Shown: positions 1 through 64,000 of the stretch, in pieces
Numbering within the stretch: the stretch's first letter is position 1
How the letters are laid out: each line of letters begins with the position of its first letter
DNA from: Pelobium sp.
GTDB taxonomy: Bacteria > Bacteroidota > Bacteroidia > Sphingobacteriales > Sphingobacteriaceae
NCBI GenBank assembly: GCA_965218985.1
Contig: CBDCMP010000004.1
Span: 330,869 to 394,868, forward strand
DNA: 64,000 bases
Direction of reading: 5' to 3'
Program-made: the position numbers and the translations under genes
Notes under the pieces: model-generated
The model's database searches: none
Seen by the model: only the letters and a program-made list of their open reading frames with translations
What the model was told of the DNA's origin: nothing

Positions 1-7
1 AGGATGC

Positions 8-2383
8 TCATGTTAATTGGTGTTTTTTAGCAGCCAAACGAGTGGCGATGCTGGTGAAAGAAACAATGGTGATGGTGCTTAAAGGCATTAAAATAGCGGC
101 GACCAATGGAGAGAGCTGCCCGGTCATGGCAAAGCCAACACCGATAAGGTTATAAGCTATAGAAATGATGAAAGAGAGGTGCACCACTTTAACCGCTGAT
201 TTAGAAAAATTGAGAAATGAGGGTAATAATTGGAGAGATGCAGCATCTAAAATGGCATCGCTTCCCGGCGTGAAATTATTGATGTTATCTGTGATGGCGA
301 TGCCTGCATGACTTTGTTTTAATGCGCCAGCATCGTTTAAACCATCGCCGATCATTAACACTTTGGCCCCTTTTTTTTGTTGCTGAGCAATGAAATCCAG
401 TTTATGCTGAGGAGATTGGTTAAACAGCAGGTGTCCTTCTTTAAATAGCGGGTGCAGTGCAATCGCGTCATGGTCTCCGGATAGTAAATAGGAGGTGTAT
501 ATCTTCTCCACCTGCTGCAATAAATCAGCTAAACCTGTTCTTAGTTTTTCTTTGATGATGAAATAACCCAGGTACCTCTCGCCCATCTGCACATGCACCT
601 CTGGGTGTTGCTCGGATAGAATGCGTTTCCCTTGTACAAAAAATCGGCTGCCCAGGGCGATCAATTCTTTATCATACAGTAGGGTGATTCCTGATCCTGG
701 TATTTCAAAATATTCTTCAATCGCGATGGTAGGCTGTGCACCAAGATAAGTGCATATTCTTCTGCTAAATGGGTGGTTCGAATTTTTACAGACCGCATAA
801 ATAATGGCCTTTTCTTTGGGTGTTAAACTCCCCGAAAAGGAGATGCCGGATTGGTTGGCCAGGGTAACGGTCCCTGTTTTATCAAAAACGACGGTGTCAA
901 TCTCCGCCAACTGCTCCACCACATCGGTGTTTTTTAAATAGAATTTGTTACGGTCGAAAACACCCAACGCTGCCGACATAGTGAATGGGGTGCTCAATGC
1001 CAAAGCGCAGGGACAGGCCACGATCAAGATCGCGGTGAAGGCATTTAAGCCCTTCTCCCAATCCTGTGGCAGCCAGTACAGTAAAGTGCCAACAGACAAC
1101 ACCAATAAATAAATGCTGAAGTGGCGACTCACTTTATTGACAAAAGTTTTAACGGGATTAGACCTAGATTTATCAAAAGCTTCATTGTTCCATAAGGCAG
1201 TGAGGTGGCTTTGTGAAACGGGTTTAATCACCTCCAATTCAATAGCAGCCATGGTTTGCCGGCCACCGGCATAGACAATTTCGCCCAGTGTTTTTCGCTC
1301 TGGTTGTGCCTCTCCGGTGACAAAGCTGAAATCCACCATCGCTTCGCCTTTTAACAGGATGGCATCTGCAGGAATGATCTCCTGGTTCTTTACCAATATT
1401 CGGTCACCTTTTTTAAGCTGCTCTAGGGAGACGGATTTTTCATTTTGGTTTTCATCTAAAACCTGTACCGCAACCGGAAAGAAAGAACGGTAATCTCTGT
1501 CGAATGAAAGGTGATGATAGGTTTTTTGCTGTACAAATCTCCCCACTAAGAGGAAAAAGATCAAGCCTGTTAAGCTATCTGCAAAGCCTTCGCCGGTATG
1601 AAAAATAAAATCGGCCAGTGTTCTTAAGAATAATACGCTGATACCTAAAGCCAGTGGAAAATCGATATTTAAAATACCGCTTTTCAGGTTCACATAAGCT
1701 TGCTTAAAATAGTCGCTGCCTGCATAAAAAACTGCTGGCAGGCAAAATAATAAGCTCAGGAGGCTAAAGAAATGGCCAAACTGTTGTTCGGCTTCTCCCA
1801 ATCCAAAATAAGAAGGAAAGCTCAGCAGCATGGCATTCCCAAAACAAAAACCTGCCACTGCTATTTTCAGCAAAAGCGGGTCGCGTTTCTGGTTATTTTT
1901 ATTCACCACATCCTGAAAACTGATCAGAGGCTCATAACCTATGGAAGTGAGCAGGTCCACCAATTCTTTCAGGCTGATTCCGCCAGTTTTATATTGAATG
2001 CTCACCTGTTTTTTTAGAAAATCAACCCGGTTCTCTATGATGCCGGTATGCAGTGTGTTTAGTCTTTCCAGCAGCCAAATGCAGGAACTGCAATGGATGG
2101 CAGGGATATAAAAGGAGACCATGGTGTTCTTTTCATCGCTATAGCTGATGAGTTTTGCGGCGATTTCATGATTTTCTAAATAAGCGAATTGTTCACTGCT
2201 TTGCTTTTTATTTTTGCCAGGATGTGCATTGAGCTGATAGTAGGTTTGCAGTTTCCCCTCTTTAAGAATACTATACACACTTTTGCAGCCATCGCAGCAA
2301 AAGCTTTTCTGGTCCAAAGTGATTCGGTCTGAAAAACAAAGGTCGCCGCAATGATGACAATGGATTTTTAGGATAACCGACAT
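8..2383 (-). CDS. Heavy-metal P1B-type ATPase, CcoI/FixI-like (cbb3 oxidase Cu delivery type)
   Basis: N-terminal CHHC...CCDGC, HMA motif HCSSC, TGE, transmembrane CPC, DKTGT phosphorylation motif, GDGLND. Confidence 0.9.
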   Translation of the reverse strand: MSVILKIHCHHCGDLCFSDRITLDQKSFCCDGCKSVYSILKEGKLQTYYQLNAHPGKNKKQSSEQFAYLENHEIAAKLISYSDEKNTMVSFYIPAIHCSSCIWLLERLNTLHTGIIENRVDFLKKQVSIQYKTGGISLKELVDLLTSIGYEPLISFQDVVNKNNQKRDPLLLKIAVAGFCFGNAMLLSFPSYFGLGEAEQQFGHFFSLLSLLFCLPAVFYAGSDYFKQAYVNLKSGILNIDFPLALGISVLFLRTLADFIFHTGEGFADSLTGLIFFLLVGRFVQQKTYHHLSFDRDYRSFFPVAVQVLDENQNEKSVSLEQLKKGDRILVKNQEIIPADAILLKGEAMVDFSFVTGEAQPERKTLGEIVYAGGRQTMAAIELEVIKPVSQSHLTALWNNEAFDKSRSNPVKTFVNKVSRHFSIYLLVLSVGTLLYWLPQDWEKGLNAFTAILIVACPCALALSTPFTMSAALGVFDRNKFYLKNTDVVEQLAEIDTVVFDKTGTVTLANQSGISFSGSLTPKEKAIIYAVCKNSNHPFSRRICTYLGAQPTIAIEEYFEIPGSGITLLYDKELIALGSRFFVQGKRILSEQHPEVHVQMGERYLGYFIIKEKLRTGLADLLQQVEKIYTSYLLSGDHDAIALHPLFKEGHLLFNQSPQHKLDFIAQQQKKGAKVLMIGDGLNDAGALKQSHAGIAITDNINNFTPGSDAILDAASLQLLPSFLNFSKSAVKVVHLSFIISIAYNLIGVGFAMTGQLSPLVAAILMPLSTITIVSFTSIATRLAAKKHQLT

Positions 2384-2429
2384 ATCAGTGTTTCGCTATC
2401 ATTATTCTTGAATTTGAAAAGATGCCTGT

Positions 2430-2624
2430 TCACCTGCTACTGATTTTTAATAAGCGGTACAGTGGACAAAAACTTACCATGGCCGTGAGGATGAATATTG
2501 ATGCAATGATGATCCCGATGGTCGCAAGCGTGCCTGTGATCAGCTGAAGGCTAAATAACACAAAGATTCCTATAGCAATTGCAAAACGAATCAATCGGTC
2601 AATGATACTCATATTTCCTCTCAT
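2430..2624 (-). CDS. DUF2892 (YgaP-like) small membrane protein
   Basis: NMSIIDRLIR start, two hydrophobic helices, FCPLY motif. Confidence 0.85.
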   Translation of the reverse strand: MRGNMSIIDRLIRFAIAIGIFVLFSLQLITGTLATIGIIIASIFILTAMVSFCPLYRLLKISSR

Positions 2625-2642
2625 GATGCTTGATATTTCAGG

Positions 2643-2685
2643 CTAATTTAAGGTGGGCGAAGGCCTCAAAAAATGACGAAGATCA
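2643..2685 (-). promoter_or_regulatory. CRP/FNR-like box (2674-2685) plus -7-like element TAAATTAG upstream of DUF2892-ATPase
   Basis: Minus strand TGATCTTCGTCA, 23 nt, TAAATTAG (near Bacteroidota TAnnTTTG). Confidence 0.5.
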
Positions 2686-3420
2686 GTTTTTAACCTGAAC
2701 ACCAACTTTTATAAAAGTGAGGAGGCCAATGATGAAGATGAACCATAAGGAGAGGTTTTTAAATTTACTTTGGGGCACATGATTTAAGATTTTTTTACCA
2801 ATGAATGTTCCTGAAAGCCCTATCACAAATAAATAAGGTACATAAGACCACTCTTGCTGGCCAATGTATCCGTTCTGATAGTAAACAATTGTTCTGGTGG
2901 AATCAATCAATAAATCAATGAATGCGGAGGTGGCTATGAAAATGCTTTTCTCTAAATTGAAGGCATTCATGGTCAATCCCCTGATGGCCCCGCCTGTTCC
3001 TAATAAGCCCGCTAAAAAACCGGAGAGGGTGCCGCCGATGATGGAGTTCTTTTTATCGGCCTTGAAAATCAAATCCTTCTTGATCAGGAATAGCAAGCTA
3101 AGGATGATTAAAAAAGCTGCTAAGGCTATCTCTAAAATATAGCCGTTTAAATATTTTGATAATAAGCCACCTAAAATCACGAATAATACAGAGGGTGCGC
3201 CGATATAAAGCAGCAAAAATTTGTCGATTCCTTTTTTAAATAAAAAAATCTTACTCAGGTTACTGGAGAGGTGGAACAGCGCTGTTAACCCTAATACAGT
3301 ATGGAAACTAAAATAGAAATTGCCGATGGGTACAAAGAAGACCGATGATCCGAAGCCACCAATGGTGCCAATGATTTCTGCCAATAAAGCCAGTAACAGA
3401 AACACGAAATTCATTTTCAT
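2683..3420 (-). CDS. Sulfite exporter TauE/SafE family membrane protein
   Basis: GTIGGFGSSVFFVP and GFLAGLLGTGGAIR repeats, highly hydrophobic. Confidence 0.85.
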   Translation of the reverse strand: MKMNFVFLLLALLAEIIGTIGGFGSSVFFVPIGNFYFSFHTVLGLTALFHLSSNLSKIFLFKKGIDKFLLLYIGAPSVLFVILGGLLSKYLNGYILEIALAAFLIILSLLFLIKKDLIFKADKKNSIIGGTLSGFLAGLLGTGGAIRGLTMNAFNLEKSIFIATSAFIDLLIDSTRTIVYYQNGYIGQQEWSYVPYLFVIGLSGTFIGKKILNHVPQSKFKNLSLWFIFIIGLLTFIKVGVQVKN

Positions 3421-3448
3421 GAGTTAGAGGCCTAAAGGTTTAAGGCCC

Positions 3449-4732
3449 CTAAGCATGTTCAAATCTTTGGAAATAGGAACGTTCTAAATTCTCCCGATGA
3501 TTGGGATGGGCAAGTGCTGTCAAGGCTAAAGCTCTTTGTTTTAAATTCTTTCCAAAAAGATTCACCATTCCGTATTCTGTCACCACCCAGTGAACATGTC
3601 CCCTGGTGGTCACCACTCCGGCACCTTCTTTCAAAAAAGGGGTGATCCGGCTGATTCCTTTATGGGTTTGAGAGGGGAGAGCGATGATGGGTTTCCCCCC
3701 TTCAGATAAGGATGCTCCGCGGATAAAATCCATTTGCCCCCCTATTCCCGAATATTGATAGGCACCAATGGAATCCGAGCAAACCTGCCCGGTTAAATCT
3801 ATCTCGATAGCACTGTTGATGGCGGTGACTTTTGGATTTTGGCGGATGACACTCGTATCATTCACATAGCTGATATCCATCACCCTCACCCCGGGATTGT
3901 CATCCACAAAATCATATAGCTTACGTGTGCCAGTGATGAAAGCAGTGACAGAACGACCAATATTCAGTTTTTTCTGGCTGTTGTCAATCACTCCTCTCTG
4001 AATCAGCGGGATGATGCCATCAGAGAACATTTCTGTATGGATGCCTAAATGCTGATGAGTCGTCAGGTTTTTTAACACCTGATCAGGGATGGCACCAATG
4101 CCCAATTGCAAGGTCGCTCCATTTTCAACCAGTGTCGCCACGTTGTATCCCACTTTCGCCATTACGGCATCACTGGCTAAATCATAATCGACCTCCGGCA
4201 AAGCCGATTCATGCCAAACCAGGGCATCTATGTTTTTTAAATGGATGAAGCTATCGCCATGTGTCCTGGGCATGAGTGGATTCACCTGTGCAATCACCTG
4301 TTTCGCCATCTCCACGGCAGCCCTGGCGATATCCACCGAGGTGCCAAGGGAGCAATAACCATGATGATCTGGTGGAGAGACCTGAATTAAGGCCACATCT
4401 AGCGGTAGAATATTTTTTCTGAACAACTGGGGAATCTGACTTAAAAATATAGGCACATAATCTCCATCCTCACTGTTCACCACAGATCTCGTGGCTTCAG
4501 ATACAAAAAGGGAATTGAAGAAGAAAGATTTTCGATGCCCGGGATGGTCAAAATTCACATTCCCCAGGGTGGTGATGCTCACCAGCTCCACATTATAAAG
4601 TTCTTTGTGCCTGTTCTGCAAGGCTTCCACCAGGCAAACCGGTGTGGCTGCGCTCCCATGTATAAAGACTCTTTGTCCGGGTTGTACAATTTTTAATGCT
4701 TCTTCTGCTGCAATATAAGTGATATCTATCAT
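3449..4732 (-). CDS. Acetyl-CoA hydrolase/CoA-transferase family protein
   Basis: LQLGIGAIP, GIHTEMFSDG (catalytic Glu), SGIGGQMDFIRGA motifs. Confidence 0.92.
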   Translation of the reverse strand: MIDITYIAAEEALKIVQPGQRVFIHGSAATPVCLVEALQNRHKELYNVELVSITTLGNVNFDHPGHRKSFFFNSLFVSEATRSVVNSEDGDYVPIFLSQIPQLFRKNILPLDVALIQVSPPDHHGYCSLGTSVDIARAAVEMAKQVIAQVNPLMPRTHGDSFIHLKNIDALVWHESALPEVDYDLASDAVMAKVGYNVATLVENGATLQLGIGAIPDQVLKNLTTHQHLGIHTEMFSDGIIPLIQRGVIDNSQKKLNIGRSVTAFITGTRKLYDFVDDNPGVRVMDISYVNDTSVIRQNPKVTAINSAIEIDLTGQVCSDSIGAYQYSGIGGQMDFIRGASLSEGGKPIIALPSQTHKGISRITPFLKEGAGVVTTRGHVHWVVTEYGMVNLFGKNLKQRALALTALAHPNHRENLERSYFQRFEHA

Positions 4733-4779
4733 GACTAAACAAGGTTTTTACAGGTTTTTTATTGTTGATATAATTGTTC

Positions 4780-5634
4780 TTAAGCCGGGAAAACAAGTAA
4801 TGGAACCTGAGTGTGACTGGCCATTTTCATGGTGTGGCTTTTATTTAAAAGTTTGGATAAAAGATGATGTTTTCCATGCACCATGGCCAGCATATCCACC
4901 TGGCCATTTGTACACAACCAATTCAATCCCTCATCCACGGATTTGTTTTTCAATATTCTATGATAGATGAGTGGATAATCTGACTTATTGGACAATTCTG
5001 TTGTGAATGCTGCAAAGGCTTTTTCATGTGCGGCCACCTCCTCGTTTTTATTCTGTATATGCACCAAAAGTATCTCTGCATGCAAAGGCCGGGCTAAACT
5101 GATGAGTTGATAGATTGCATCTAAATCTTTTCCAAGGTGTTTCAATTCAGAGGCAAAGGCTATTTTTTTTATGTTCTTTACGGAGTTCCCTTTCGGAACC
5201 AATAGCACCGGTATTCCTCCGTCATTGATGAGATCTCTGGAATGATCACCCATAAGCAATCTGCTGAACGCTCCTCCTTCATGAGTCCCCATCACCACTA
5301 AATCTATTTTTTGCTGATCATTTATACTGCTTATCACCTCATTCAGTGCGCCCACTTTGCACAGGCATTCCATTTTAGGTTGATAGGTGTGTGCATAAGA
5401 ACCACGCTCTAAATCATTCTTTAATCTTTTTAGATCCAGTTCAGAATCGTCAGTTATCACCACCCGTTCTTCCATAGGCCATAGCTCCAACCCGGTTTGG
5501 GGAACAACGATGGGTATGGTGATGGCCGTGCATAACACCACCTTTGCATTTAAATGTCTGGCCAACTCATAACCAAAACGAGCGGCTTGTGTGGCGTTTT
5601 CAGAGAAATCAGTGGCACATAGTATAGTTTTCAT
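4780..5634 (-). CDS. Universal stress protein (tandem USP domains)
   Basis: ILCATDFS, DLVVMGTHEG, second domain ending VPLLVFP. Confidence 0.9.
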   Translation of the reverse strand: MKTILCATDFSENATQAARFGYELARHLNAKVVLCTAITIPIVVPQTGLELWPMEERVVITDDSELDLKRLKNDLERGSYAHTYQPKMECLCKVGALNEVISSINDQQKIDLVVMGTHEGGAFSRLLMGDHSRDLINDGGIPVLLVPKGNSVKNIKKIAFASELKHLGKDLDAIYQLISLARPLHAEILLVHIQNKNEEVAAHEKAFAAFTTELSNKSDYPLIYHRILKNKSVDEGLNWLCTNGQVDMLAMVHGKHHLLSKLLNKSHTMKMASHTQVPLLVFPA

Positions 5635-5655
5635 ATCAGTGATTTTTTTACAGGG

Positions 5656-5787
5656 TAAATCTCCTGATTTGGAGAGGGATTAAAAGTGATGCCCATCATG
5701 TTTTAATATGATCTTACAGGATTATCAAAGAATATTTTTATAAGTGATCCCCGTCATTGATAATCATTGTGATTTAAAATAGATTTG
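5656..5787. promoter_or_regulatory. Divergent promoter region with two CRP/FNR-like boxes (5687-5698, 5745-5756)
   Basis: TGATGCCCATCA and TGATCCCCGTCA; the plus-strand box lies 23 nt before a perfect TAGATTTG (5780-5787). Confidence 0.6.
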
Positions 5788-5926
5788 TGTACAGGATATG
5801 AATTTTATTTTAAAAATCAGCTGATAAACTTAATGATGAAACCTGCATGAGCTTACCGCTCACAAATACGAATGAATATAAGCTCATGCATGCTTCATTA
5901 ACCATTAAAAAAACAATTATATACGG

Positions 5927-6379
5927 ATGAAAAATTTAGAAAATCAGGAAAGTAATGATCTTCTCCGGGAGAATCATTTTGGACATCTGGCTTTTATTGC
6001 GGATAACAAGTCTTTTGTAATTCCTATCACTTATTATTATGATTCAGATGAAAATGAAATCATCGCTTACTCCGGGCCAGGGCATAAGATAGATTCGATG
6101 AGAATTAATCCTTCGGTCGCTTTTCAGGTGGAGGAGGTTAATTCCATCAATAGTTGGCGATCTGTATTGATTCATGGTGAATTTGAGGAGATCAACGGGG
6201 CAGAGGCGAAGTATGAGTTACATAAATTTGCTGAAGGAGTAAAAAATGTCATCAGCGAAAGGGAAAATAGAAATCTGCAGTATATCAGTGAATTCTCCAG
6301 CGATATCTACGCAGGTGGAACCACCATCGTTTACAAGATAAAGATAACTGATATCATAGGGAAACAGATGGAAGAATAA
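5927..6379 (+). CDS. Pyridoxamine 5'-phosphate oxidase-like flavin-binding protein
   Basis: GHLAF, VIPITY, GHKIDSMRINPSVAFQVE, WRSVLIHGEF. Confidence 0.85.
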   Translation: MKNLENQESNDLLRENHFGHLAFIADNKSFVIPITYYYDSDENEIIAYSGPGHKIDSMRINPSVAFQVEEVNSINSWRSVLIHGEFEEINGAEAKYELHKFAEGVKNVISERENRNLQYISEFSSDIYAGGTTIVYKIKITDIIGKQMEE

Positions 6380-6473
6380 TCCCAGCTTTATATGATACCC
6401 ATCATTAAATCAGAAGTCTTAGGTCATTCTTTACGACTTAAGAAGGGAGTACTTTAGTGATCTAAAAAATCCG

Positions 6474-7175
6474 ATGATGGAAGCACCAGAACAGGCAGTA
6501 TCCATGCCGAGAATAGGAGATAAAGCTCCTGAATTTAAAGCGATAACCACGCAAGGTGATCTTAATTTTCCGGCTGATTATAATGGGAAATGGGTGATCC
6601 TGTTTAGCCATCCGGCCGACTTCACTCCGGTTTGCACATCCGAGTTTATGACATTTGCAAAGATGGAACCCGAATTTAATGCTTTAAACTGTCAACTAGT
6701 GGGTTTATCCATTGATGGTTTATACAGCCACATAGCGTGGTTAAGAACGATTAAAGAAAAAATCGAAATTAAGGGCATGAAAAATATAGAAGTGAAGTTC
6801 CCTTTGATTGAAGATATCACCATGGAAGTAGCCCAAAAATATGGGATGATTCAGCCTGGCGAAAGTTCTACCAAAGCAGTGAGAGCAGTTTTCTTTATCG
6901 ATCCAAAAGGGATCATCAGGGCCATTATTTATTACCCACTATCTATGGGTAGAAATTTTGATGAATTGAAAAGAGCCCTCATCGCCATGCAAACTGCTGA
7001 TAAATTCAGCATTGCCACACCTGCTGATTGGCGCCCGGGTGATGAGGTGATTGTTCCCACGGCAGGTTCATGTGGGGTTGCAAAAGATAGAATGGAAAAC
7101 AAGGAAGAAATGACCTGCTACGATTGGTTTTTCTGTACAAAACCATTACCCATTGAAAAAGTGTTGACTAAATAA
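6474..7175 (+). CDS. Peroxiredoxin (Prx6/TDXH-like)
   Basis: FSHPADFTPVCTSEF peroxidatic motif, ATPADWRPG, C-terminal CYDWFFC. Confidence 0.93.
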   Translation: MMEAPEQAVSMPRIGDKAPEFKAITTQGDLNFPADYNGKWVILFSHPADFTPVCTSEFMTFAKMEPEFNALNCQLVGLSIDGLYSHIAWLRTIKEKIEIKGMKNIEVKFPLIEDITMEVAQKYGMIQPGESSTKAVRAVFFIDPKGIIRAIIYYPLSMGRNFDELKRALIAMQTADKFSIATPADWRPGDEVIVPTAGSCGVAKDRMENKEEMTCYDWFFCTKPLPIEKVLTK

Positions 7176-7188
7176 ACTCATCAATAAC

Positions 7189-7635
7189 ATGGAAGCACAT
7201 TATTATAACGTAGAAGTAAACTGGAATACCGAGCGCAAAGGCGTGATGTGTTCTCCGGAGCTGAATAAAGATGCAGATACTTGCATAGCAGTAGCCACAC
7301 CTCCAGAATTCCCAAAAGGGATTCCCGGTATATGGTCTCCTGAACACCTGTTCACCGCCGCTGTGAGCAGCTGTTTAATGACCACCTTTTTAGCCATTGC
7401 TGAAAATTCTAAACTGGCATTTATAAGTTTCAGTTGTCATTCAAAAGGGAAGTTGGAGCAGGTGGAGGGAAAGTTTATGATGAGTGAAATCATCCTTGAA
7501 CCTGTAGTGACCATTAGCGATGAAAAAGAACGCGATAGAGCAGGAAGGGTGTTGATGAAATCTGAAGCGGCCTGCCTGATATCAAATTCTGTGAAGTCGA
7601 AAATCACGATGATCCCCCTGATTCAGGTAAAGTGA
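7189..7635 (+). CDS. OsmC family protein
   Basis: WSPEHLFTAAVSSCLMTTF and ACLISNSVK cysteine pair. Confidence 0.9.
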   Translation: MEAHYYNVEVNWNTERKGVMCSPELNKDADTCIAVATPPEFPKGIPGIWSPEHLFTAAVSSCLMTTFLAIAENSKLAFISFSCHSKGKLEQVEGKFMMSEIILEPVVTISDEKERDRAGRVLMKSEAACLISNSVKSKITMIPLIQVK

Positions 7636-7665
7636 AAATAGATGGAGTTATAGGTTGATGTAATT

Positions 7666-7716
7666 AATGACATCCTGAATATGAGCCAAAATATTAATGT
7701 TCAGGATGTTATTTTT
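7666..7716. terminator. Probable intrinsic terminator between convergent osmC and ldt genes
   Basis: Stem AATGACATCCTGAA / TTCAGGATGTTATT followed by T-run. Confidence 0.55.
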
Positions 7717-7863
7717 GTTTATTGCTGTTTAACTGTAAAATTAGCTGATAAGATTAATCTAGTGTCATGTTAATCATAAAACGACGAAAAATCATATTTT
7801 TAAATTACTTATTATCAATGAGATAAATATTTTGTCTTTTAACTTTCTACTTTTAACCTAACA

Positions 7864-9456
7864 CTAGTGTCTCTCTGGATCTTCCAAAATCATATCGGCT
7901 AAATGTTCGTCCAAATCATAAATATCCTTCCTGAAATTCAACTTTTTATCCTGTCCAACAAATGCCGTGAAATAGGCGATGAACACAGGGACCCTATCTT
8001 TTAAAGTCACATAAGTTTCTTTGCCGTTTTTCATGGCTGCATTTATCTTTTCAGGTGTCCAAGCTGCATCATGGCGAAGTAAGAAATTCGCCAGTTTAAC
8101 TGGTTCCTCCACACGGATGCATCCATGGCTAAATGCTCTGGATGTTTCACCAAACAGTGATTTAGCTGGTGTATCATGCAAGTAGGTGTTATAGCTGTTT
8201 GGGAAAAGGAATTTCACCAACCCTAAAGCATTATTAGGTCCTGGTTTTTGTCTCACGATGGGCAAACCATTTCTATATCCGGTGATCTCCATATCATGGG
8301 AGTGGATATAGTTTGAATTTTTTCTCATCTGTGGAAGTATTTCATTTCTAACAATACTTTCAGGCACATTCCAATAAGACCTGAACACCACATATTTAAC
8401 TTCTCCATAAAATACAGTGGTGGGATGGCTGGTTTGTCCCACCACCACATTACAACTCCACAACAAGCTGTCGGCATGGAAAACGTGTAATTTATAATCC
8501 GGGATGTTAACGGCGAGTACATCAGTATGGACAGAGACAGGCAACCACCGGTTCCGTTCCATATTCACCACAATTTGCCTTATTCTGCTCTTTAATGGGA
8601 TGTTTAAGGTGTTAATGGTTTCATTCCCTATTTTACCATCAACGGTTAACCCGTTTCTTTGCTGAAAACCTTTTAGGGCATGGTAAAGTCCTTCGTCAAA
8701 GAAGGCGTTAGCGGTGTCACCCAAATAATCCTCCAATAAATAAAGTCGTTTTTTAACCTCAGCAATCGTAAGGGAAGTATCACCTTGATTTAAGGTGACG
8801 GTGTTTTTAATGGGGTACCAGTCAGCTATGCTGTCTAAAGCTTTGTATTTTCTCAAATAGGCTTTCAGTAAATCATATTGACGGTAAACCGGTTCTTTGG
8901 GCAGCTTATGGTTTGTATTGTTTAACAGGCTATCCAGGTAGTGCTCATCATTCACTTTCTTGCGGGGCAGGTGCCATTTCAAAGATTCACTCACGGATTC
9001 GTCCATCCCTTCCCAGCTGAGTTTAGAGAACGCAAAGTACTGCGCGGTGAGCATGAGCTCCAGAGAGAGGTCTGGTTTCTTTTGATGTTCCTCCGCCGAT
9101 TGATAGATTAAAGAATCCAATGCTTGCTGATAAGGAATTTTTTGGTACACCCCTTCATCTTCCAAATTGATGATCCTGTTATAAAGGTTGCCTGCCTGTT
9201 CAATCAGCTTTGCATCATCAAACCAGGCATAAGTATAATTTCTTGAACTGTAAAAAGTGGAAACGTCTTTTTCAGCTTCTTTAAGGAGAGGATGAGTTTT
9301 AAAAAAGCGTTCAATTTCCACACTGTCAAAAGTGAGCTGATTTTGCCCAACGAAGCTACCTGGGATGCTTTCATCCCATTTTTTTAAGGATATATCGGGT
9401 AGCTTCTCTTTCTTTACCGCTTGCCCGCAACTGATTAAAGAAAGGGCGCTCATCAA
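7864..9456 (-). CDS. L,D-transpeptidase (YcbB/LdtD-like) lipoprotein with peptidoglycan-binding domain
   Basis: YLHDTP...SHGCIRV catalytic motif, FQQRNGLTVDG PG-binding motif, lipobox LISC; true start probably 9480 (see findings). Confidence 0.9.
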   Translation of the reverse strand: MMSALSLISCGQAVKKEKLPDISLKKWDESIPGSFVGQNQLTFDSVEIERFFKTHPLLKEAEKDVSTFYSSRNYTYAWFDDAKLIEQAGNLYNRIINLEDEGVYQKIPYQQALDSLIYQSAEEHQKKPDLSLELMLTAQYFAFSKLSWEGMDESVSESLKWHLPRKKVNDEHYLDSLLNNTNHKLPKEPVYRQYDLLKAYLRKYKALDSIADWYPIKNTVTLNQGDTSLTIAEVKKRLYLLEDYLGDTANAFFDEGLYHALKGFQQRNGLTVDGKIGNETINTLNIPLKSRIRQIVVNMERNRWLPVSVHTDVLAVNIPDYKLHVFHADSLLWSCNVVVGQTSHPTTVFYGEVKYVVFRSYWNVPESIVRNEILPQMRKNSNYIHSHDMEITGYRNGLPIVRQKPGPNNALGLVKFLFPNSYNTYLHDTPAKSLFGETSRAFSHGCIRVEEPVKLANFLLRHDAAWTPEKINAAMKNGKETYVTLKDRVPVFIAYFTAFVGQDKKLNFRKDIYDLDEHLADMILEDPERH

Positions 9457-9498
9457 AAAACAAGGCTATATTTTAGGCATAAGTCTTTCATCTGTATG

Positions 9499-9984
9499 TC
9501 AATCGGTCAGTAAGTGACTTTTATGCTCTCCGTCAAAAACTTGCTCTGCCAGGGCGAATAAATCTTTTTTTACGGCTTTCTCCTCCAGAAAGAGGGCTTT
9601 AATAGCTTCGGTGATTTGTGTATTCTTCGCTATCAACTCCATACTCATCACTTTTTCAGGATGTTTCAGCATCGACTCCAGCAAGTGTTGATTTTTGATG
9701 ATCAGTAATTTAAGCGTTTGTCTTTTTTCACCTAATTCAGCTAAACTTTTGTTAACGGGATGGAGCTCCTGTATCCTTTGTTCATGAATAGCCAGCGTAA
9801 TCACCCTGTCAAATAATTTTTTTAAAAATCGCATTTCATCCTCCATAAAGAGGACATCAGAAAGCCACTCTTTGTTTTCAAGGTGAAGTTCCTGTAATTC
9901 TGACGATAATTGTCTGCTTTCTATAGTTTCCATCATGCTTTTATTTATAGTGCTAATTTCATTTTTTAGCCAATACCCACACAT
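9499..9984 (-). CDS. Hypothetical helical protein
   Basis: ELQELHLENKEWLSDVLFMEDEMRFLKKL helical pattern; start uncertain. Confidence 0.65.
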   Translation of the reverse strand: MCGYWLKNEISTINKSMMETIESRQLSSELQELHLENKEWLSDVLFMEDEMRFLKKLFDRVITLAIHEQRIQELHPVNKSLAELGEKRQTLKLLIIKNQHLLESMLKHPEKVMSMELIAKNTQITEAIKALFLEEKAVKKDLFALAEQVFDGEHKSHLLTD

Positions 9985-10039
9985 GATTTGAAATCAGAAA
10001 TTTTATGATCCTCATCATTATTGGATCTTTTTTTAGGCT

Positions 10040-10546
10040 TCAGGAGTTTTTGGGTGTTGAAAGACTCCATTTCTTCATTATAAAAGTGCCTTTAGCCTGC
10101 TGGTTGATCTTCATATTTTTTATTCTCTGAATAATTAATTGTTGAAAATTCGCAACAACAAACAGCAAAAACCGGAACTTTTGTTTCGGTTCATCTGTCA
10201 GATCAACAATCGATGATTTTGAGGAAGGGAAGTGAGGTTGAAAAATTTCAATTCGACTGTTATGGATGCGGAAGCTGAATTCCTTGTAATATCCGGGAAG
10301 GTTACCAATGTCTATAGGGATTTCCTGTCATCAGGGTGCTACAATTGAGGTGTGGTGGTTTTTATGATAAATGTAGGTGGCTTTAATTGCTTTAAAATTT
10401 AATGGGATGCTGTCATAGCTCAAGCAGTTAAAATTCCCTACAGGATTTGAATGAACTGGAGTGGAGGGTTTAATAAATTTATAAGATAGAACCCAACAAA
10501 AAGTTGTAGTGACAAATAGAAATAATAGTAGCGATAATCTTTTCAA
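10040..10546 (-). pseudogene. Secreted hypothetical protein interrupted by tandem TGA TGA at 10328-10333
   Basis: 71-aa ORF with signal peptide; the same frame stays open ~95 further codons to a stop at 10040. Confidence 0.45.
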
Positions 10547-10573
10547 TAATTTTTTAACATGGTTTAGGGAAAT

Positions 10574-11434
10574 TTATCGCTTGACCTCAAAAGATAAATT
10601 CTGTGAATTGTAAGCCCCAAAAACACCGAGTCCTCCACTGACATTGCTTGAAACGGGTATATATTCCTGACCGAACAATGGATCGCTCCCCAATTGCTTT
10701 TTTACTGAAAACTGGTAATCATAGTAGGTTTTACTGATGTTGCCTATCTCTAGCACAATGGAATGTGGCCCACTGGAAACCAACAGGTTACTAACTTCAA
10801 AATCCAAAACAACGGAGTTTCCGTTAAAGGCCTTGTCATTGAATATAAGGGTTTCTCTGGAGCCTATAGTTGAAAATTGACCTAAACTGGTTTTGAGCTG
10901 CATATCTATGATGTTGTTGTTGGATCCAGATTTTAAGAACACCCGCACTAAATAAAAATTGTTTTCATTGCCATCATTAAGGGTACAGGAAAACTTGAAA
11001 TCTTTGTACAAATAGTCATTGGTGGTATAAGGTGTGTAAACGAATGATGACACGCCTGGTTTTGCGGGCAAGAGGTCGCTTGCTTTTGCAGTTGGCAAAC
11101 CTGCGACGTTGGCCTTTACTGTATAATTCGCCCCAACATCGGAACACACGAATCCTGAAAGGCTATAGTTTCCGTCTCCCCGGTAAGGGAGAGTTGCAAC
11201 CTGCTGATCATTCTTAAAAATCAACACCTCCGCATTTTCTATCTTTTCAAATTTATTGTTGCCATGTGCACTGCTTGCGCTTTTACTCAATTTGACCACC
11301 ATCACGCTGTCTCCATTGAAAAATGAGTTGACCGTTATTTTAGCCGGCTCTTGAGGTAGCTTTACTACTTCTATGGTTTCACAACCAACGCTAAAAACAA
11401 TAAAGATAAAAAACAAAAATATCCTCATTTTCAC
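10574..11434 (-). CDS. DUF4249 family lipoprotein
   Basis: Lipobox SVGC, C-terminal SSNVSGGLGVFGAY; directly downstream of a TBDR. Confidence 0.8.
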   Translation of the reverse strand: MKMRIFLFFIFIVFSVGCETIEVVKLPQEPAKITVNSFFNGDSVMVVKLSKSASSAHGNNKFEKIENAEVLIFKNDQQVATLPYRGDGNYSLSGFVCSDVGANYTVKANVAGLPTAKASDLLPAKPGVSSFVYTPYTTNDYLYKDFKFSCTLNDGNENNFYLVRVFLKSGSNNNIIDMQLKTSLGQFSTIGSRETLIFNDKAFNGNSVVLDFEVSNLLVSSGPHSIVLEIGNISKTYYDYQFSVKKQLGSDPLFGQEYIPVSSNVSGGLGVFGAYNSQNLSFEVKR

Positions 11435-12179
11435 TTAAGTTTATAATGATAAGAAACTGATGGTATGATGGGCAAAAGCGAATGTTGGTAGACCTCCGTA
11501 CGATTGTTGGCTGTACTTTGATAGGATTCTATGTAATATGGGTTTTTCCGATTATAGACATTGTAGATTGAAATGTTCCAGCTTCTTATTCCCTTTTTCT
11601 TTTCTTTTATAAAGGAGATCGCCAAATCCAGTCTATGGTAATCACTCATCCTGAAATTATTTCTTACGTCCACATTCTTAACGGCAAAATTGACGGTATT
11701 GTATTCCGCATAATATTCATATTCTCCTAAAGGTAGGGTGGTGGGCAATCCTGTGTAGTAAACAAAGTTGCTCGAAATTTCAATCCTTTGGCTCCATCTG
11801 TAATTAGCTGTCAGGGAAAAATTATGTCGGCTATCATATTTGAATGGGTATTCCTTGCCTTTATTAATCTGTTTGAATGTGCGGTCTGACCACGATAGGG
11901 TATAACCTATCCATCCGGTCAGTTTGCCCGTACTTTTCCTAGCAAAAAGTTCTGAGCCATAAGTCTTTCCTTTACCTGCAATCACTTTGTCTTCCCATGA
12001 TTCAGAGGTTTGGTTAAGCAGGTTATTCCTGAGACCCTCCTCAAGAAAATTCACCCCCAATTATAGTCAAGAACATCTTTCATTTGTTTGTAATAAGCAT
12101 CCAGGGTAACATCAATCTCTTTGTAGGTGGTTGTGTAAGCTTCCCCGTTTTTCAGACCACTCAAAAGTAGAATTTCCAA

Positions 12180-12968
12180 TCAACATTCCTGCAATAAATC
12201 AGCAGGTGATTTAAAGTTCAGAGCCTGGTGCGGGCGGTGATAATTATAGTCTGTCATCCATTCCTCTGTTTTTTCCCTTACCTCATTCAGGGAGTTGAAA
12301 ATGTAAGCATTCAGTAACTCTCTACGGATGCTCCCATTGCATCTTTCGATAAAAGCGTTCTGTGTGGGCTCTCCCGGCTGGATGAAAAGCAGCTCCACAC
12401 CATTTTCTTTTGCCCATTCATCCAGTTTGTGTGAGATAAACTCGGGGCCGTTATCCATCCTTATCTTTAAAGGCAGTCCTCTACATTCTCTGAGCATCTC
12501 AAGTGTTCTGGTCACTCTCGATGCGGGAAGAGAGGTGTCTGCCTCCATGGCAAGCACTTCCCTGTTATAATCGTCAACAACATTCAATAACCTGAACTTC
12601 CTTCCGTCCCAAAGGCTGTCGCTCATAAAATCTATAGACCAGACCTGGTTGATCCCACCGGGAACCAATAAAGGGTTCTTGACCCTTGCGGGCAGTCTTT
12701 TCCTGGCCCTTCGGCGGATATTGAGCTTCATTCCTGTATAGATCCGGTAAACTTTCTTGTGGTTCCATTTGAATCCCTTTCGCCGTAAGCGATGGTAACA
12801 CTGCCAAAATCCTATGGAAACATGTTTCTGGGTAAGCAGGGTAAGCTCATGGATTACCTCTCCGTCATCCTTTCTCTTTAACTCATAGAAATAACTACTT
12901 CTATTCAATCCAACGCATTTACACGCCTGACGATGGCTCACTTTTTTTACCATCTCTTCCACCAACAT
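12180..12968 (-). CDS. IS3 OrfB, DDE transposase (integrase core)
   Basis: [28 protein letters not shown] motifs. Confidence 0.95.
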
Positions 12969-12985
12969 CTCCTTATCGGCAGGCG

Positions 12986-13282
12986 TTAAAGCTTTTTTTC
13001 TACCGCCTCCTTGAAAACCTCATGTACCAGGCTGAGGTTGGCGTACATCTTTTTTAGCCTTGCGTTCTCTTCTTCCAGAGTCTTCAGTTTGGACAGTTCT
13101 TTTACTTCCATTCCGCCATAACGCTGCCGCCATTTGTAAAATGCGGCCGTACTGATTCCTAACTCCCGGCAGAGATCATGGGCATTTCTCCCGTTCTCAT
13201 GTTCTTTGATTGCCTTTACAATCTGTGTCTCTGTAAATTTGATCCTTTTCATATTCCAATTAAATTTAATAAATTCTTTCAA
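12986..13282 (-). CDS. IS3 OrfA, HTH DNA-binding protein
   Basis: [29 protein letters not shown]; ends over an A7G slippery site. Confidence 0.93.
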
Positions 13283-15119
13283 TCGCCTCGCTACGCTCGG
13301 GCTAGAATTCTACTTTTAATTGGTCTGAATTTTGGGAAGTGCACAGTTGCAATACCTAGGGTTGCTTGCCATGATCTTTCAGGTTTTACATTGGCAGTTG
13401 ATGGAACCCAAATATCCGTTGGACTGCCAGTCCCGGGATTGGACAATAAATGTATGTACTGCGCCATTGAAGAATAAGATGTCCGTATTGACAGGTTTTC
13501 ATTTAAGAGATAATTCAGATGTATACGTGGTTGTAACGAGGAATAAGATTTCCCAGACAACTGAAAGGATGAGAAGTGTGCACCAACATTTGCCTGGAGA
13601 CGGTCAGATATCTTGGCTTCATCTTCAACGTATATAGAATATTCAAGATTTCGAGTTTTCTGATTGTTTAACAAATTTTTGGCTTCAGGTGCATTTTTAT
13701 TTGTGGTCTCCAACCTCGTGACATTGGGATCGAAGTTATGGAAAGTAGTGTTGAAACCAAATCTGACTATGTTATTGTTTTTTGGGACATAATCAAAATC
13801 CACTTTCAACCCTGTATCCTTTATGTTAGAATGGTAAGTCAATAAGTAATTCTCTGATCTTTGGGCATCTCCATATTCGCTTGAGGTCTGAAACCTGTAT
13901 TTGGTATAGGTTAGGGTAGTGTTGCTGAACAATCGGCTGTTGAAAAGGTGGTTGTATCTGATAGCAGAGGTGGTACTCCCCCATCCGAGCGTATTGTTCT
14001 CTTTACTATTGTCTGTCTCCATACTGCCTGACTTCGAAATTAAATTGTCACTTCCAGCATATGTGCTGAAATATATCCTGTCCCTCGGAGAGAATTTTTG
14101 ACATAGTTTCGCATTCAAATCGTAGAAATGGTAATTGAGCCTATTACCTGAGTTGGTTGTGCAAGAGCCGCCAGCAAATCCAAATAGGTTCTCCTAACCG
14201 CAAAAAGAAAAGTTGTCTGTTCTTTCTTCAACGGACCTTCTATGAGCAGCTTGGATGACAAAATTCCTGCTGAAAAGGCATATTTGATGCTTTTTTCATT
14301 CCCCTCTTTCAGTTTGATGTCAAGTACTGAAGAAAGTCTTCCGCCATATCTCGCAGGAAATCCACCTTTCAGCAATTCGACATTCTTAATGGCATCGGTA
14401 TTGAACACCGAGAAAAAACCCAATGCATGGGAAGAATGGTAGATGGGCACCCCATCCAACAAAACAAGATTTTGCTCGGCACCACCTCCCCTCACATAAT
14501 AGTCGCTTGACCCTTCCCTTCCCGATTTAACCCCAGGAAGCATTTGGACCGCTTTTACCAGATCCACTTCCCCGGCCAGCCGGGGCATAGATTCAACTTC
14601 TGTAGTGGAGATATTGATGCTGCTGGATGAACTCAGCTCTAAATGTCTGTTTTGAGTTGAACTGACCGAAATCTCTTTCAGCTGCTGATTAAAAGTCTTT
14701 AGTCTGACATTTATCAAAGTGTCCTTAGTAAAGAAAATGCTGACAGTATCTGTCTGGAAGCCAAGATAGGAAGAAATCATCGTTACTTTTCCGATTTTTG
14801 CAATTAGGGAAAAATAGCCGTACGAGTTGGTAATTGTGCTTGAGTTATTTTCGATGTTGGTAACGGTGGCCCCACCCACAGTTTCCCCAGTCTGATCATC
14901 AGTGACGTAACCATGAATGGTCAATTTCTGAGCTATCAGTTCCACATTTATCAAAACTAAAAACGCCAGTAAAAGGGTAGGTTTCCACATGTTTTTGAAA
15001 GTGATTTACAGAAAAAATACTGACATAAATAAACATTAAGAAGTAAAATATAACTTTAAAGCTGTTCATTAGTTCTAAAGTGAACCAACAAATTTCATAT
15101 TCAACTCAGACTTTTCTAC

Positions 15120-15569
15120 TTACTTCTTCGAGAATTTCATGTCTGAATAGTCTGAAAAGGAAACGCCGTTTGCGTCACCTTCAACGCCACTTAAGATCAA
15201 ATTCTGGCCCTTTTTCTCAAATTGATAATACCCAATGATTGTTGGGAAATCAAAAGAGGTTGGGTTTGAGATTCTGATCATGTTCTTGCTCTTCTCTTTT
15301 CTAGTAAAATACTGGAAGTTTACCCTGGCTTTGCCGTCAATCTCATACCAACCAGTGCAATTACCCCCCAATCCATCCTTCATGGTGCAGTTGTCAAAGA
15401 AAATTGTACCAGATGATATATTCACAGTGGTAGATTTACCATCATCGTAGTTAGTGATCATGTCTATATTGTATTCATCGGCAACTTTCGAAATCAGTTT
15501 TTGGTCTTTGTTGCAGGAGGAAAAAACCATGAAAAATAGGGTAATGAATAAAAGCAATTTCGTCTTCAT
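15120..15569 (-). CDS. Hypothetical lipoprotein (lipocalin-like beta pattern)
   Basis: Signal peptide with FSSC lipobox, 149 aa. Confidence 0.7.
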   Translation of the reverse strand: MKTKLLLFITLFFMVFSSCNKDQKLISKVADEYNIDMITNYDDGKSTTVNISSGTIFFDNCTMKDGLGGNCTGWYEIDGKARVNFQYFTRKEKSKNMIRISNPTSFDFPTIIGYYQFEKKGQNLILSGVEGDANGVSFSDYSDMKFSKK

Positions 15570-15622
15570 AATGTTAGAATTAAGGGTAATCGATTTTATA
15601 ATCGATTACCCTGTTAGTAAAA

Positions 15623-17197
15623 CTATTGATGTCTGATGTGAAATTTAAATGTTGGATCTCCATATATTTTAGTACATCTGGTATCTCTAAAATCTACTGG
15701 TACAGTCGGACCGACATCATCATTATTCTTGATGTTGATTTTGCCGCTTAAATTCACTTTAGTGCCAGTGAATGGAATCTCTACCTGTCCGCTTACGGTT
15801 AGCTCAAAAATCTGACCTGAGTCTTCCTCTATCATCTTATAGATGACAATGTTTCCGTAATCCCCTGTATACCACATGAATAATGGCCAATTCCAATCAT
15901 AATATTCCCACCTGCCATTTACATCTCTTCGTTTTTGTGGTTCATAAGGATGATTCATAAACTCTGCTAACTCAGTGAAACTACTGTTAGGTTTGAAAGC
16001 TATCAATCTAATTTCTGGTGCTCCTAAAACCCAATCTTCATAAGTGTCTTGCAATGAAGTTCCAGGGAAAGTCAAACCGTATAAGTATTCCCAATTACCA
16101 TCATATCTGGCACAATTGTTACCTGTATTAATTGGATCTCCTTCACCTCCTGGATCGTCTCCGGCTTCTCCATCATTGAATGTTATAGCAACCTGTCTTC
16201 TATTCTCCATTTGAACATATTGCTTCTCCCTTTTAATTTTAGGATAGGATAAAATAACTTGATTTTTACTGATTTTTGATCGTTCATTAGTCCCTACAGC
16301 AATCACAGGCACATCTGGGGAAGTTGTGGCGTCTAACCAATGGACATTTCCATCTCCATCATATGCCTTGACTTTTTTTGCTGTTTTATCATCATAATCT
16401 GCCGGCACAACAGCAACAAGAGGAGAATAACTTTCAGTATCCCATTTGTCGATGTTAACGGGGACAGAAATGTTCAACAAAGGCATTGTATTGGCCAATT
16501 CTTCTGTTTCAGCAAGAGACAGAACAGAATTTAAATTATTGTTTACTAAATGAGCCTTGAACGATTTTCCTGAAACTGACACATCTTTTATATCTCTATA
16601 AAGAATATCGTAATCTCCGTCAAACATTTTCAAAGCTTCGCTTTTTATAAAACTCCGCATATCCTTCTGCTTTAGATTTACCGCTAATTGCCTTGCTATT
16701 TTGTCTATGATAGCACTTTTCTTTAGTACGCTAAGATTGTCTGTGATTGTCAAGGTAGCTAATTTTTCCGAAATCTGAGGATTTTCATTGTTGGGTTCCA
16801 CTTTACGGCAAGCCGAGTATATGATAACCATTGCAGCCATAAGGGTAATGATTGAAAAAACTTGTTTTAAACAGGCAACGATCTTTAAATCATCAGAAAA
16901 ATGAATTTTTGTCTCAGATAGAATGGATTGAGTGAAAATATAAACAGCTATAATAATGATTAAACTGTCTATTTCATTTATATAAAAGCTGCATTTTGTT
17001 TGTTTGATCACTAAAAGTCTTAACCCAAATAACAAAGATGCCAATCCACAAATAAAAACGAACCAAATATTTGGACCCTGTATATATGGATACGTTATTA
17101 TATTAATTGGGACAAGGAAAGGAGTAATAAAATATAATGCAACCAAAGATGAAAATATCAATCCATTTCCTTTATTGCCTAATTGCTTGAATGACAT
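15623..17197 (-). CDS. DUF3103-like lipoprotein preceded in frame by ~105 aa of membrane helices (probable fusion)
   Basis: Internal signal-like LKQVFSIITLMAAMVIIYSAC; PLLNISVP, PVIAVGTNER, EDWVLGAPEI and IEEDSG resemble DUF3103. Confidence 0.55.
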   Translation of the reverse strand: MSFKQLGNKGNGLIFSSLVALYFITPFLVPINIITYPYIQGPNIWFVFICGLASLLFGLRLLVIKQTKCSFYINEIDSLIIIIAVYIFTQSILSETKIHFSDDLKIVACLKQVFSIITLMAAMVIIYSACRKVEPNNENPQISEKLATLTITDNLSVLKKSAIIDKIARQLAVNLKQKDMRSFIKSEALKMFDGDYDILYRDIKDVSVSGKSFKAHLVNNNLNSVLSLAETEELANTMPLLNISVPVNIDKWDTESYSPLVAVVPADYDDKTAKKVKAYDGDGNVHWLDATTSPDVPVIAVGTNERSKISKNQVILSYPKIKREKQYVQMENRRQVAITFNDGEAGDDPGGEGDPINTGNNCARYDGNWEYLYGLTFPGTSLQDTYEDWVLGAPEIRLIAFKPNSSFTELAEFMNHPYEPQKRRDVNGRWEYYDWNWPLFMWYTGDYGNIVIYKMIEEDSGQIFELTVSGQVEIPFTGTKVNLSGKINIKNNDDVGPTVPVDFRDTRCTKIYGDPTFKFHIRHQ

Positions 17198-17367
17198 GTT
17201 TAAAATTGATTGATAAATATTGCTGCTAAAAAAAAATGCATGAGGAAGTAGACCATCCGGAAGATTTCATGTATCAATGATTCGGCAAATGTCGGCTTTT
17301 CATAATCCCATCTTTTCGATATCGGGGGCTATTTCATTTTAAAGACAAAGCGAGCTTTTTGCATATT

Positions 17368-19032
17368 CTAATAGTAAATTTGAAATATCTGAACAATAGA
17401 CTGCTGTGTAGTTTTATTATAACTAATCTTCCCCACATTATCGTAATTTTCTATCCCACCAGTAGGTCTGTTCAAAGTATTTACATTAAATACATCCGAA
17501 GAAACCTGCTCTCCACCAATATTAATAAAATTACTTCCCGAGATGGACATCGTACCTCCCAAATAAGTCACCAGCTCAATGGTATAATTACCCGTGATCG
17601 GTTGGCCGTACCATGCAGCATAAAGAAAAATATCAATGAGATTGTTTGTTTCTGGGAAAGCTTCAATGTATTTCTTAATACCTATTAAAACTCCTTCATA
17701 ACCAGAATACCCCATGTTGTCCGTAGCCCACCATAGGTAAGCGTCAGATTGGGGAGAAATCACTCTGGGTACCGTTGCACTTTGACCGAAACCAACATAT
17801 AATCCATCTACAGAAGTACCAGTGCCCTCATACGCTACTAAAACATCCAAATCTTTCCCAGCCCCATCCAGCCAGCCAAACCTCACGGTCATAAAATCAA
17901 ACTGATCAATTATAATTTGTTCTGTTCTATCGACAATTTCCACTTCATAAGTTATATTCATCCCACCATAATCTGCAAATACATTCCCTAATAGGCTATC
18001 GTCAACAACATCATTGGCAAAAACTGTTAATTTATTTCCAACAAATCCTGCTCTGTCAGGAATCGAAAATGAGAAAACGGATTCGTTGGTTTTGTCAAGG
18101 CTCGTACCGTCACTAAAGTTTGCATACAACCTAAAAGTGTTTTCTGTGCTTCCCTCATCTACCACCGTAGGCCCATTTAAGGTTAAGGATATCAACACTA
18201 CAGGACTGGTGTCAATGATAAACATAGGATAATCCATGCTCAATCCTGCGTAAAAACCGGTAACTTTTGAACTGATGCTGTCACCGTTGACGGTATTTGC
18301 AAATATCCTGAGCTTATTGTTTACAAAGCTCCCCCTATTGCTTGCCAATAGCGTAAAAACAGATTCAACTGTTTTATCTATCTTACTTCCGTCATTATAA
18401 TGTGCAAATAAAGTGTAGGTATTCTCCGTACTTCCCTCGTTAACATTCAGCGGTCCAGAAATTGATATAGAGGTTAATGCAATGGGCGTAGTATTGATCA
18501 CCGTAATTTGCTTTGTGAGCGGAGGCCTACCATTTTTCAAGGCAGTAATTGTTACCTGACGGCTATCATTGACAATGTCATTATTTGCTGCTGTATATAC
18601 GTTCCCATTGAAAGCCCCTTCCGAACTGGTAAAGATATACTCATTAGTGGCATCCCTAACCATTTCACCATTATACATAGCACTAACCTGATAGTTGACC
18701 GTTTGCCCTTCGTTGACGAGGGAAGGCCCGCTAAGAACGAAAGAATCGGCGTTATTGACATTTAGAAAGGAAAAATATTTTACTCCGGACCAACCTGCAG
18801 CTGTTAAAATCCTAGCCCCAATAGCATAAGCACCGTTAGCTATTTGTAAGTCGAGCTGAAAGTTATCCCAGGAAGCAATCAACACCCCATCTAGAAACCA
18901 CTCACTGGCAATAACAGTATTTTTATCAGATTCACTATTAAAAAGCAGTTCGAAACTAGGTTGTTGAACAGCATACACTTCTTGGCCATTTACAGAATAA
19001 GCAGGCCCTACAAAACATATATCATTACTCAT
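17368..19032 (-). CDS. Ig-like (BIG2-type) repeat protein, phage-structural-like
   Basis: Three ~80-aa repeats starting (L/I)xGPxxVxEG; no signal peptide. Confidence 0.65.
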   Translation of the reverse strand: MSNDICFVGPAYSVNGQEVYAVQQPSFELLFNSESDKNTVIASEWFLDGVLIASWDNFQLDLQIANGAYAIGARILTAAGWSGVKYFSFLNVNNADSFVLSGPSLVNEGQTVNYQVSAMYNGEMVRDATNEYIFTSSEGAFNGNVYTAANNDIVNDSRQVTITALKNGRPPLTKQITVINTTPIALTSISISGPLNVNEGSTENTYTLFAHYNDGSKIDKTVESVFTLLASNRGSFVNNKLRIFANTVNGDSISSKVTGFYAGLSMDYPMFIIDTSPVVLISLTLNGPTVVDEGSTENTFRLYANFSDGTSLDKTNESVFSFSIPDRAGFVGNKLTVFANDVVDDSLLGNVFADYGGMNITYEVEIVDRTEQIIIDQFDFMTVRFGWLDGAGKDLDVLVAYEGTGTSVDGLYVGFGQSATVPRVISPQSDAYLWWATDNMGYSGYEGVLIGIKKYIEAFPETNNLIDIFLYAAWYGQPITGNYTIELVTYLGGTMSISGSNFINIGGEQVSSDVFNVNTLNRPTGGIENYDNVGKISYNKTTQQSIVQIFQIYY

Positions 19033-19097
19033 TATAACACTATTTAGAAATGGAACTGATAAAGTTCCGTTTTATAATTAAAAGAGCGTACAGCAAC

Positions 19098-20234
19098 CTA
19101 AAGTGACGCCGGAAAAACAGTACGCTCGTTCTCTATGTTGATCATGGTTTTGTCCGTACCATAGGTAACCCAGCTGAAGTCTGCCCCATTTACGCTTACG
19201 GCTACAACATTCATGAGGTGAGAGAGATCAATCGTCATTCCTCTCCATCGGAAATGTGGAGGTATGGCGGATTGATCCAGCGTAATGGTTGCCACCTTCG
19301 TTAAAGGGTCAAAAACCATTTCCTTCGTTGTAAATTCTTTGGTCAAACGATATTCCTCTGCTTCTCTGCGGGAGACCACCCATAACCTATCATTGGCCAC
19401 ATTTTGAACGTAATCCATAAAAGTTGTAAAGTCTGCAGCTGTCCATGCATGGGCACCAATCTGCCATATCATATTGGTGGTGGCATTACTCAAATTCAAT
19501 AATGCATGAAGCCTTGTTTTTATCCAGATCACGTCAGCTGCATTCCAATCCTCAGTGAAATTCCTATGAATTTGAATAAACCCGTCTGTAGGCAAGGAGT
19601 TAAAATCAGTAAAAGATCGCAAATCCTCTGATTTTGACCAGTTTTCATTGTTAGGATAGATAGGAAGCCCATCTTTTGCTCCTTGTGTAATCGCTCCTAA
19701 AAAACCTAATTCCTTCGCTGCTTTTGCATAAAAAGAAAAATTGGATACGACCACATGCATGTTCATCAAATACCCCATCCTTTCGTAGATAAGGTTCTGA
19801 AAATTCGTTAAGTCCAGTTTTGTTTCCTCTAAAGAATTTAATTGCTTATGATAATCCGAGTGATTCTCCAAATCCCAACCTTTTGTTACCAAAGCAGTTT
19901 GTTGAGCATAAGTATTTTTCCCTATCAACGCCCATTCCGCACCATTGTAATCATTATGGCCAAAAGTTCCCAATGCAGCCCGGTAGCCTATATTTTGGCC
20001 ACATCCATTGGAATAATGACGGCTTGACATCACCTGCTGTATGCTGGTCGCTTCAGGATAAGAATCATCCCAGGTAGTGCATAAAATGGCTTGTTTAAGA
20101 TATTTCACATTGGCGAAATCAGCTGACAAAGCCGCATTGTCACCACTAAACTGTATGGTAATGATAATGGTGTCGGATGGTACAGGTGTCACCTGCCCCG
20201 TAATCCCAACCTTACGTCCTTTTACTATGATCAT
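19098..20234 (-). CDS. Polysaccharide deacetylase (CE4/NodB-like) domain protein
   Basis: TTWDDSY motif 1 and LENHSDYH (H-S-x-x-H) motif 2; no signal peptide. Confidence 0.65.
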   Translation of the reverse strand: MIIVKGRKVGITGQVTPVPSDTIIITIQFSGDNAALSADFANVKYLKQAILCTTWDDSYPEATSIQQVMSSRHYSNGCGQNIGYRAALGTFGHNDYNGAEWALIGKNTYAQQTALVTKGWDLENHSDYHKQLNSLEETKLDLTNFQNLIYERMGYLMNMHVVVSNFSFYAKAAKELGFLGAITQGAKDGLPIYPNNENWSKSEDLRSFTDFNSLPTDGFIQIHRNFTEDWNAADVIWIKTRLHALLNLSNATTNMIWQIGAHAWTAADFTTFMDYVQNVANDRLWVVSRREAEEYRLTKEFTTKEMVFDPLTKVATITLDQSAIPPHFRWRGMTIDLSHLMNVVAVSVNGADFSWVTYGTDKTMINIENERTVFPASL

Positions 20235-22665
20235 TATGGTTTAGCTATATTACTTACTTCGATTGCCATAGAACATATCCCTGCATTAAATACACCACTT
20301 GTCTTATGGACAATAATGTCAGCCGTGGTCATCCCATTGCTTATATTTTTAAGCTCTGCAAGGTTGGTCCCCTGAAAATTCCCGCCGCCAATGGTTTTGT
20401 TTACCAATTGGCTACCTGAAGAGTAGCTCATTACAGCTGTGCCCAAATCAGTAGTATTACCCATGATATAAACCGTATAAAATAGGTTAGGATCAAGTCC
20501 GGAAAGACGTATCAGCCCGTTTGAATTCACATCAGATTTCATCAAACCGGAAATGATCACAAAATCGGGATAAATAGCAGATCCTGAAGGGTTAGGCGCA
20601 TAAAAGGAGTTTCCTGATTTGTCAAAATTTTCCAGATACAACGATATTCCCGTAATTTCAAGCTCCGGCGTTGACCTGAGCCCGTTCTTTTGATAAGCAC
20701 CACCGCTAATCAAAGAAGTAGGAACTTTCGCCATATTCCATTCGCCATCATCAGTCTGTGGCAGGTATTCGTTAGAAAAATTGATCAATACCGAAGTGTT
20801 AGGAATATAAACCGGCGGATCTCCCAAGGTCAATACCGTTTCAGGATCCCATGTACTTGTAGTATAGCCTGCCTTGACTGCCCTCAATCTCAAATAATAA
20901 TTCGTTCCCGGAGTTAAATTCCCTACGGTGAATTGTAGCTCGATTCCATTGTAAATAGTAATGGCATCACTGTAATCTGAATTATGAGCCAATTGGAGTT
21001 CATACACTACGCCTTCAGATAGGTTTGAAGGGGCAGTAAATGTATTGGATATTTCTGTTTCACCTGTAGCTACGCTGGTAAGAACTGGTGTTTCCAGATC
21101 TTGAGTAAAATTATTGCTTACTTCTATCACCAGTGAACAAAGTCCAGCATAATATGCTCCACTCAATTTGCTGATTGTAATATCTACAGAGGTTTGCCCG
21201 GCACTGAAATCTTTAAATTCTACAAGATCCACCAACTGGTAATTATTGCTGTACAATAGTTTTGGTGATGGACTGGCTCCCCATACCGTATACTTTAGTA
21301 CCGCAGTATCATCCAGTGTACCTGTATTTCCCATAAGATAAACATTGTAAAATTTACCGGGGTCCAAACCATAAAGCCTAACTCAGATCCATCAGAATTG
21401 GTAGTTGTTTTAACTAATCCAGAAATAATCACAAAGTCAGGATAAATTGCAGATTCACTGGGGTCTGGAGGATAGAACGAATTTCCAACGATCTCGAATC
21501 CTTCTATGTAAATTGATATTCCCGTACTTTCCATACGCTCTTTATCCCTGAGATCTGTTCGGGTGTAACTATTCCCTTGCCCAAAATCATCTGCCGTTAT
21601 CTTTAACATGTTCCATTCCCCATCATCTGTTTGCGGAAGGTATTGGTTTGAAAAATTGACCAATACCGTGGATTCCAGCGTATAGCCCGGTAGCGTACCT
21701 CCCGTGGTCACTGCCACAGATGCCCATAGACTCCGTGAATAGCCGGTTCGTGAAGCTCTTAATCTCAGGTAATAAACACTTCCAGGAACGAGATCAGTAA
21801 CATTAAACGTGGTATCCTCTCCACTATAAATGGTTTGAGTATCACTGAAGTTTGATTTTGTTGCAAGTTGCAGCTCATAGCTTACAGGTCCATCGGTATT
21901 TACCGGAGGAGAAAAAACATTTGAAATCTCTGTTTCACCGATTGCTGTGCTTTCCAATCCAGGAGCTGCTAATAAGGGGGTACTCTGCCCTACCTGCCAT
22001 ACTAATTCTGATGTCAAGACCTTACTTCCATCGTCGACCCATCCAGGAAGGCTTTGCAAAAATTCTTTGAACTTCACTTTAATTGGATCGTTGATAGTGC
22101 CTTCTCCCGAAAAATCATCACTACCAAAATTGATTGGGCTCTTTGTTTTTAATGGGTCTGCCTCTGATCCAGTACCTTGGAAATCTGTATCCGCAAAAAA
22201 TATTTTCGTCGCATCAAATTTTGCTTCAAGTGCGTTAGGTTGTACTGCTTTGTTGTTTATTATACCCAACAGTGTTTCCTCTATAGAAGCAAAATCAGTT
22301 AAATTACCTCCGCCTATAACCCATGCTGAATTCGTATCATCCCAAATATATCTTAAAATCTCTGCACCTGAACCTGGGTCCACATTAGCATAATCACCCA
22401 CATTTGCCGTAGGAAAAGCAGACTGTAGAGCTTGAAGAGATAAAAACACTCCCTTAAAATGGGTTTCTAGCGTGTTGATTCTTTCTTCTATCTCATCATA
22501 GTCACTTGTTAATCTTGTGATTTCTTGCTCATATCGATCTCTTACCGCCTTAATCAATTCTTGCAAGTCTCTACCGCTGGTCTTTGAGGGATCAGGAGTT
22601 CCTACTTGGTTATCTTTGATGACCTCATCTATATAACCGTCTTCAATTTTTTCTATATCTGGCAT
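20234..22665 (-). pseudogene. Phage-fibre-like protein with two FN3 + beta-sandwich repeats, ~810 aa, split by one frameshift at ~21385
   Basis: ORFs 21295-22665 and 20234-21367 join as ...SDGS/VRLYGLDPGKFYNV, matching LIRLSGLDPNLFYTV in the second repeat. Confidence 0.7.
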
Positions 22666-22685
22666 AACTTATGAATTTTATGGAT

Positions 22686-25600
22686 TTAAATAGTTATTTC
22701 CTCATCAATCAAATTAAACAAGCCTGAAGCGTTCTCCACTTTCACCTTGAAACGGTGATAAATTGGATCTCCATCTTCGTCTTCAGTCGCTAAGGGCTCA
22801 GTGAGGTCATAGCTCATCGGACCATCGTCCGCATCACTTTCTATCTTCGTTATATGATTCCAATTACCTGAATTGTTTTGCTTATATAAATAATAAGTGC
22901 CCTTAAAGATTGTTGGTTCCCAAACCAATCGATTATTACTGTTATCGTAACTCAGCTCAGGCGCCTGCGGATTGGTGGCATCTATCAACTTCACTGCAAT
23001 GACATCAGAGAGCGGTGAACTAATCTCTTCCTGTTGATGATCTTCATTATTGATAAAAGAAATGAAAGCTAGTCGGTAATACATCATCTCCCCATATGGG
23101 ACAACGGTTAAATCCTGAAAAGTGTCCACCACTTGTAAATCAAGGATCTCGTTATCAAACGGCGCATCCATAAAGGATTCCATTGCTTCAGGCGGAGAAG
23201 TTTTTTCGGGATTTCTAGTCCTATAAATCCTGACAGATGAAACAGCATCGTTTTCAGAAACTGGCGAAAGATTAAAACCAACTTCTGGTTTTCCTTCTGC
23301 TCCCAGTTGATGGTAATTAAGTGACCTGATAAGCGGTTTCTCTAAAAGAGATGTTTTCAATATCTGCACCGGTCCAGCAAAAGGGCTTAAAGATCCTGCA
23401 ACCAATTGTTCTGTAGTTTCTGCGGCTGCATAGAAATAGAGAAAACGAGAGTTAGCCCCTAAGCTGTAATCCGTAAATCTGATGTAGTAACCTTCCTGAT
23501 TCGAATATTTTCTTATCATTGGATAAGGATTGAATGTAGGGTTAGAAGGCACTAGTAAATTGCCATTGACATCTCTTATAACAGGGGTTTCATTCTTAGT
23601 CTGTTGTCCTGATTTTATGAACGCATAAATAGGAACCTGTTCCGTTAGCGGCAACAAAGTAGACCGTATAGCTTCCTGATATTTTTCTTTTTTTAGATCA
23701 ATGCTATCACCCTGCATTGTGAGTCCCTCTTTATCTGGATCCGGAAATCCGAAAGGTGCGGGTTCCGCTGGATAAACCTTAAAATGTCCATTGTTGGTTT
23801 CGTCGAAGACTACATCTGCAAGCTCAAGAAAACGTTGGTCATAAAAATCGTCCGAAGTAAGGGCAGAGAGACCTTCCAATAGGGTGACAATTGTTTGCGA
23901 ACTGTACAAGGATCTTAAAATATCTTCATTGCTAGTTCTATAAAAATGAAAACCAAAAGGATTTCTAGACGTACCATTTCCATTTCTTGGTATACCTACA
24001 TCAAAGGTAAAGGATGCTTTCCCTAATGCATCTGGTCTCACTTTCAGGCCAAAGTATTGAGGTTTTTCGGGCATCTGTGGCTCTAAAACCTTTCGAGACA
24101 TTAAAATAGCCGGAGAAGAGATCAAGGAAGTGAAACCAGACCCACCTACTCTTGCATCTACAGATTGAAGAGCCATCATGGTTTTTTTCTCCATGTCCTG
24201 TCCAGTCGGATCTATATTCGTCCGATTAAATATATTGGGCAGAGGCTCGGTATAAATATAAGCTCTATACCCAGGATGAAAGTTAACACCCTGAATTTTA
24301 TCTTGTGCGCCGGATGAAATTTTCAAAGGGGAGTTCTGATACCCCGGATAAGAGACATAAAGAACCAATGGATTGGTTTGTACAATTCTGTTCACCTCCA
24401 ATAAGACTTTGTCGCTTTCATCTGCCAAAGGCACTCGTAATAATCCCTTATACCATTCCACATAGGGCATCTGCAAAGTTCTCGGGTCATTACCTTCCGG
24501 AGCAGAAGCATCGAAAGGTAAATTGGTCTGCAGATTTGTCGGCAAGTTAATTCCCGCATCATAGGTGATGCTGTAAAAGCCAGGAATATCCTCAGTGCCA
24601 TCATTCAAGGGGGTAATTAATGCATTTCCTGTAATCCCACCTACCCATAAAGAAGTGATGTTCCCTTCGCTGTCACTCACTGATTCTATAACGGCATTCT
24701 GAGGATCGCTGAAATCTGCAAGCAGAATCTCGTTCTCTAAAGCCTGCCAGTTTGCTGGCTTACTAAGATTCTCCGTGATGGTAAAACGGCTACTGATCAC
24801 GGGAGAGCGATCATAATCCCTATGAATAAAAGAGCCAGGTTCTTCCTCATCCTCTACGTTCTCTGTATCTTTAATCTTTTCAATGGTAATGTTTGGGTTT
24901 GTGCCTTGGCCAATAGCAATTACCCTAAACTGTCCCGAATCGGTTGTCAATACAGCATTTACATATTTTGCGATTGCTGTTTCATCAGTGATCGGTGTTA
25001 TTGGTGCGCCTGCCAAGGATTCATAACTGTTTGTAAAAAGTATAAGCTGTTGAGGTTGTCCTTCCACTTCCTGAATGGCACTAACGATGCCTTTTAATTC
25101 TGATGGTGCCTCCTGCCTGAAAAACAGCTTGATACGATCTGCTTTTACAACACGTTCTGCGAGAATACCTGTATCATCCTGCAAATGGCTGATATCCATG
25201 ATATCCAACCAATTGAAACAGATACGTGTAAAGGAAGTGTCATCGGTTGGGAAATAACTACTTCTTCCTGCCAGCCAGTCTTGCTCTCTCTGGGTGGTAA
25301 AAAGCAAAGTCTGCTCTTTTTGTATATATTGTACTGCCATGTCGCTAGGCGGAAGCAGGGTGTTTTGCTTGGTAAAAACAGTTTCATCCGTGGCCACTTC
25401 ATCACTTCTCAATGATACCCGCGAAAACAGATTGATGCCGTAAATCGCATAAAAATGCACTCCGGGCTGTTTTTCTAAATGTACGTATAAACTCTCGGTA
25501 TCATCCGGAACAGGCGCAGTTTCAGGTAATCCGCCATTCGGATAATCGTCATCATAATCATAATACTGGTGTCCTTCTGAATTTTCATTGGTTATTTCAG

Positions 25601-27564
25601 GTTTGACATAACGCTGCTGTGAGGAAGAACGGTATTCGATACCGTAAAGCACCGGCTTGCTTTTTTCAAAGATATTAAAGGTATCTACTGAAGTAGAGTC
25701 CTCAAAAAAATCATCCTCTTCTTGCTCAAATGAATATTTCGCTCTTCCTATATTTACCATTCTAACATCAGAAACCATAGAGTACCCTTGTTCGTCAAAA
25801 GCGGTAAAGGTCTGTTCATCGGTTCGGGGCAGGCTGTAGGACAGAGCCCTGATCTGTGGCTTTTCTGGCAGCCTAGCATTGGATTTTCCAGTAGGTAGGC
25901 TTAAATAACTATATGCTTTTGTTCCCGTGGATCCTATTTCTTTTTTGTTGCTGTAACGTATTCTATAAACAAATTTTTGATTTTCTTCGGCAGGGGGCAA
26001 TTTATCAATATATCCCAATCCCAGCATGCGAGCCAAGTGGTAATCCAATGCCTGAAGATTCAACATATCCAGATAGCTGACCAAAAACACCTGATTTTCT
26101 TGCTCAGGGTCTGGATTTTCTTGTTCCAATTCCCCCGTGGCTCTTGGGTCGGTCTCGCTATAGGCCAGGTAATCCTCTACCAAATCTTTGATAGAGGGGT
26201 CTGTTGGGTAACTTACATTCCACTTGTCCTTGTAATTTTGGCTTCTTATCCTTGTCCCTTCATTAAAATGAGGCCAGAGGTTATCTATCGGTTTATCAGC
26301 ATGCTCTAGTCTTTGATATACCTCTTGGTCATCCAGTGAAAGTGCAAACCCATTTTCAATCTGCTGCCAAGAATTGCTATCCCTACTTGCCAAAAAATCA
26401 TCATAGGTTTCAAATGCAAAACTTTTAAGAAAGCCTCCAGAAACAAAGTATCTTACTTTGTTGATATTTTCCCCCAAGTAACTCTTAGTTATTAAAGGCG
26501 TATTCGAAATGATGCTGTCACGTATTCCAATAGTTTCTCCGTCAAGGGTACTGATGGCTTCAAGTTTTATGGAAGACTCGGCAGAATTATTATCTTTATT
26601 TAAGACGATTTCAAAAGCAAAAATATTCTTCTGGCCAAAATCCAGTTCCAAAAGCCCCTCATAAGCCATTAAAAAGCTTTCTGGGTCGGTAGCCGCATCT
26701 ATTGTTGTTGCTATCTCATCATAATGATCTTGATCCTTGAAATGTAAGCTGACACGATTGGTATACCAAAGTATCATTTACAACTGCAGTCACCACAAAA
26801 GTCCAGTTCTTTATCCGATAATTCACTACAGGTCGGGCTGTAGAAAAATCCAAGACTGATCTAATTGGTTGAAGATAAGGTGTTCTTTCTAAAATGATAA
26901 AATCATCATTCTTATTGTACCCAACTTCGCTTTGAGCATAATTTCCTTTAGGAAAATGATATTCCCCCAATTCACCAGCAAGATTCCATCTCAAATGCAC
27001 TCCTGCCACACTTCCATCAGCACCATCAGAACCTGCCGCTTGCAGATACAATTCACTGGAATTATTATAATAGCTGCTCACCACATCATTTCCACATGGG
27101 TTCAGTCCTATCTCTTTCAAATATCCCTGTAATTGATCGAAAGAATCTAACACAGGAAAAAGAGCTTCGTCGATTGCTGCGGCAAGTTCAGCACTGATCT
27201 CATCCTTTCTTCTTGAAAGCTCTGTAAATACATTAAGTATCGTACGAAACCTTGAGCTATACCCTGTGTTCCGGCTATCTAACAGCCCTGTAAAAAAGTC
27301 ATATTCAGAGAAATCAATATCATCAAAATCACCTTTCAGGTAATTTTCTATAACATCGTCGTTCCCATCTATTACCCCCAATACCATTAGGGTACGGCTA
27401 TATAATCTTTGTAGCTCATCATTTTCGAGGATACTGAGCAGCGATTTCACTTCTTCTTCAGAGGCAAAACCTCCTGCTTCCTCCATTGCCTGTATAGCAA
27501 ACAAGCAGGTGGCCATCTGACTGTAATCAGCATAAAATGCATAGGAATTGAACGATTCAGGCAT
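22686..27564 (-). CDS. Large hypothetical protein (~1625 aa) with C-terminal FN3-like modules; annotated as two overlapping ORFs because of a frameshift at ~26760
   Basis: 26719-27564 and 22686-26777 overlap; reading ...VNDTLVY/TNRVSLHFKD is continuous; no signal peptide. Confidence 0.7.
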
Positions 27565-27596
27565 AGCTTTTTTTATTTTGTTTCTTCCCTTACTAA

Positions 27597-30500
27597 TTAA
27601 CTGGTTAAATATTGTTGCAGGTCTATAGCTGGACTGTCATAGACCTCTGCAAGTTGCTCATAGCCGACACCATCAAAAACTTTGTATATCAGCTTCAATT
27701 GCATCAATCCAAAGGGGATATCCATCGCTTCATTGGTAATAAACACGGCAGAACGTTCTCCTGAATGAATGTACCTGAATGATGAAGCTGGAAGTACATT
27801 TCCTTCTGTTGAAATACTTAGTTGTACTGTATTTTCCAGAAGTTCTTCTGTGTACTTCGGCTCATTGAAAGGCTCTGGATTGCGAAGCAAAATTCCGATC
27901 AACCTTTCCTCTCCAGAGCTATCCGGAGCAGAATTTATGATCAGCAGCGCTTCTGTGCCCGCAGGAAAATCTGGTGTTTTAAACCCAATTCCACCGTAAA
28001 TCAACCTGTCATAAGGTTCTGCGTAACGCAGCACATCGGCAGGATCATCTGCTGTGTTCTCATTGACCAATAATTTCAACCTGTTGTTTATTTCAGCAGT
28101 TGAAAAATTAGTTTGATACTTGCTGATGGCATATTTTTCTTCGCCTGGAGTTCCATCCAAAACAAAACTGCCTGCCTGCTCAATAAAATCCGAATATCGG
28201 GAACTTATAAACCCAAATTTATGAATTTCATTGGTGCTGAGTGCTTCGCCTTCCCGTCCATAAACACCACTGAAGACAGCGGTATATAATTTATTAGCCT
28301 CCAAATCTGGAAACTCATACGTTCCTTGACGAATCTTACGGGTAAAAGACAAATTCACGCTGCCACATTGCTGAGCGGCACTATTGAGCTTATACAGTGC
28401 TTTGATATCTTCGGGAAGAATGTCTGCAGTTTCAGGTGTTACGGGCAATTCTATGGGTTCATTCCAAATAAGTTCTTGTTCTATCGGGTTGCCAGAAGGG
28501 TTCAATAATTGCAATTTCAAACTGCTGGTGATTGCCGGCTGTCCATTGTAGGCTGCCCAGTTCTCAAACATGGCGTTGATATAAGGCTGGGTAAAAAACA
28601 GCCTTACTTGCGGATTGTGGAAGAACACAGGTTTACTTCTATCAAAACGGCCTTGGGCATCGGGAAAAGAACGTTCGTAATCAATATAGTGTTTCAATGA
28701 GGCTAGCTTGAATTCATCCTGCCTGTCTCCCTCTTTTAGAAGCTGATATTTTTCGCTTTGTTGATGGAAATGACCAACAGGCCCCGCTGTCTTGAAACCA
28801 AAAACATGTTTTCTCTCTGGGGTTGCTTGTCCATCTACAACATCCCTGGTCTTTACTTTGATCGCATAGGTGGTGTCCGGTCTCCAAACAGGCTGAATTG
28901 TTTTATTGATGGCGTTATCCAACACCTGCAGCTCTTCTATCATCCGTTCTTCCTTCATGTCATTTTCTACCACCCTGCTGTAGGTTTCTTGTTCCACGTA
29001 GCTTAACTGATCTAGCCATGTTTGCGCAGCCGAGGGGTTGTAGGCGGCCAATTCTGCTGGTATAGTTACGATAGCTTTTAATATCCTATCAATGTAAATG
29101 TCCAACATTCCGCTTTGCCTGTTCACATTGACAAATATCGCTTTATACTGCTTTTTACTTAATGTAGAGGTGTTGCAATCTATTGTAAACTTATCACTTA
29201 CTTGATGCCCCCAGCTTCCACTCTCTTTATAACAGGTGAACCAAATGCTGTACTCAGGGATACTTGCTGCATCAGGATAAGTGGTATTTGGATTAGTGAC
29301 GGCAGTTCTACACAAATGTAAAGCGTAACCCGTCCTGAATCCGCTTTCGGGATCCTCCTTGACCTTGGAGAATAAGGTGCTCAGCCCAATTTCGAAAGGG
29401 CTAAAAATTGCCGTCAGCCCAAAAGCAAAACTGCTGTTCTCTATTTTTAAGTTAGGATAGTAAACCGCTTTCAGGCCATCCGTCCGCACATTGAAGGTAT
29501 ATACCCGACGCTGCTGTATTTTGTTAACATCATCTATTTCATAGTAGCTCTCTGTAAAATCTGGACTACCATTGATCAATGCATAGCGGTTACTATATAA
29601 TTCTCTGTTGTTATACATCGACCATTTTGCAATCGCTCCCGCAAGTTGGCCATTGACGGATTCGACCACTTCGCTTTCTGTAAAACTCCTATTGTAAAAT
29701 GTGACAAACGCAAGTGCTTTCTTTGTCTCCAATTCTCTGTAATATCCGGGAAGGTCACCCATGTCATACTGGTCAGGTAGCCTGTAGTGGTTTCCCATCA
29801 TTAAGTCACCCTCATAATCAGGAGAAGCGGCCGTCAGGAATTCTATCAGGATTTTATTGATCGGAACCGTGTTGTCTTTCAGCTCCAACAGGGGTGAGGG
29901 TTCATTCTTGGGCGCCTGCATAATAGCTACCGGTTCATCAATGGCAACCACGATACTGCGGAAGAGCTTTCTTGATATGACATACCTCGTCTTGATGAAA
30001 CTCACCTTCAAGGTATGCTGGTTTTCCCTAAACTGGAGATTGACATAAGCCAGTTCCTGAGGCAAGTTAATTTCCAAACTCCCTGTATAACCGGTCAGCG
30101 ACAGGCTGTTGCCCGAATACCCTTCTCTGTAATCCACTTTAGCGGCAATATTTCCAACTAAAGTGAATTTAAAGTTATTGATGTAAAAAGGAAGTTCCAC
30201 CGGATACCCGGTATCTGCAGGGATAGACTTCCAGTTGATGAGCTGCTCTTCCCATACGCTTTCAAAGCAAAAGACATCCTTTTTGCCAAAATTCTTATCA
30301 TCAAGGGCATTCTCGTCCAGGGGTTGGCCGGCTCCATAACTAAACATGTGCTGCGACAATAGCCTTATTTTATTGAACTTTCCTGGTTCCATAAATTGCC
30401 AGTATCCTGGCTTTAAGCTATCCAGATTTATAGCACCTGTACCTGTATTGGCCTCTACAATGGCACTTACCGCTTTATAAACATCATAAGGCACCCAGCT

Positions 30501-33500
30501 ACTGTTATTCCAGGAGTAGATTTCGAGCCCCGTGATCTCATATTCGTGTTTTATTTGTTTGCTCACGCCTTTTTGCGGAGGGATCAATTCGCTGTAGCCA
30601 ATCGGCAACTGATTGGCCGCTCCACCTAAAGGTATGGCTCCAGGCTTTACAGGCTTCAACAATTCTATATCGATGAAACTGTCGAGCGGGATGGTCACTT
30701 TCCTGGCATCCTCCGGATTCTCAAAGTCATATTTCCAGGTTCCCTGACCTGGCGCAGGAATGACATCAATATCATTGCCCAGTACATAATTGATGCTAAA
30801 ACTTTCATTGGAAAGGATATTTACCGCTCCTGCCGGCATGGTGCCTCCTGATTCCTCCGGAAGTTGCAGCAAAGGTTGTGCGCTCCTTATTATCGTGGTG
30901 TCGTTATTGAAATGCCAGCTCATCTCCAGTTTGAAACGGATACGCTTAAAGATGACTTTGACGGATACCTCCAGGCTTCCCACAATATTGAACGGATGAG
31001 GAGCCTCTACCGCAAGGCTAATGGCAACGGAAAGACCAATCTTAAACTTCCATACCTTGAGGTAGGCATAACCTCCCACCTGGATATAGCCCCCAATCTG
31101 TACCGGTTTGAAAGTCACGAAACCGCCAAGATTAAGGAAGGCCCCCAAGCCTACCGAAACAGGACCGAAGTCCTTTTTAAAATCGAATTTTATACCGGCT
31201 CCTGCTTTTATCCCCCGGGAAGAAAGCATCAGGAAGGCATGACCTTTGAACAGGGTCAATATATCTGCCCTTACCTGCGCACTCTCGGGCTGGTCTTTTC
31301 CGATGTTCAGGTACCAACCGGAAGCATTGTTAAAGAAGAATGCCATGTCCAGCGCTCCCTGGAGCTTGAATATCCGCCCATCATCAGGAAGGTTGAAGTT
31401 GACACTCAAATTTCCCCTTACCGCATGGTCTCCAAAAACAATCAAAGCCCTAAAAGGGGGGTCCACATCATCGTTCAAAGCAATACGCTTACGAAGCATG
31501 CCAGCCTGGCCTTCTATGATGAAGGTGTTGGGCAAACCCAGAAGGATGAAAAGTTTGCTGGAAAAGGTCCATCCCGAATCGAAAATCGTTCCCAAAGACA
31601 TTCCTGCACCCACGGAAAAGCCAGGTTCATTGGCAAACTTACTGATGCCAGCCCCTTTGGGAGGGGCATTGTAATAATCCAACCAGCTTGCTGTCTCGGG
31701 CAAGGGTGGCGTAACTGCTGATTTTGAGGGCAGGTAATGTTGCGCCAGCAGCCCACGCAGGCTATATATGCCCAGTCCGGTTCCCCCCAGTGGTGCCGCT
31801 GATGGCAAATCCATGCCCACATCCACCACAAAAGCGGGGACTCCCGGGTTCAAGCGCATGCCCGCACTCCCGGCTATTTTCAGTTTGGGCAGCGAAAAGG
31901 CCACGGAGCCTGTATATTCCGTATTCCCCACCGAACCTACCTGTGTGGGGTTGCTCACGCTCAAGAAACCGTTGAGCAGGAAAGCGGCTTTTTCCCTGTC
32001 GTTGCCGGGTATTGCCAGGTCTATCTCCAGGCGGTCAATACTGATGAAATGGTCCAGTTCAAGATCGTCAACAGTGAAATAATACTTTAGACCATTACCG
32101 GTGGTGTTTATCCCTGCCCTTCCGGTGTTCACCATCCCATCGAAAGAGAAATAACGGTAGCTGCGTTCCACGCCCCCCAGTTTTCTTTGGTAGGCCCCGA
32201 AAGCGATATTGCCGACTTCCATGTTCACCGGCCCGATATGCAGCCTGAAGGTTTTCGGCACCTTGAATGAGCCTCCTTCGAAATCGATCCTCCCATCATC
32301 CCAGATGAGCAGTTTGGTGAGCTCTATGTTTTTGGGCAAAATATCCCCCAGAAAGGGGATGTCTGCGATGAAGCTCAGCTGTCCGGAGATGGACACATAG
32401 TAGTTTCCGTCAACACTGCCTGCTGCCGCACTGCGCACTTTCAACTCAAAGACCTCCGGGAAAGTGATGGTGTAAGGCTCCGCCTGCGGCAGTGCCCTGA
32501 TGGTGAAATCGCCATTGTCCCTTATCGCTGCTTCTATGGCGATCTCTGCCAGGCCGCCACCTGATGCCGTGAATTTCGGGATGGTCAACTTGCCTGCTAT
32601 ATAAGAGCCGGTGATGCTGTTCTGCCTGAAACTTAAGGAAAAGGCATTGAGTTCTACCGCAAAGTTGCCGAACTTGCGGTAGAGTTTGCCATTGGCCTCC
32701 AGACCGATGGTGCCGGAAACGCCACCTGTGCCGATCAACAGATCATCCGCAAAAATTGCAGCACTGGTGTTTGCAGGATTGGGCTGCCCGAATTTTCCAA
32801 ATTCTATGGTTGCATGCTGTACATACAAACCCACAAAATCAACCGGATAACCTGCAACATCTGCCTCGGGAATATTTGAAGTGGTGCTTGCATCTAATTT
32901 AGCATAAGTGAAACTGATAATTAAACCTGTATTTGCTATCTGGGCTTTTGGAGTATCAGGATGAAAACTGAGGGCTAGTGTTTCCTCGAAACCGAAACCC
33001 GCCTTAGAATCGAAATAAAACTCTCCTGCATCAAATATCAACCTGGTTTTAATATCTCCAGGAATAATTTCGTTATTTAGATTTAAGGGCAATAAAGCAC
33101 TTCTTGGTATTTCTAAACCTGCAGATAACTGGGCCGTTGCTGTTATTTGGGGGATAAGTAGATCTTTTATAAAACCTATGGCATCATTGCCTAAGAAACT
33201 CGAAAATACCCCACTCACCTGAGATAAAGTATTATCTAAGCTGGTATCGTCAAATATATAAAGATCAAAAAGAGCAGTAAAAATATCAACACCCTCAGTT
33301 GTAAAAGCATCTCTTATATCAGAATATGCAATTTCTGGATTGCTATTTAAAGGTTGCGTTATAGCTAAACTAGAGTACTTAGCCTTAGCATCAGTAACAA
33401 ATTGTTCGAGCTGTCCCAATTCCAATAAGAAAAGACTCCCTGTTTCAGTATCAGGAAGGTAATCGTATGTCGGAGTAAAACTTTGAGACGGAATAGGCCC

Positions 33501-33998
33501 CGGTACAGGAGAGTCTTCTAAATCCTGCTCCTCTTCTGAATAATCAGTTTCTGTCAAGCAAAAGTCTAATATACCAATAAACAACTCTTTATCTGAATGA
33601 TTTATAACTTGTAAAAGAAGATTAAAAAACGAATTGGGAGAAAATCCAAAAGCTGAGAGTTTAAAAGAAGAAATATAATTTAAGATATCCCATTTCCAAT
33701 ATAACGAGATTGGAATGACACTATAATCTGAATTAGGCTCTTCCGTTTCAAGATCGGGGTTTAGGATTAATGCTAATCCGGTACCGGGTATCTCTATTCT
33801 TAAAATTTCAGAAAAGCTTACTAAATCTAATTCGTAAAATGTGCCAGATTTATTTGAAGAACTATTATTTACCTGAAGATTTCTAAAATATATTCTATTT
33901 AACATCGTCTCGAAAGCATCGGAGATGAAGTTTAGTTTCTCAGGTATTTCGCCTAAGGTAATAACGGTGGACAATGGGGAATAAAATACATCTGCCAT
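27597..33998 (-). CDS. Giant beta-rich hypothetical protein, 2133 aa (DUF6603-like core, probable LamG-like insert)
   Basis: Uninterrupted ORF; long amphipathic beta-strand region (aa ~280-1030) including PLGGTGLGIYSLRGLLAQHY; no signal peptide. Confidence 0.75.
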   Translation of the reverse strand: MADVFYSPLSTVITLGEIPEKLNFISDAFETMLNRIYFRNLQVNNSSSNKSGTFYELDLVSFSEILRIEIPGTGLALILNPDLETEEPNSDYSVIPISLYWKWDILNYISSFKLSAFGFSPNSFFNLLLQVINHSDKELFIGILDFCLTETDYSEEEQDLEDSPVPGPIPSQSFTPTYDYLPDTETGSLFLLELGQLEQFVTDAKAKYSSLAITQPLNSNPEIAYSDIRDAFTTEGVDIFTALFDLYIFDDTSLDNTLSQVSGVFSSFLGNDAIGFIKDLLIPQITATAQLSAGLEIPRSALLPLNLNNEIIPGDIKTRLIFDAGEFYFDSKAGFGFEETLALSFHPDTPKAQIANTGLIISFTYAKLDASTTSNIPEADVAGYPVDFVGLYVQHATIEFGKFGQPNPANTSAAIFADDLLIGTGGVSGTIGLEANGKLYRKFGNFAVELNAFSLSFRQNSITGSYIAGKLTIPKFTASGGGLAEIAIEAAIRDNGDFTIRALPQAEPYTITFPEVFELKVRSAAAGSVDGNYYVSISGQLSFIADIPFLGDILPKNIELTKLLIWDDGRIDFEGGSFKVPKTFRLHIGPVNMEVGNIAFGAYQRKLGGVERSYRYFSFDGMVNTGRAGINTTGNGLKYYFTVDDLELDHFISIDRLEIDLAIPGNDREKAAFLLNGFLSVSNPTQVGSVGNTEYTGSVAFSLPKLKIAGSAGMRLNPGVPAFVVDVGMDLPSAAPLGGTGLGIYSLRGLLAQHYLPSKSAVTPPLPETASWLDYYNAPPKGAGISKFANEPGFSVGAGMSLGTIFDSGWTFSSKLFILLGLPNTFIIEGQAGMLRKRIALNDDVDPPFRALIVFGDHAVRGNLSVNFNLPDDGRIFKLQGALDMAFFFNNASGWYLNIGKDQPESAQVRADILTLFKGHAFLMLSSRGIKAGAGIKFDFKKDFGPVSVGLGAFLNLGGFVTFKPVQIGGYIQVGGYAYLKVWKFKIGLSVAISLAVEAPHPFNIVGSLEVSVKVIFKRIRFKLEMSWHFNNDTTIIRSAQPLLQLPEESGGTMPAGAVNILSNESFSINYVLGNDIDVIPAPGQGTWKYDFENPEDARKVTIPLDSFIDIELLKPVKPGAIPLGGAANQLPIGYSELIPPQKGVSKQIKHEYEITGLEIYSWNNSSWVPYDVYKAVSAIVEANTGTGAINLDSLKPGYWQFMEPGKFNKIRLLSQHMFSYGAGQPLDENALDDKNFGKKDVFCFESVWEEQLINWKSIPADTGYPVELPFYINNFKFTLVGNIAAKVDYREGYSGNSLSLTGYTGSLEINLPQELAYVNLQFRENQHTLKVSFIKTRYVISRKLFRSIVVAIDEPVAIMQAPKNEPSPLLELKDNTVPINKILIEFLTAASPDYEGDLMMGNHYRLPDQYDMGDLPGYYRELETKKALAFVTFYNRSFTESEVVESVNGQLAGAIAKWSMYNNRELYSNRYALINGSPDFTESYYEIDDVNKIQQRRVYTFNVRTDGLKAVYYPNLKIENSSFAFGLTAIFSPFEIGLSTLFSKVKEDPESGFRTGYALHLCRTAVTNPNTTYPDAASIPEYSIWFTCYKESGSWGHQVSDKFTIDCNTSTLSKKQYKAIFVNVNRQSGMLDIYIDRILKAIVTIPAELAAYNPSAAQTWLDQLSYVEQETYSRVVENDMKEERMIEELQVLDNAINKTIQPVWRPDTTYAIKVKTRDVVDGQATPERKHVFGFKTAGPVGHFHQQSEKYQLLKEGDRQDEFKLASLKHYIDYERSFPDAQGRFDRSKPVFFHNPQVRLFFTQPYINAMFENWAAYNGQPAITSSLKLQLLNPSGNPIEQELIWNEPIELPVTPETADILPEDIKALYKLNSAAQQCGSVNLSFTRKIRQGTYEFPDLEANKLYTAVFSGVYGREGEALSTNEIHKFGFISSRYSDFIEQAGSFVLDGTPGEEKYAISKYQTNFSTAEINNRLKLLVNENTADDPADVLRYAEPYDRLIYGGIGFKTPDFPAGTEALLIINSAPDSSGEERLIGILLRNPEPFNEPKYTEELLENTVQLSISTEGNVLPASSFRYIHSGERSAVFITNEAMDIPFGLMQLKLIYKVFDGVGYEQLAEVYDSPAIDLQQYLTS

Positions 33999-34004
33999 AA
34001 CAAT

Positions 34005-34769
34005 TTAATTAATAGGTGGTTCTAACTCTTTTATTTTTATTTCTCCGTTATCTAATATCTTTATACTGTAGTTTTGATAAAAGTTGGTTAATCCCCCATC
34101 ATCTCCCTCAAATTGAAAAATTTTTATTTCTTTATTTTTATCTATAAAAAAATATCTTTCTTTTTCATTATAAGGTTCGCTAATAATATTATAGACATTG
34201 ATCACATTTGCCACATTAGTGACAGAATTATAGAGAATTAAATTCCCCGATGATTTGCATAGTCGTTTTTCTTCATAAAAGTTTGGAGGATATTTGACGC
34301 CGTCGTCATTAATTTGAGAATAATAACACTCGTATGGACCTATGCCCTCGAATTTATATCTTATACTATCTATCGAATTTGTTATTGAATCTACAAATGG
34401 TAATTTATCTTGTAATTTAATATAATTTATCTTTTTTATATCGAGACCTTTTATCGTCCTAATAGATGTTAAACGTTCGTAATAGCGATAGATTTTGAGA
34501 AATAAATTATTTACGTTTTTCCATTTCGGAGAGTCCCATCCATAAGATGTATCCAGATTTTCTAAATAAACGCTTCCAAAAGGTAATTTACTCGTCAGGG
34601 GATAAAGATCAGAACTATCTCCTACCACACTATCTTCCGCATTCTTTAGAAATGCTGTTTCCAATTGGATACTGTCACTCTTACGATTAGACCTTTCTTT
34701 TTCTTCTTTTTTATTATCTTGACATGACAATAAAACAACTAATAGACATAAGTAAATTAGAATTTTCAT
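34005..34769 (-). CDS. Lipoprotein, putative immunity protein (allele 2)
   Basis: MKILIYLCLLVVLLSC lipobox; TAATG overlap with the upstream peptidase-domain gene; paralog of 39998-40741. Confidence 0.7.
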   Translation of the reverse strand: MKILIYLCLLVVLLSCQDNKKEEKERSNRKSDSIQLETAFLKNAEDSVVGDSSDLYPLTSKLPFGSVYLENLDTSYGWDSPKWKNVNNLFLKIYRYYERLTSIRTIKGLDIKKINYIKLQDKLPFVDSITNSIDSIRYKFEGIGPYECYYSQINDDGVKYPPNFYEEKRLCKSSGNLILYNSVTNVANVINVYNIISEPYNEKERYFFIDKNKEIKIFQFEGDDGGLTNFYQNYSIKILDNGEIKIKELEPPIN

Positions 34770-37537
34770 TATTTATCTTTATTTAAGTTTCCGAAATGAA
34801 TATGGTTTTCATGTTTTATCAACGGAGTTACATTTTTAAGATTTGCATACTTAGATTTTGTACCTACATAGATCGTATGGAATTTATAAAATCTCATAGC
34901 ATCTATAATAGTCTGATTATTTAATATAGCCTGCTTATATTGTGCGTCATCTACATCAGGGATTTCTTTATTTGCCATAAAATTTTGATAGCGCATATCG
35001 AAAGATGCGCCACTCGCATGTGCTACGCTAGGATAACATGTCCCATTAGAATAAGCTCCACCATTAAAATAATGGGTAAATTGGATAGTTTTTATTAATC
35101 CACCTAAAAAGGCGGCCATCACCTTGGGTGCTAAATACAGCCTTTCAGTGTGGATCAATATTGTTAGGGTTTGATTATTTATTATAAATGTCAGTTTTCT
35201 TAATTTTTCTCCATTAATTATAACTACTTGGAAAAGGTTAGGGTCGAATCTTACCATAAATATTTTTTCTCCTGAATAGGCGTATTTTGTGATTTCACCT
35301 CCATTATTATTTGTTACCCAAATATCCTTATTATTATAATAATAAAAATCATAGATAGTATTTTCACCCGCTAAACCATCTTTTTTAGTCCCATTTGGAG
35401 GTACTGAAGTATATAAAGGAGCTCCTCTATAAGGTCTTTTTATTCCGTTTGAAACGCCCTCTATCTGAATTACCTCACACTCGCAAATCGGATACTCATT
35501 ACCATTTTCATGATGGTATATATATTTTATTAGACTTCCCAGAGTTCCCGCTGTTATATCATTAACCTGTAACACTTCTCGCTTATTATGATATATATGA
35601 AACTCAACCTGATTTGTGGCATCAGGAATTTTATTAGCTGAAAAGTCTTTGGAATTGTAGAAGAACCTATCCATACTGTAAACAATAATAGGCGAACCTG
35701 ATTTGGTAGGCGCTGCATAAGCCAAATCACCATTGCTATCCAAACCCTGTACTTTTAACTGATATTGATATATTGGTAAAGAAACCTGAGTTGAATCGGT
35801 GTAAAGTGCAGGAGCGTCTCCATACGGCTCTAAAAATAAATAGGTGTGATGTCCACTGTCTAAGGAATAAGCGGCTGTTTTAACTGCTTCCATTTCAGCC
35901 ACTGTTAATCCTAAAAATAAAGCAGATTCTCTTTCTTTTAAAGTATTGCTCTGGCAATTCGTAATACTTATTATCTTGATGTCCTCCTCATGTGGTCCAC
36001 TGCTATCCTTATTCTCAAACAGCCTGGTTTCAATTGTTAAATACCTGCCTATCTTATCTGAAAAAGCTTTGCTGTTCAAATCCAGCTTGCTCACCTTGAC
36101 AGGCTTGGGGTACTTTAATCCTGTGGTTCTGTACTGAACCTTTAAATTTGAATAGAATAATACTGCTGCTTCATCCCAAAATGCACCATTGTTAGCTATG
36201 TATTTGAACCCTCCTTCATGATTATTGTTATTCAATTCTTCACCGATGTATACCGGATTTGAATTCTCTGCCTCTCTCAATTTTGAAGTGGGGTTGTTGA
36301 AATCATCAGGGATCAGATTTATGGAACAAAAAGCATGGTCATAATACCTGTTGTTTCTCACAAATGGGCTTGGGGAAGTTTGGTCTATGGCAGAATGAAA
36401 ATAGTGCATTTTGACATAATACGGCTTCGATGGAATGGTAAGGTCGATATATTTTGTCCATCCGGGATTAGTATCATCAATCAAATCATCAAAAAAAGGA
36501 GTGTTTTGATTTTTTGATTTTAAACTTTTTGATTCAATATAAATTAACGGTTTGATATTTCCATCTGTACGTAGTTTAAAGCTAAGATTGGTAATGTTTT
36601 CTAAGTAAATGATTGGCCAGCCTTCAGTATCGTAATTTTGGGATGTAGTGTTATGATTTAAAGCGATATATTGGTAATCCTGATAATAATTATAGGAATA
36701 GCCCTGGTCACTTCTGATGTCCAGATATAATCTATCTTTGGTAAAAAATTTAGAAAGAACATCTGTATATAGTTCAGCTTCCTTTTTTTTGATGGTTGTT
36801 TTGGTCTGACCAGAATAAGTGGAGGTGTTCACTCCTGTTTTTTGGTATGATCCAAAAAAAGCTGTAGGATCAACGAAAGCCAAGATGGCTTCCTTTTTGG
36901 CTCTCAATGTTGATCCCGTTAAGTTGCTAACATCTATGACTGTTTGGTTATTTTTAACAAATTCTATGTCGACAGTAATTTTTTCAGGTTCTAAAATGAT
37001 TTCAAAACCGGTTTCTCCAGTAACAGATGAAACAAATTCACCAAACCATTCCCCTTCCTTTATTTGAATCGGAGCTATGTTTATGTCTGAACTCCTGAAT
37101 ATCTCATTGATGCTCTTATCGGTGGACATGGAGTTGGTGTAGCCTAAAATCCCTGCTTCATATAATTCAACATCTAATCTCGCATTATATATTCTTTGGA
37201 TGAATTCATTGTTTGTTGAACTCTTTTGCACTATAGCCGTACCATCGGCTTTTAATAGACTTACTTTTAAGATTCCCCTGTATATATAATATTTCACTTT
37301 GGAATTGACTTTCTTGGAGCTTGAGATAGGTTCTAATATCACATTGACCAAAGCAGGATTTTCATTAGATTCTTGGACAACCATCATACAGTCTTCACAT
37401 GCAAAGGCCGCGGCATCTTCTTCTAACTGAAACCTTGAAGTCACATTATACTTGGTGGTTTCTTCACCATCCATTGGCCCATATTTATCGGATGGGCTCT
37501 GTACGGGCAGTTTGGTATGGTCAATGAAGAAATGCAT
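34769..37537 (-). CDS. Putative polymorphic toxin, 922 aa, conserved N-terminus plus C-terminal LAS (M15/M74-like) Zn peptidase (allele 2)
   Basis: HASGASFD (H-x6-D) and HENHIH (HxH) near the C-terminus; no signal peptide. Confidence 0.7.
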   Translation of the reverse strand: MHFFIDHTKLPVQSPSDKYGPMDGEETTKYNVTSRFQLEEDAAAFACEDCMMVVQESNENPALVNVILEPISSSKKVNSKVKYYIYRGILKVSLLKADGTAIVQKSSTNNEFIQRIYNARLDVELYEAGILGYTNSMSTDKSINEIFRSSDINIAPIQIKEGEWFGEFVSSVTGETGFEIILEPEKITVDIEFVKNNQTVIDVSNLTGSTLRAKKEAILAFVDPTAFFGSYQKTGVNTSTYSGQTKTTIKKKEAELYTDVLSKFFTKDRLYLDIRSDQGYSYNYYQDYQYIALNHNTTSQNYDTEGWPIIYLENITNLSFKLRTDGNIKPLIYIESKSLKSKNQNTPFFDDLIDDTNPGWTKYIDLTIPSKPYYVKMHYFHSAIDQTSPSPFVRNNRYYDHAFCSINLIPDDFNNPTSKLREAENSNPVYIGEELNNNNHEGGFKYIANNGAFWDEAAVLFYSNLKVQYRTTGLKYPKPVKVSKLDLNSKAFSDKIGRYLTIETRLFENKDSSGPHEEDIKIISITNCQSNTLKERESALFLGLTVAEMEAVKTAAYSLDSGHHTYLFLEPYGDAPALYTDSTQVSLPIYQYQLKVQGLDSNGDLAYAAPTKSGSPIIVYSMDRFFYNSKDFSANKIPDATNQVEFHIYHNKREVLQVNDITAGTLGSLIKYIYHHENGNEYPICECEVIQIEGVSNGIKRPYRGAPLYTSVPPNGTKKDGLAGENTIYDFYYYNNKDIWVTNNNGGEITKYAYSGEKIFMVRFDPNLFQVVIINGEKLRKLTFIINNQTLTILIHTERLYLAPKVMAAFLGGLIKTIQFTHYFNGGAYSNGTCYPSVAHASGASFDMRYQNFMANKEIPDVDDAQYKQAILNNQTIIDAMRFYKFHTIYVGTKSKYANLKNVTPLIKHENHIHFGNLNKDK

Positions 37538-37598
37538 CGGACAAAAAATTTAGACCTTGAAATATGGGATCAAATTAGCTCATTGATGAGGCATTGTC

Positions 37599-37618
37599 AA
37601 TACCACTAAAGTGGTATT
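37599..37618. promoter_or_regulatory. Palindromic operator-like site upstream of toxin allele 2
   Basis: AATACCACT-AA-AGTGGTATT overlapping a minus-strand TTGACA. Confidence 0.5.
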
Positions 37619-37653
37619 TTTAAGTGACCCGGACAGGGGGCTTATCTGTTTCT

Positions 37654-39975
37654 TTAAGGTGGTGTGGCCGGCCTGCGGAATTGGACAGGATCTGCATCAA
37701 CGACCGCAGCGGCATCCTTTATGTCCCTTTTCGGGGCGGGAAGCGTGCCGAAACGCCCAGACCGTTTTTCAATGGTCAGGCTGCCTCTGCCAGCCCCATC
37801 CCCACATCCACCACAAAGGCAGGGACCCCCGGGTTCAACCGCATGCCCGCACTTCCGGCTATTTTCAGCTTGGGCAGCGAAAAGTCTACCGAACCGGTAT
37901 ATTCGGACGAGGCCACCGAGCCTCCCGTTGTGGGATTGGCGACACTCAGGAAACCGCTCAGCAGGAAGGCTGCCTTTTCTCTGTCGCCGCCCGGTATCGG
38001 CCAGGTCTATCTCCAGCCGGTCGATGCTGATGAAATGGTCCAGTGCAAGATCATCAACAGTGAAATAATATTTGATCCCATTACCAGTGGTGTTTATCCC
38101 GGCCCTTCCGGTGTTCACCATGCCATCGAAAGAGAAATAACGGTAGCTGCGTTCCACGCCCCCCAGTTTTCTTTGGTAGGCCCCGAAAGCGATATTGCCG
38201 ACTTCCATGTTGACCGGCCCGATGTGCAGCCTGAAGGTTTTGGCCACCTTGAAGGACCCCCCTTCGAAACCGATCCTGCCGTCATCCCAGATGAGCAGTT
38301 TGGTGAGCTCTATGTTTTTGGGCAGGATGTCCCCCAGGAAAGGGATGTCTGCGATGAAGCTCAGCTGTCCGGAGATGGACACGTAATACCTGCCGTCTAC
38401 GCTGCCTGCCTGCGCACTGCGTATTTTTAATTCGAAGACTTCTGGAAAAGTAATGGTATAGGGTTCGGATCGGGGTAAAGCTTTGATGGTGAAATCGCCA
38501 TTGTCCCTTATCGCTGCTTCTATGGCCATCTCTGCCAGGCCGCCACCTGATGCCGTGAATTTGGGGATGGTGATTTTTCCTGTGATAAAGGAGTTGATGA
38601 TGGCATTCTGCCGGAAGGTGATGGAAAATTCATCCAGCTCGACAGCGAAATTGCCAAATTTTCGGTAAAGTTTGCCATTAGCTTCCAAACCGATAGTGCC
38701 AGAAACACCTCCTGTGCCAATCAATAAATCATCTGCAAAAATTGCGGCACTGGTGTTCACGGGATTGGGCTGCCCGAATTTTCCAAATTCTATGGTTGCA
38801 TGTTGCACATACAAACCCACAAAATCAACAGGGTAACCCGCTGCGTCTGCCTCGGGGATGTTTGAGGTGGTGCTTGCGTCCAGTTTCGCATAGGTGAAGC
38901 CGATGATGAGACCTGTATTTGCAATCTGGGCTTTGGGAGTGTCTGGATGGAAGCTGATGGCCAAGGTTTCCTGAAAACCGAAACCTGCCCTGGAATCGAA
39001 ATAAAACTCTCCTGCATCAAAGATCAGCTTTGTTTTAACATCTCCAGGGATGATTTCATTATTTGAATTTAGAGGGATTAAGGCACTTCTTGGTATTTCT
39101 AAACCTGCGGAAAGCTGGGCGGTAGCTGAGATTTGGGGGATGAGTAAATCTTTTATAAAACCTATGGCATCATTACCGAAGAATCGTGAAAAGATATCAT
39201 TGACACTTTGTATGGCTATTTCTACACCATCTTCTAAATACATTTCAAAAATCGCTGTAAAAATGTTAATACCAGCACCTGCAAAAGCTGAAACAATATC
39301 TAAATATGCAATTTGTGGTTCGCTGTTTAGAGGTTGGGTGATAGCTAAAGTAGGATACTTTACTTTCGCATCGGTAACAAATTGCTCTAATTGACCACCA
39401 TCTAATTCAAATAGAGAACCTGTAAAAGTATCTGGAATATAATCATAGGTGGCCGTGAACTCCTGAACAGGAACAGGCCCTGGATCTGGTGAATCTGCTA
39501 AATCTTCTTCTTCCTCGGTATATTCTATAGGGTTTAAACAAAAATCTAAGATATGGCCAAATAAATCTTGACCAGAATGGTTAGTGATTTGTAGAAATAA
39601 ATCAAAGAAGGCACTTGGTTTGAAGGCAAAAGCTGAGCTTTTAAAAACAGAAATGTAATTTAAGATCTCCCATTTCCATGATAGAGAAATGGGAATTACA
39701 CTGAAATTTGAACTTGCTCCCCCTGCCTCAAGATCTGGATTTAAAATGAGCACTAAACCTGTGCCCGGAATTTCTAATTTTAATATTTCAGAAAAACTTA
39801 TCAGTTCTAACTCGTAGAATGCGCCAGAATTTGTCAATGAATGATTTACCTGTAAACTTCTAAAATAGATTCTGTCTAAAAGTGTGCTTAATCCATTGTT
39901 AATAAAACTTAGGTCGGGCGGTAATTGATCTAAGTTGAAAATTGATGATAAAGGAGAATAAAATATTTCTGCCAT
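37654..39975 (-). pseudogene. Truncated second copy of the giant protein (first ~730 codons, frameshift at ~37999)
   Basis: Near-identical to 27597-33998 from AIGFIKDLLIPQI to IDRLEIDLA, then an extra C and degeneration. Confidence 0.85.
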
Positions 39976-39997
39976 GATAATTTACTTTTACATGTAA

Positions 39998-40741
39998 TTA
40001 AGGTTTCAACTCTTTTATTTTAATCTCACCACTTTCTGATACCGTTATACTGTATTTTTGATAAAAATTTTCTACTCCACCCTCACCCCCTTCAAAAACA
40101 AATACTTTTATTACTTTATCAATTCCGATAAAAAAAAATCTCTCTTCATCATCATAAGGCTCACTAATAATACTGTGAATGTTAATTATTTTAGCAGTCT
40201 TAGAAACGGCATTATATAGAATTAAACTCCCTGAAGTTTCAAGACGTCTTTTATCATAATCAAAATTTGAGGGATAAGTCGTAGCTAAATTTTCAGTTAT
40301 TTGAGCATAATAACATTCATAAGGACCTATATTCTCAAATTTATATCTTATATAATTACTTTCGTTTGTTAAAGAATCTATAAAAGGTTTACTGTATTTT
40401 AATTTGATTGAGTCTATTTCTAATATTTCTGGTTTAGGTATGATTTTTAAATTATTTATTGATTCATAATAGCGATATATTTTTAAATTTAAATCATTTA
40501 CATTTTTCCATTTAGGCGAGTCCCATCCATATGACGTGTCAAGATTCTCTAAATAAATACTCCCAAATGGGAGTTTTCCGTTCAATTGATAAATCCCAAG
40601 ACTATCTTTAACTTGATTTGGAATTGAATTAGTTATTGCATTTTTTTTTGCTTTAACTAAATTCTTTTTTTCATCCGTTTTAATATTACTATTACAAGAA
40701 AGAATGGGAATTAACATCCATAAATAATTTAATTTTTTCAT
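39998..40741 (-). CDS. Lipoprotein, putative immunity protein (allele 1)
   Basis: MKKLNYLWMLIPILSC lipobox; shares LPFGS(I/V)YLENLDTSYGWDSPKWKNVN with allele 2. Confidence 0.7.
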   Translation of the reverse strand: MKKLNYLWMLIPILSCNSNIKTDEKKNLVKAKKNAITNSIPNQVKDSLGIYQLNGKLPFGSIYLENLDTSYGWDSPKWKNVNDLNLKIYRYYESINNLKIIPKPEILEIDSIKLKYSKPFIDSLTNESNYIRYKFENIGPYECYYAQITENLATTYPSNFDYDKRRLETSGSLILYNAVSKTAKIINIHSIISEPYDDEERFFFIGIDKVIKVFVFEGGEGGVENFYQKYSITVSESGEIKIKELKP

Positions 40742-40743
40742 GA

Positions 40744-43539
40744 TTAATACTCGGCCAAATTTCCAAAATGTATATGATTATTATGATCATCATAAGGAGT
40801 TACATTTTTAAGCGCTTGATATTTGGATTTCTTTCCAACATAAATAGTTTGAAATCTATAAAACCTCATAGCATCAATTACGGACTGATTGTGTAATATT
40901 GCTTGTTTGTGTTGTGGTGTTTCCTCACCATCATTTAAATCTGGGATTTCATTACCTGCTCCAAAATCTTGATAACGCATATCATATGAAGCACCACTTG
41001 CATGAGCTACACTAATGTAACAGGTTCCATTTGAATATGCTCCACCATTAAAATAATGTGTAAATTGAATGGTTCTTATTAATGCCCCGAGAAACGCGGC
41101 CATGACTTTTGGGTTAAGATACATTCTTTCACTTTTGGTTAATATTATTAAATTTTGGTTATTAATTGGGAACACAAGTTTTCTAAATTTAACTCCATCT
41201 ATATAAACTTCTTGAAAAAGACTAGGGATGAATCTAACCATGAACACCCTCTTATTTAAACTTTCGTATTTAATAATTCCATGAGTGCCATTATCAGTAA
41301 CCCAAATATCTTTATTCGCATAGTAATAAAAATCATAACTTGTATTTTCACCCATTAATCCGTCCTTTTTAGTGCCGTTTGGAGGCACTGAAGTAAATTT
41401 AATCCTATTTTTCCTATCTAAATACTTGTTCCCATTTGAAACACCATCAATTTCTATTATATCACATTCACAAATTGTATACTCATTTCCATTTTCGTGA
41501 TGATAAATATATTTAATTCTATTACCTGATTGTATATAAGAAGGGGTCATTTTACCTTTTTGAAATACTTCACCTTTATTGTGATAAATATGAAACTCAA
41601 CCTGATTAGTGGCATCAGGAGTTTTATTAGCTGAAAACTCTTTGGAATTGTAGAAGAACCTGTCTATACTGTAAACAAGAATGGGCGAACCTGATTTGGT
41701 AGGTACAGCATAAGCCAAATCACCATTGCTATCCAGACCCTGTACTTTTAACTGATACTGATAAACTGCAAGGCCCACATTAGTCACCCCATCGAAATAG
41801 ACCGGTGGGCCATCCTGACCCAGATAAGGCTCTAAAAATAAATAGGTGTGATGTCCACTGTCTAAGGAATAAGCGGCTGTTTTAACTGCTTCCATTTCAG
41901 CCACTGTTAAACCTAAAAATAAAGCAGATTCCCTTTCTTTTAAATTATTGGTCTCGCAGTTCGTAATGCTTATTATCTTGATGTCCTCCTCATGTGGGCC
42001 ACTGGTATCCTTATTCTCAAACAACCTGGTTTCAATTGTCAAATACCTGCCTATCTTATCTGAAAAAGCTTTGCTGTTCAAATCCAGCTTGCTCACCTTG
42101 ACAGGATTGGGGTACTTTAATCCCGTGGTTCTGTACTGTACTTTTAAATTGGAATAAAAAAGCACTTTACCCTCATCCCAAAACGCACCATTGTTAGCTA
42201 TGTATTTGAACCCCCCCTCATGGCCATTGTTATTCAATTCTTCACCGATGTAGACCGGATTTGAATTCTCCACTTCTCTTAATTTTGAAGACGGACTACT
42301 AAAATCATCAGGGATCAGATCTATCGAACAAAAAGCATGGTCATAATACCTGTTGTTTCTTACAAATGGGCTTGGGGAAGTTTGATCTATGGCAGAATGA
42401 AAATAGTGCATTTTGACATAATAGGGCTTCGATGGAATGGTGAGGTCGATGTCTTTTGTCCATCCGGGATCAGCATCATCAATCAAATCATCAAAAAAAG
42501 GGGTATTTTGATTTTTTGATTTTAAACTTTTTGATTCAATATAGATCAAGGGTTTGATGTTGCCATCTGTGCGCAGTTTAAAGCTCAGATTGGCAATGTT
42601 TTCCAGGTAAATGACCGGCCAGCCTTCAGTTTCGTAATTTTGGAATGTAGCGTTATGATTTAAAACGATATACTGGTAATCCTGATAATAATTATAGGAA
42701 TAGCCTTTGTCACTTCTGATGTCCAGATACAACCTATCTTTGGTGAAAAATTTAGACAAAACATCCGTATATAATTCAGCTTCCTTTTTTTTGATGGTTG
42801 TTTTGGTCTGACCAGAATAAGTGGAGGTGTTCACCCCTGTTTTTTGGTATGATCCAAAAAAAGCTACCGGGTCAACGAAAGCCAAGATGGCTTCCCTTCT
42901 GGCTCTCAACGTTGATCCCGTTAAATTACTAACATCTATGACTGTTTGGTTATTTTTAACAAATTCTATGTCGACAGTGATTTTTTCAGGTTCTAAAATG
43001 ATTTCAAAACCGGTTTCTCCAGTAACAGATGAAACAAATTCACCAAACCATTCCCCTTCCTTTATTTGAATCGGGGCTATATTTATATTTGAACTTCTGA
43101 ATATTTCATTGATGCTCTTATCGGTGGACATGGAGTTGCTGTAGCCTAAAATCCCTGCATTATATAAATCAACATCTAATCTTGCATTATATATTCTTTG
43201 GATGAATTCATTGTTTGTTGAACTTTTTGGCACTAAAGCTGTTCCGTCAGCTGTTAGTAGACTTGCTTTTAAAATCCCCCTGTATATATAGTATTTCACT
43301 TTTGAAGTCACTTTACCGGAGCTCGAAACAGGCTCCAGAATGACATTGACCAGTAAAGGGTTTTCATTCGATTCCTGCACTACCATCATACAGTCTTCAC
43401 ACGCAAAGGCTGATGCATCCTCTTCTAACTGGAATTTAGAAGTCACCTTATATTTGGTGCTTGCTCCACCATCCACCGGCCCATATTTATCTAATGAGCT
43501 TTGTATTGGCAGTTTGGTATGGTCAATGAAGAAATGCAT
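40744..43539 (-). CDS. Putative polymorphic toxin, ~931 aa, LAS Zn-peptidase C-terminus (allele 1)
   Basis: ATG start at 43539 by alignment with allele 2 (MHFFIDHTKLP); HASGASYD and HNNHIH motifs. Confidence 0.7.
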   Translation of the reverse strand: MHFFIDHTKLPIQSSLDKYGPVDGGASTKYKVTSKFQLEEDASAFACEDCMMVVQESNENPLLVNVILEPVSSSGKVTSKVKYYIYRGILKASLLTADGTALVPKSSTNNEFIQRIYNARLDVDLYNAGILGYSNSMSTDKSINEIFRSSNINIAPIQIKEGEWFGEFVSSVTGETGFEIILEPEKITVDIEFVKNNQTVIDVSNLTGSTLRARREAILAFVDPVAFFGSYQKTGVNTSTYSGQTKTTIKKKEAELYTDVLSKFFTKDRLYLDIRSDKGYSYNYYQDYQYIVLNHNATFQNYETEGWPVIYLENIANLSFKLRTDGNIKPLIYIESKSLKSKNQNTPFFDDLIDDADPGWTKDIDLTIPSKPYYVKMHYFHSAIDQTSPSPFVRNNRYYDHAFCSIDLIPDDFSSPSSKLREVENSNPVYIGEELNNNGHEGGFKYIANNGAFWDEGKVLFYSNLKVQYRTTGLKYPNPVKVSKLDLNSKAFSDKIGRYLTIETRLFENKDTSGPHEEDIKIISITNCETNNLKERESALFLGLTVAEMEAVKTAAYSLDSGHHTYLFLEPYLGQDGPPVYFDGVTNVGLAVYQYQLKVQGLDSNGDLAYAVPTKSGSPILVYSIDRFFYNSKEFSANKTPDATNQVEFHIYHNKGEVFQKGKMTPSYIQSGNRIKYIYHHENGNEYTICECDIIEIDGVSNGNKYLDRKNRIKFTSVPPNGTKKDGLMGENTSYDFYYYANKDIWVTDNGTHGIIKYESLNKRVFMVRFIPSLFQEVYIDGVKFRKLVFPINNQNLIILTKSERMYLNPKVMAAFLGALIRTIQFTHYFNGGAYSNGTCYISVAHASGASYDMRYQDFGAGNEIPDLNDGEETPQHKQAILHNQSVIDAMRFYRFQTIYVGKKSKYQALKNVTPYDDHNNHIHFGNLAEY

Positions 43540-43600
43540 CAGACAAAAAAATTTAACCTTGAAATATGGGGTCAAATTAGCTCATTGACCGGGCATTGTC

Positions 43601-43620
43601 AATACCACTAAAGTGGTATT
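43601..43620. promoter_or_regulatory. Palindromic operator-like site upstream of toxin allele 1
   Basis: Identical AATACCACT-AA-AGTGGTATT. Confidence 0.5.
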
Positions 43621-43694
43621 TTTAATGATCAGGACAGGGGGCCTGTCTGTTTCTTTTGGTGGTGTGGCTGGCCTGCGGAATTGGCACCCCCAAT

Positions 43695-43848
43695 GGCAAG
43701 TCTTAATGCCAGTGCTCTGTGGGTAGGCCTGACTTGTGCTTTTTTATTTCTTCTACTGTTGTAAAACAATTATTTTTATTAAACCTTTTCCATCTTGATT
43801 AAAGCACAAGCCTCCTAATGTTCTTTGCCATCACTCGAAAGACTTGCG
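43695..43848. repeat. Inverted pair of REP-like stems (GCACAAGTCT/AGACTTGTGC family)
   Basis: GGCAAGTC...GACTTGTGCT (43695-43740) and AGCACAAGCCT...AGACTTGCG (43803-43848). Confidence 0.5.
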
Positions 43849-44033
43849 AAATGAGGCTAAAATTTAGAACCATTTAGTGGCTTTTGAAGTAGAAAATCTC
43901 GCCATCCAATAACTATTTCTTTAAAATCAATCGTTGATAATTGTAATTCCGGATTATTGTAGCATGAATCCCCCCGCTGAAACAACTCTTTCAAGCAGCT
44001 TATACGGACTTTCTATAGAAGAAATGTTTCATA

Positions 44034-44067
44034 TAGCCCATGTTTTAAACCATGGGCTATATTTTTG
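44034..44067. terminator. Terminator-like hairpin
   Basis: ATAGCCCATG-ttttaaac-CATGGGCTAT followed by ATTTTT. Confidence 0.45.
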
Positions 44068-44312
44068 AACACCTTGGAATTTTTTTACAGTAATTTTGTT
44101 TCTATGTTTAAAATTCCGATAATTAGATATTTACATTTTCATTTTATTATGGATTATTTTACCAGGTTTAATATAAGAAACTGATTATCAGGGATTCAAA
44201 GAAATATCTGTAAAATCCCTTAAGATAAATAATTTTTTACTGGGCAAGAACAACCCAATAAATTGAAGTCATCTTCGAATAATATGAATTATAAATCATC
44301 AAAACTTAAAGT

Positions 44313-45133
44313 ATGAAATCCTGGAGACTAAACTGGACTTTAAATGAACTGTTTTCTACCGATAACTATGTTAAGCATAAGGAAGCACTCGAATCCAAAT
44401 CAATTTTCTGGCTTACACTTGCAGTAAAATTTTCCCTCAAGTATGGAAGAAGCCCATATTATTACGTCTTAAAGAAGGCGGGGCATTTTATGTGAAGGAA
44501 TTCATGACTTTATATATCTATAAAGAAATATTTGTTGATAAATGTTACGATTATCCGGCATTACCTGTAAAAGATCCTGTTATCATGGATATAGGAGGCA
44601 ATATCGGCTTGTTTTCATTGAGAATGAAGCAATTATACCCAGATGCTGAGATTTTCTCTTTCGAGCCGTTCCAATCAAATTTTGAACAGCTTACCTCTAC
44701 CGTTGAAGTAAGTAAATTAAAAAATGTATCAGCCTTTCCATTCGGTATTGGCGGAACAACTAGAAAGGAGAGACTTTATATTCACAAAAATAATGTAAGC
44801 GGACACAGCATCTTGCAATCAGAAACTAATAGTGATGTATATACCGATATCGAACTGGTATCTATCCGCGAAATTTTTAAAAAGTTAAAAATCACTAAAT
44901 GTCATTTGTTGAAAATGGATTGTGAAGGTGCTGAGTACGAAATAATAAAAAATATAGACCGTGAATTAGCAGCTTCTATTGAAAAAATTGTTTTTGAAGC
45001 CACTCCTAGTTTATATGACCTTAATGAACTGTTAGGACATTTAAAGAATGTTGGATTTAATATGGTTGATAGGGATGGACTTTGTGTTGCAATCAATAAT
45101 ACTGAGGTAAAAAGCGTTTCTGAGCCGTACTAG
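44313..45133 (+). CDS. FkbM family methyltransferase; 5' end (44313-44491) apparently frameshifted
   Basis: IMDIGGNIGLFS, FEP and LLKMDCEGAEY motifs in 44492-45133; upstream frames join into a plausible N-terminus. Confidence 0.8.
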
Positions 45134-45282
45134 TGCACTAGTGTAGCTAAAATTAATTAAGCAACATAGTGTTTAGATGGTTTATGATCGGCTTCTTGTC
45201 GCATATATGGCCATTTTTTCGTCCAATGGCGCAAAGTATGCAGCCCCGGCCTGGTGCAGCTGTGTACTTGTGCCGTGGCTTT

Positions 45283-45420
45283 TTAAAACCTCCCATTATT
45301 ATAAACCATTGAAGAATCCACAAACTTTATGGGCAGCATCCCTTTCATACTACAATAATCCCTTGCACTACTGTACAGGTAATCTTCTGCTTTTTCTACA
45401 ATACCTGCTGTCAACCAGTA
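45283..45420 (-). pseudogene. C-terminal remnant of a REP-associated (RAYT/IS200-like) tyrosine transposase
   Basis: AGIVEKAEDYLYSSARDY tail motif; no HUH part visible. Confidence 0.6.
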
Positions 45421-45496
45421 CGCCCTTATTCCCTGGCTGCATACTTTGCACCAAAAACTTGCTACCTGCCTGCCCCATCGCTGCCCCTTGCCTGCC
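45416..45496 (+). repeat. Direct repeat copy 1 flanking a two-gene cassette
   Basis: CAGTAC(G/C)CCCTTATTCCCTGGCTGCATACTTTGCACCAAA...CCCCATCGCTGCC also at 46334-46433; inverted core at 45228-45245. Confidence 0.75.
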
Positions 45497-45672
45497 TTTT
45501 TGGCTTTGGTTTTCATTAAATGAAGCTAAGCCTATACCTCATCAACATCAATAACCCTAAAGGGTGGTTTTATTTTTTAAAAAAAGAAATAAATCTGGTA
45601 AAAAAACAAATAAAATCCTTTTTTTATCCTTTTTTTATCCATAAATTTACCACTGTTTTAAAATTCAATAAA

Positions 45673-45894
45673 ATGGAAATAAGAATAAATGTAGATGATG
45701 ATTTTGTTAAAAGCTTAAGTGAGAAGCTGGGAGTAAGTAAAACTTCTGCACTCACCACCGAGGCATTAACGTTGTTAAATTGGGCCGCGAATGAAGCGAA
45801 AGCAGGCAGAGTAATCCTTTCGGCAAATCAGGAAGGAAAGGAATTAAAACAGCTATCAATGCCAGCATTGGAAAAAATCAAAGTAACAAAGTAA
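45673..45894 (+). CDS. Small ribbon-helix-helix-like protein, 73 aa
   Basis: MEIRINVDDDFVKSLSEKLG strand-helix pattern, then TEALTLLNWAANE; ATG 45673 preferred over 45520. Confidence 0.55.
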   Translation: MEIRINVDDDFVKSLSEKLGVSKTSALTTEALTLLNWAANEAKAGRVILSANQEGKELKQLSMPALEKIKVTK

Positions 45895-45899
45895 ATCAT

Positions 45900-45931
45900 A
45901 AAGACTGTCTGTAAAAAGGCAGTCTTTTTTA
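45900..45931 (+). terminator. Terminator-like hairpin between the two cassette genes
   Basis: AAAGACTGTC-tgtaaaaa-GGCAGTCTTT then T-run. Confidence 0.5.
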
Positions 45932-45942
45932 TTATTTGACCT

Positions 45943-46302
45943 ATGGAGTCCATTGACCTAAAAGGGGTAGAAAAAGAGGTGCCTGAAGTGCCAGCCCTTC
46001 AAACATTATCAGGGATTAAAAAAGCTGGTTTTTGGTTGGCCATTTTTTCTTTGAGTATTATGACCCTATTTATTCTTTTCCTCATCGTTTTTTTCTTTGT
46101 GAGCGACCTGGATGCTTCATCTGCCATGCTGATGAAAACAAGTTTCAATGCAGAAGCTTTTAAAGCACTTAGTGCAGAAAAGAAGGCCTATCGAGACTTT
46201 GTACTGGAGATGAGCAAGACTGTTCTTTTAAATCTGATGCTGCCTATTCTCACTGCTATTTTGGGTTATATCTTTGGTTCGTCCAGAGAAGGGAAAGCGT
46301 AG
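45943..46302 (+). CDS. Hypothetical two-TM membrane protein
   Basis: Two hydrophobic helices, C-terminal LPILTAILGYIFGS. Confidence 0.65.
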   Translation: MESIDLKGVEKEVPEVPALQTLSGIKKAGFWLAIFSLSIMTLFILFLIVFFFVSDLDASSAMLMKTSFNAEAFKALSAEKKAYRDFVLEMSKTVLLNLMLPILTAILGYIFGSSREGKA

Positions 46303-46333
46303 TTAAAATACTATAGCTATTATTGGATATCAG

Positions 46334-46433
46334 CAGTACCCCCTTATTCCCTGGCTGCATACTTTGCACCAAACAGGGTACAGCTTGCTACCAACCTGCC
46401 ACCTCCCTGCCCCATCGCTGCCTCTTGCCTGCC
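46334..46433 (+). repeat. Direct repeat copy 2 flanking the cassette
   Basis: First ~40 bp nearly identical to 45416-45455; downstream part similar with insertions. Confidence 0.75.
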
Positions 46434-46649
46434 CCCCTGTTGCCTCCCGCGTGCCTCCCGCCTGCCCACCAGAGGCAGCAAACAGGCACCGGCAAGTAGC
46501 AGGGTTGAGGCGGTAAGAGGAAACTGAGGACGCATGTTGGTATTATCATCTATGCACAAAAGCCTTAGGGTGATCAAGGGCGGCGGGCCGTGGCACAAAG
46601 TGGTCGTACCAATTGCGCACTATTCCCGCCAGTTGCTTGTCTCCGGAAA

Positions 46650-47060
46650 TCAAAAGTCAAACCTTTCCCCTCTGTTTATTTTTTTAAGTGCCTGTTTCCT
46701 TTTATCATCCAGCCTGTTTTTAACAGCTGATTTACCGGGTTTGCCTGGTTTCCGCTTCTTTTGCTCTTTTAAACTTTCACTGATCAGTTTTATGGTCTTA
46801 TGAACGGCAATGTGCTTGTTTTTGAGCTGCGTCCGCTCCTCTTCAGCCACCACCTGCAGCATACCTTCCTTATTGATTCTGTTCTTTAATGCAAGGGCAA
46901 TCTGATGTTTCTCCTCATCAGAGAAAAAGCCGGAAGCTTGGTAGTCCCAAAGCAATTCCACTTTGGTTTCCACCTTGTTCACATGCTGGCCACCTTTGCC
47001 ACCGCTTCTGGAGGTTTTAAATTGGAACTCTTTTGCCAATGCTGCGCTGTCTATATTCAT
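46650..47060 (-). CDS. arfB: Alternative ribosome rescue peptidyl-tRNA hydrolase ArfB
   Basis: SRSGGKGGQHVNKVETKV GGQ motif, basic C-tail; start MNIDS at 47060. Confidence 0.92.
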   Translation of the reverse strand: MNIDSAALAKEFQFKTSRSGGKGGQHVNKVETKVELLWDYQASGFFSDEEKHQIALALKNRINKEGMLQVVAEEERTQLKNKHIAVHKTIKLISESLKEQKKRKPGKPGKSAVKNRLDDKRKQALKKINRGERFDF

Positions 47061-47269
47061 GATGGATGCTAAATTAGCTAAACAGGAGCAGGAACAATGC
47101 CTTTTTGTTTGATAACTTTGTTGATAGAAGGATGCAACTCTCATTGAAAAATAACAATAACGGAGAACAGTTTTTGGCCTGAGGAACTTTCTCCCGCACT
47201 TCCGGTGATAAAATTAAAAACAGAGATTTATGAAACAGATTTCCGGGCATTCAATTAACTTTGCCTTCA

Positions 47270-47947
47270 ATGAATAAAAATATCGTCGTTGCCATTGATG
47301 GGTATTCATCCTGCGGTAAAAGCACCTTAGCTAAAGCTTTGGCAAAAAAACTTCATTTTATTTATGTAGATAGCGGGGCCATGTACAGAGCAGTGACTTT
47401 GTATTTTTTAAGGAACAACACCGATCTCAGCAACCACGACTTAATCATTGATGCACTGGACCACATTGACCTGAATTTCCATTCCCGGGATTATGAATCG
47501 CATATTCTGTTGAACGGAGAAGAGGTTTCTGAGGAGATCCGGCAGATGCTGGTCTCTGAAAATGTGAGCAGAATCTCCGCTATCAAAGAGGTGAGACAGG
47601 CCATGGTGAAGCAGCAGCAGAAAATGGGGCGTTCAAAAAACATGGTGATGGATGGCCGTGATATTGGCACGGTGGTTTTCCCAAATGCACAGCTAAAATT
47701 ATTCATGACCGCCGACCCAAAGATACGAGCGGAAAGAAGATATAAGGAGCTCAGCGCAAAAGGAGAGGAGGTGAGCCTGGAGGAGATTTTCGAAAACATT
47801 GCGCACCGCGATTTTCAGGACACTACCCGCGAGGAAAGCCCGTTGATGAGGGCCGAACAGGCGATTGTGCTGGATAACACCAACCTCACGCCGGAAGAAC
47901 AGCTGGATTTTGCATTAGAAAAAGTAAGTCCTTTTCTTAATCCCTGA
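47270..47947 (+). CDS. cmk: Cytidylate kinase
   Basis: IDGYSSCGKST, DSGAMYRA, DGRDIG. Confidence 0.96.
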   Translation: MNKNIVVAIDGYSSCGKSTLAKALAKKLHFIYVDSGAMYRAVTLYFLRNNTDLSNHDLIIDALDHIDLNFHSRDYESHILLNGEEVSEEIRQMLVSENVSRISAIKEVRQAMVKQQQKMGRSKNMVMDGRDIGTVVFPNAQLKLFMTADPKIRAERRYKELSAKGEEVSLEEIFENIAHRDFQDTTREESPLMRAEQAIVLDNTNLTPEEQLDFALEKVSPFLNP

Positions 47948-49214
47948 ACACCCAACCCTTTATCCTGCCCTGTTGTAAATACAGGGAGTCTTTTTTAAAA
48001 CCCAGGACAGTGTAGGCGGATTTCGGGTCAAAATTTCCAATAGCAGTTTGTTGTTCACCTGTTTCATCAAAAATATAAGCACGCTTTTGCAAGGGTTTGA
48101 TCTTGATTTTGGGGCTGCCTATATTTAGCTGCGCAGAATTTTTGATCGCTCCCGATTCAACTTTGTAGGTGATGCCTGCAGTGGAGACCCCCAGGATAGC
48201 AATCGGGATCAGGTCACCGTCCTGATGGATCATCACTTCCTCGCCTAAATATTTGACTGCTGATCTCACTTTTCCGGCTACACTGTCACGCTTTAAAATA
48301 TAGTTCAACGGATCAATGGCTCCTCCGGCGGTGTATATCCCGAAATGTAAATGAGGAGAAGTGCTAAGTGCATTGCCGGTGTTGCCCATCAAACCTAAAA
48401 CTTCACCTTTCTTCACTGCCTTTCCGGGAGAGACTAATTGACTATCTAAATGTGCATAGTAGATGGATGGCCCCATCAATCCCAGGCGTTCCCAAACCAC
48501 TTTTCCTCCTAACTTCGTTGTTTGCACCCTTGAAATTACGCCATCACCCACTGCCAAAATGGGAGTTCCTCTTTCATAGAAGATGTCCACTCCTTCATGT
48601 TTTCTCACACCTCCATCCCTGGAACTGCCCCAAAAACTCTGAATGTTCCTGTTGCCTCCGCCTTTTACCGGGAATGACAATTTAGGCAAGGGAGCGATTT
48701 CTATTTCCACATGCTCATTGACCAAGAGCTGAGGTTGGATTCTCAATAATAAGGTTTGATCATGATCATCCTCATAGATGAAGGAAGTGTCTTTCAGTTG
48801 TTCACTCATGATACGCTTTAAATCTCCATCACTTTTAAATAAATCCACAAACACCCCCTTCTGGTCTTTTCCTGTTGCTTTCAAAGTGAATTTTATCTTG
48901 CTGCTTTTTTGATAGGAGATTTGGTAGGCTATGGCGGAGGGATCATGTTGCTGAAAAAACAGCTCCTCTTTAAAGGGGTAGTTAAGCTGCGTATTAGGAT
49001 CAGAAAGCACTTGCGCCCCCTTGTCGATCCAACTTTTGCCCATGTTTGTCTCCGCCAGCCCAGCGGTTTTTAAGGATTGGATGTAAGATTTATAGGGGGA
49101 AGTTTTAAAAATGCTTTTACACGAGGAGACGATTAAAATACCCATCAGAAAAATATAATTATTCCTGCTCATCTTCATCTTTTGATTTTGGAAAATCATC
49201 ATATTGCTGCTCAT
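47937..49214 (-). CDS. M23 family metallopeptidase lipoprotein
   Basis: HEGVDI, YYAHLD, HLHFG motifs; lipobox VSSC; start uncertain. Confidence 0.9.
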   Translation of the reverse strand: MSSNMMIFQNQKMKMSRNNYIFLMGILIVSSCKSIFKTSPYKSYIQSLKTAGLAETNMGKSWIDKGAQVLSDPNTQLNYPFKEELFFQQHDPSAIAYQISYQKSSKIKFTLKATGKDQKGVFVDLFKSDGDLKRIMSEQLKDTSFIYEDDHDQTLLLRIQPQLLVNEHVEIEIAPLPKLSFPVKGGGNRNIQSFWGSSRDGGVRKHEGVDIFYERGTPILAVGDGVISRVQTTKLGGKVVWERLGLMGPSIYYAHLDSQLVSPGKAVKKGEVLGLMGNTGNALSTSPHLHFGIYTAGGAIDPLNYILKRDSVAGKVRSAVKYLGEEVMIHQDGDLIPIAILGVSTAGITYKVESGAIKNSAQLNIGSPKIKIKPLQKRAYIFDETGEQQTAIGNFDPKSAYTVLGFKKDSLYLQQGRIKGWVFRD

Positions 49215-49383
49215 CCTGCGGCAGGTCGAATAAGGATTTTGATGCCGGGTGCTGCTCGCTCACATCTTTGATGGAGATGACCGCTTTCTCTGGTTTATCC
49301 GTGTGTTTAGCTTCTCTGCTGGAGGAGATGGAATCCTGGTTCTTTTCTTCAATTGCACGCTCCTTTGAATTTTTTGTTTTCAT
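49159..49383 (-). CDS. Small charged hypothetical protein
   Basis: 74-aa ORF with ATG; overlaps the putative M23 5' end. Confidence 0.4.
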   Translation of the reverse strand: MKTKNSKERAIEEKNQDSISSSREAKHTDKPEKAVISIKDVSEQHPASKSLFDLPQDEQQYDDFPKSKDEDEQE

Positions 49384-49460
49384 CCTGTATCGTTTTTAGA
49401 GATGATGCAGAAATTGTGCCTGTTTAGATTAAGGATAAATCCATTGACTCATCAGCGTGC

Positions 49461-50130
49461 TCCCTCCAAATCCTTTGAGGCCGGACCTGCTGGGCGGCTC
49501 TGCTCATTTGCCCTGCTTTGTGGATGTGCATGCGACAGGCATCCTTTCATTTATGCGTTATCCTGGGTGGAACGAAGGATCCCCGTGGGGAGTGGGGATG
49601 CCGTCGACTTTGTGGGGTTTTAACGGCGCAGGTCCTCTGCGAGAGACCCTGCTGGGACATTTGGCTTTGCTGGTACATTTGGCTTTAACGCTCAATCCTA
49701 TCCGTCCCTCATAGCCGGGACTTGGCCTAGTCACTTTCTCCTTGATGAGAAAGTGACCAAAGAATCAAGGCTGCAAAGCCTTTGTTCGGGATAGCTCAAT
49801 AAATCTTTTGGGCAACCATCCAAGCCGTGGGAACGGATATAGCTGACTGAAGGCCATTGCATCACTTCTGCGGATGGTCTGAAGCCTGTACTTTTTGAAT
49901 GCAAGTGCTGGAGATTTATTGGCCCTCCCTCCAAATCCTTTGAGGCCGGACCTGCTGGGCGGCTCTGCTCGTTTGCCCTGCTTTGTGGATGTGCATGCGA
50001 CAGCCTCCTTTCATTTCCGCGTCATCCTGGGTGGAACGAAGGATCTCCGTGGGGAGGGGGATGCTGTTGACTTTGTGGTTTTAACGGCGCAGGGTCCTCT
50101 GCGAGAGACCCTGCTGGTACATTTGGCTTT
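49461..50130. repeat. Composite GC-rich intergenic repeat: ~210-bp unit twice (49461-49686, 49926-50130) around a hairpin
   Basis: Direct repeats offset by 465 bp containing (G/T)TCATCCTG..GAACGAAGGATC REP-like motif; hairpin GTCACTTTCTC/GAGAAAGTGAC at 49730-49757. Confidence 0.8.
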
Positions 50131-50279
50131 TAAACTTATAAAAAGAAGCTGAGGTGGAAACTTTAAGAAAAAAATCAACTATAACTGTATTTCAATTTGC
50201 AATCCAAATCATTTATCTTCACCTTAGAAAAGTCTAAAAAAAGAAATGACACAACAATTTTATTTGCGATCCCGTTAAG

Positions 50280-50780
50280 TTGTTTATGAGCAAAAAACTC
50301 CTGTTTTTCCTGTTAGGTCTTTTCCCGCTTTCGCTGTTTGGGCAAATTCAAAATCAGGATTTTAAACAGATGCTGGACAGCATGTACAAACACACCGTAC
50401 CGCTGATCTCTGTTGATTCTCTAAAACATTTGAAAAACGTTTATTTACTGGACACCCGCGAAAAAGAGGAATTTGAAGTGAGCCATTTAAAAAACGCCCG
50501 GAACGTAGGCTTCATCTGGTTTGACATGCGGGATGTATACGATATTCCCAGAGATGCCACGGTGGTGGTTTACTGCTCTGTGGGTTATCGAAGTGAGAAG
50601 ATTGGGGAGAAATTGATAAGGGATGGCTATGAGCATGTTTTCAATTTATACGGCAGCATCTTTGAGTGGGCGAATGAAGGTAATCCGCTATATAAATCAA
50701 ACGGAGTGCAAACCACAGAGATTCACACCTATAATAAAAAATGGTCGAAATGGGTGGAGAGAGGTACCAAAGTGTATTAA
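50280..50780 (+). CDS. Rhodanese-like domain protein, secreted
   Basis: LLDTREKEEFEVSHL, VVYCSVGYRS, NLYGSIFEW; signal peptide. Confidence 0.88.
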   Translation: MFMSKKLLFFLLGLFPLSLFGQIQNQDFKQMLDSMYKHTVPLISVDSLKHLKNVYLLDTREKEEFEVSHLKNARNVGFIWFDMRDVYDIPRDATVVVYCSVGYRSEKIGEKLIRDGYEHVFNLYGSIFEWANEGNPLYKSNGVQTTEIHTYNKKWSKWVERGTKVY

Positions 50781-50829
50781 AAGTTTCCGATATACCTCCT
50801 CCATACTAACCACCTACTGAAATTGATCA

Positions 50830-51516
50830 ATGATGCCGCAACCAGAAGAATTAAAGATAGTGTCCACTGCCGATGGTTCAAAAACAGTTTTCCATCCCAC
50901 CATCCAAGAGAATTATCACAGTAGAAATGGTGCTTTACAGGAAAGCAATCACGTTTTTTTAAACTCGGGATTAAGATATCATTTAGCCGACAAGGACGTG
51001 GGGGAGGTAGCTGTGTTGGAGGTTGGGTTTGGAACCGGGCTTAACTTTTTATTGACACAGGATTTCTGCACAGGAAAGGAGATCGTTTTGAATTATGTGG
51101 GCATTGAAGCTTATCCTTTAAGATTCGATTTGATCGCACAAACTGATTACCAAAATTTAGTTTCTTCCAGCACCTGGAACTTATACCGCGCTAATTATGA
51201 AAAGGCAATGCTCCAAAGCGTGATGTTGAATGACTATTGCAGCCTGCATATTGCGTGTTGCGATGCCAGAATCTTCCGTTCCGGATTGATGTTTGATGTG
51301 ATCTATTTTGACGCATTCGCCTCGGCAAATCAACCCGAACTTTGGACTCAGGAATTCATCAGCCATATACTTTCCTACTTGAAAAAAGGTGGCGTTTTCG
51401 TTACTTATGCCATCACAGGGGCACTTAAAAGAATCATGAAATCTTCTGGAATGCAGGTAGAGAAAGCACCGGGGGCCGCCGGGAAAAGAGAGATGTTAAG
51501 AGCGGTGAAGCTATAA
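50830..51516 (+). CDS. mnmD: tRNA mnm5s2U methyltransferase (MnmC N-terminal-like)
   Basis: TADGSKT, ENYHS, LEVGFGTGLN, YFDAF, PELWT, KREM. Confidence 0.9.
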   Translation: MMPQPEELKIVSTADGSKTVFHPTIQENYHSRNGALQESNHVFLNSGLRYHLADKDVGEVAVLEVGFGTGLNFLLTQDFCTGKEIVLNYVGIEAYPLRFDLIAQTDYQNLVSSSTWNLYRANYEKAMLQSVMLNDYCSLHIACCDARIFRSGLMFDVIYFDAFASANQPELWTQEFISHILSYLKKGGVFVTYAITGALKRIMKSSGMQVEKAPGAAGKREMLRAVKL

Positions 51517-51780
51517 ATCGGCTTCCAAATGTTTGTCAATCCCCGCTCCAATTTGCTCCACCTGCGCTTCGGCTAATTTCCCCCATAGTTGTTTCCAATC
51601 TTCATCAACATCTTTTCTTACCTGACTCACCTCTTCTCCATTTAATTCACAGAAATAGAAATCTTCTCCATCAGTGGTTTCGCCTGGTTTAATGGTTAAT
51701 TCTTTTTGATTTCCCTCAAGATCAACTTCGATTTTGAAGGAAGGTGAACTGCTGTCTTTCATGGCCTTGTATTTTATCAT
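51511..51780 (-). CDS. Hypothetical protein
   Basis: 89-aa acidic ORF convergent with mnmD. Confidence 0.6.
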   Translation of the reverse strand: MIKYKAMKDSSSPSFKIEVDLEGNQKELTIKPGETTDGEDFYFCELNGEEVSQVRKDVDEDWKQLWGKLAEAQVEQIGAGIDKHLEADL

Positions 51781-51823
51781 AAATCTCCAAAGCTTGTGCC
51801 ATAATTCTGCTTATTTTTGGAAT

Positions 51824-52621
51824 ATGAATATTTTCGAGCAACAAACCTCCTCCACTTCAGCTTTTGAAAGACTGCTGGCGATCATGGATGATTTAAGACA
51901 GCAATGCCCCTGGGACAAAAAACAAACCATGGAGACTTTGCGCCATTTGACCATAGAAGAGACTTATGAACTTTCTGATGCCATTTTAGCAGGTGACAGG
52001 CAAGAGATCAGGAAAGAATTAGGAGATTTGATGCTGCATTTGGTTTTTTATGCGAAGATCGGTTCCGAAACCAATGATTTCAATATCGCAGATGTTTTGA
52101 ATGGGATTTGCGAAAAGCTCATTAACCGCCATCCTCATATCTATGGCGATGTGGTTGCGGAGACTGAAGAACAGGTGAAGCAAAATTGGGAGCAAATTAA
52201 ACTGCAAGAAGGAAACAAGTCTGTATTGGCCGGTGTGCCCTCCTCGCTTCCCGCTTTGGTAAAAGCTTCCAGAATACAGGAGAAAGCCAAAGGTGTGGGT
52301 TTTGATTGGGAGGAGAAAGAACAGGTTTGGGAGAAAGTGGAAGAGGAATTGCAGGAGTTCAAAGCAGAGTTCAACGTTGCTGACCCCAAAGCGGTTGACC
52401 GAGAAAAAGCTGAGGCAGAGTTTGGGGATTTACTTTTTTCGCTCATCAATTACGCCCGTTTCATTCATATCAACCCCGAAGATGCTTTAGAAAAAACCAA
52501 TAGAAAATTCATCAAAAGGTTTCAATATCTCGAATCAAAATCTAAAGAACTCCATAAATCTTTGAAGGACATGAGCTTGGCGGAGATGGATATATTTTGG
52601 AACGAAGCAAAAAAACTATAG
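51824..52621 (+). CDS. mazG: Nucleoside triphosphate pyrophosphohydrolase MazG
   Basis: CPWDKKQT, EETYE, EELGD, RHPHIYG, EFGDLLF. Confidence 0.95.
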   Translation: MNIFEQQTSSTSAFERLLAIMDDLRQQCPWDKKQTMETLRHLTIEETYELSDAILAGDRQEIRKELGDLMLHLVFYAKIGSETNDFNIADVLNGICEKLINRHPHIYGDVVAETEEQVKQNWEQIKLQEGNKSVLAGVPSSLPALVKASRIQEKAKGVGFDWEEKEQVWEKVEEELQEFKAEFNVADPKAVDREKAEAEFGDLLFSLINYARFIHINPEDALEKTNRKFIKRFQYLESKSKELHKSLKDMSLAEMDIFWNEAKKL

Positions 52622-52672
52622 CTTTTTGTAGCAGATGGTTATAGGAGTCCGTAAAGAGGAATAAAAAGCGTC

Positions 52673-53128
52673 ATGTACCTTACTAATTTTCAATCTTTTG
52701 TATTCGGGGCCTTCCTGATATTCATTCTGTGTTTCGCTGCATGCGAGAAAGGGATCACAGGTTCGCCTGTCGTGGCTCCCGGAGAGAAAGTGGAGCTGAA
52801 GCAATCTGAGAAAGCATGGTTTGGCACGGATACAGAGAACGGATTGAAATTCTTGGTGGAACAGATCAACGATAGCCGTTGCCCCAAGCAGGCAACATGT
52901 ATTTGGGCCGGAGAAGCTGTGGTAAAGGTAAATATCACCGATCCGCAAAAAAACTTCGCCTCCTTTACGCTTTATATAGGTGCACGAACCCATTTCCAGC
53001 CAGACACTTTAGATTTCAATCTCGATAAAAAAACTTACCGGGTTATTCTTTTTGGCGTTAGTCCTTATCCAATGCTCAATGGATCACAGGATGGCTCAAA
53101 AGCCGAATTGACCTTGTTGCAAAAATAA
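52673..53128 (+). CDS. Hypothetical lipoprotein
   Basis: Lipobox FAAC; DSRCP...CIWAG motif. Confidence 0.75.
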   Translation: MYLTNFQSFVFGAFLIFILCFAACEKGITGSPVVAPGEKVELKQSEKAWFGTDTENGLKFLVEQINDSRCPKQATCIWAGEAVVKVNITDPQKNFASFTLYIGARTHFQPDTLDFNLDKKTYRVILFGVSPYPMLNGSQDGSKAELTLLQK

Positions 53129-53194
53129 AAAAAGAAGATCACGAAACAGCAAATAAGATATCACTATATTTAATCCAAGGCAATACAAATTTGA

Positions 53195-53764
53195 ATGAGT
53201 AAACCCTACAGCGAGTTTAGCGATCAGGAGCTGATCAATAAATGTCGCAAAGAAGACAGCAAAGCCCAGGAAATGCTCTACAAGCGTTTCTATGCTTATG
53301 CTATGGGTATTTCTCTCCGCTATTGTATTTCCAGGGATGATGCTTTGGAGGCCGTGAATGACGCTTTCATCAAGCTTTTTAAAACCATCAAAACTTTTGA
53401 TGACAACCGCCTGATCAAGCCCTGGTTCAGACAAATTGTGGTGAACAGTGCCATTGATAACCGGAGGAAGAATTTAAAACATGCTGCAGTTCTTGATATA
53501 GAGTATGCAGATGAATCACCGGCTGATCACCATATCATCAGCAAAATCAGTGCGCAGGAGATTTTAAATCTTTTATCTGATTTACCGGAGATGCACCGCA
53601 TGGTTTTCAACCTTTATGAAATTGACGGTTATACGCATGAAGAGATAGCCGATATATTAGATATGCCATCCAGTAGTTCCAGGGTGTATTTATCCAGGGC
53701 GAAAGAGAAATTAAGAAGATTAGTGAAGGCTCACTTTTATTTGAATTATGAAAGAGCAATTTGA
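53195..53764 (+). CDS. ECF RNA polymerase sigma factor
   Basis: Region 2 (AVNDAFIK, WFRQIVVNSAID) and region 4 (DGYTHEEIA). Confidence 0.93.
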   Translation: MSKPYSEFSDQELINKCRKEDSKAQEMLYKRFYAYAMGISLRYCISRDDALEAVNDAFIKLFKTIKTFDDNRLIKPWFRQIVVNSAIDNRRKNLKHAAVLDIEYADESPADHHIISKISAQEILNLLSDLPEMHRMVFNLYEIDGYTHEEIADILDMPSSSSRVYLSRAKEKLRRLVKAHFYLNYERAI

Positions 53765-55094
53765 CCGTACATTAAGAAATCACATCAGAGACACCTTTGA
53801 TCATTATGATGATCAAATGGCTGATGATGGCTGGCGGTCTTTTAAAAAGAAAGAAAGGCGACGTAGAAGAGGATTGATTTTTTGGTATATGCTTCCATCA
53901 GGAATGGCGGCTGCCATTGCTTTACTTTGGCTGATTAATTTATACCCGGTTGCGTCAACGGATAAAAATCAGCAGTCAACATTTAAACAATCAAAGGCAA
54001 ATTCCAACTTAGGCCATAAGTCAGGTTCCGTTCCCTTTGAAAAAACAGAGGACATTAAGACCATTGCTTCCACGAAATCCAATGAAGAAAACTTAGCAGC
54101 TCATGCTCCTGTTCACAGGGGAGAATCTGAAAACTTAAGCCCTGAACTGGTCAAAGCGGATCATCAGCAACAGGTCACTCAGGCGAAGATCCCTGAAATC
54201 GGCATCATCACTTCCTCTAAGACATTTAAAGTGAACGATTTATCAACCTGGGCGCAGGCTTCAAATGCTGATTTTCCTGAATTAAGCATAAACACATTAA
54301 AACCCTTATTCGTGTCGAGAGCTGAACATATGGATGCAAAGGAGAAGGGTATAGCCTCTTATCTTCCCGAAAAAACGCTTGCATTTGCTAAAATCTCCAA
54401 TGATTTTGCAGCTGTTGAAGATCACGCTAAAGATCCGGCATCATCTGTACCTAAAAAAAGCAAATTCAACCTCTCTGTTGATGCCAATACCTATGTCAAT
54501 TTCTCTGAAAGCGGCTTGAACGATCAGGTTAATTTAGGATTGGGCCTGGCGTCTGAATGGAAATTGACCAAACATTTAAGTGTGAATTCAGGGCTGATGT
54601 TGAACAGGCAAACCAGTACTTTTGAGGGAAATGAAAAATCGTCATCAGATTTTCAGAAAACCATTTTAAGTTCGGCATTCGCTTCTGTTCCCAGTGCGCA
54701 GGTCACCAATGCTAAATTGGTGGGGCTGGATATTCCCTTGAACCTGAAATATTCTTTAAAGCTGGGGAAGGCGAATACCTTTTTATCAACCGGAATCAGC
54801 TCCTACAGCGTGATCAATGAAAAATATGTGAATGATTATTCTGTGGTGAATTATTCTTTTACCGGGGTAAGAACAAGTAGTGTAAGAACGGTGCAGGACA
54901 ATCCCGCCGGTAAATTTTCCTATTTTAAGTTTGCCAGAACCATCAATTTCTCTTTTGGGGTTTTGTATCCTTTATCGAAAAAAAGCACTTTGGCTGTAGA
55001 GCCTTTCCTGAAATATCCGTTGACGGGATTGGGTTATCAGGAGTTGAGAATTGGATCCGGGGGGTTGAGCTTCAAGCTCAATTTCGGCAATTGA
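53748..55094 (+). CDS. Putative anti-sigma/outer-membrane beta-barrel (PorT-like) protein
   Basis: Overlaps sigma gene, N-terminal TM helix, C-terminal barrel strands (LDIPLNLKY, AVEPFLKYP, FKLNF). Confidence 0.7.
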   Translation: MKEQFDRTLRNHIRDTFDHYDDQMADDGWRSFKKKERRRRRGLIFWYMLPSGMAAAIALLWLINLYPVASTDKNQQSTFKQSKANSNLGHKSGSVPFEKTEDIKTIASTKSNEENLAAHAPVHRGESENLSPELVKADHQQQVTQAKIPEIGIITSSKTFKVNDLSTWAQASNADFPELSINTLKPLFVSRAEHMDAKEKGIASYLPEKTLAFAKISNDFAAVEDHAKDPASSVPKKSKFNLSVDANTYVNFSESGLNDQVNLGLGLASEWKLTKHLSVNSGLMLNRQTSTFEGNEKSSSDFQKTILSSAFASVPSAQVTNAKLVGLDIPLNLKYSLKLGKANTFLSTGISSYSVINEKYVNDYSVVNYSFTGVRTSSVRTVQDNPAGKFSYFKFARTINFSFGVLYPLSKKSTLAVEPFLKYPLTGLGYQELRIGSGGLSFKLNFGN

Positions 55095-56342
55095 TCATTT
55101 GAAGGCGATCGCTTTTATGGGAGAGATCCTGCTCACCAGCATAGAAGGCAGCAGCAGCATCAACAGGCAAACCAATAAAGTGCCCACGTTTATCAGCAGC
55201 ACGTCTGTAAAGGTAAACTGTACCGGAACAAATTTCATGTAATAGGAGGCTTCATCCAATTTAAAGAAATGAGTGCTTTGCTGAAAATAGCCTAATCCCA
55301 ATCCAAACAGATCTCCCAACAACATCCCGATTCCCACTAGATAAAGTGCATGGTAAAGAAAAATCTTTCTGATTCCCCAATTGGTCTCACCCAGTGCCTT
55401 TAATAGCCCAATCATATTTGTGCGCTCTAATATCATGATGAGCAAAGCCGAGATCATGTTGATCACGGCCACCACCAGCATCAGCACCAGAATGACCTGC
55501 GCATTCACATCCAGCAGAGAAAGCCAATCAAAAATGATGGGATAATTCTCTTTCACATTGATCGTCCTGATCTGGGCAGGAAGAAAATTGCTTAATTCCA
55601 CAGAAAAGCGGTCAATTTTAGAAAAATCATTGATCCTGATTTCATAACCACCCACCTCTCCGTTTGACCAATCATTTAATTTTTTAATCAGTGAGATATC
55701 TCCGATCACATAAGTTTTATCCACCTCCTCCACGCCTGTGTTATAAATCCCTACGATTTGGAATTTTCTTTTTCGCAAAGACTCCTGTACAAAATACATC
55801 AGAAAATCATCTCCTACTTTAAGATTCAGTCTTTTGGCGAGGAGTTCTGAAATGATGATCTGTTTTGAGGCGGCTGTGCTGTCAGAAAAATCAATGGTCT
55901 TCCCGGAGATGAGGATGTTTTTGAAATAATCCCAATCATAGGTGGAATCCACGCCTTTTAAAACCACGCCCTCCACTTCATCATTCGCTTTAATGATCCC
56001 CGGTTTCGTAGCGAAAGGAACAATGTGTTCCACTCCTTTATAATGCTTTGCCTCGTTTAAATTTTTGGTTGCCAAAATGAACGGTGAATTCTCATAGGAG
56101 GAATTGAGGTCATATTTGATATATTGAATGTCACCATTGAAGCCCCTTACTTTCTCCCGGATCTCCGCCTTGAATCCTTTGACGATGGCGAGAGACAACA
56201 ACATGACCCCCAAGCCAAGCATGATCCCAACAATGGCTATACGAACAATCAATTTGGAGAAAGTGCGTTCTGCTTTAAGTGAGATTCTGTTGGCTATAAA
56301 TAATCCGAGATTCAAATGCTTTTTGTTTATTTGTAAGAACAC
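55095..56342 (-). CDS. ABC transporter permease, LolE/FtsX family
   Basis: Four-TM FtsX pattern, ILERTNMIGLLKALG. Confidence 0.88.
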   Translation of the reverse strand: MFLQINKKHLNLGLFIANRISLKAERTFSKLIVRIAIVGIMLGLGVMLLSLAIVKGFKAEIREKVRGFNGDIQYIKYDLNSSYENSPFILATKNLNEAKHYKGVEHIVPFATKPGIIKANDEVEGVVLKGVDSTYDWDYFKNILISGKTIDFSDSTAASKQIIISELLAKRLNLKVGDDFLMYFVQESLRKRKFQIVGIYNTGVEEVDKTYVIGDISLIKKLNDWSNGEVGGYEIRINDFSKIDRFSVELSNFLPAQIRTINVKENYPIIFDWLSLLDVNAQVILVLMLVVAVINMISALLIMILERTNMIGLLKALGETNWGIRKIFLYHALYLVGIGMLLGDLFGLGLGYFQQSTHFFKLDEASYYMKFVPVQFTFTDVLLINVGTLLVCLLMLLLPSMLVSRISPIKAIAFK

Positions 56343-56378
56343 AAATATGCAATCATTTCAAAGAAAAACCTTATTTCT

Positions 56379-57617
56379 ATGGTGCTAATTAAAAAATTGA
56401 GCAGTTTTTTATTGTTGATCCCCTTATCCGTTATAGCATGTAATGGTTGTGGTATGAAGAGGGTCAAGCAGGATGCAGGGATCAGATCTTCAAACCTCCC
56501 GGTGCATACAACAAAGATTTTAACCGGAGCAGACCAGACAGAGAAATACCTTCCTATTTTAAAGGGGAAAAAAATTGGATTAGTGGTCAATCAAACCGCT
56601 GAAATAGACGGGGTTCCCCTGGTGGATTCTTTAAAAAGCTTAGGTGTTGACATCAAAGCGATTTTCGGACCTGAACATGGTTTCAGAGGCGATGCAGATG
56701 CAGGCGAGAAAGTTGGAAATGATGTGGATATCAAAACCGGATTTCCCGTGATCTCCCTCTATGGGGCTAAACAGGCTCCTTCCAAAGAGGATTTAAAAGA
56801 TATCGACCTGGTGGTTTTCGACATTCAGGATGTAGGAGCCCGGTTTTACACCTACACCATCACCATGACCAGGGTAATGCAGGCATGCGCAGAAAATAAG
56901 GTGCCCTTATTGATATTAGATCGGCCAAATCCAAATGGGGATGTAGTGGATGGACCCATTTTACAACCTGGATTCAAATCCGGAGTGGGCATGAATCCAA
57001 TTCCGATAGCCCATGGCTTAACTGTTGGTGAATTTGCCCAGATGGCCAATGGAGAAGGCTGGTTGAAGAATGGGATAAAATGCGATTTAAGCATTGTTGA
57101 AGTGGCTAACTATAAACATTCCATGGAATATATCCTACCGGTGAAGCCCTCTCCCAATCTGCCTAACAACCTTTCCATCTATCTTTACCCTACCCTTTGT
57201 TTGTTTGAAGGAACAGTGATGAGCGAGGGCAGGGGCACCACTTTCCCGTTCCAGGTTTTAGGGCATCCCTTGTTAAAAGGGAAATACGATTTCACTTTCA
57301 CTCCGGTGAGCATGGATGGGATGAGCAAGAACCCCCCTTTGGAGAATCAGCTATGTTATGGTATAGATTTCAGGAAGATGAACATCGAGCATATCAGGAA
57401 AGAAAAGCAGCTGGACATTCAGTTGTTAATGGATATTTATCGTCAATTTCCTGATAAAGAACATTTCTTCACCTCTTTCTTCAATAAGCTCGCAGGGAAT
57501 CAGCTGTTGATGCAACAAATAAAAGACGGAGCATCTGAAGCCGACATCAGGGCCAGCTGGCAGCCTGCGCTGGATGATTATCAAACTAAAAGAAAAAAAT
57601 ATCTGTTATATCCATAA
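56379..57617 (+). CDS. namZ: Exo-beta-N-acetylmuramidase NamZ (DUF1343)
   Basis: FGPEHGFRG, FDIQDVGARFYTY, LDRPNP, SPNLP. Confidence 0.9.
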   Translation: MVLIKKLSSFLLLIPLSVIACNGCGMKRVKQDAGIRSSNLPVHTTKILTGADQTEKYLPILKGKKIGLVVNQTAEIDGVPLVDSLKSLGVDIKAIFGPEHGFRGDADAGEKVGNDVDIKTGFPVISLYGAKQAPSKEDLKDIDLVVFDIQDVGARFYTYTITMTRVMQACAENKVPLLILDRPNPNGDVVDGPILQPGFKSGVGMNPIPIAHGLTVGEFAQMANGEGWLKNGIKCDLSIVEVANYKHSMEYILPVKPSPNLPNNLSIYLYPTLCLFEGTVMSEGRGTTFPFQVLGHPLLKGKYDFTFTPVSMDGMSKNPPLENQLCYGIDFRKMNIEHIRKEKQLDIQLLMDIYRQFPDKEHFFTSFFNKLAGNQLLMQQIKDGASEADIRASWQPALDDYQTKRKKYLLYP

Positions 57618-57635
57618 ATTCATAAGCAGAACACA

Positions 57636-58550
57636 ATGAGGATCATATTCATGGGTACGCCGGATTTTGCGGTGGCTTCTTTGGCAGCTTTAGTAAAGGC
57701 GGGGTTAAATGTGGTTGGCGTGATTACTGCTCCGGACAAACCGGCAGGACGTGGACAAAAATTAAGTGAATCAGCCGTGAAGAAGTTTGCCGTGGAGCAT
57801 TCACTAAAGGTTTTGCAACCTGATAAACTTAAAAATGCAGCCTTCCTACAAGATTTAGTTGATTTAAAAGCCGATTTGCAGGTGGTGGTGGCTTTCAGGA
57901 TGTTGCCTGAAGCAGTTTGGGATATACCTCCAAAAGGTACGGTTAACCTGCATGCCTCGCTTTTACCTCAATACCGAGGTGCTGCCCCGATAAACTGGGC
58001 CATCATCAACGGTGAGAAAGAGAGTGGGGTGACCACATTTTTCCTCCAACATGAAATTGACACCGGAGCTGTGCTTTTCTCTCAAAAAGTGGAGATAGCT
58101 GAAGATATGAATGCCGGCGATTTACATGATGCATTGATGATCATTGGGGCACAGCTGCTCACAAAAACCGTTAAAGCCATTGAAGATGGAGATTATCAAG
58201 AAATCCCCCAGGATAATCATCACGCTGAAGAACTGAAACATGCCCCTAAAATCTTCAAGGATGATTGTAAAATCAACTGGAATGAGGATAACCAAAAAGT
58301 TTTTAATTTGATCAGGGGATTGAGCCCATATCCGGCTGCTTTCACCGAGTTCATGGGAAAAGACTTAAAGATTTTTTCTGCAAAGAAAGAGGATGCTGAA
58401 CCTGGGATCTCTGCAGGAGCATTTTTAACAGATGGCAAAACTTATCTGAAGTTCGCCTCTAAAAACGGGTTCATCCATGTGAGGGAGATTCAGCAGGAAG
58501 GAAAGAAAAGGATGAAGATTGAAGATTTTTTACACGGAATGAGAATGTAG
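57636..58550 (+). CDS. fmt: Methionyl-tRNA formyltransferase
   Basis: FMGTPDF, NLHASLLPQYRGAAPI, IRGLSPYP. Confidence 0.97.
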   Translation: MRIIFMGTPDFAVASLAALVKAGLNVVGVITAPDKPAGRGQKLSESAVKKFAVEHSLKVLQPDKLKNAAFLQDLVDLKADLQVVVAFRMLPEAVWDIPPKGTVNLHASLLPQYRGAAPINWAIINGEKESGVTTFFLQHEIDTGAVLFSQKVEIAEDMNAGDLHDALMIIGAQLLTKTVKAIEDGDYQEIPQDNHHAEELKHAPKIFKDDCKINWNEDNQKVFNLIRGLSPYPAAFTEFMGKDLKIFSAKKEDAEPGISAGAFLTDGKTYLKFASKNGFIHVREIQQEGKKRMKIEDFLHGMRM

Positions 58551-58676
58551 GCGTTTACAATTTCAGCATGACGAGTTTAAAGTTGACTTTCAGCAGCTCA
58601 TTAAGGTAGCAGCTCTTTACATACAGAAAGAAAAACCCTGCCTTGTCCTAAAATAGGTTTACTCCACTTGTGCAAG

Positions 58677-60560
58677 GTGTGTCGTGAAGTCTTGATGCGA
58701 ATTAAGACATGCTGTATAAAAGATGGTAGTAGGTCTACCGCAATCGCTGTTGTAAGCGGAGGTTGCAAACCACCTCTCGGTGCTGTTTAGGTAACTAATC
58801 GGTATTGAACGGAAAGAGGAAAAGGCTGGCAAGACCAGTCAGGTATGAATAAGAGAGATGAACGGAAGTGAACCTCTGATGAAGTGTCGATAAAGTGAAT
58901 ACATTGTCAAAAGTTTGTTTTCTTAAGCACAAATGAATAAGCATAACGGATACTTACATTACTGGTTATGTGGCAATCGTCATAAAGGAGGCATGACTCT
59001 TATTTAGGCTTTTATATGGAACACGAGAGGTCCTGTTTTTTGATGCAAAGCGGAAAGACACAAGTAGGAGCTACCTACAAGGTTGAAATAGCGAAGCAAA
59101 ACAGGAAGTCGGACAATGCCATAGTAGTGTTGAAACTTCTGTAATGGAAGTGGAGCAAAGGGCATTGGTCATACAGTTTTGGATAGTAAACCAACTTGTA
59201 AAAAGAGGATGAATTTATTGTTTGAAACAGAATCGAAAACGGTACCTATAACCAAGTACATGGTAAAGGAAGCCTATCGAAAGGTAAAATCGAACCAAGG
59301 CAGTGCAGGAGTAGATAAAGAAAGTTTGGAAGAGTTTCAGGCTGATTTATCGGGCAATTTGTACAAGCTATGGAACAGACTTGCCTCAGGAAGTTACTTT
59401 CCAAAACCAGTTAAGGAAGTAGAGATACCCAAGTCCAATGGAGGTAAAAGAAAGCTTGGAATCCCCACAGTAAGCGACCGCATTGCACAACAAGTAATCA
59501 AATCTTACCTAGAGCCAAGATTGGAATCTGAATTTCATGAAAACTCATATGGATACCGTCCCTTGAAAAGTGCCCATCAAGCAATTAAGCAAATACAAGA
59601 AAATGTTAGAGCATTTGGCTGGGTGATAGACATGGACATCAAGAATTATTTTGATGAGGTAGACCACGAGTTGCTAATGAAAGCATTAGACAAACATGTA
59701 GAAGAGCAATGGGTAAAGATGTACATCCGTAGATGGCTGGAAAGTCCAGTACAGACCAAAGATGGACAACTAGTACCCAAGCAAGGAAAAGGCACGCCTC
59801 AAGGAGGCGTAATCAGTCCATTACTTGCAAATTTGTATCTTCATTATGTGCTCGACAAGTGGCTTGAACTAAAATATCCACACATAGTATTTGTACGCTA
59901 TGCAGACGATATAGTAGTTCATTGCCAGAGTGAAACGGAAGCCAAAGAAATGCTACAAAGTATAGAGACTAGATTACAAGAGTGTCATTTACGCCTAAAT
60001 GAAACAAAGACCCAACTAGTGTATTGCAAAGATTATCGTAGGAAAGAAAAGAAAGAGTATAGAAATAAATTTGATTTTCTAGGATTCAGTTTTAAGCCAA
60101 CGATGTATCGTTCAAAACGAGAAGCAGGGAGTGTTTTCTTGGGCTATGGATGTGAGATGAGCCAAAAGTCAATTACCCGCATCGTAAAAGAATGGAGAGA
60201 CAAGAAATGGCATCGCCAAAGTATATTGAGCATCCAAGAAATAGCGATAGATATCAACACTCAAATGCGAGGATTGATAAATTACTTTGGTAGAATCAAT
60301 AAAAGAGGTCTGCATAAACTGGTGCGAAGTCTACACTTTCGAATAGCCAAATGGGCAATGAATAAATACAAAAGATTTAGGGGAAAGTATGGAAAAGCCT
60401 ACAAATGGCTCAAAGAACTAAAACACTCTTATCCGAACATGTTTTATCATTGGACAATATACAATTGGATATAATTTGTATGACAAGAGCCGTATGATGG
60501 GAGACTATCACGTACGGTTCTGTGAGAGGTTTGGGGTGAAATTCCCCTTACCTACTTGAC
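58677..60560 (+). mobile_element. Group II intron (IIB, bacterial class D-like), ~1884 nt
   Basis: 5' GTGTG; domain V AGAGCCGTATGATGGGAGACTATCACGTACGGTTCT (60486-60521); domain VI ending CCTACTTGAC; flanks rejoin into a repeat copied 100 bp downstream. Confidence 0.92.
59209..60474 (+). CDS. ltrA: Group II intron reverse transcriptase/maturase, no endonuclease domain
   Basis: NLYKLWNRLASGSYFP, LGIPTVSDRIAQ, GTPQGGVISPLLAN, YADD; ends after domain X. Confidence 0.95.
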   Translation: MNLLFETESKTVPITKYMVKEAYRKVKSNQGSAGVDKESLEEFQADLSGNLYKLWNRLASGSYFPKPVKEVEIPKSNGGKRKLGIPTVSDRIAQQVIKSYLEPRLESEFHENSYGYRPLKSAHQAIKQIQENVRAFGWVIDMDIKNYFDEVDHELLMKALDKHVEEQWVKMYIRRWLESPVQTKDGQLVPKQGKGTPQGGVISPLLANLYLHYVLDKWLELKYPHIVFVRYADDIVVHCQSETEAKEMLQSIETRLQECHLRLNETKTQLVYCKDYRRKEKKEYRNKFDFLGFSFKPTMYRSKREAGSVFLGYGCEMSQKSITRIVKEWRDKKWHRQSILSIQEIAIDINTQMRGLINYFGRINKRGLHKLVRSLHFRIAKWAMNKYKRFRGKYGKAYKWLKELKHSYPNMFYHWTIYNWI

Positions 60561-60700
60561 TCTTCCGGGCCAAAGCCAGGAGCAAATGGAGACTTGTGCT
60601 TTTAGCAGCAGCATCGGATTAATTACGTTAGTACCATAATTATCCCCTCCACTGGCGCAGTCTTCCGAGCCAAAGCTAGGAGCAAATGGAGACTTGTGCT
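60561..60700. repeat. Two REP-like units 100 bp apart; the first is interrupted by the intron
   Basis: TCTTCCG(G/A)GCCAAAGC(C/T)AGGAGCAAATGGAGACTTGTGCT at 60561 and 60661. Confidence 0.85.
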
Positions 60701-60751
60701 TTTTAGGTTTTGTGCATTTTGCTTTTAGCCTTTCTATAAATGAGCATCAGG

Positions 60752-61609
60752 TTATAAAAATGATTTTCTATAGCTCAAAGGGCTGCACTTCTTTTTCTTC
60801 TTGAAGGTTTTATAAAAATTAGAGAGGTCATTAAAACCGCTTTCAAAAGCGATCTCTGTAACTGACCTCTCCGTTTTCAACAATTGATTCACCGCATGAT
60901 CTATGCGGTAGTCAATCACGGTCTCCATAAAAGTTTTTCGTGTTATTTTTTTAAAGTATTTGCAAAATGCAAACGGAGACATATTGATCAATGATGCTGT
61001 GTCTTCTATGTTGATATGTTTTTTAAAATGATCTACCATATAAGCCCTCACGGTGTTGATTTTTTGTCTTTCCACCAGGCTTATGCTTTCATAAATGTTT
61101 TGTGTTTCCAAAAGCGTGAACTCTTTTGTGTTTGCAAGTTTATCTAAAATAGAAAGAAAGATGAGGATACGTTTCACTGCATTTTGTTCTTCGTTGATCT
61201 CAAACATCAAACCAGCAACCTCGCGGGAGATTTGACCCTTAAAATTCACACCTTTTTTGCTCAACATCAATAGCTTATCAATGAGCTTCATTTCTGGCAG
61301 CTTCAAAAAATGTTCTCCTAAAAAATCTTTCTTGAACTGTAAAACTATTGAAATGACATTAATTTCAGAGGGATTGGTGATTTCAGATTTCCAGCAGTGG
61401 GGAAGATTTTCGCCAATTAGCACCAGATCCTCTTCTAAATAGTCTTCCACGCCATTTCCAACATATCTTTTTCCCTTGCCCTTGATGATATAAGTCAATT
61501 CTATCTCCGGATGAAAATGAAAGGGTGCCAAAAAATATTCTTCCTCAAACTGGCGAACGATAAAGGAGGAAGCATTTTGATGATCAATGGATTCGAATTC
61601 TGCCTTCAT
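60752..61609 (-). CDS. AraC family transcriptional regulator
   Basis: Cupin HFHPEIEL, C-terminal EIAFESGFNDLSNF. Confidence 0.92.
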   Translation of the reverse strand: MKAEFESIDHQNASSFIVRQFEEEYFLAPFHFHPEIELTYIIKGKGKRYVGNGVEDYLEEDLVLIGENLPHCWKSEITNPSEINVISIVLQFKKDFLGEHFLKLPEMKLIDKLLMLSKKGVNFKGQISREVAGLMFEINEEQNAVKRILIFLSILDKLANTKEFTLLETQNIYESISLVERQKINTVRAYMVDHFKKHINIEDTASLINMSPFAFCKYFKKITRKTFMETVIDYRIDHAVNQLLKTERSVTEIAFESGFNDLSNFYKTFKKKKKCSPLSYRKSFL

Positions 61610-61721
61610 GTGAAATAGTGGCGTATATTTTCTTTCATTTCAATTATGCAATTAAATATAACAATATTTGCCATAAAATAAGCAATATTCCCCTTTTCTT
61701 AACTCTTTAAATTCCGGTTAT

Positions 61722-62576
61722 TTGAGTGACCAATCCAATACATCAATAAAAATGATCAATAAGAAATTGCCTTTATTAGAAGAGGGGATGTATACCTCTC
61801 CGGAAATAGTGGAAGAATTCAGGAAAAATGGCCATGTATTCACCCCGGCAGTATTAAGTCAGGAAGAAGTGGCTGTTTATAGGGAGGTCATCCATAAAGC
61901 CGCACATCGGTTTAATACTGAAATGCGGGCATTAGGGGAGAGAGACACTTATGGAAAAGCCTTTTTACAAATCATGAATTTGTGGACGAGAGACAAAGCT
62001 GTTCGCAGTTTTACTTTGGCTAAACGTTTTGGGAGGATTGCCGCCGATTTGTTGGGGGTGGAGCATGTAAGGTTATATCATGACCAAGCCTTATATAAAG
62101 AACCACAGGGCGGCTACACTCCCTGGCACCAGGATCAATATTATTGGCCATTAAACACCACCAATACCGTTACCATGTGGATGCCATTGGTCAACATCAC
62201 TGAAGAGATGGGGATGCTTACCTTTGCTTCTTCTTCCCATAGGGAGGGAGTTATTGGAAACATCCCTATCTCTGACGAATCGGAGAATTTTCTCCAACAA
62301 CATATCCAACAAAGAGCCTATCCAATTCATAGGGAGAGAAAAATGAATGCCGGCGATGCAACCTGGCATTACGGCTGCACTTTGCATCATGCTCCGGGTA
62401 ATCAGTCGGAGAGTATTACCAGAGAGGTGATGACCATCATATTTTTTGCGGATCATGCAAAAATCACAGCACCACAAAATAAACACCAGGAGAACGACCG
62501 TAAAACGTGGCTGGGTGGTCTTCCAGTGGGTGCCGCAGCCACTTCCGAAAGCAATCCTGTTGTTACCTCAAATTAA
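61722..62576 (+). CDS. Phytanoyl-CoA dioxygenase (PhyH) family Fe/2OG oxygenase
   Basis: TPWHQDQYYWP (HxD), distal H in HHAPGN, R in TREVM. Confidence 0.88.
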   Translation: MSDQSNTSIKMINKKLPLLEEGMYTSPEIVEEFRKNGHVFTPAVLSQEEVAVYREVIHKAAHRFNTEMRALGERDTYGKAFLQIMNLWTRDKAVRSFTLAKRFGRIAADLLGVEHVRLYHDQALYKEPQGGYTPWHQDQYYWPLNTTNTVTMWMPLVNITEEMGMLTFASSSHREGVIGNIPISDESENFLQQHIQQRAYPIHRERKMNAGDATWHYGCTLHHAPGNQSESITREVMTIIFFADHAKITAPQNKHQENDRKTWLGGLPVGAAATSESNPVVTSN

Positions 62577-62586
62577 GTGAAATATC

Positions 62587-63672
62587 ATGCGATTTTTATA
62601 TTCTTTTCTAATATTCATTACCATAACGGGCCACTCCTTTGCACAGGAGCCATCCATTCCTGGAAGATGGAGTGAGCAGAGATCCTGGGCGTGGTATGAT
62701 CAAACAACCTGGTATTGCGGGTTTAATTATATTCCTGCTTATGCCATTAATTATACAGCCATGTGGGATAAAACTACCTTCGATGAGAAAGCCATCGACA
62801 AAGAACTGCAGTTAGCTGAAGATTTGGGCATGAACTCTTTAAGAGCGGTTTTGCAATATGCAGTTTATGAAGACGATCCAGCTTACTTTCTGAAAACTTT
62901 AGACAGATTTATGCAAATATGCAAAAAGCATCACCTGCAATTTATGCCAGCTTTGTTTGATGATTGTTCTTTCGGGATAACTTCTGACCCAAAAATTGGT
63001 GTTCAGCCGGAGCCATTGAAAGGATGGTACGCTTGGGCTTGGTCGCCCAGTCCCGGACACAGTATGGTCACCAATCCCCAAACCTATCCGAAGCTCGAAA
63101 AATATGTGAAAGCAGTGATTGGCCGCTTTAAAAACGACGACAGGATCATGCTCTGGGATTTATATAATGAGCCCACAAATGGAGGTTTGGGCAACACCAC
63201 TTTACCTCTTTTGAGAGCGGTGGTGAAATGGGCTAGGGATATTGATCCTAAACAGCCTTTAAGTATCGGGATTTTTGACGGCAATCCCAGATTAAATGCC
63301 ATCATTTTGAATAATGTTGACGTAGTTACCTTCCACAATTATGGTGATAAAGAAAACCTGATCAATCAAATCAATGTTCTTAAAAAATACAAAAGGCCCA
63401 TCATCAATACCGAATGGATGAATCGGCCCGCTCACTCAACCATTGAAAATAATCTGAAAGTGTTTTACGATAATAAAGTGGGATGTATGTTGTGGGGATT
63501 GGTGAATGGCAAAACACAGACGAACTTGCCCTGGGGACATAGGCCCGGAGATCCCGTTCCGGAAATTTGGCAACATGATTTATATCATGCCGATTTTAGG
63601 TCCTACGACAAAAATGAAATTGAGCTCATAAAATCATATACCAAAAATATCCGTCAGGCAAAAAGCAATTAA
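62587..63672 (+). CDS. Secreted glycoside hydrolase, clan GH-A (GH5-like)
   Basis: Signal peptide, WDLYNEP acid/base, INTEW nucleophile. Confidence 0.85.
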   Translation: MRFLYSFLIFITITGHSFAQEPSIPGRWSEQRSWAWYDQTTWYCGFNYIPAYAINYTAMWDKTTFDEKAIDKELQLAEDLGMNSLRAVLQYAVYEDDPAYFLKTLDRFMQICKKHHLQFMPALFDDCSFGITSDPKIGVQPEPLKGWYAWAWSPSPGHSMVTNPQTYPKLEKYVKAVIGRFKNDDRIMLWDLYNEPTNGGLGNTTLPLLRAVVKWARDIDPKQPLSIGIFDGNPRLNAIILNNVDVVTFHNYGDKENLINQINVLKKYKRPIINTEWMNRPAHSTIENNLKVFYDNKVGCMLWGLVNGKTQTNLPWGHRPGDPVPEIWQHDLYHADFRSYDKNEIELIKSYTKNIRQAKSN

Positions 63673-64000
63673 CTTGACTGTGGACGATTGGTTTTTATGC
63701 TCCCCGGCAATTGGAATCAATGAACCCAATATGCTATTTTAATCATTTTGCTGATGAAAAGTGCTTTATTCGGGATGTCTTCGGCCATCCTACGTTGCCC
63801 AATGTAAGGTGAGCGAAGCGGGGTCGAAGGAAGCTGCTACGGATTAATTGAAGGGATTCAATCGCAGCGGATTTATAGGATGAAGCAATTTTATTAAACC
63901 TATTATAGGAAACGAAATTATGTCTCCATTGATGACACAATTAAAAAGAAAAGAAATGTAACTGTGTCCTTACCAAGTACACAATTAGAGCTTACAGATA

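Follow-up and report, generated by a model that had tools for sequence, protein, structure and literature searches.

The locus described here lies within a window of 64,000 nucleotides (the whole stretch of DNA that was analysed) from the genome of Pelobium sp., a soil-type member of the Bacteroidota. The ORF layout shows a tight train of genes on the minus strand, running from position 43684 down to 17368. It contains two tandem cassettes, each with an A gene (encoding a protein of ~925 aa) and a lipoprotein gene, together with giant, fibre-like and accessory genes. The features are as follows:

43860..43994, minus strand: small-gene remnant of 45 aa, with 47 % identity over 43 aa to residues 84-121 of L001:9439-9804, a gene of a related locus (E 9e-12)
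43540..43690, minus strand: conserved leader of ~150 nt upstream of A2, left edge of the 6-kb repeat
40744..43575, minus strand: A2, allele 2 of the putative effector carrier, with a ~640-aa N-domain and a predicted LAS peptidase C-terminus
39998..40741, minus strand: imm2, 247-aa lipoprotein, candidate immunity protein (family HMM E 8e-99)
37654..39975, minus strand: truncated and frame-broken giant1 copy (residues 1 to ~745), right arm of the upstream cassette
37538..37690, minus strand: second copy of the conserved leader, upstream of A1
34769..37537, minus strand: A1, putative effector-carrier protein of 922 aa
34005..34769, minus strand: imm1, 254-aa lipoprotein, candidate cognate immunity protein
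27597..33998, minus strand: giant1 ("C"), 2133 aa, weak DUF6603 match
22686..27564, minus strand: giant2 ("D"), ~1625 aa, split into ORFs of 281 and 1363 aa
20234..22665, minus strand: fibre-like protein, ~810 aa, split into ORFs of 456 and 377 aa
19098..20234, minus strand: accessory protein of 378 aa, no assigned family
17368..19032, minus strand: Ig-repeat protein of 554 aa

Translation of A2 probably starts at the ATG at 43539, which would give a protein of 931 aa. From A1 downwards, seven genes follow each other on one strand with intergenic gaps of 0-65 nt and two TAATG overlaps, at 34769 (imm1 start and A1 stop) and at 20234, as reported in a preliminary description of this DNA. Its statement that signal peptides are restricted to the lipoproteins was also confirmed: a signal peptide with a lipobox is found only in imm1 (LLSC) and imm2 (ILSC), and all other N-termini are hydrophilic. 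The genes of ~1625 and ~810 aa that it listed are present, but each is frame-broken in the window and not a single ORF, with the breaks located near 26745-26777 in giant2 and near 21381-21392 in the fibre gene. The flanks of the locus consist of housekeeping genes. An IS3 element interrupts a nearby TonB-dependent receptor gene.

A1 can be divided into an N-domain from residue 1 to ~640, a beta domain at ~645-800 and a predicted MepA-like LAS metallopeptidase at ~800-922, and it shares 83 % identity with A2. In a representative search, the N-domain was found to be common to 901 proteins at E<=1e-3 with lengths of ~800 to 1500 aa. Their C-termini include LAS, Peptidase_M23, Chlorophyllase/PAF-AH-type (lipase-like) hydrolase, Peptidase_C15, DUF3289 and He_PIG domains, and S8 subtilase fusions also occur among the relatives. 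A conserved N-terminal region with alternative C-termini, an arrangement whose absence would have spoken against the preliminary proposal, is present in these 901 homologues. GH46 and patatin occur as neighbours. In Mucilaginibacter rubeus, an EndoU_bacteria domain ends a 905-aa protein encoded between A and giant1, and the full 121-aa form of the small gene left as a remnant in the window follows this protein directly before giant1. For the majority of A ends, and of the genes encoded between A and giant1, no known toxin or immunity family was matched.

The prediction that A1 is a peptidase, already made in the preliminary description, is supported by motif and model, which point to a MepA-like LAS peptidase at the C-terminal end. 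The zinc-ligand motif H840-x6-D847 ... H912-x-H914 is conserved across the A1 subfamily and reads HASGASYD...HNNHIH in A2. The only strong structural match of the AlphaFold model (pLDDT 90.3) is the LAS peptidase MepA (1tzp_A, Foldseek probability 1.00), and LytM was also matched. Both the H-x6-D and H-x-H motifs and the LAS fold that define this group (MepA/M74 and VanY/M15, related to M23) were thus found. Sequence-profile searches gave no match for the peptidase domain and no PDB sequence for A, and the model of A had no VgrG-like Foldseek match.

The lipoproteins imm1 and imm2 are 53 % identical and belong to a family that follows LAS-type A genes in four cassettes of three loci, namely in the window (twice), in a second, paralogous locus of this genome on contig C7 (three copies) and in the related locus L025. 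The family is absent from loci with other A ends, and those loci have other small genes. It is also missing in two of the six LAS-type A loci, Kordia L022 and Thermoanaerobaculia L023, where no gene lies between A and giant1. The proposed pairing of a toxin with a following lipoprotein is seen in the four cassettes but not in these two loci, whose arrangement is unusual for a self-toxic antibacterial effector.

Giant1 has no signal peptide and comprises a small N-terminal domain, a helical region at 120-280 and ~45 long antiparallel strands over 284-1030, followed by a variable middle and conserved C-terminal parts. All of its 120 homologues are annotated as hypothetical. Some of them carry DUF6603 (PF20248), including full-length homologues with 42-46 % identity in their precomputed annotation. 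Giant1 itself scores 12.5 bits against this Pfam model, below the gathering cut-off of 27, and aligns to the same part of the model as the homologues. DUF6603 is a family without known function, and no paper mentioning it was found in a literature search. For the AlphaFold model of giant1 (pLDDT 75.7, pTM 0.43), Foldseek reported a weak beta-barrel or beta-belt likeness with low TM-scores to LptD, PapC, SlpA and ApoB100. Profile searches found no PDB sequence relative of giant1 or giant2. Giant2 is collinear with intact proteins of 1625-1656 aa in C7 and in the related loci L001, L002, L003 and L004, and its relatives carry Big_1, Invasin_D3 and PKD domains. The FN3 likeness proposed earlier for giant2 was not confirmed in giant2 of the window, whereas a Pfam match supports FN3 in the fibre-like protein.

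The fibre-like protein consists of a conserved N-terminal adaptor and two copies of an FN3-plus-beta module, and it also has minor-tail matches in PHROGs. In relatives, the N-terminal 48-140 aa are common to 1-3 downstream genes whose C-termini differ, and Collar and Shufflon_N domains are found on fibre-like genes there. The C-terminal domain of the Ig-repeat protein matches phrog_24956 (E 3e-18). This protein is a conserved accessory of Sphingobacteriia-type loci, and its homologues in C7, L001, L002, L003 and L004 mark the upstream end of each locus. The 378-aa protein has a paralogue on contig C6 and is absent from related loci. It had been described as CE4-like, a deacetylase assignment that rests on TWDD and HSDYH seen by eye and is not supported: no match was obtained in Pfam, NCBIfam, PHROGs, PADLOC or PDB, lax thresholds included for the CE4 search.

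The two cassettes form a DNA repeat (43684-37796 vs 37684-31811) with an offset of exactly 6000 nt. Conserved recombination arms with 80-98 % identity flank a variable block with 51-77 % identity, which holds the A C-terminus, the candidate immunity gene and the giant1 N-terminus. The truncated giant1 copy is 79 % identical to giant1 residues 1-674, has residues 662-745 in another frame, and loses homology at 37796. Comparison of the window locus with C7 shows the arms to be mosaic, and in a same-genus genome at least three different cassettes are found between these arms. The leader contains the hairpin GACAGGCCCCCTGTC and the palindrome ACCACTTTAGTGGT. It is 90-97 % identical upstream of the four A genes of the genome, whereas A proteins from the window and from C7 share only ~40 % identity. 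No Rfam match was obtained for the leader, and its RNA fold is not unusual.

Whatever the function of the family, the copy in the window could be a decaying, non-functional locus, and the working copy, if any, would then be the paralogous locus on C7. This is a serious possibility, albeit a somewhat doubtful one. It is favoured by the interrupted reading frames of giant2 and of the fibre gene. As an independent contig of run X1 has the same break in giant2, the window copy may not be functional. Furthermore, the additional giant1 copy (37654-39975) is incomplete and has a frame break, the IS3 element disrupted the nearby receptor gene, and giant2 of C7 is intact. However, compensating indels (at 21251 and 21286) distinguish the window from X1, whose version fits the paralogous module better, which indicates indel errors in the assembly. 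The site of the fibre frame shift is also precisely where the read contigs are interrupted. In addition, A1, A2, imm1, imm2 and the 2133-aa giant1 are all intact, and decay is likewise seen at C7, where the upstream A gene contains four stops. Given its two frame breaks, the window copy may be partly inactive.

Beyond this genome, the cassette around the giant of putative DUF6603 type is widespread, and the locus represents one copy of it. In an even sample of 301 Bacteroidota genomes, giant1 was found in six and the A N-domain in exactly these six, on the same contig and as neighbours every time, at a distance of at most ~10 kb. The order A, giant1, giant2 is kept in 13 of the 14 loci examined. 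The co-occurrence of homologues on which the preliminary description had made its proposal depend is thereby established. The distribution is patchy and island-like, with the locus found in 5 of 24 genomes of the same genus. Contigs with A-giant-giant loci are labelled as five phyla, and the relatives outside the Bacteroidota are labelled Chlorobiota, Acidobacteriota (Thermoanaerobaculia), Alphaproteobacteria (Rhodospirillales) and Mycobacteriaceae. The system is not specific to the Bacteroidota, to which the preliminary description had assigned it.

No description of the gene cluster was found in the literature or in databases. A, giant1 and giant2 matched no T6SS, eCIS, Tc, CDI, T9SS, phage or defence family, and for the locus as a whole, no T6SS, eCIS, CDI or T9SS-CTD family was matched in Pfam, NCBIfam, PHROGs and PADLOC. 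In Pfam and NCBIfam, the TssB/TssC sheath, Hcp tube and VgrG/PAAR spike of a T6SS had no match at the locus, and neither did the TPS domain, filamentous haemagglutinin repeats and CdiB of CDI systems. None of the sheath, tube, baseplate and AAA ATPase proteins of an eCIS or tailocin was matched at the locus, and VipB/TssC and Phage_sheath_1 are absent from the whole genome (94.6 % complete). The Tc components VRP1, TcA, SpvB, TcdB_mid and RHS had no Pfam match; among the Foldseek matches listed for A and giant1 there was no Tc or Rhs structure, and Teneurin appeared only at a probability of 0.12. Of the features expected of T9SS cargo, the core proteins have neither a signal peptide nor a match to a CTD family. 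No trafficking domain of polymorphic toxins (T2/T5/T6/T7SS, PrsW, MuF, others) was matched, and no export route is recognisable for the locus. The preliminary description was therefore correct in recognising no TssB/C, Hcp, VgrG, PAAR, Afp/Pvc sheath, CdiB or T9SS CTD. No structural protein of a T6SS, eCIS or phage was matched by the giants, and profile, PDB-sequence and structure searches agree with its view that no named delivery class can be assigned.

The closest likeness in organisation is to polymorphic toxin systems, e.g. of the CdiA, Rhs and MafB types (Zhang et al. 2012, PMC3482391). As in these systems, the N-terminal part is conserved while the enzyme or toxin domain at the C-terminus is interchangeable (an EndoU toxin end in one relative), a small downstream gene, here of the lipoprotein family, follows the LAS-type end in three loci, and extra or displaced cassettes are kept, with recombination arms around the variable block. 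In contrast, the A N-domain lacks TPS, PAAR, VgrG, RHS, LXG, MuF or a signal peptide, and two conserved giant partners are always encoded alongside A. Moreover, the duplicated unit comprises the complete A gene and the 5' part of the gene that follows rather than just the 3' toxin tip, and some loci have no candidate immunity gene.

The Tc (ABC) toxins of Photorhabdus, Xenorhabdus and Yersinia resemble the locus in logic and size only. Both have three large signal-less components of ~2100-2600, ~1600-2500 and ~900-1000 aa, the last with its first ~650 residues conserved and a hypervariable end. However, no sequence or fold relation was found, the gene order is different, the locus has a lipoprotein partner and fibre-like genes, and its payloads look antibacterial and envelope-directed. 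With eCIS, tailocins and T6SS it shares putative peptidoglycan peptidase and lipase effectors, each beside a candidate immunity gene, fibre-like proteins with a common adaptor and variable tips, and structural parts without Sec signals. Unlike them, the locus lacks a sheath, tube, baseplate, spike and AAA ATPase, and its core consists of two giants without a recognised fold. The TANFOR-domain polymorphic toxins of Bacteroidetes (PMC7073777) are likewise large Bacteroidota toxin candidates with variable C-terminal ends, but no TANFOR-type match was obtained for ten locus proteins in NCBIfam and Pfam, libraries which may lack such a model.

Taken together, an evenly balanced case can be made that the locus encodes an undescribed, signal-less polymorphic effector-delivery system for antagonism, built around the DUF6603-type giant. 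In such a system, A would act as the carrier, with its ~640-aa N-domain docking to the apparatus and its C-terminal end being exchangeable. The MepA-like LAS zinc peptidase end would cut peptidoglycan cross-links, and the lipoprotein in the periplasm of the producer would neutralise peptidase arriving from sister cells. Giant1 and giant2 could form the apparatus; the ~750-residue run of long antiparallel beta strands in giant1 is a candidate membrane-facing sheet or barrel, and giant2 may contribute Ig/FN3-type surface modules. Target recognition would fall to the fibre-like proteins, with their common adaptor and variable ends, and to the Ig-repeat protein. We infer that the parts would assemble, leave the cell by lysis or another route, reach the target periplasm and kill. 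New blocks of an A end and its immunity gene could be acquired via recombination between two conserved arms, leaving tandem cassettes behind; the first arm would comprise the leader and the A N-domain, the second giant1 residues ~250-730.

A more far-reaching version of this proposal is tentative and rather improbable. It would make A, giant1, giant2 and the fibre-like accessories a new class of toxin-translocation machine that is non-contractile and works without an NTPase or secretion signal. The beta region of giant1 would serve as a translocon in the target outer membrane, the A N-domain would thread interchangeable enzymes (cell-wall peptidases, lipases, nucleases), and the leader and the giant1 arm would form an integron-like capture site for cassettes of A ends and immunity genes.

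The lack of export signals in the core proteins would also suit an intracellular conflict or abortive infection system. Here, the giants would sense phage or form a pore in the cell's own membrane, and the envelope enzymes (peptidase, lipase, patatin), restrained by the lipoprotein or small proteins, would lyse the infected cell. The patchy distribution in 5/24 same-genus and 6/301 phylum genomes, the AbiEii, BrnT or HTH genes adjoining some related loci, the mostly envelope-attacking payloads and the barrel-like beta region of giant1 are consistent with this explanation. Nevertheless, it is unlikely. PADLOC returned 0 families for all nine locus proteins, and neither an NTPase nor a nucleic-acid sensor domain could be recognised. 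A periplasmic lipoprotein is better suited to protection from an incoming peptidase than to the control of a cytoplasmic one, and the fibre-like genes with Collar, Shufflon_N and FN3 ends point to extracellular recognition. An EndoU end followed by a small gene, as in M. rubeus, is a classic arrangement of intercellular toxins.

Another possibility is that the enzymes are digestive and belong to a complex with lytic and adhesive functions, either attached to the cell surface or released, that would serve predation or scavenging on microbes or polymers and would not be directed at kin; the lipoprotein would then provide self-protection or anchoring in some lineages only. Enzymes that attack wall, lipids and proteins (LAS, M23 and lipase-like ends, S8 subtilase fusions, GH46 and patatin neighbours), the two LAS-type A loci without a lipoprotein and the adhesion-type Ig, invasin and PKD domains of giant2 relatives would fit such a role. 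We judge it to be just as improbable as abortive infection, as the tandem cassettes, recombination arms and diversified pairs of A end and small gene are the signature of an arms race rather than of digestion, and an EndoU nuclease end has no digestive logic. Secreted hydrolases of Bacteroidota use a signal peptide or T9SS C-terminal domain, and the core proteins have neither.

A prophage remnant or domesticated non-contractile tail or baseplate module, with A as the tail-associated lysin and the giants as fused tail or baseplate proteins, would fit the PHROG matches of the fibre-like protein (minor tail, FN3 part) and of the Ig-repeat C-terminus and the Collar domains in one relative. LAS or M23 domains are also common in tail lysins, which require no immunity gene. 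Nevertheless, this explanation is very unlikely: A, giant1 and giant2 have no PHROG match, the peptidase domain is the only part of the A model with matches in the viral structure library, genes for a capsid, portal, terminase, tube or sheath are missing from the window and from related loci, the flanks are housekeeping genes, and the compact cassette is kept across phyla without phage context.

If the locus is indeed an effector-delivery system, it would represent a new route of protein delivery between bacteria, in addition to those of the numbered secretion systems, contractile injection systems and Tc toxins, with carriers in several phyla from soil and water. A large reservoir of unexplored enzymes targeting cell walls, lipids and nucleic acids with matching inhibitors would also become available, as well as three very large protein families without a known fold. 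The window offers an entry point to this family due to its recognisable MepA-like payload, a clear lipoprotein partner, two alleles side by side and visible arms, and the paralogous second locus in the same genome permits a direct comparison. Should the locus instead serve defence or feeding, the presence in hundreds of species of a conserved module of three genes for giant proteins would still mark a real gap in knowledge.

The locus is a tightly packed train of genes on the minus strand, running from about 43.7 to 17.4 kb in the ORF listing. It contains two copies, A1 and A2, of a protein of about 925 aa with a conserved N-terminal domain (A), each followed by a lipoprotein gene (imm1 and imm2), and two very large proteins, the DUF6603-type giant1 and the second giant, giant2. 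The two TAATG overlaps and short intergenic gaps of the preliminary description are both present, and signal peptides are, as it stated, confined to the lipoproteins among the locus proteins. The genes in the ORF listing are:

40744-43575, minus strand, A2; 931 aa when read from the conserved MHFFIDH start at 43539
39998-40741, minus strand, imm2 lipoprotein
37654-39975, minus strand, 773-aa ORF, a truncated giant copy
34769-37537, minus strand, A1, 922 aa
34005-34769, minus strand, imm1 lipoprotein
27597-33998, minus strand, giant1, 2133 aa
22686-27564, minus strand, giant2, ORFs of 281 and 1363 aa
20234-22665, minus strand, fibre-like protein, ORFs of 456 and 377 aa
19098-20234, minus strand, 378-aa ORF
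17368-19032, minus strand, Ig-repeat protein, 554-aa ORF

The two ORF pairs each represent one frame-shifted gene. For giant2, the relatives and the same-genome paralogue are single collinear proteins of 1625-1656 aa; in the fibre-like gene, the 456-aa ORF runs on at its end, in the other frame, into the repeat module of the 377-aa ORF. The giant2 frame break also occurs in an independent contig from read run X1, probably the source sample, whose sequence there equals that of the window; this break may therefore be real. The read contigs end exactly at the fibre frame-shift site. Window and X1 also differ by compensating indels of 1 nt and 2 nt at 21251 and 21286, 35 nt apart. Since the X1 reading (...MGSQSITKTIV...) fits the paralogous module (SGSQLVNKTI) better than the window version, the assembly contains local indel errors. 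A search for RNA runs found none with the locus in it.

Genes for a methyltransferase, an RF-1-domain protein, a cytidylate kinase and an M23 peptidase lie upstream of the locus. On its downstream side are one gene for a DUF3103-like membrane protein and one for a TonB-dependent receptor, the latter interrupted by an IS3-type element. The 524-aa protein with the DUF3103 match (15623-17197) is encoded on the same strand immediately after the Ig-repeat gene and has, judged by eye, several N-terminal membrane-spanning segments. It probably lies outside the system, since the related loci have no counterpart and a paralogue is located elsewhere on C7, the contig of the same genome that carries a second, paralogous locus. 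The IS3-family element (12180-13282, inside 10574-14990) consists of an HTH_Tnp_1 ORF and an rve integrase ORF. It lies between fragments of the receptor gene (Plug and barrel parts) and a DUF4249 gene, which means that the receptor gene is disrupted. Elsewhere in the window, a 431-aa ORF (59179-60474) is flanked on both sides by Rfam group II intron domain matches (RF01999, 58725-58844, 76 bits; RF00029, 60485-60560, 66 bits), which agrees with the group II intron separately noted beforehand.

Protein A shows a conserved N-terminal region joined to varying ends. An exhaustive HMMER search returned 901 relatives of A1 at E<=1e-3, with lengths of about 800-1500 aa, nearly all of which align over residues 1 to ~640 and then diverge. 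The C-termini that could be named include alpha/beta hydrolases of the Chlorophyllase, PAF-AH and Hydrolase_4 types, Peptidase_C15 with PF27118, DUF3289, Peptidase_M23 and He_PIG, while many others are without any family match. In one branch an S8 subtilase precedes the A domain, giving proteins of 2300-2800 aa. In M. rubeus, the 905-aa protein encoded between A and giant1 has at its C-terminus a bacterial EndoU nuclease, a domain well known from polymorphic toxins.

The AlphaFold2 model of A1, built on 91 sequences, reached a pLDDT of 90.3 and a pTM of 0.84. Its sole convincing match in the PDB was the LAS peptidase MepA (probability 1.00), followed more weakly by LytM, and no PDB structure matched the N-domain fold above a probability of 0.2. 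Viral models matched it only with peptidase and lysin domains. The zinc-ligand pattern H840-x6-D847 ... H912-x-H914 is kept among the relatives sharing the end of A1. Given the MepA match and this pattern, the earlier peptidase call is sound, and the C-terminal end of A1 is a predicted LAS peptidase.

The lipoproteins imm1 and imm2 are 53% identical. Three paralogues follow a LAS-type A gene in the C7 locus, and a 28%-identical lipoprotein follows one in a metagenome locus (L025), whereas giant1 comes directly after the LAS-type A gene in Kordia and Thermoanaerobaculia. The pairing of A and lipoprotein is therefore real, but not universal. The lipoprotein family was absent from the examined loci with other A ends.

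The stretch 43684-37796 repeats 37684-31811 with 79.5% identity at an exact 6000-nt offset. The leader and the A N-domain are 78-98% identical. Values drop to 51-77% across the A end, the candidate immunity gene and the initial ~250 codons of giant1, then recover to 76-93% in giant1 codons ~250-730, at which point the upstream copy ends. The low-identity block covers 39225-41600 against 33240-35600. Either the giant1 N-terminus evolves together with the payload, or the block only shows where recombination breakpoints lie. The C7 locus shares this tandem layout: an A pseudogene (4 stops) and a truncated giant precede A, three lipoprotein genes, the complete giant1, an unbroken giant2 and a gene of the fibre type. 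Between the two loci the arms form a mosaic, in that the window's truncated giant copy is 90% identical to the full C7 giant, and its full giant is 86% identical to the truncated C7 copy. In a same-genus genome (G015), three short contigs each extend from the A arm to the giant1 arm, and the large protein and small genes enclosed differ from contig to contig; the giant1 N-termini of the three cassettes begin identically. In addition, positions 43860-43994 encode 45 aa left over from a small gene which in M. rubeus stands before giant1. Together with the shared leader, the tandem repeat, mosaic arms, differing fillings and gene remnant are signs that cassettes were gained repeatedly by recombination.

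This leader, a non-coding region of ~150 nt, lies upstream of all four A genes of the genome. It is conserved at 90-97% identity, against only ~40% between the A proteins of the window locus and those of the C7 locus. Its copies are located at:

window 43540-43690, leader upstream of an A gene
window 37538-37690, leader upstream of an A gene
C7:154580-154700 of the window's own genome (G000), leader upstream of an A gene
C7:160889-161001 of the same genome, leader upstream of an A gene

The leader contains the hairpin GACAGGCCCCCTGTC and the palindrome ACCACTTTAGTGGT and occurs in two sequence variants, one shared by the upstream cassettes of both loci and the other by the downstream cassettes. 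It could be an operator/promoter or a recombination site. A structured RNA was rejected, with zero Rfam matches and a fold z-score of -0.86. A sigma-70 promoter and terminator scan did not exceed shuffled sequences; sigma-70 models are ill-suited to Bacteroidota. Among the small cassette genes, several related loci carry a gene for a DEDD/RNase_T-like exonuclease of ~180 aa (motif ILVIDLEATCW) just upstream of giant1 (L026-L028 on G015 contigs C45, C46 and C48; L021:2091-2636), which could encode an immunity or accessory protein.

The core genes are rare and strictly linked. In a set of 5.8 billion proteins, giant1 has 120 relatives, every one annotated as hypothetical, many from Mucilaginibacter, Pedobacter and Sphingobacterium and some with PF20248. 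The order in M. rubeus is Ig-repeat protein, A-type protein, 905-aa protein, 121-aa protein, giant1, giant2, 332-aa protein and fibre-like protein. An A-type gene upstream of giant1, followed by giant2, was found in 13 of 14 further loci, labelled as Segetibacter, Sphingobacteriales, Pedobacter, Flavobacterium, Tenacibaculum, Kordia, Chlorobiota, Rhodospirillales, Thermoanaerobaculia and Mycobacteriaceae, or derived from unlabelled metagenome contigs. Among 301 evenly sampled Bacteroidota genomes, six contain giant1, and the identical six carry the A N-domain, each on its giant1 contig at a distance of a few kb; within the genus of the window, 5/24 genomes have a giant1 match. An orphan third A-type gene (G000 C7:1066077-1068866; 929 aa, start MNFFIDQ) lies far from the giants and adjoins small genes that resemble mobilisation/relaxase genes by eye only, which suggests carriage on a mobile element.

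Family searches contributed little. Pfam, NCBIfam, PHROGs and PADLOC were nearly without matches across the locus proteins, and the DUF6603 match of giant1 remained below threshold. The PDB held no sequence relatives of A, giant1, giant2, the 378-aa protein or the Ig-repeat protein, and profiles of both giants likewise found no sequence there. The 378-aa protein had been described as a CE4-like deacetylase, for which Pfam, NCBIfam and PDB sequence searches gave zero support. Modelled over residues 1-1200 (pLDDT 75.7, pTM 0.43), giant1 shows a small N-terminal domain and a helical region, while residues 284-1030 contain ~45 long antiparallel strands. Foldseek returned weak likeness to the beta structures of LptD, usher, SlpA and ApoB100; at TM-scores below 0.25 this likeness to large beta barrels is generic only and is not taken as homology. 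The region is read as no more than a large antiparallel beta sheet or barrel. Relatives of giant2 contain Big_1, Invasin_D3 and PKD modules. The fibre-like protein has an FN3 match, and its phage minor-tail PHROG matches cover that FN3 part. Its first 48-140 residues recur at the head of 1-3 genes after giant2 in relatives, the remainder differing, with phage tail-collar domains in Tenacibaculum and a Shufflon_N adhesin tip in Pedobacter. The Ig-repeat protein, whose C-terminus matches one unnamed PHROG, is a regular member of Sphingobacteriia-type loci.

T6SS, eCIS, CDI, T9SS, Tc and TANFOR systems were rejected, with zero family matches at the locus in Pfam, NCBIfam and PHROGs. The whole genome lacks TssC and phage sheath genes and has no contractile machinery to serve the locus. 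Keyword literature searches returned only general polymorphic-toxin reviews, eCIS papers and the unrelated TANFOR family (PMC7073777), which is distinct from the locus proteins, and no paper in the library searched mentioned DUF6603. The closest published concept is that of polymorphic toxin systems (PMC3482391), which follow the same logic but do not cover these proteins. Known defence systems were rejected on zero PADLOC matches for the locus proteins, and an abortive-infection device is considered unlikely; that the locus encodes a feeding complex seems similarly improbable. A phage-tail relic, to which the tail-type matches of the fibre-like protein might point, is very unlikely, and a prophage was rejected given flanks of housekeeping genes and an IS-broken receptor gene, the lack of PHROG matches for A, giant1 and giant2, and an A model that meets viral structures only at the peptidase domain.

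The observations agree with a polymorphic effector system in which the two giants would form a conserved apparatus and the fibre-type proteins would serve in targeting. The window contributes a payload that can be recognised, a lipoprotein paired with it and clear recombination arms. The presence of giant1 in 6/301 and 5/24 genomes, with the A N-domain in the same six of the 301, marks the locus as a rare accessory module with strictly linked parts.

Follow-up and report, generated by a model that had tools for sequence, protein, structure and literature searches.

A candidate polymorphic toxin with a MepA-like tail and a lipoprotein partner heads a giant-protein operon in Pelobium sp.

Two neighbouring genes on a contig of Pelobium sp., toxA and toxB, probably encode two alleles of a polymorphic antibacterial toxin with a MepA-like tail, each accompanied by a cognate lipoprotein immunity protein; we estimate the probability of this reading at about 0.72. 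In our model, the N-terminal domain, which begins with the residues MHFF, would couple the toxin to its delivery route. It is followed by an exchangeable module of 283 residues, the last ~125 of which form a predicted MepA-like LAS zinc metallopeptidase, and once in the periplasm of a recipient, this tail would cut the peptides that cross-link its peptidoglycan. The lipoprotein, located in the periplasm of the producer, would bind and block the toxin arriving from sister cells. The features on which this proposal is built are listed in Table 1, with positions given in the window, i.e. the whole stretch of 64,000 nucleotides that was analyzed.

Table 1. Features of the toxin cassettes and of the downstream operon.
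Feature	Position	Strand	Description
toxA upstream region	43540..43684	(-)	conserved; perfect 18-nt palindrome ATACCACTTTAGTGGTAT at 43602-43619
toxA	43539..40744	(-)	931 aa, leaderless, counted from the MHFF start
toxA C-terminal module	41613..40747	(-)	289 aa; MepA-like LAS motifs H846, D853, H919, H922, H924
lipoA	40741..39998	(-)	247 aa, signal ...ILSC; candidate cognate immunity; start overlaps toxA stop by 4 nt
giant'	39975..37654	(-)	standalone copy of the giant's N-terminal ~700 aa; listed ORF 773 aa
toxB upstream region	37538..37684	(-)	conserved; same perfect 18-nt palindrome ATACCACTTTAGTGGTAT at 37600-37617
toxB	37537..34769	(-)	922 aa, leaderless; N-domain = residues 1-~640
toxB C-terminal module	35620..34772	(-)	residues 640-922, 283 aa
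toxB LAS core	35149..34772	(-)	residues ~797-922, preceded by a beta-rich pre-domain
toxB predicted zinc and catalytic residues			H840, D847, H909, H912, H914
lipoB	34769..34005	(-)	254 aa, signal ...LLSC; candidate cognate immunity; start overlaps toxB stop by 1 nt
giant	27597..33998	(-)	2133 aa, leaderless
281-aa + 1363-aa ORFs	22686..27564	(-)	one 1625-aa gene in the paralogous locus; +1 frameshift near 26790 here
Operon tail	15623..22665	(-)	two fn3 proteins (456 and 377 aa), 378-aa and 554-aa proteins, 524-aa membrane protein (DUF3103)

A sequence-only reading of this DNA had described two toxins sharing H-x6-D and HxH motifs, alike in their N-terminal part and more diverged in their tail, with lipoproteins that are more diverged still apart from a common block. 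These observations are all borne out. The open reading frames and their motifs are found on the minus strand, VAHASGASFD (H840...D847) and KHENHIHF (H909, H912, H914) in toxB and VAHASGASYD and DHNNHIHF in toxA, for which a longer frame with a TTG start at 43575 also exists. The two toxins are 83% identical over their full length, with 91% identity for residues 1-520, 85% for residues 521-640 and only 70% for residues 641-922, whereas lipoA and lipoB, which have the block YLENLDTSYGWDSPKWKNVN in common, are 53% identical. The N-domain is conserved over ~640 residues, always begins with MHFF and carries no export signal. It occurs sporadically, mostly in Bacteroidota. No Pfam match to MIX, FIX, WHIX, PAAR, Rhs or VgrG models was obtained for this domain, and fold searches against PDB and viral libraries with a full-length toxin model (pLDDT 68) did not identify its fold.

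The tail gave no significant sequence match in Pfam, NCBIfam or PDB, and the toxins did not match Peptidase_M74 (PF03411) at E <= 0.1. Its proposed assignment to the LAS peptidases holds at the fold level, and specifically for MepA/M74. The AF2 model of toxB residues 640-922 (pLDDT 93.8, pTM 0.92) corresponds by its matches to the LAS fold, which is defined by a central antiparallel sheet with flanking helices: the top four matches of a Foldseek search against PDB are all chains of MepA (1tzp, 1u10), with a probability of 1.00 and E-values of 4.7e-4 to 1.7e-3, although with modest TM-scores (0.33-0.44) and high rmsd. Sonic hedgehog N-domains come next, at probabilities of 0.28-0.57, and MepA is likewise the best match of the full-length model. 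The motifs point in the same direction: the tail possesses the H-x(3-6)-D motif that supplies two zinc ligands in LAS peptidases, as well as their C-terminal H-x-H, from which the third ligand and the catalytic histidine come, and hhalign places its T-x-RRY...H-x6-D on RRY(66-68)...H113...D120 of MepA, in a weak alignment (pairwise E 0.03-0.17, low probability) that stops short of the HxH motif. Beyond this point, the invariant H206, H209 and H211 of MepA show the same spacing as the H-x2-H-x-H of the tail. On this basis, H840, D847 and H914 of toxB are the predicted zinc ligands, and H912 and H909 would be the equivalents of MepA H209 and H206, respectively. These motifs are not due to chance, since S-x2-H-x2-G-x3-D and H-x2-H-x-H are invariant or nearly so among 146 diverse relatives of the tail; all three histidines of H-x2-H-x-H are invariant across 86 relatives that lack the MHFF domain, and the catalytic motifs are intact in the 15 MHFF-type copies examined (15/15). 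Judging from these residues, the tail could work like MepA, of which it is a remote relative at best and not a member of the M74 family.

The distribution of the tail is that of an exchangeable module. It was found in 382 representative proteins (clusters at 50% identity), on many scaffolds, and is C-terminal in 150 out of 150 among the matches listed. The MHFF domain is present in 33 of the best 146 of these 382 proteins and absent from the other 113, two of which carry instead a PAAR-like DUF4280 domain. Conversely, members of the MHFF family swap this tail for alpha/beta-hydrolase-like (GHSRGG), HExxH or other domains. When 64 loci in other genomes were compared and the 54 complete ones counted, the LAS-type tail was present at 12 of them. 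The conserved N-terminal region is thus associated with unrelated exchangeable C-terminal domains, and the same C-terminal domain is found on other scaffolds, as is expected of polymorphic toxins. The MHFF system is patchy and accessory (3/25 genomes of the genus), and a third, solitary toxin gene of MNFF type lies away from any giant gene, beside mobilisation genes. [quoted passage not shown]

The downstream gene co-varies with the tail. A gene of the lipoprotein family directly follows the toxin gene at 9 of the 12 loci with a MepA-like tail and at none of the 42 loci with other tails (Fisher p = 4e-8), where unrelated small genes are found downstream; a lipoprotein gene also follows the tail when the latter is borne by a different, 406-aa scaffold. 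Each toxin gene of the window is translationally coupled to its own lipoprotein gene, and among the operon proteins checked only the lipoproteins have a signal peptide. The second locus of the genome contains three lipoprotein genes in tandem, and fused double lipoprotein domains are encoded at two loci elsewhere (L018, L021). A search of PDB by sequence and profile yielded nothing for the lipoprotein. The association has exceptions: at three of the 12 loci with a LAS tail, toxin and giant are not separated by a lipoprotein gene, and locus L014 has the same tail on another scaffold without an adjacent lipoprotein. A distant lipoprotein homologue (L006) does not adjoin a LAS tail. Loss of catalytic residues at the three lipoprotein-less loci was considered as a cause and rejected, their motifs being intact. 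Altogether, the presence of the module on many scaffolds, its co-occurrence with the lipoprotein and an export signal limited to the latter support the proposal of a toxin with periplasmic immunity. The earlier reading also proposed that keeping two such pairs might broaden the self-protection of the cell.

On the other hand, the diversifying coevolution that had been suggested for the toxin and its lipoprotein is not seen. The dN/dS ratios of the toxA-toxB pair, the lipoproteins and the giant's N-terminal module are 0.16, 0.21 and 0.14, respectively, and the ratio lies between 0.05 and 0.35 in every measurable 60-codon window, never above 0.35, in a test based on two sequences with dS saturated in the tail. 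The extra divergence of tail and lipoprotein accompanies saturated dS, and not a raised dN/dS, which indicates that this block is older or was imported. The tail, the lipoprotein and the first ~300 residues of the giant are an anciently diverged block, and the N-domains of the two toxins in the window are partly homogenised.

Since a fragment of the giant gene sits between the two toxin-lipoprotein pairs, the array is a tandem repeat of a 6000-bp unit (43684-37685 versus 37684-31811). Each cassette consists, in this order, of a palindrome-bearing upstream region, the toxin, the lipoprotein and the ~700-aa N-terminal module of the giant; the last one runs into the full giant and then into further large leaderless proteins. 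The listed length of giant' results from one extra base near 37997, without which it would stop at 37776, giving ~732 aa, shortly (a few codons) past the end of homology at 37796. In the four copies of the module, residues 1-300 are hypervariable and residues 301-660 highly conserved. The palindrome is unique in the genome to these toxin upstream regions, which probably represent an operator or promoter region; a sigma-70 promoter scan was run, with a model that is uninformative for Bacteroidota. The same array layout, with a homologous junction, is repeated at the second locus of the genome, so this layout is an old one that has been kept, and did not arise by accident in recent times, and every cassette in both arrays retains a copy of the giant N-module under purifying selection. 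In other genomes too, the giant accompanies the toxin gene as its conserved partner, and the succession of toxin, small gene and giant of ~2000 aa is kept across phyla. When the toxins, the lipoproteins, the giant and its operon partners were scanned with Pfam, NCBIfam, PHROGs and PADLOC, nothing specific was returned, fn3 and DUF3103 being the only matches. It is uncertain that the proteins of the operon tail are part of the system.

One could assume that the toxin is bacteriocin-like and has no dedicated machine, being freed by lysis or in vesicles, the giants being merely linked to it or serving for adhesion or a phage-like particle. This would fit with an operon and a genome in which no genes for secretion, sheath, spike or ATPase are recognisable, with the solitary toxin gene away from the giants and with the frameshift in the 1625-aa partner gene, by which this operon copy may be impaired while the toxin and lipoprotein genes are intact. 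Nevertheless, we consider it unlikely: a folded protein of ~100 kDa would not pass the outer membrane unaided to reach peptidoglycan, the gene order is conserved across phyla, and the giant N-module kept in each cassette under purifying selection ties toxin and giant functionally.

One would also wonder whether the LAS domain is a housekeeping wall-remodelling enzyme that opens the peptidoglycan of the producer for an apparatus made of the giant proteins, the lipoprotein being its regulator or inhibitor. TagX and dedicated lytic transglycosylases open the wall in this way for T6SS, T3SS and T4SS. The toxin gene always comes first in an operon of large, structural-looking proteins, a neighbour at L014 has a faint PG_binding_1 match, and the LAS tails without an adjacent lipoprotein would be unexpected for a self-toxic effector. 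However, members of one family would not exchange a structurally required domain for lipase-like, HExxH or other ones, the same tail occurs on PAAR-like DUF4280 and many unrelated scaffolds, and the lipoprotein genes are amplified in tandem. Moreover, as the toxin is leaderless and the lipoprotein exported, they could come into contact in the producer only if the toxin were delivered from outside, and such a housekeeping role appears quite improbable. As for an intracellular conflict system, such as addiction or abortive infection against phages, with the peptidase lysing its own producer, the patchy distribution and an operon devoid of recognisable export functions would agree with it, but it is highly improbable because no operon protein has a PADLOC match, a leaderless peptidase cannot reach the peptidoglycan of the cell that makes it, an antidote in the form of a periplasmic lipoprotein would be pointless against a cytoplasmic toxin, and exchangeable tails with matched downstream genes mark interbacterial toxins.

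Coming back to an antibacterial toxin with lipoprotein immunity, a tentative hypothesis concerns its delivery. Together with their neighbours, the MHFF protein, the 2133-aa giant and the ~1625-aa protein could possibly form a so far undescribed system by which Bacteroidota and some other phyla deliver toxins between bacteria, leaderless and devoid of sheath and ATPase. MHFF would then be a loading domain and the hypervariable head of ~300 residues of the giant a toxin- or immunity-specific adaptor, while the standalone ~700-aa modules would let several alleles share one apparatus, their cassettes being switched by the same palindromic operator.

The chemistry of the toxin is in itself ordinary, since cell-wall-cleaving effectors with periplasmic immunity are well known. 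What is new is a widespread MepA-like module (382 clusters at 50% identity) missed by Pfam, NCBIfam and PDB sequence searches, a ~640-aa carrier domain matching no known family, and an array of complete cassettes, each with the N-terminal module of the next gene and a genome-unique palindrome. Furthermore, a probable polymorphic toxin-immunity pair is here the first element of an operon for giant leaderless proteins, in a genome that has neither T6SS nor contractile-sheath genes. Such giant-protein operons, which are uncharacterised and distantly DUF6603-like, thereby gain a concrete candidate function, toxin delivery, and this, if confirmed, would be a further secretion or delivery route among the weapons of bacteria.

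The best structural match of the tail, MepA from Escherichia coli (MEROPS M74, LAS), is a penicillin-insensitive murein DD/LD-endopeptidase with which it shares the RRY motif, S-H-x2-G-x3-D (H113, D120) and the H206-x2-H209-x-H211 spacing. MepA is however a Sec-exported, free-standing housekeeping enzyme of 274 residues, whereas the tail domain forms the C-terminal ~125 residues of a leaderless 922-aa protein, behind a beta-rich pre-domain, and the Cys-rich C-terminal region of MepA is missing from it. The resemblance to the Tc (ABC) toxin complexes is limited to sizes and logic: a protein of ~950 residues, whose body is conserved and whose C-terminal toxin is hypervariable, lies beside proteins of ~2100 and ~1600 residues. 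Pfam scans of the operon proteins detected no RHS/YD, SpvB or TcA/TcB domain, a candidate immunity gene of antibacterial type is present here, unlike in Tc loci, and the sole match of the full-length model to a Tc holotoxin fold has a probability of 0.03; the Tc-like reading was rejected.

T6SS effectors likewise combine a cell-wall-cleaving toxin domain with an adjacent exported immunity protein, and the PAAR-like DUF4280 proteins that bear the same tail elsewhere provide a further link. In contrast, the genome (94.6% complete) gave no match to VipB/TssC, Phage_sheath_1 or Phage_GPD and no VgrG, where a T6SS would comprise the TssB/C sheath, VgrG and Hcp, and the carrier is a new ~640-aa domain. 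The uncharacterised DUF6603 (PF20248) cassettes, for which no literature was found under that name, also have leaderless giants after a toxin gene. Our giant matches DUF6603 below threshold (residues 917-1025, 12.5-16.6 bits, its paralogue 22.9, for a cut-off of 27), both giants in the same region of the profile (330-434), and at L014 the tail lies, on another scaffold, two genes upstream of a true DUF6603 protein. As the giants have no BLASTP similarity to the latter, their homology with DUF6603 is not established; the idea that an 883-aa and 1149-aa pair at L014 is a naturally split giant was rejected, also for lack of BLASTP similarity.

A close parallel can be drawn with the polymorphic toxin systems (Zhang et al. 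2012, PMC3482391) and the TANFOR toxins of Bacteroidetes (PMC7073777), which, as here, recombine C-terminal toxin domains behind a conserved trafficking region at the N-terminus, have immunity genes downstream and form arrays of cassettes. The N-domain described here does not belong to TANFOR, Rhs, CdiA or the other trafficking domains listed there. Instead of the orphan C-terminal tips of polymorphic toxins, the spare cassettes consist of complete genes with their own upstream palindrome and, unlike in those systems, each of them duplicates the N-terminal module of the gene that follows.

toxA and toxB, the two large leaderless proteins predicted to be toxins, are 83% identical overall, with 91% identity over residues 1-520, 85% over 521-640 and 70% over 641-922, in agreement with the sequence-only reading, which had described near-identical N-terminal parts and more divergent C-terminal ones. 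Its assignment of HASGAS(F/Y)D and H(E/N)NHIH to the ends of both proteins was also correct, the motifs VAHASGAS(F/Y)D and H(E/N)NHIH being present in each. Directly downstream lie the candidate immunity genes lipoA and lipoB, overlapping their toxin genes by 4 nt and 1 nt, respectively. Their products diverge more around one common block, as had been noted: they are 53% identical and share YLENLDTSYGWDSPKWKNVN. Both begin with a lipoprotein signal peptide, ending in LLSC or ILSC.

Searches against Pfam, NCBIfam and PDB sequences recognised neither the toxins nor the lipoproteins. The exchangeable C-terminal module of the toxins, or tail (toxB residues 640-922), was modelled by AlphaFold2 from a 60-sequence alignment (pLDDT 93.8, pTM 0.92). 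When this model was compared with the PDB using Foldseek, the top matches were four chains of Escherichia coli MepA (E 4.7e-4 to 1.7e-3, probability 1.00), followed, amid noise, by Sonic hedgehog N-domains (probability 0.28-0.57); a poorer model of the full-length toxin also had MepA as its top match. The hhalign comparison of the tail with MepA is weak (E 0.03-0.17) and aligns T-x-RRY...H-x6-D onto R66-R67-Y68...H113...D120 of MepA. The spacing of H909-x2-H912-x-H914 in toxB is exactly that of the invariant H206-x2-H209-x-H211 of MepA. Because of these fold matches, this motif placement and this spacing, the prediction that the tail is a remote, MepA-like LAS metallopeptidase is well supported computationally. 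The LAS assignment first made from the sequence is thus upheld by the model, with the motifs placed as in MepA; the predicted fold could have been unrelated to LAS enzymes, and the search put MepA on top.

A profile of the last 126 toxin residues, searched against 1.84 billion representative proteins, matched 382 of them. The domain is C-terminal in 150/150 of the matches listed, within host proteins of 117-1584 aa. Only 33 of the best 146 matches carry the MHFF domain, the ~640-aa N-terminal carrier region of the toxins, and the others among these 146 contain PAAR-like DUF4280 in two cases and almost nothing else in Pfam. Invariant or near-invariant tail residues are R, P-S-x2-H-x-N-G-x3-D-x2-Y and H-x2-H-x-H.

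With 13 proteins in a word-indexed search, the MHFF family is rare; its distribution is patchy, covering 3/25 species genomes of the genus. Scanning species genomes for a sequence pattern gave 64 loci; Bacteroidota account for most of them, and Acidobacteriota, Chloroflexota, Planctomycetota and Proteobacteria for a few. Across the family the N-domain (~640 aa) is conserved, and the regions beyond it differ: the tail is MepA-like in 12 loci and elsewhere GHSRGG alpha/beta-hydrolase-like, HExxH or of other types. An HMM of the lipoprotein family matched immediately downstream in 9/12 MepA-like loci, one of which (L036) supplied a training sequence of the HMM, versus 0/42 complete loci with other tails (Fisher p = 4e-8), after which unrelated small proteins are encoded. 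In two loci, L018 and L021, the match is a fused double domain. A 406-aa scaffold different from MHFF, bearing the same MepA-like tail, again has a lipoprotein downstream. On the other hand, 3/12 MepA-like loci have no adjacent lipoprotein and intact catalytic motifs, which, among the comparative evidence, weighs most against an immunity role. Of the operon proteins, only the lipoproteins carry export signals; this would place the antidote at the site of action of an incoming wall-cutting toxin, out of reach of the producer's cytoplasmic toxin. PADLOC defence models gave no match. Altogether, that the lipoproteins would be immunity proteins for the MepA-like tails is well supported computationally, and the earlier proposal of periplasmic lipoprotein immunity gains from both the downstream pairing and the export signals.

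The same proposal invoked diversifying coevolution, which the dN/dS analysis did not bear out. Nei-Gojobori dN/dS was 0.16 for toxA-toxB, 0.21 for the lipoproteins and 0.14 for the N-module of the giant, the 2133-aa leaderless protein encoded downstream, and no 60-codon window exceeded 0.35. Nothing in these values points to positive selection, single sites being beyond the reach of two sequences with saturated dS. In the toxin N-domain dS is 0.15-0.85; saturation sets in at about codon 660 of the toxin, extends across the lipoprotein and ~300 codons into the giant module, and gives way to lower values toward the end of the tandem unit. The tail, lipoprotein and giant head are therefore a block of ancient divergence or of imported origin, and the toxin N-domains have been partly homogenised. 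Four copies of giant-N, the N-terminal module of the giant, are 40-66% identical over residues 1-300 and 77-95% over 301-660. The giant head (residues 1-300, giant at 27597-33998) is hypervariable and covaries with the toxin tail and the lipoprotein.

Features of the window and of the paralogous array on contig C7 of the same genome
Feature	Coordinates	Strand	Description
toxA	43539..40744	minus	931 aa counted from MHFF start
lipoA	40741..39998	minus	247 aa
giant-N ORF	39975..37654	minus	773 aa
toxB	37537..34769	minus	922 aa
lipoB	34769..34005	minus	254 aa
giant	33998..27597	minus	2133 aa
ORFs after giant, in order		minus	281, 1363, 456, 377, 378, 554, 524 aa
Palindrome sites, window	37600-37617, 43602-43619		ATACCACTTTAGTGGTAT
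Palindrome sites, C7	C7:154657-154674, 160958-160975		ATACCACTTTAGTGGTAT
C7 array	C7:152153-182002		paralogous toxin array
C7 gene 1			split toxin, 527 + 384 aa; tail of different type
C7 gene 2			two small exported proteins
C7 gene 3			giant-N gene, 688 aa
C7 gene 4			MepA-like toxin, 932 aa
C7 gene 5			three tandem lipoprotein genes, 271, 263, 265 aa; two of these 77% identical
C7 gene 6			giant, 2127 aa
C7 gene 7	C7:172646-177523		1625-aa protein

BLASTN delimits a 6000-bp tandem unit (43684-37685 versus 37684-31811), which makes the 773-aa ORF a duplicate of the giant's first ~730 codons. This ORF is lengthened by one extra base near 37997 (window 37950-38029) relative to the C7 paralogue and the full giant. 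The base is absent from a contig of the independent public run X1, so the gene is probably intact (~732 aa, ending at 37776) and the frameshift probably an assembly error. The 281-aa and 1363-aa ORFs correspond to the single 1625-aa gene of C7, split here by a +1 frameshift near 26790 (window 26719-26777). Exactly this frameshift recurs in the X1 contigs, and the window copy of the operon may therefore be impaired. A TonB-dependent receptor at 12180-14990 is broken into Plug (291 aa) and barrel (275 aa) parts and adjoins an IS-type integrase-core gene (rve, 262 aa), a case of local gene decay near the operon end.

The window and C7 loci are homologous at the junction from the giant-N gene end into the upstream region of the next toxin. 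In both, the similarity of giant-N to the full giant breaks off after VVDVGM, at an identical nucleotide, and a stop comes within a few codons; a contig from a metagenome, close to the C7 locus, has the same arrangement. Only four copies of the perfect 18-nt palindrome ATACCACTTTAGTGGTAT exist in 4.26 Mb; the arrayed toxin genes, also four in number, each have one ~60 nt upstream, and the palindrome is a candidate operator of a regulator. Because of the shared junction, the shared giant-N end, the metagenome contig, the palindromes and the identities among the giant-N copies, the array layout is considered ancestral and functional, old and maintained. Just upstream of the split C7 toxin, a 60-codon fragment (C7:154405-154587) with 89-90% identity to toxB residues 152-212 likely records past recombination between the window and C7 loci. 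Relaxase/mobilisation-like genes adjoin a third, solitary family member (C7:1066077-1068866, 929 aa, starting MNFF), which has a tail similar to that of the split C7 toxin and is not followed by a giant gene on its strand.

Concerning delivery, signal peptides and transmembrane segments are missing from every operon protein other than the lipoproteins and the membrane protein encoded last, and no TssC, tail sheath or VgrG was found in the 94.6%-complete genome. The toxins likely depend on the giant-protein operon. The giants have DUF6603 matches, all sub-threshold, and a true DUF6603 protein is encoded two genes downstream of a MepA-like tail on another scaffold. BLASTP found no similarity between this protein and the giant, so the link stays a lead. 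In that locus (L014, 3490-22332), the tail is carried by a different N-terminal scaffold of ~965 aa (starting MDIPKIYQ...) that heads an operon encoding proteins of 883, 1149 (the DUF6603 member), 1025, 1616 and 609 aa, with no adjacent lipoprotein.

New here are the carrier domain, the way the cassettes are built and the toxins' likely reliance on a giant-protein operon that is uncharacterised; all three are experimentally tractable. The toxin chemistry, predicted cell-wall cleavage by a MepA-like domain, is of a known kind. The tail is not a member of Pfam Peptidase_M74, and MepA-like domains are already listed among predicted T6SS effector domains (PMC12135965; PMC7400221).
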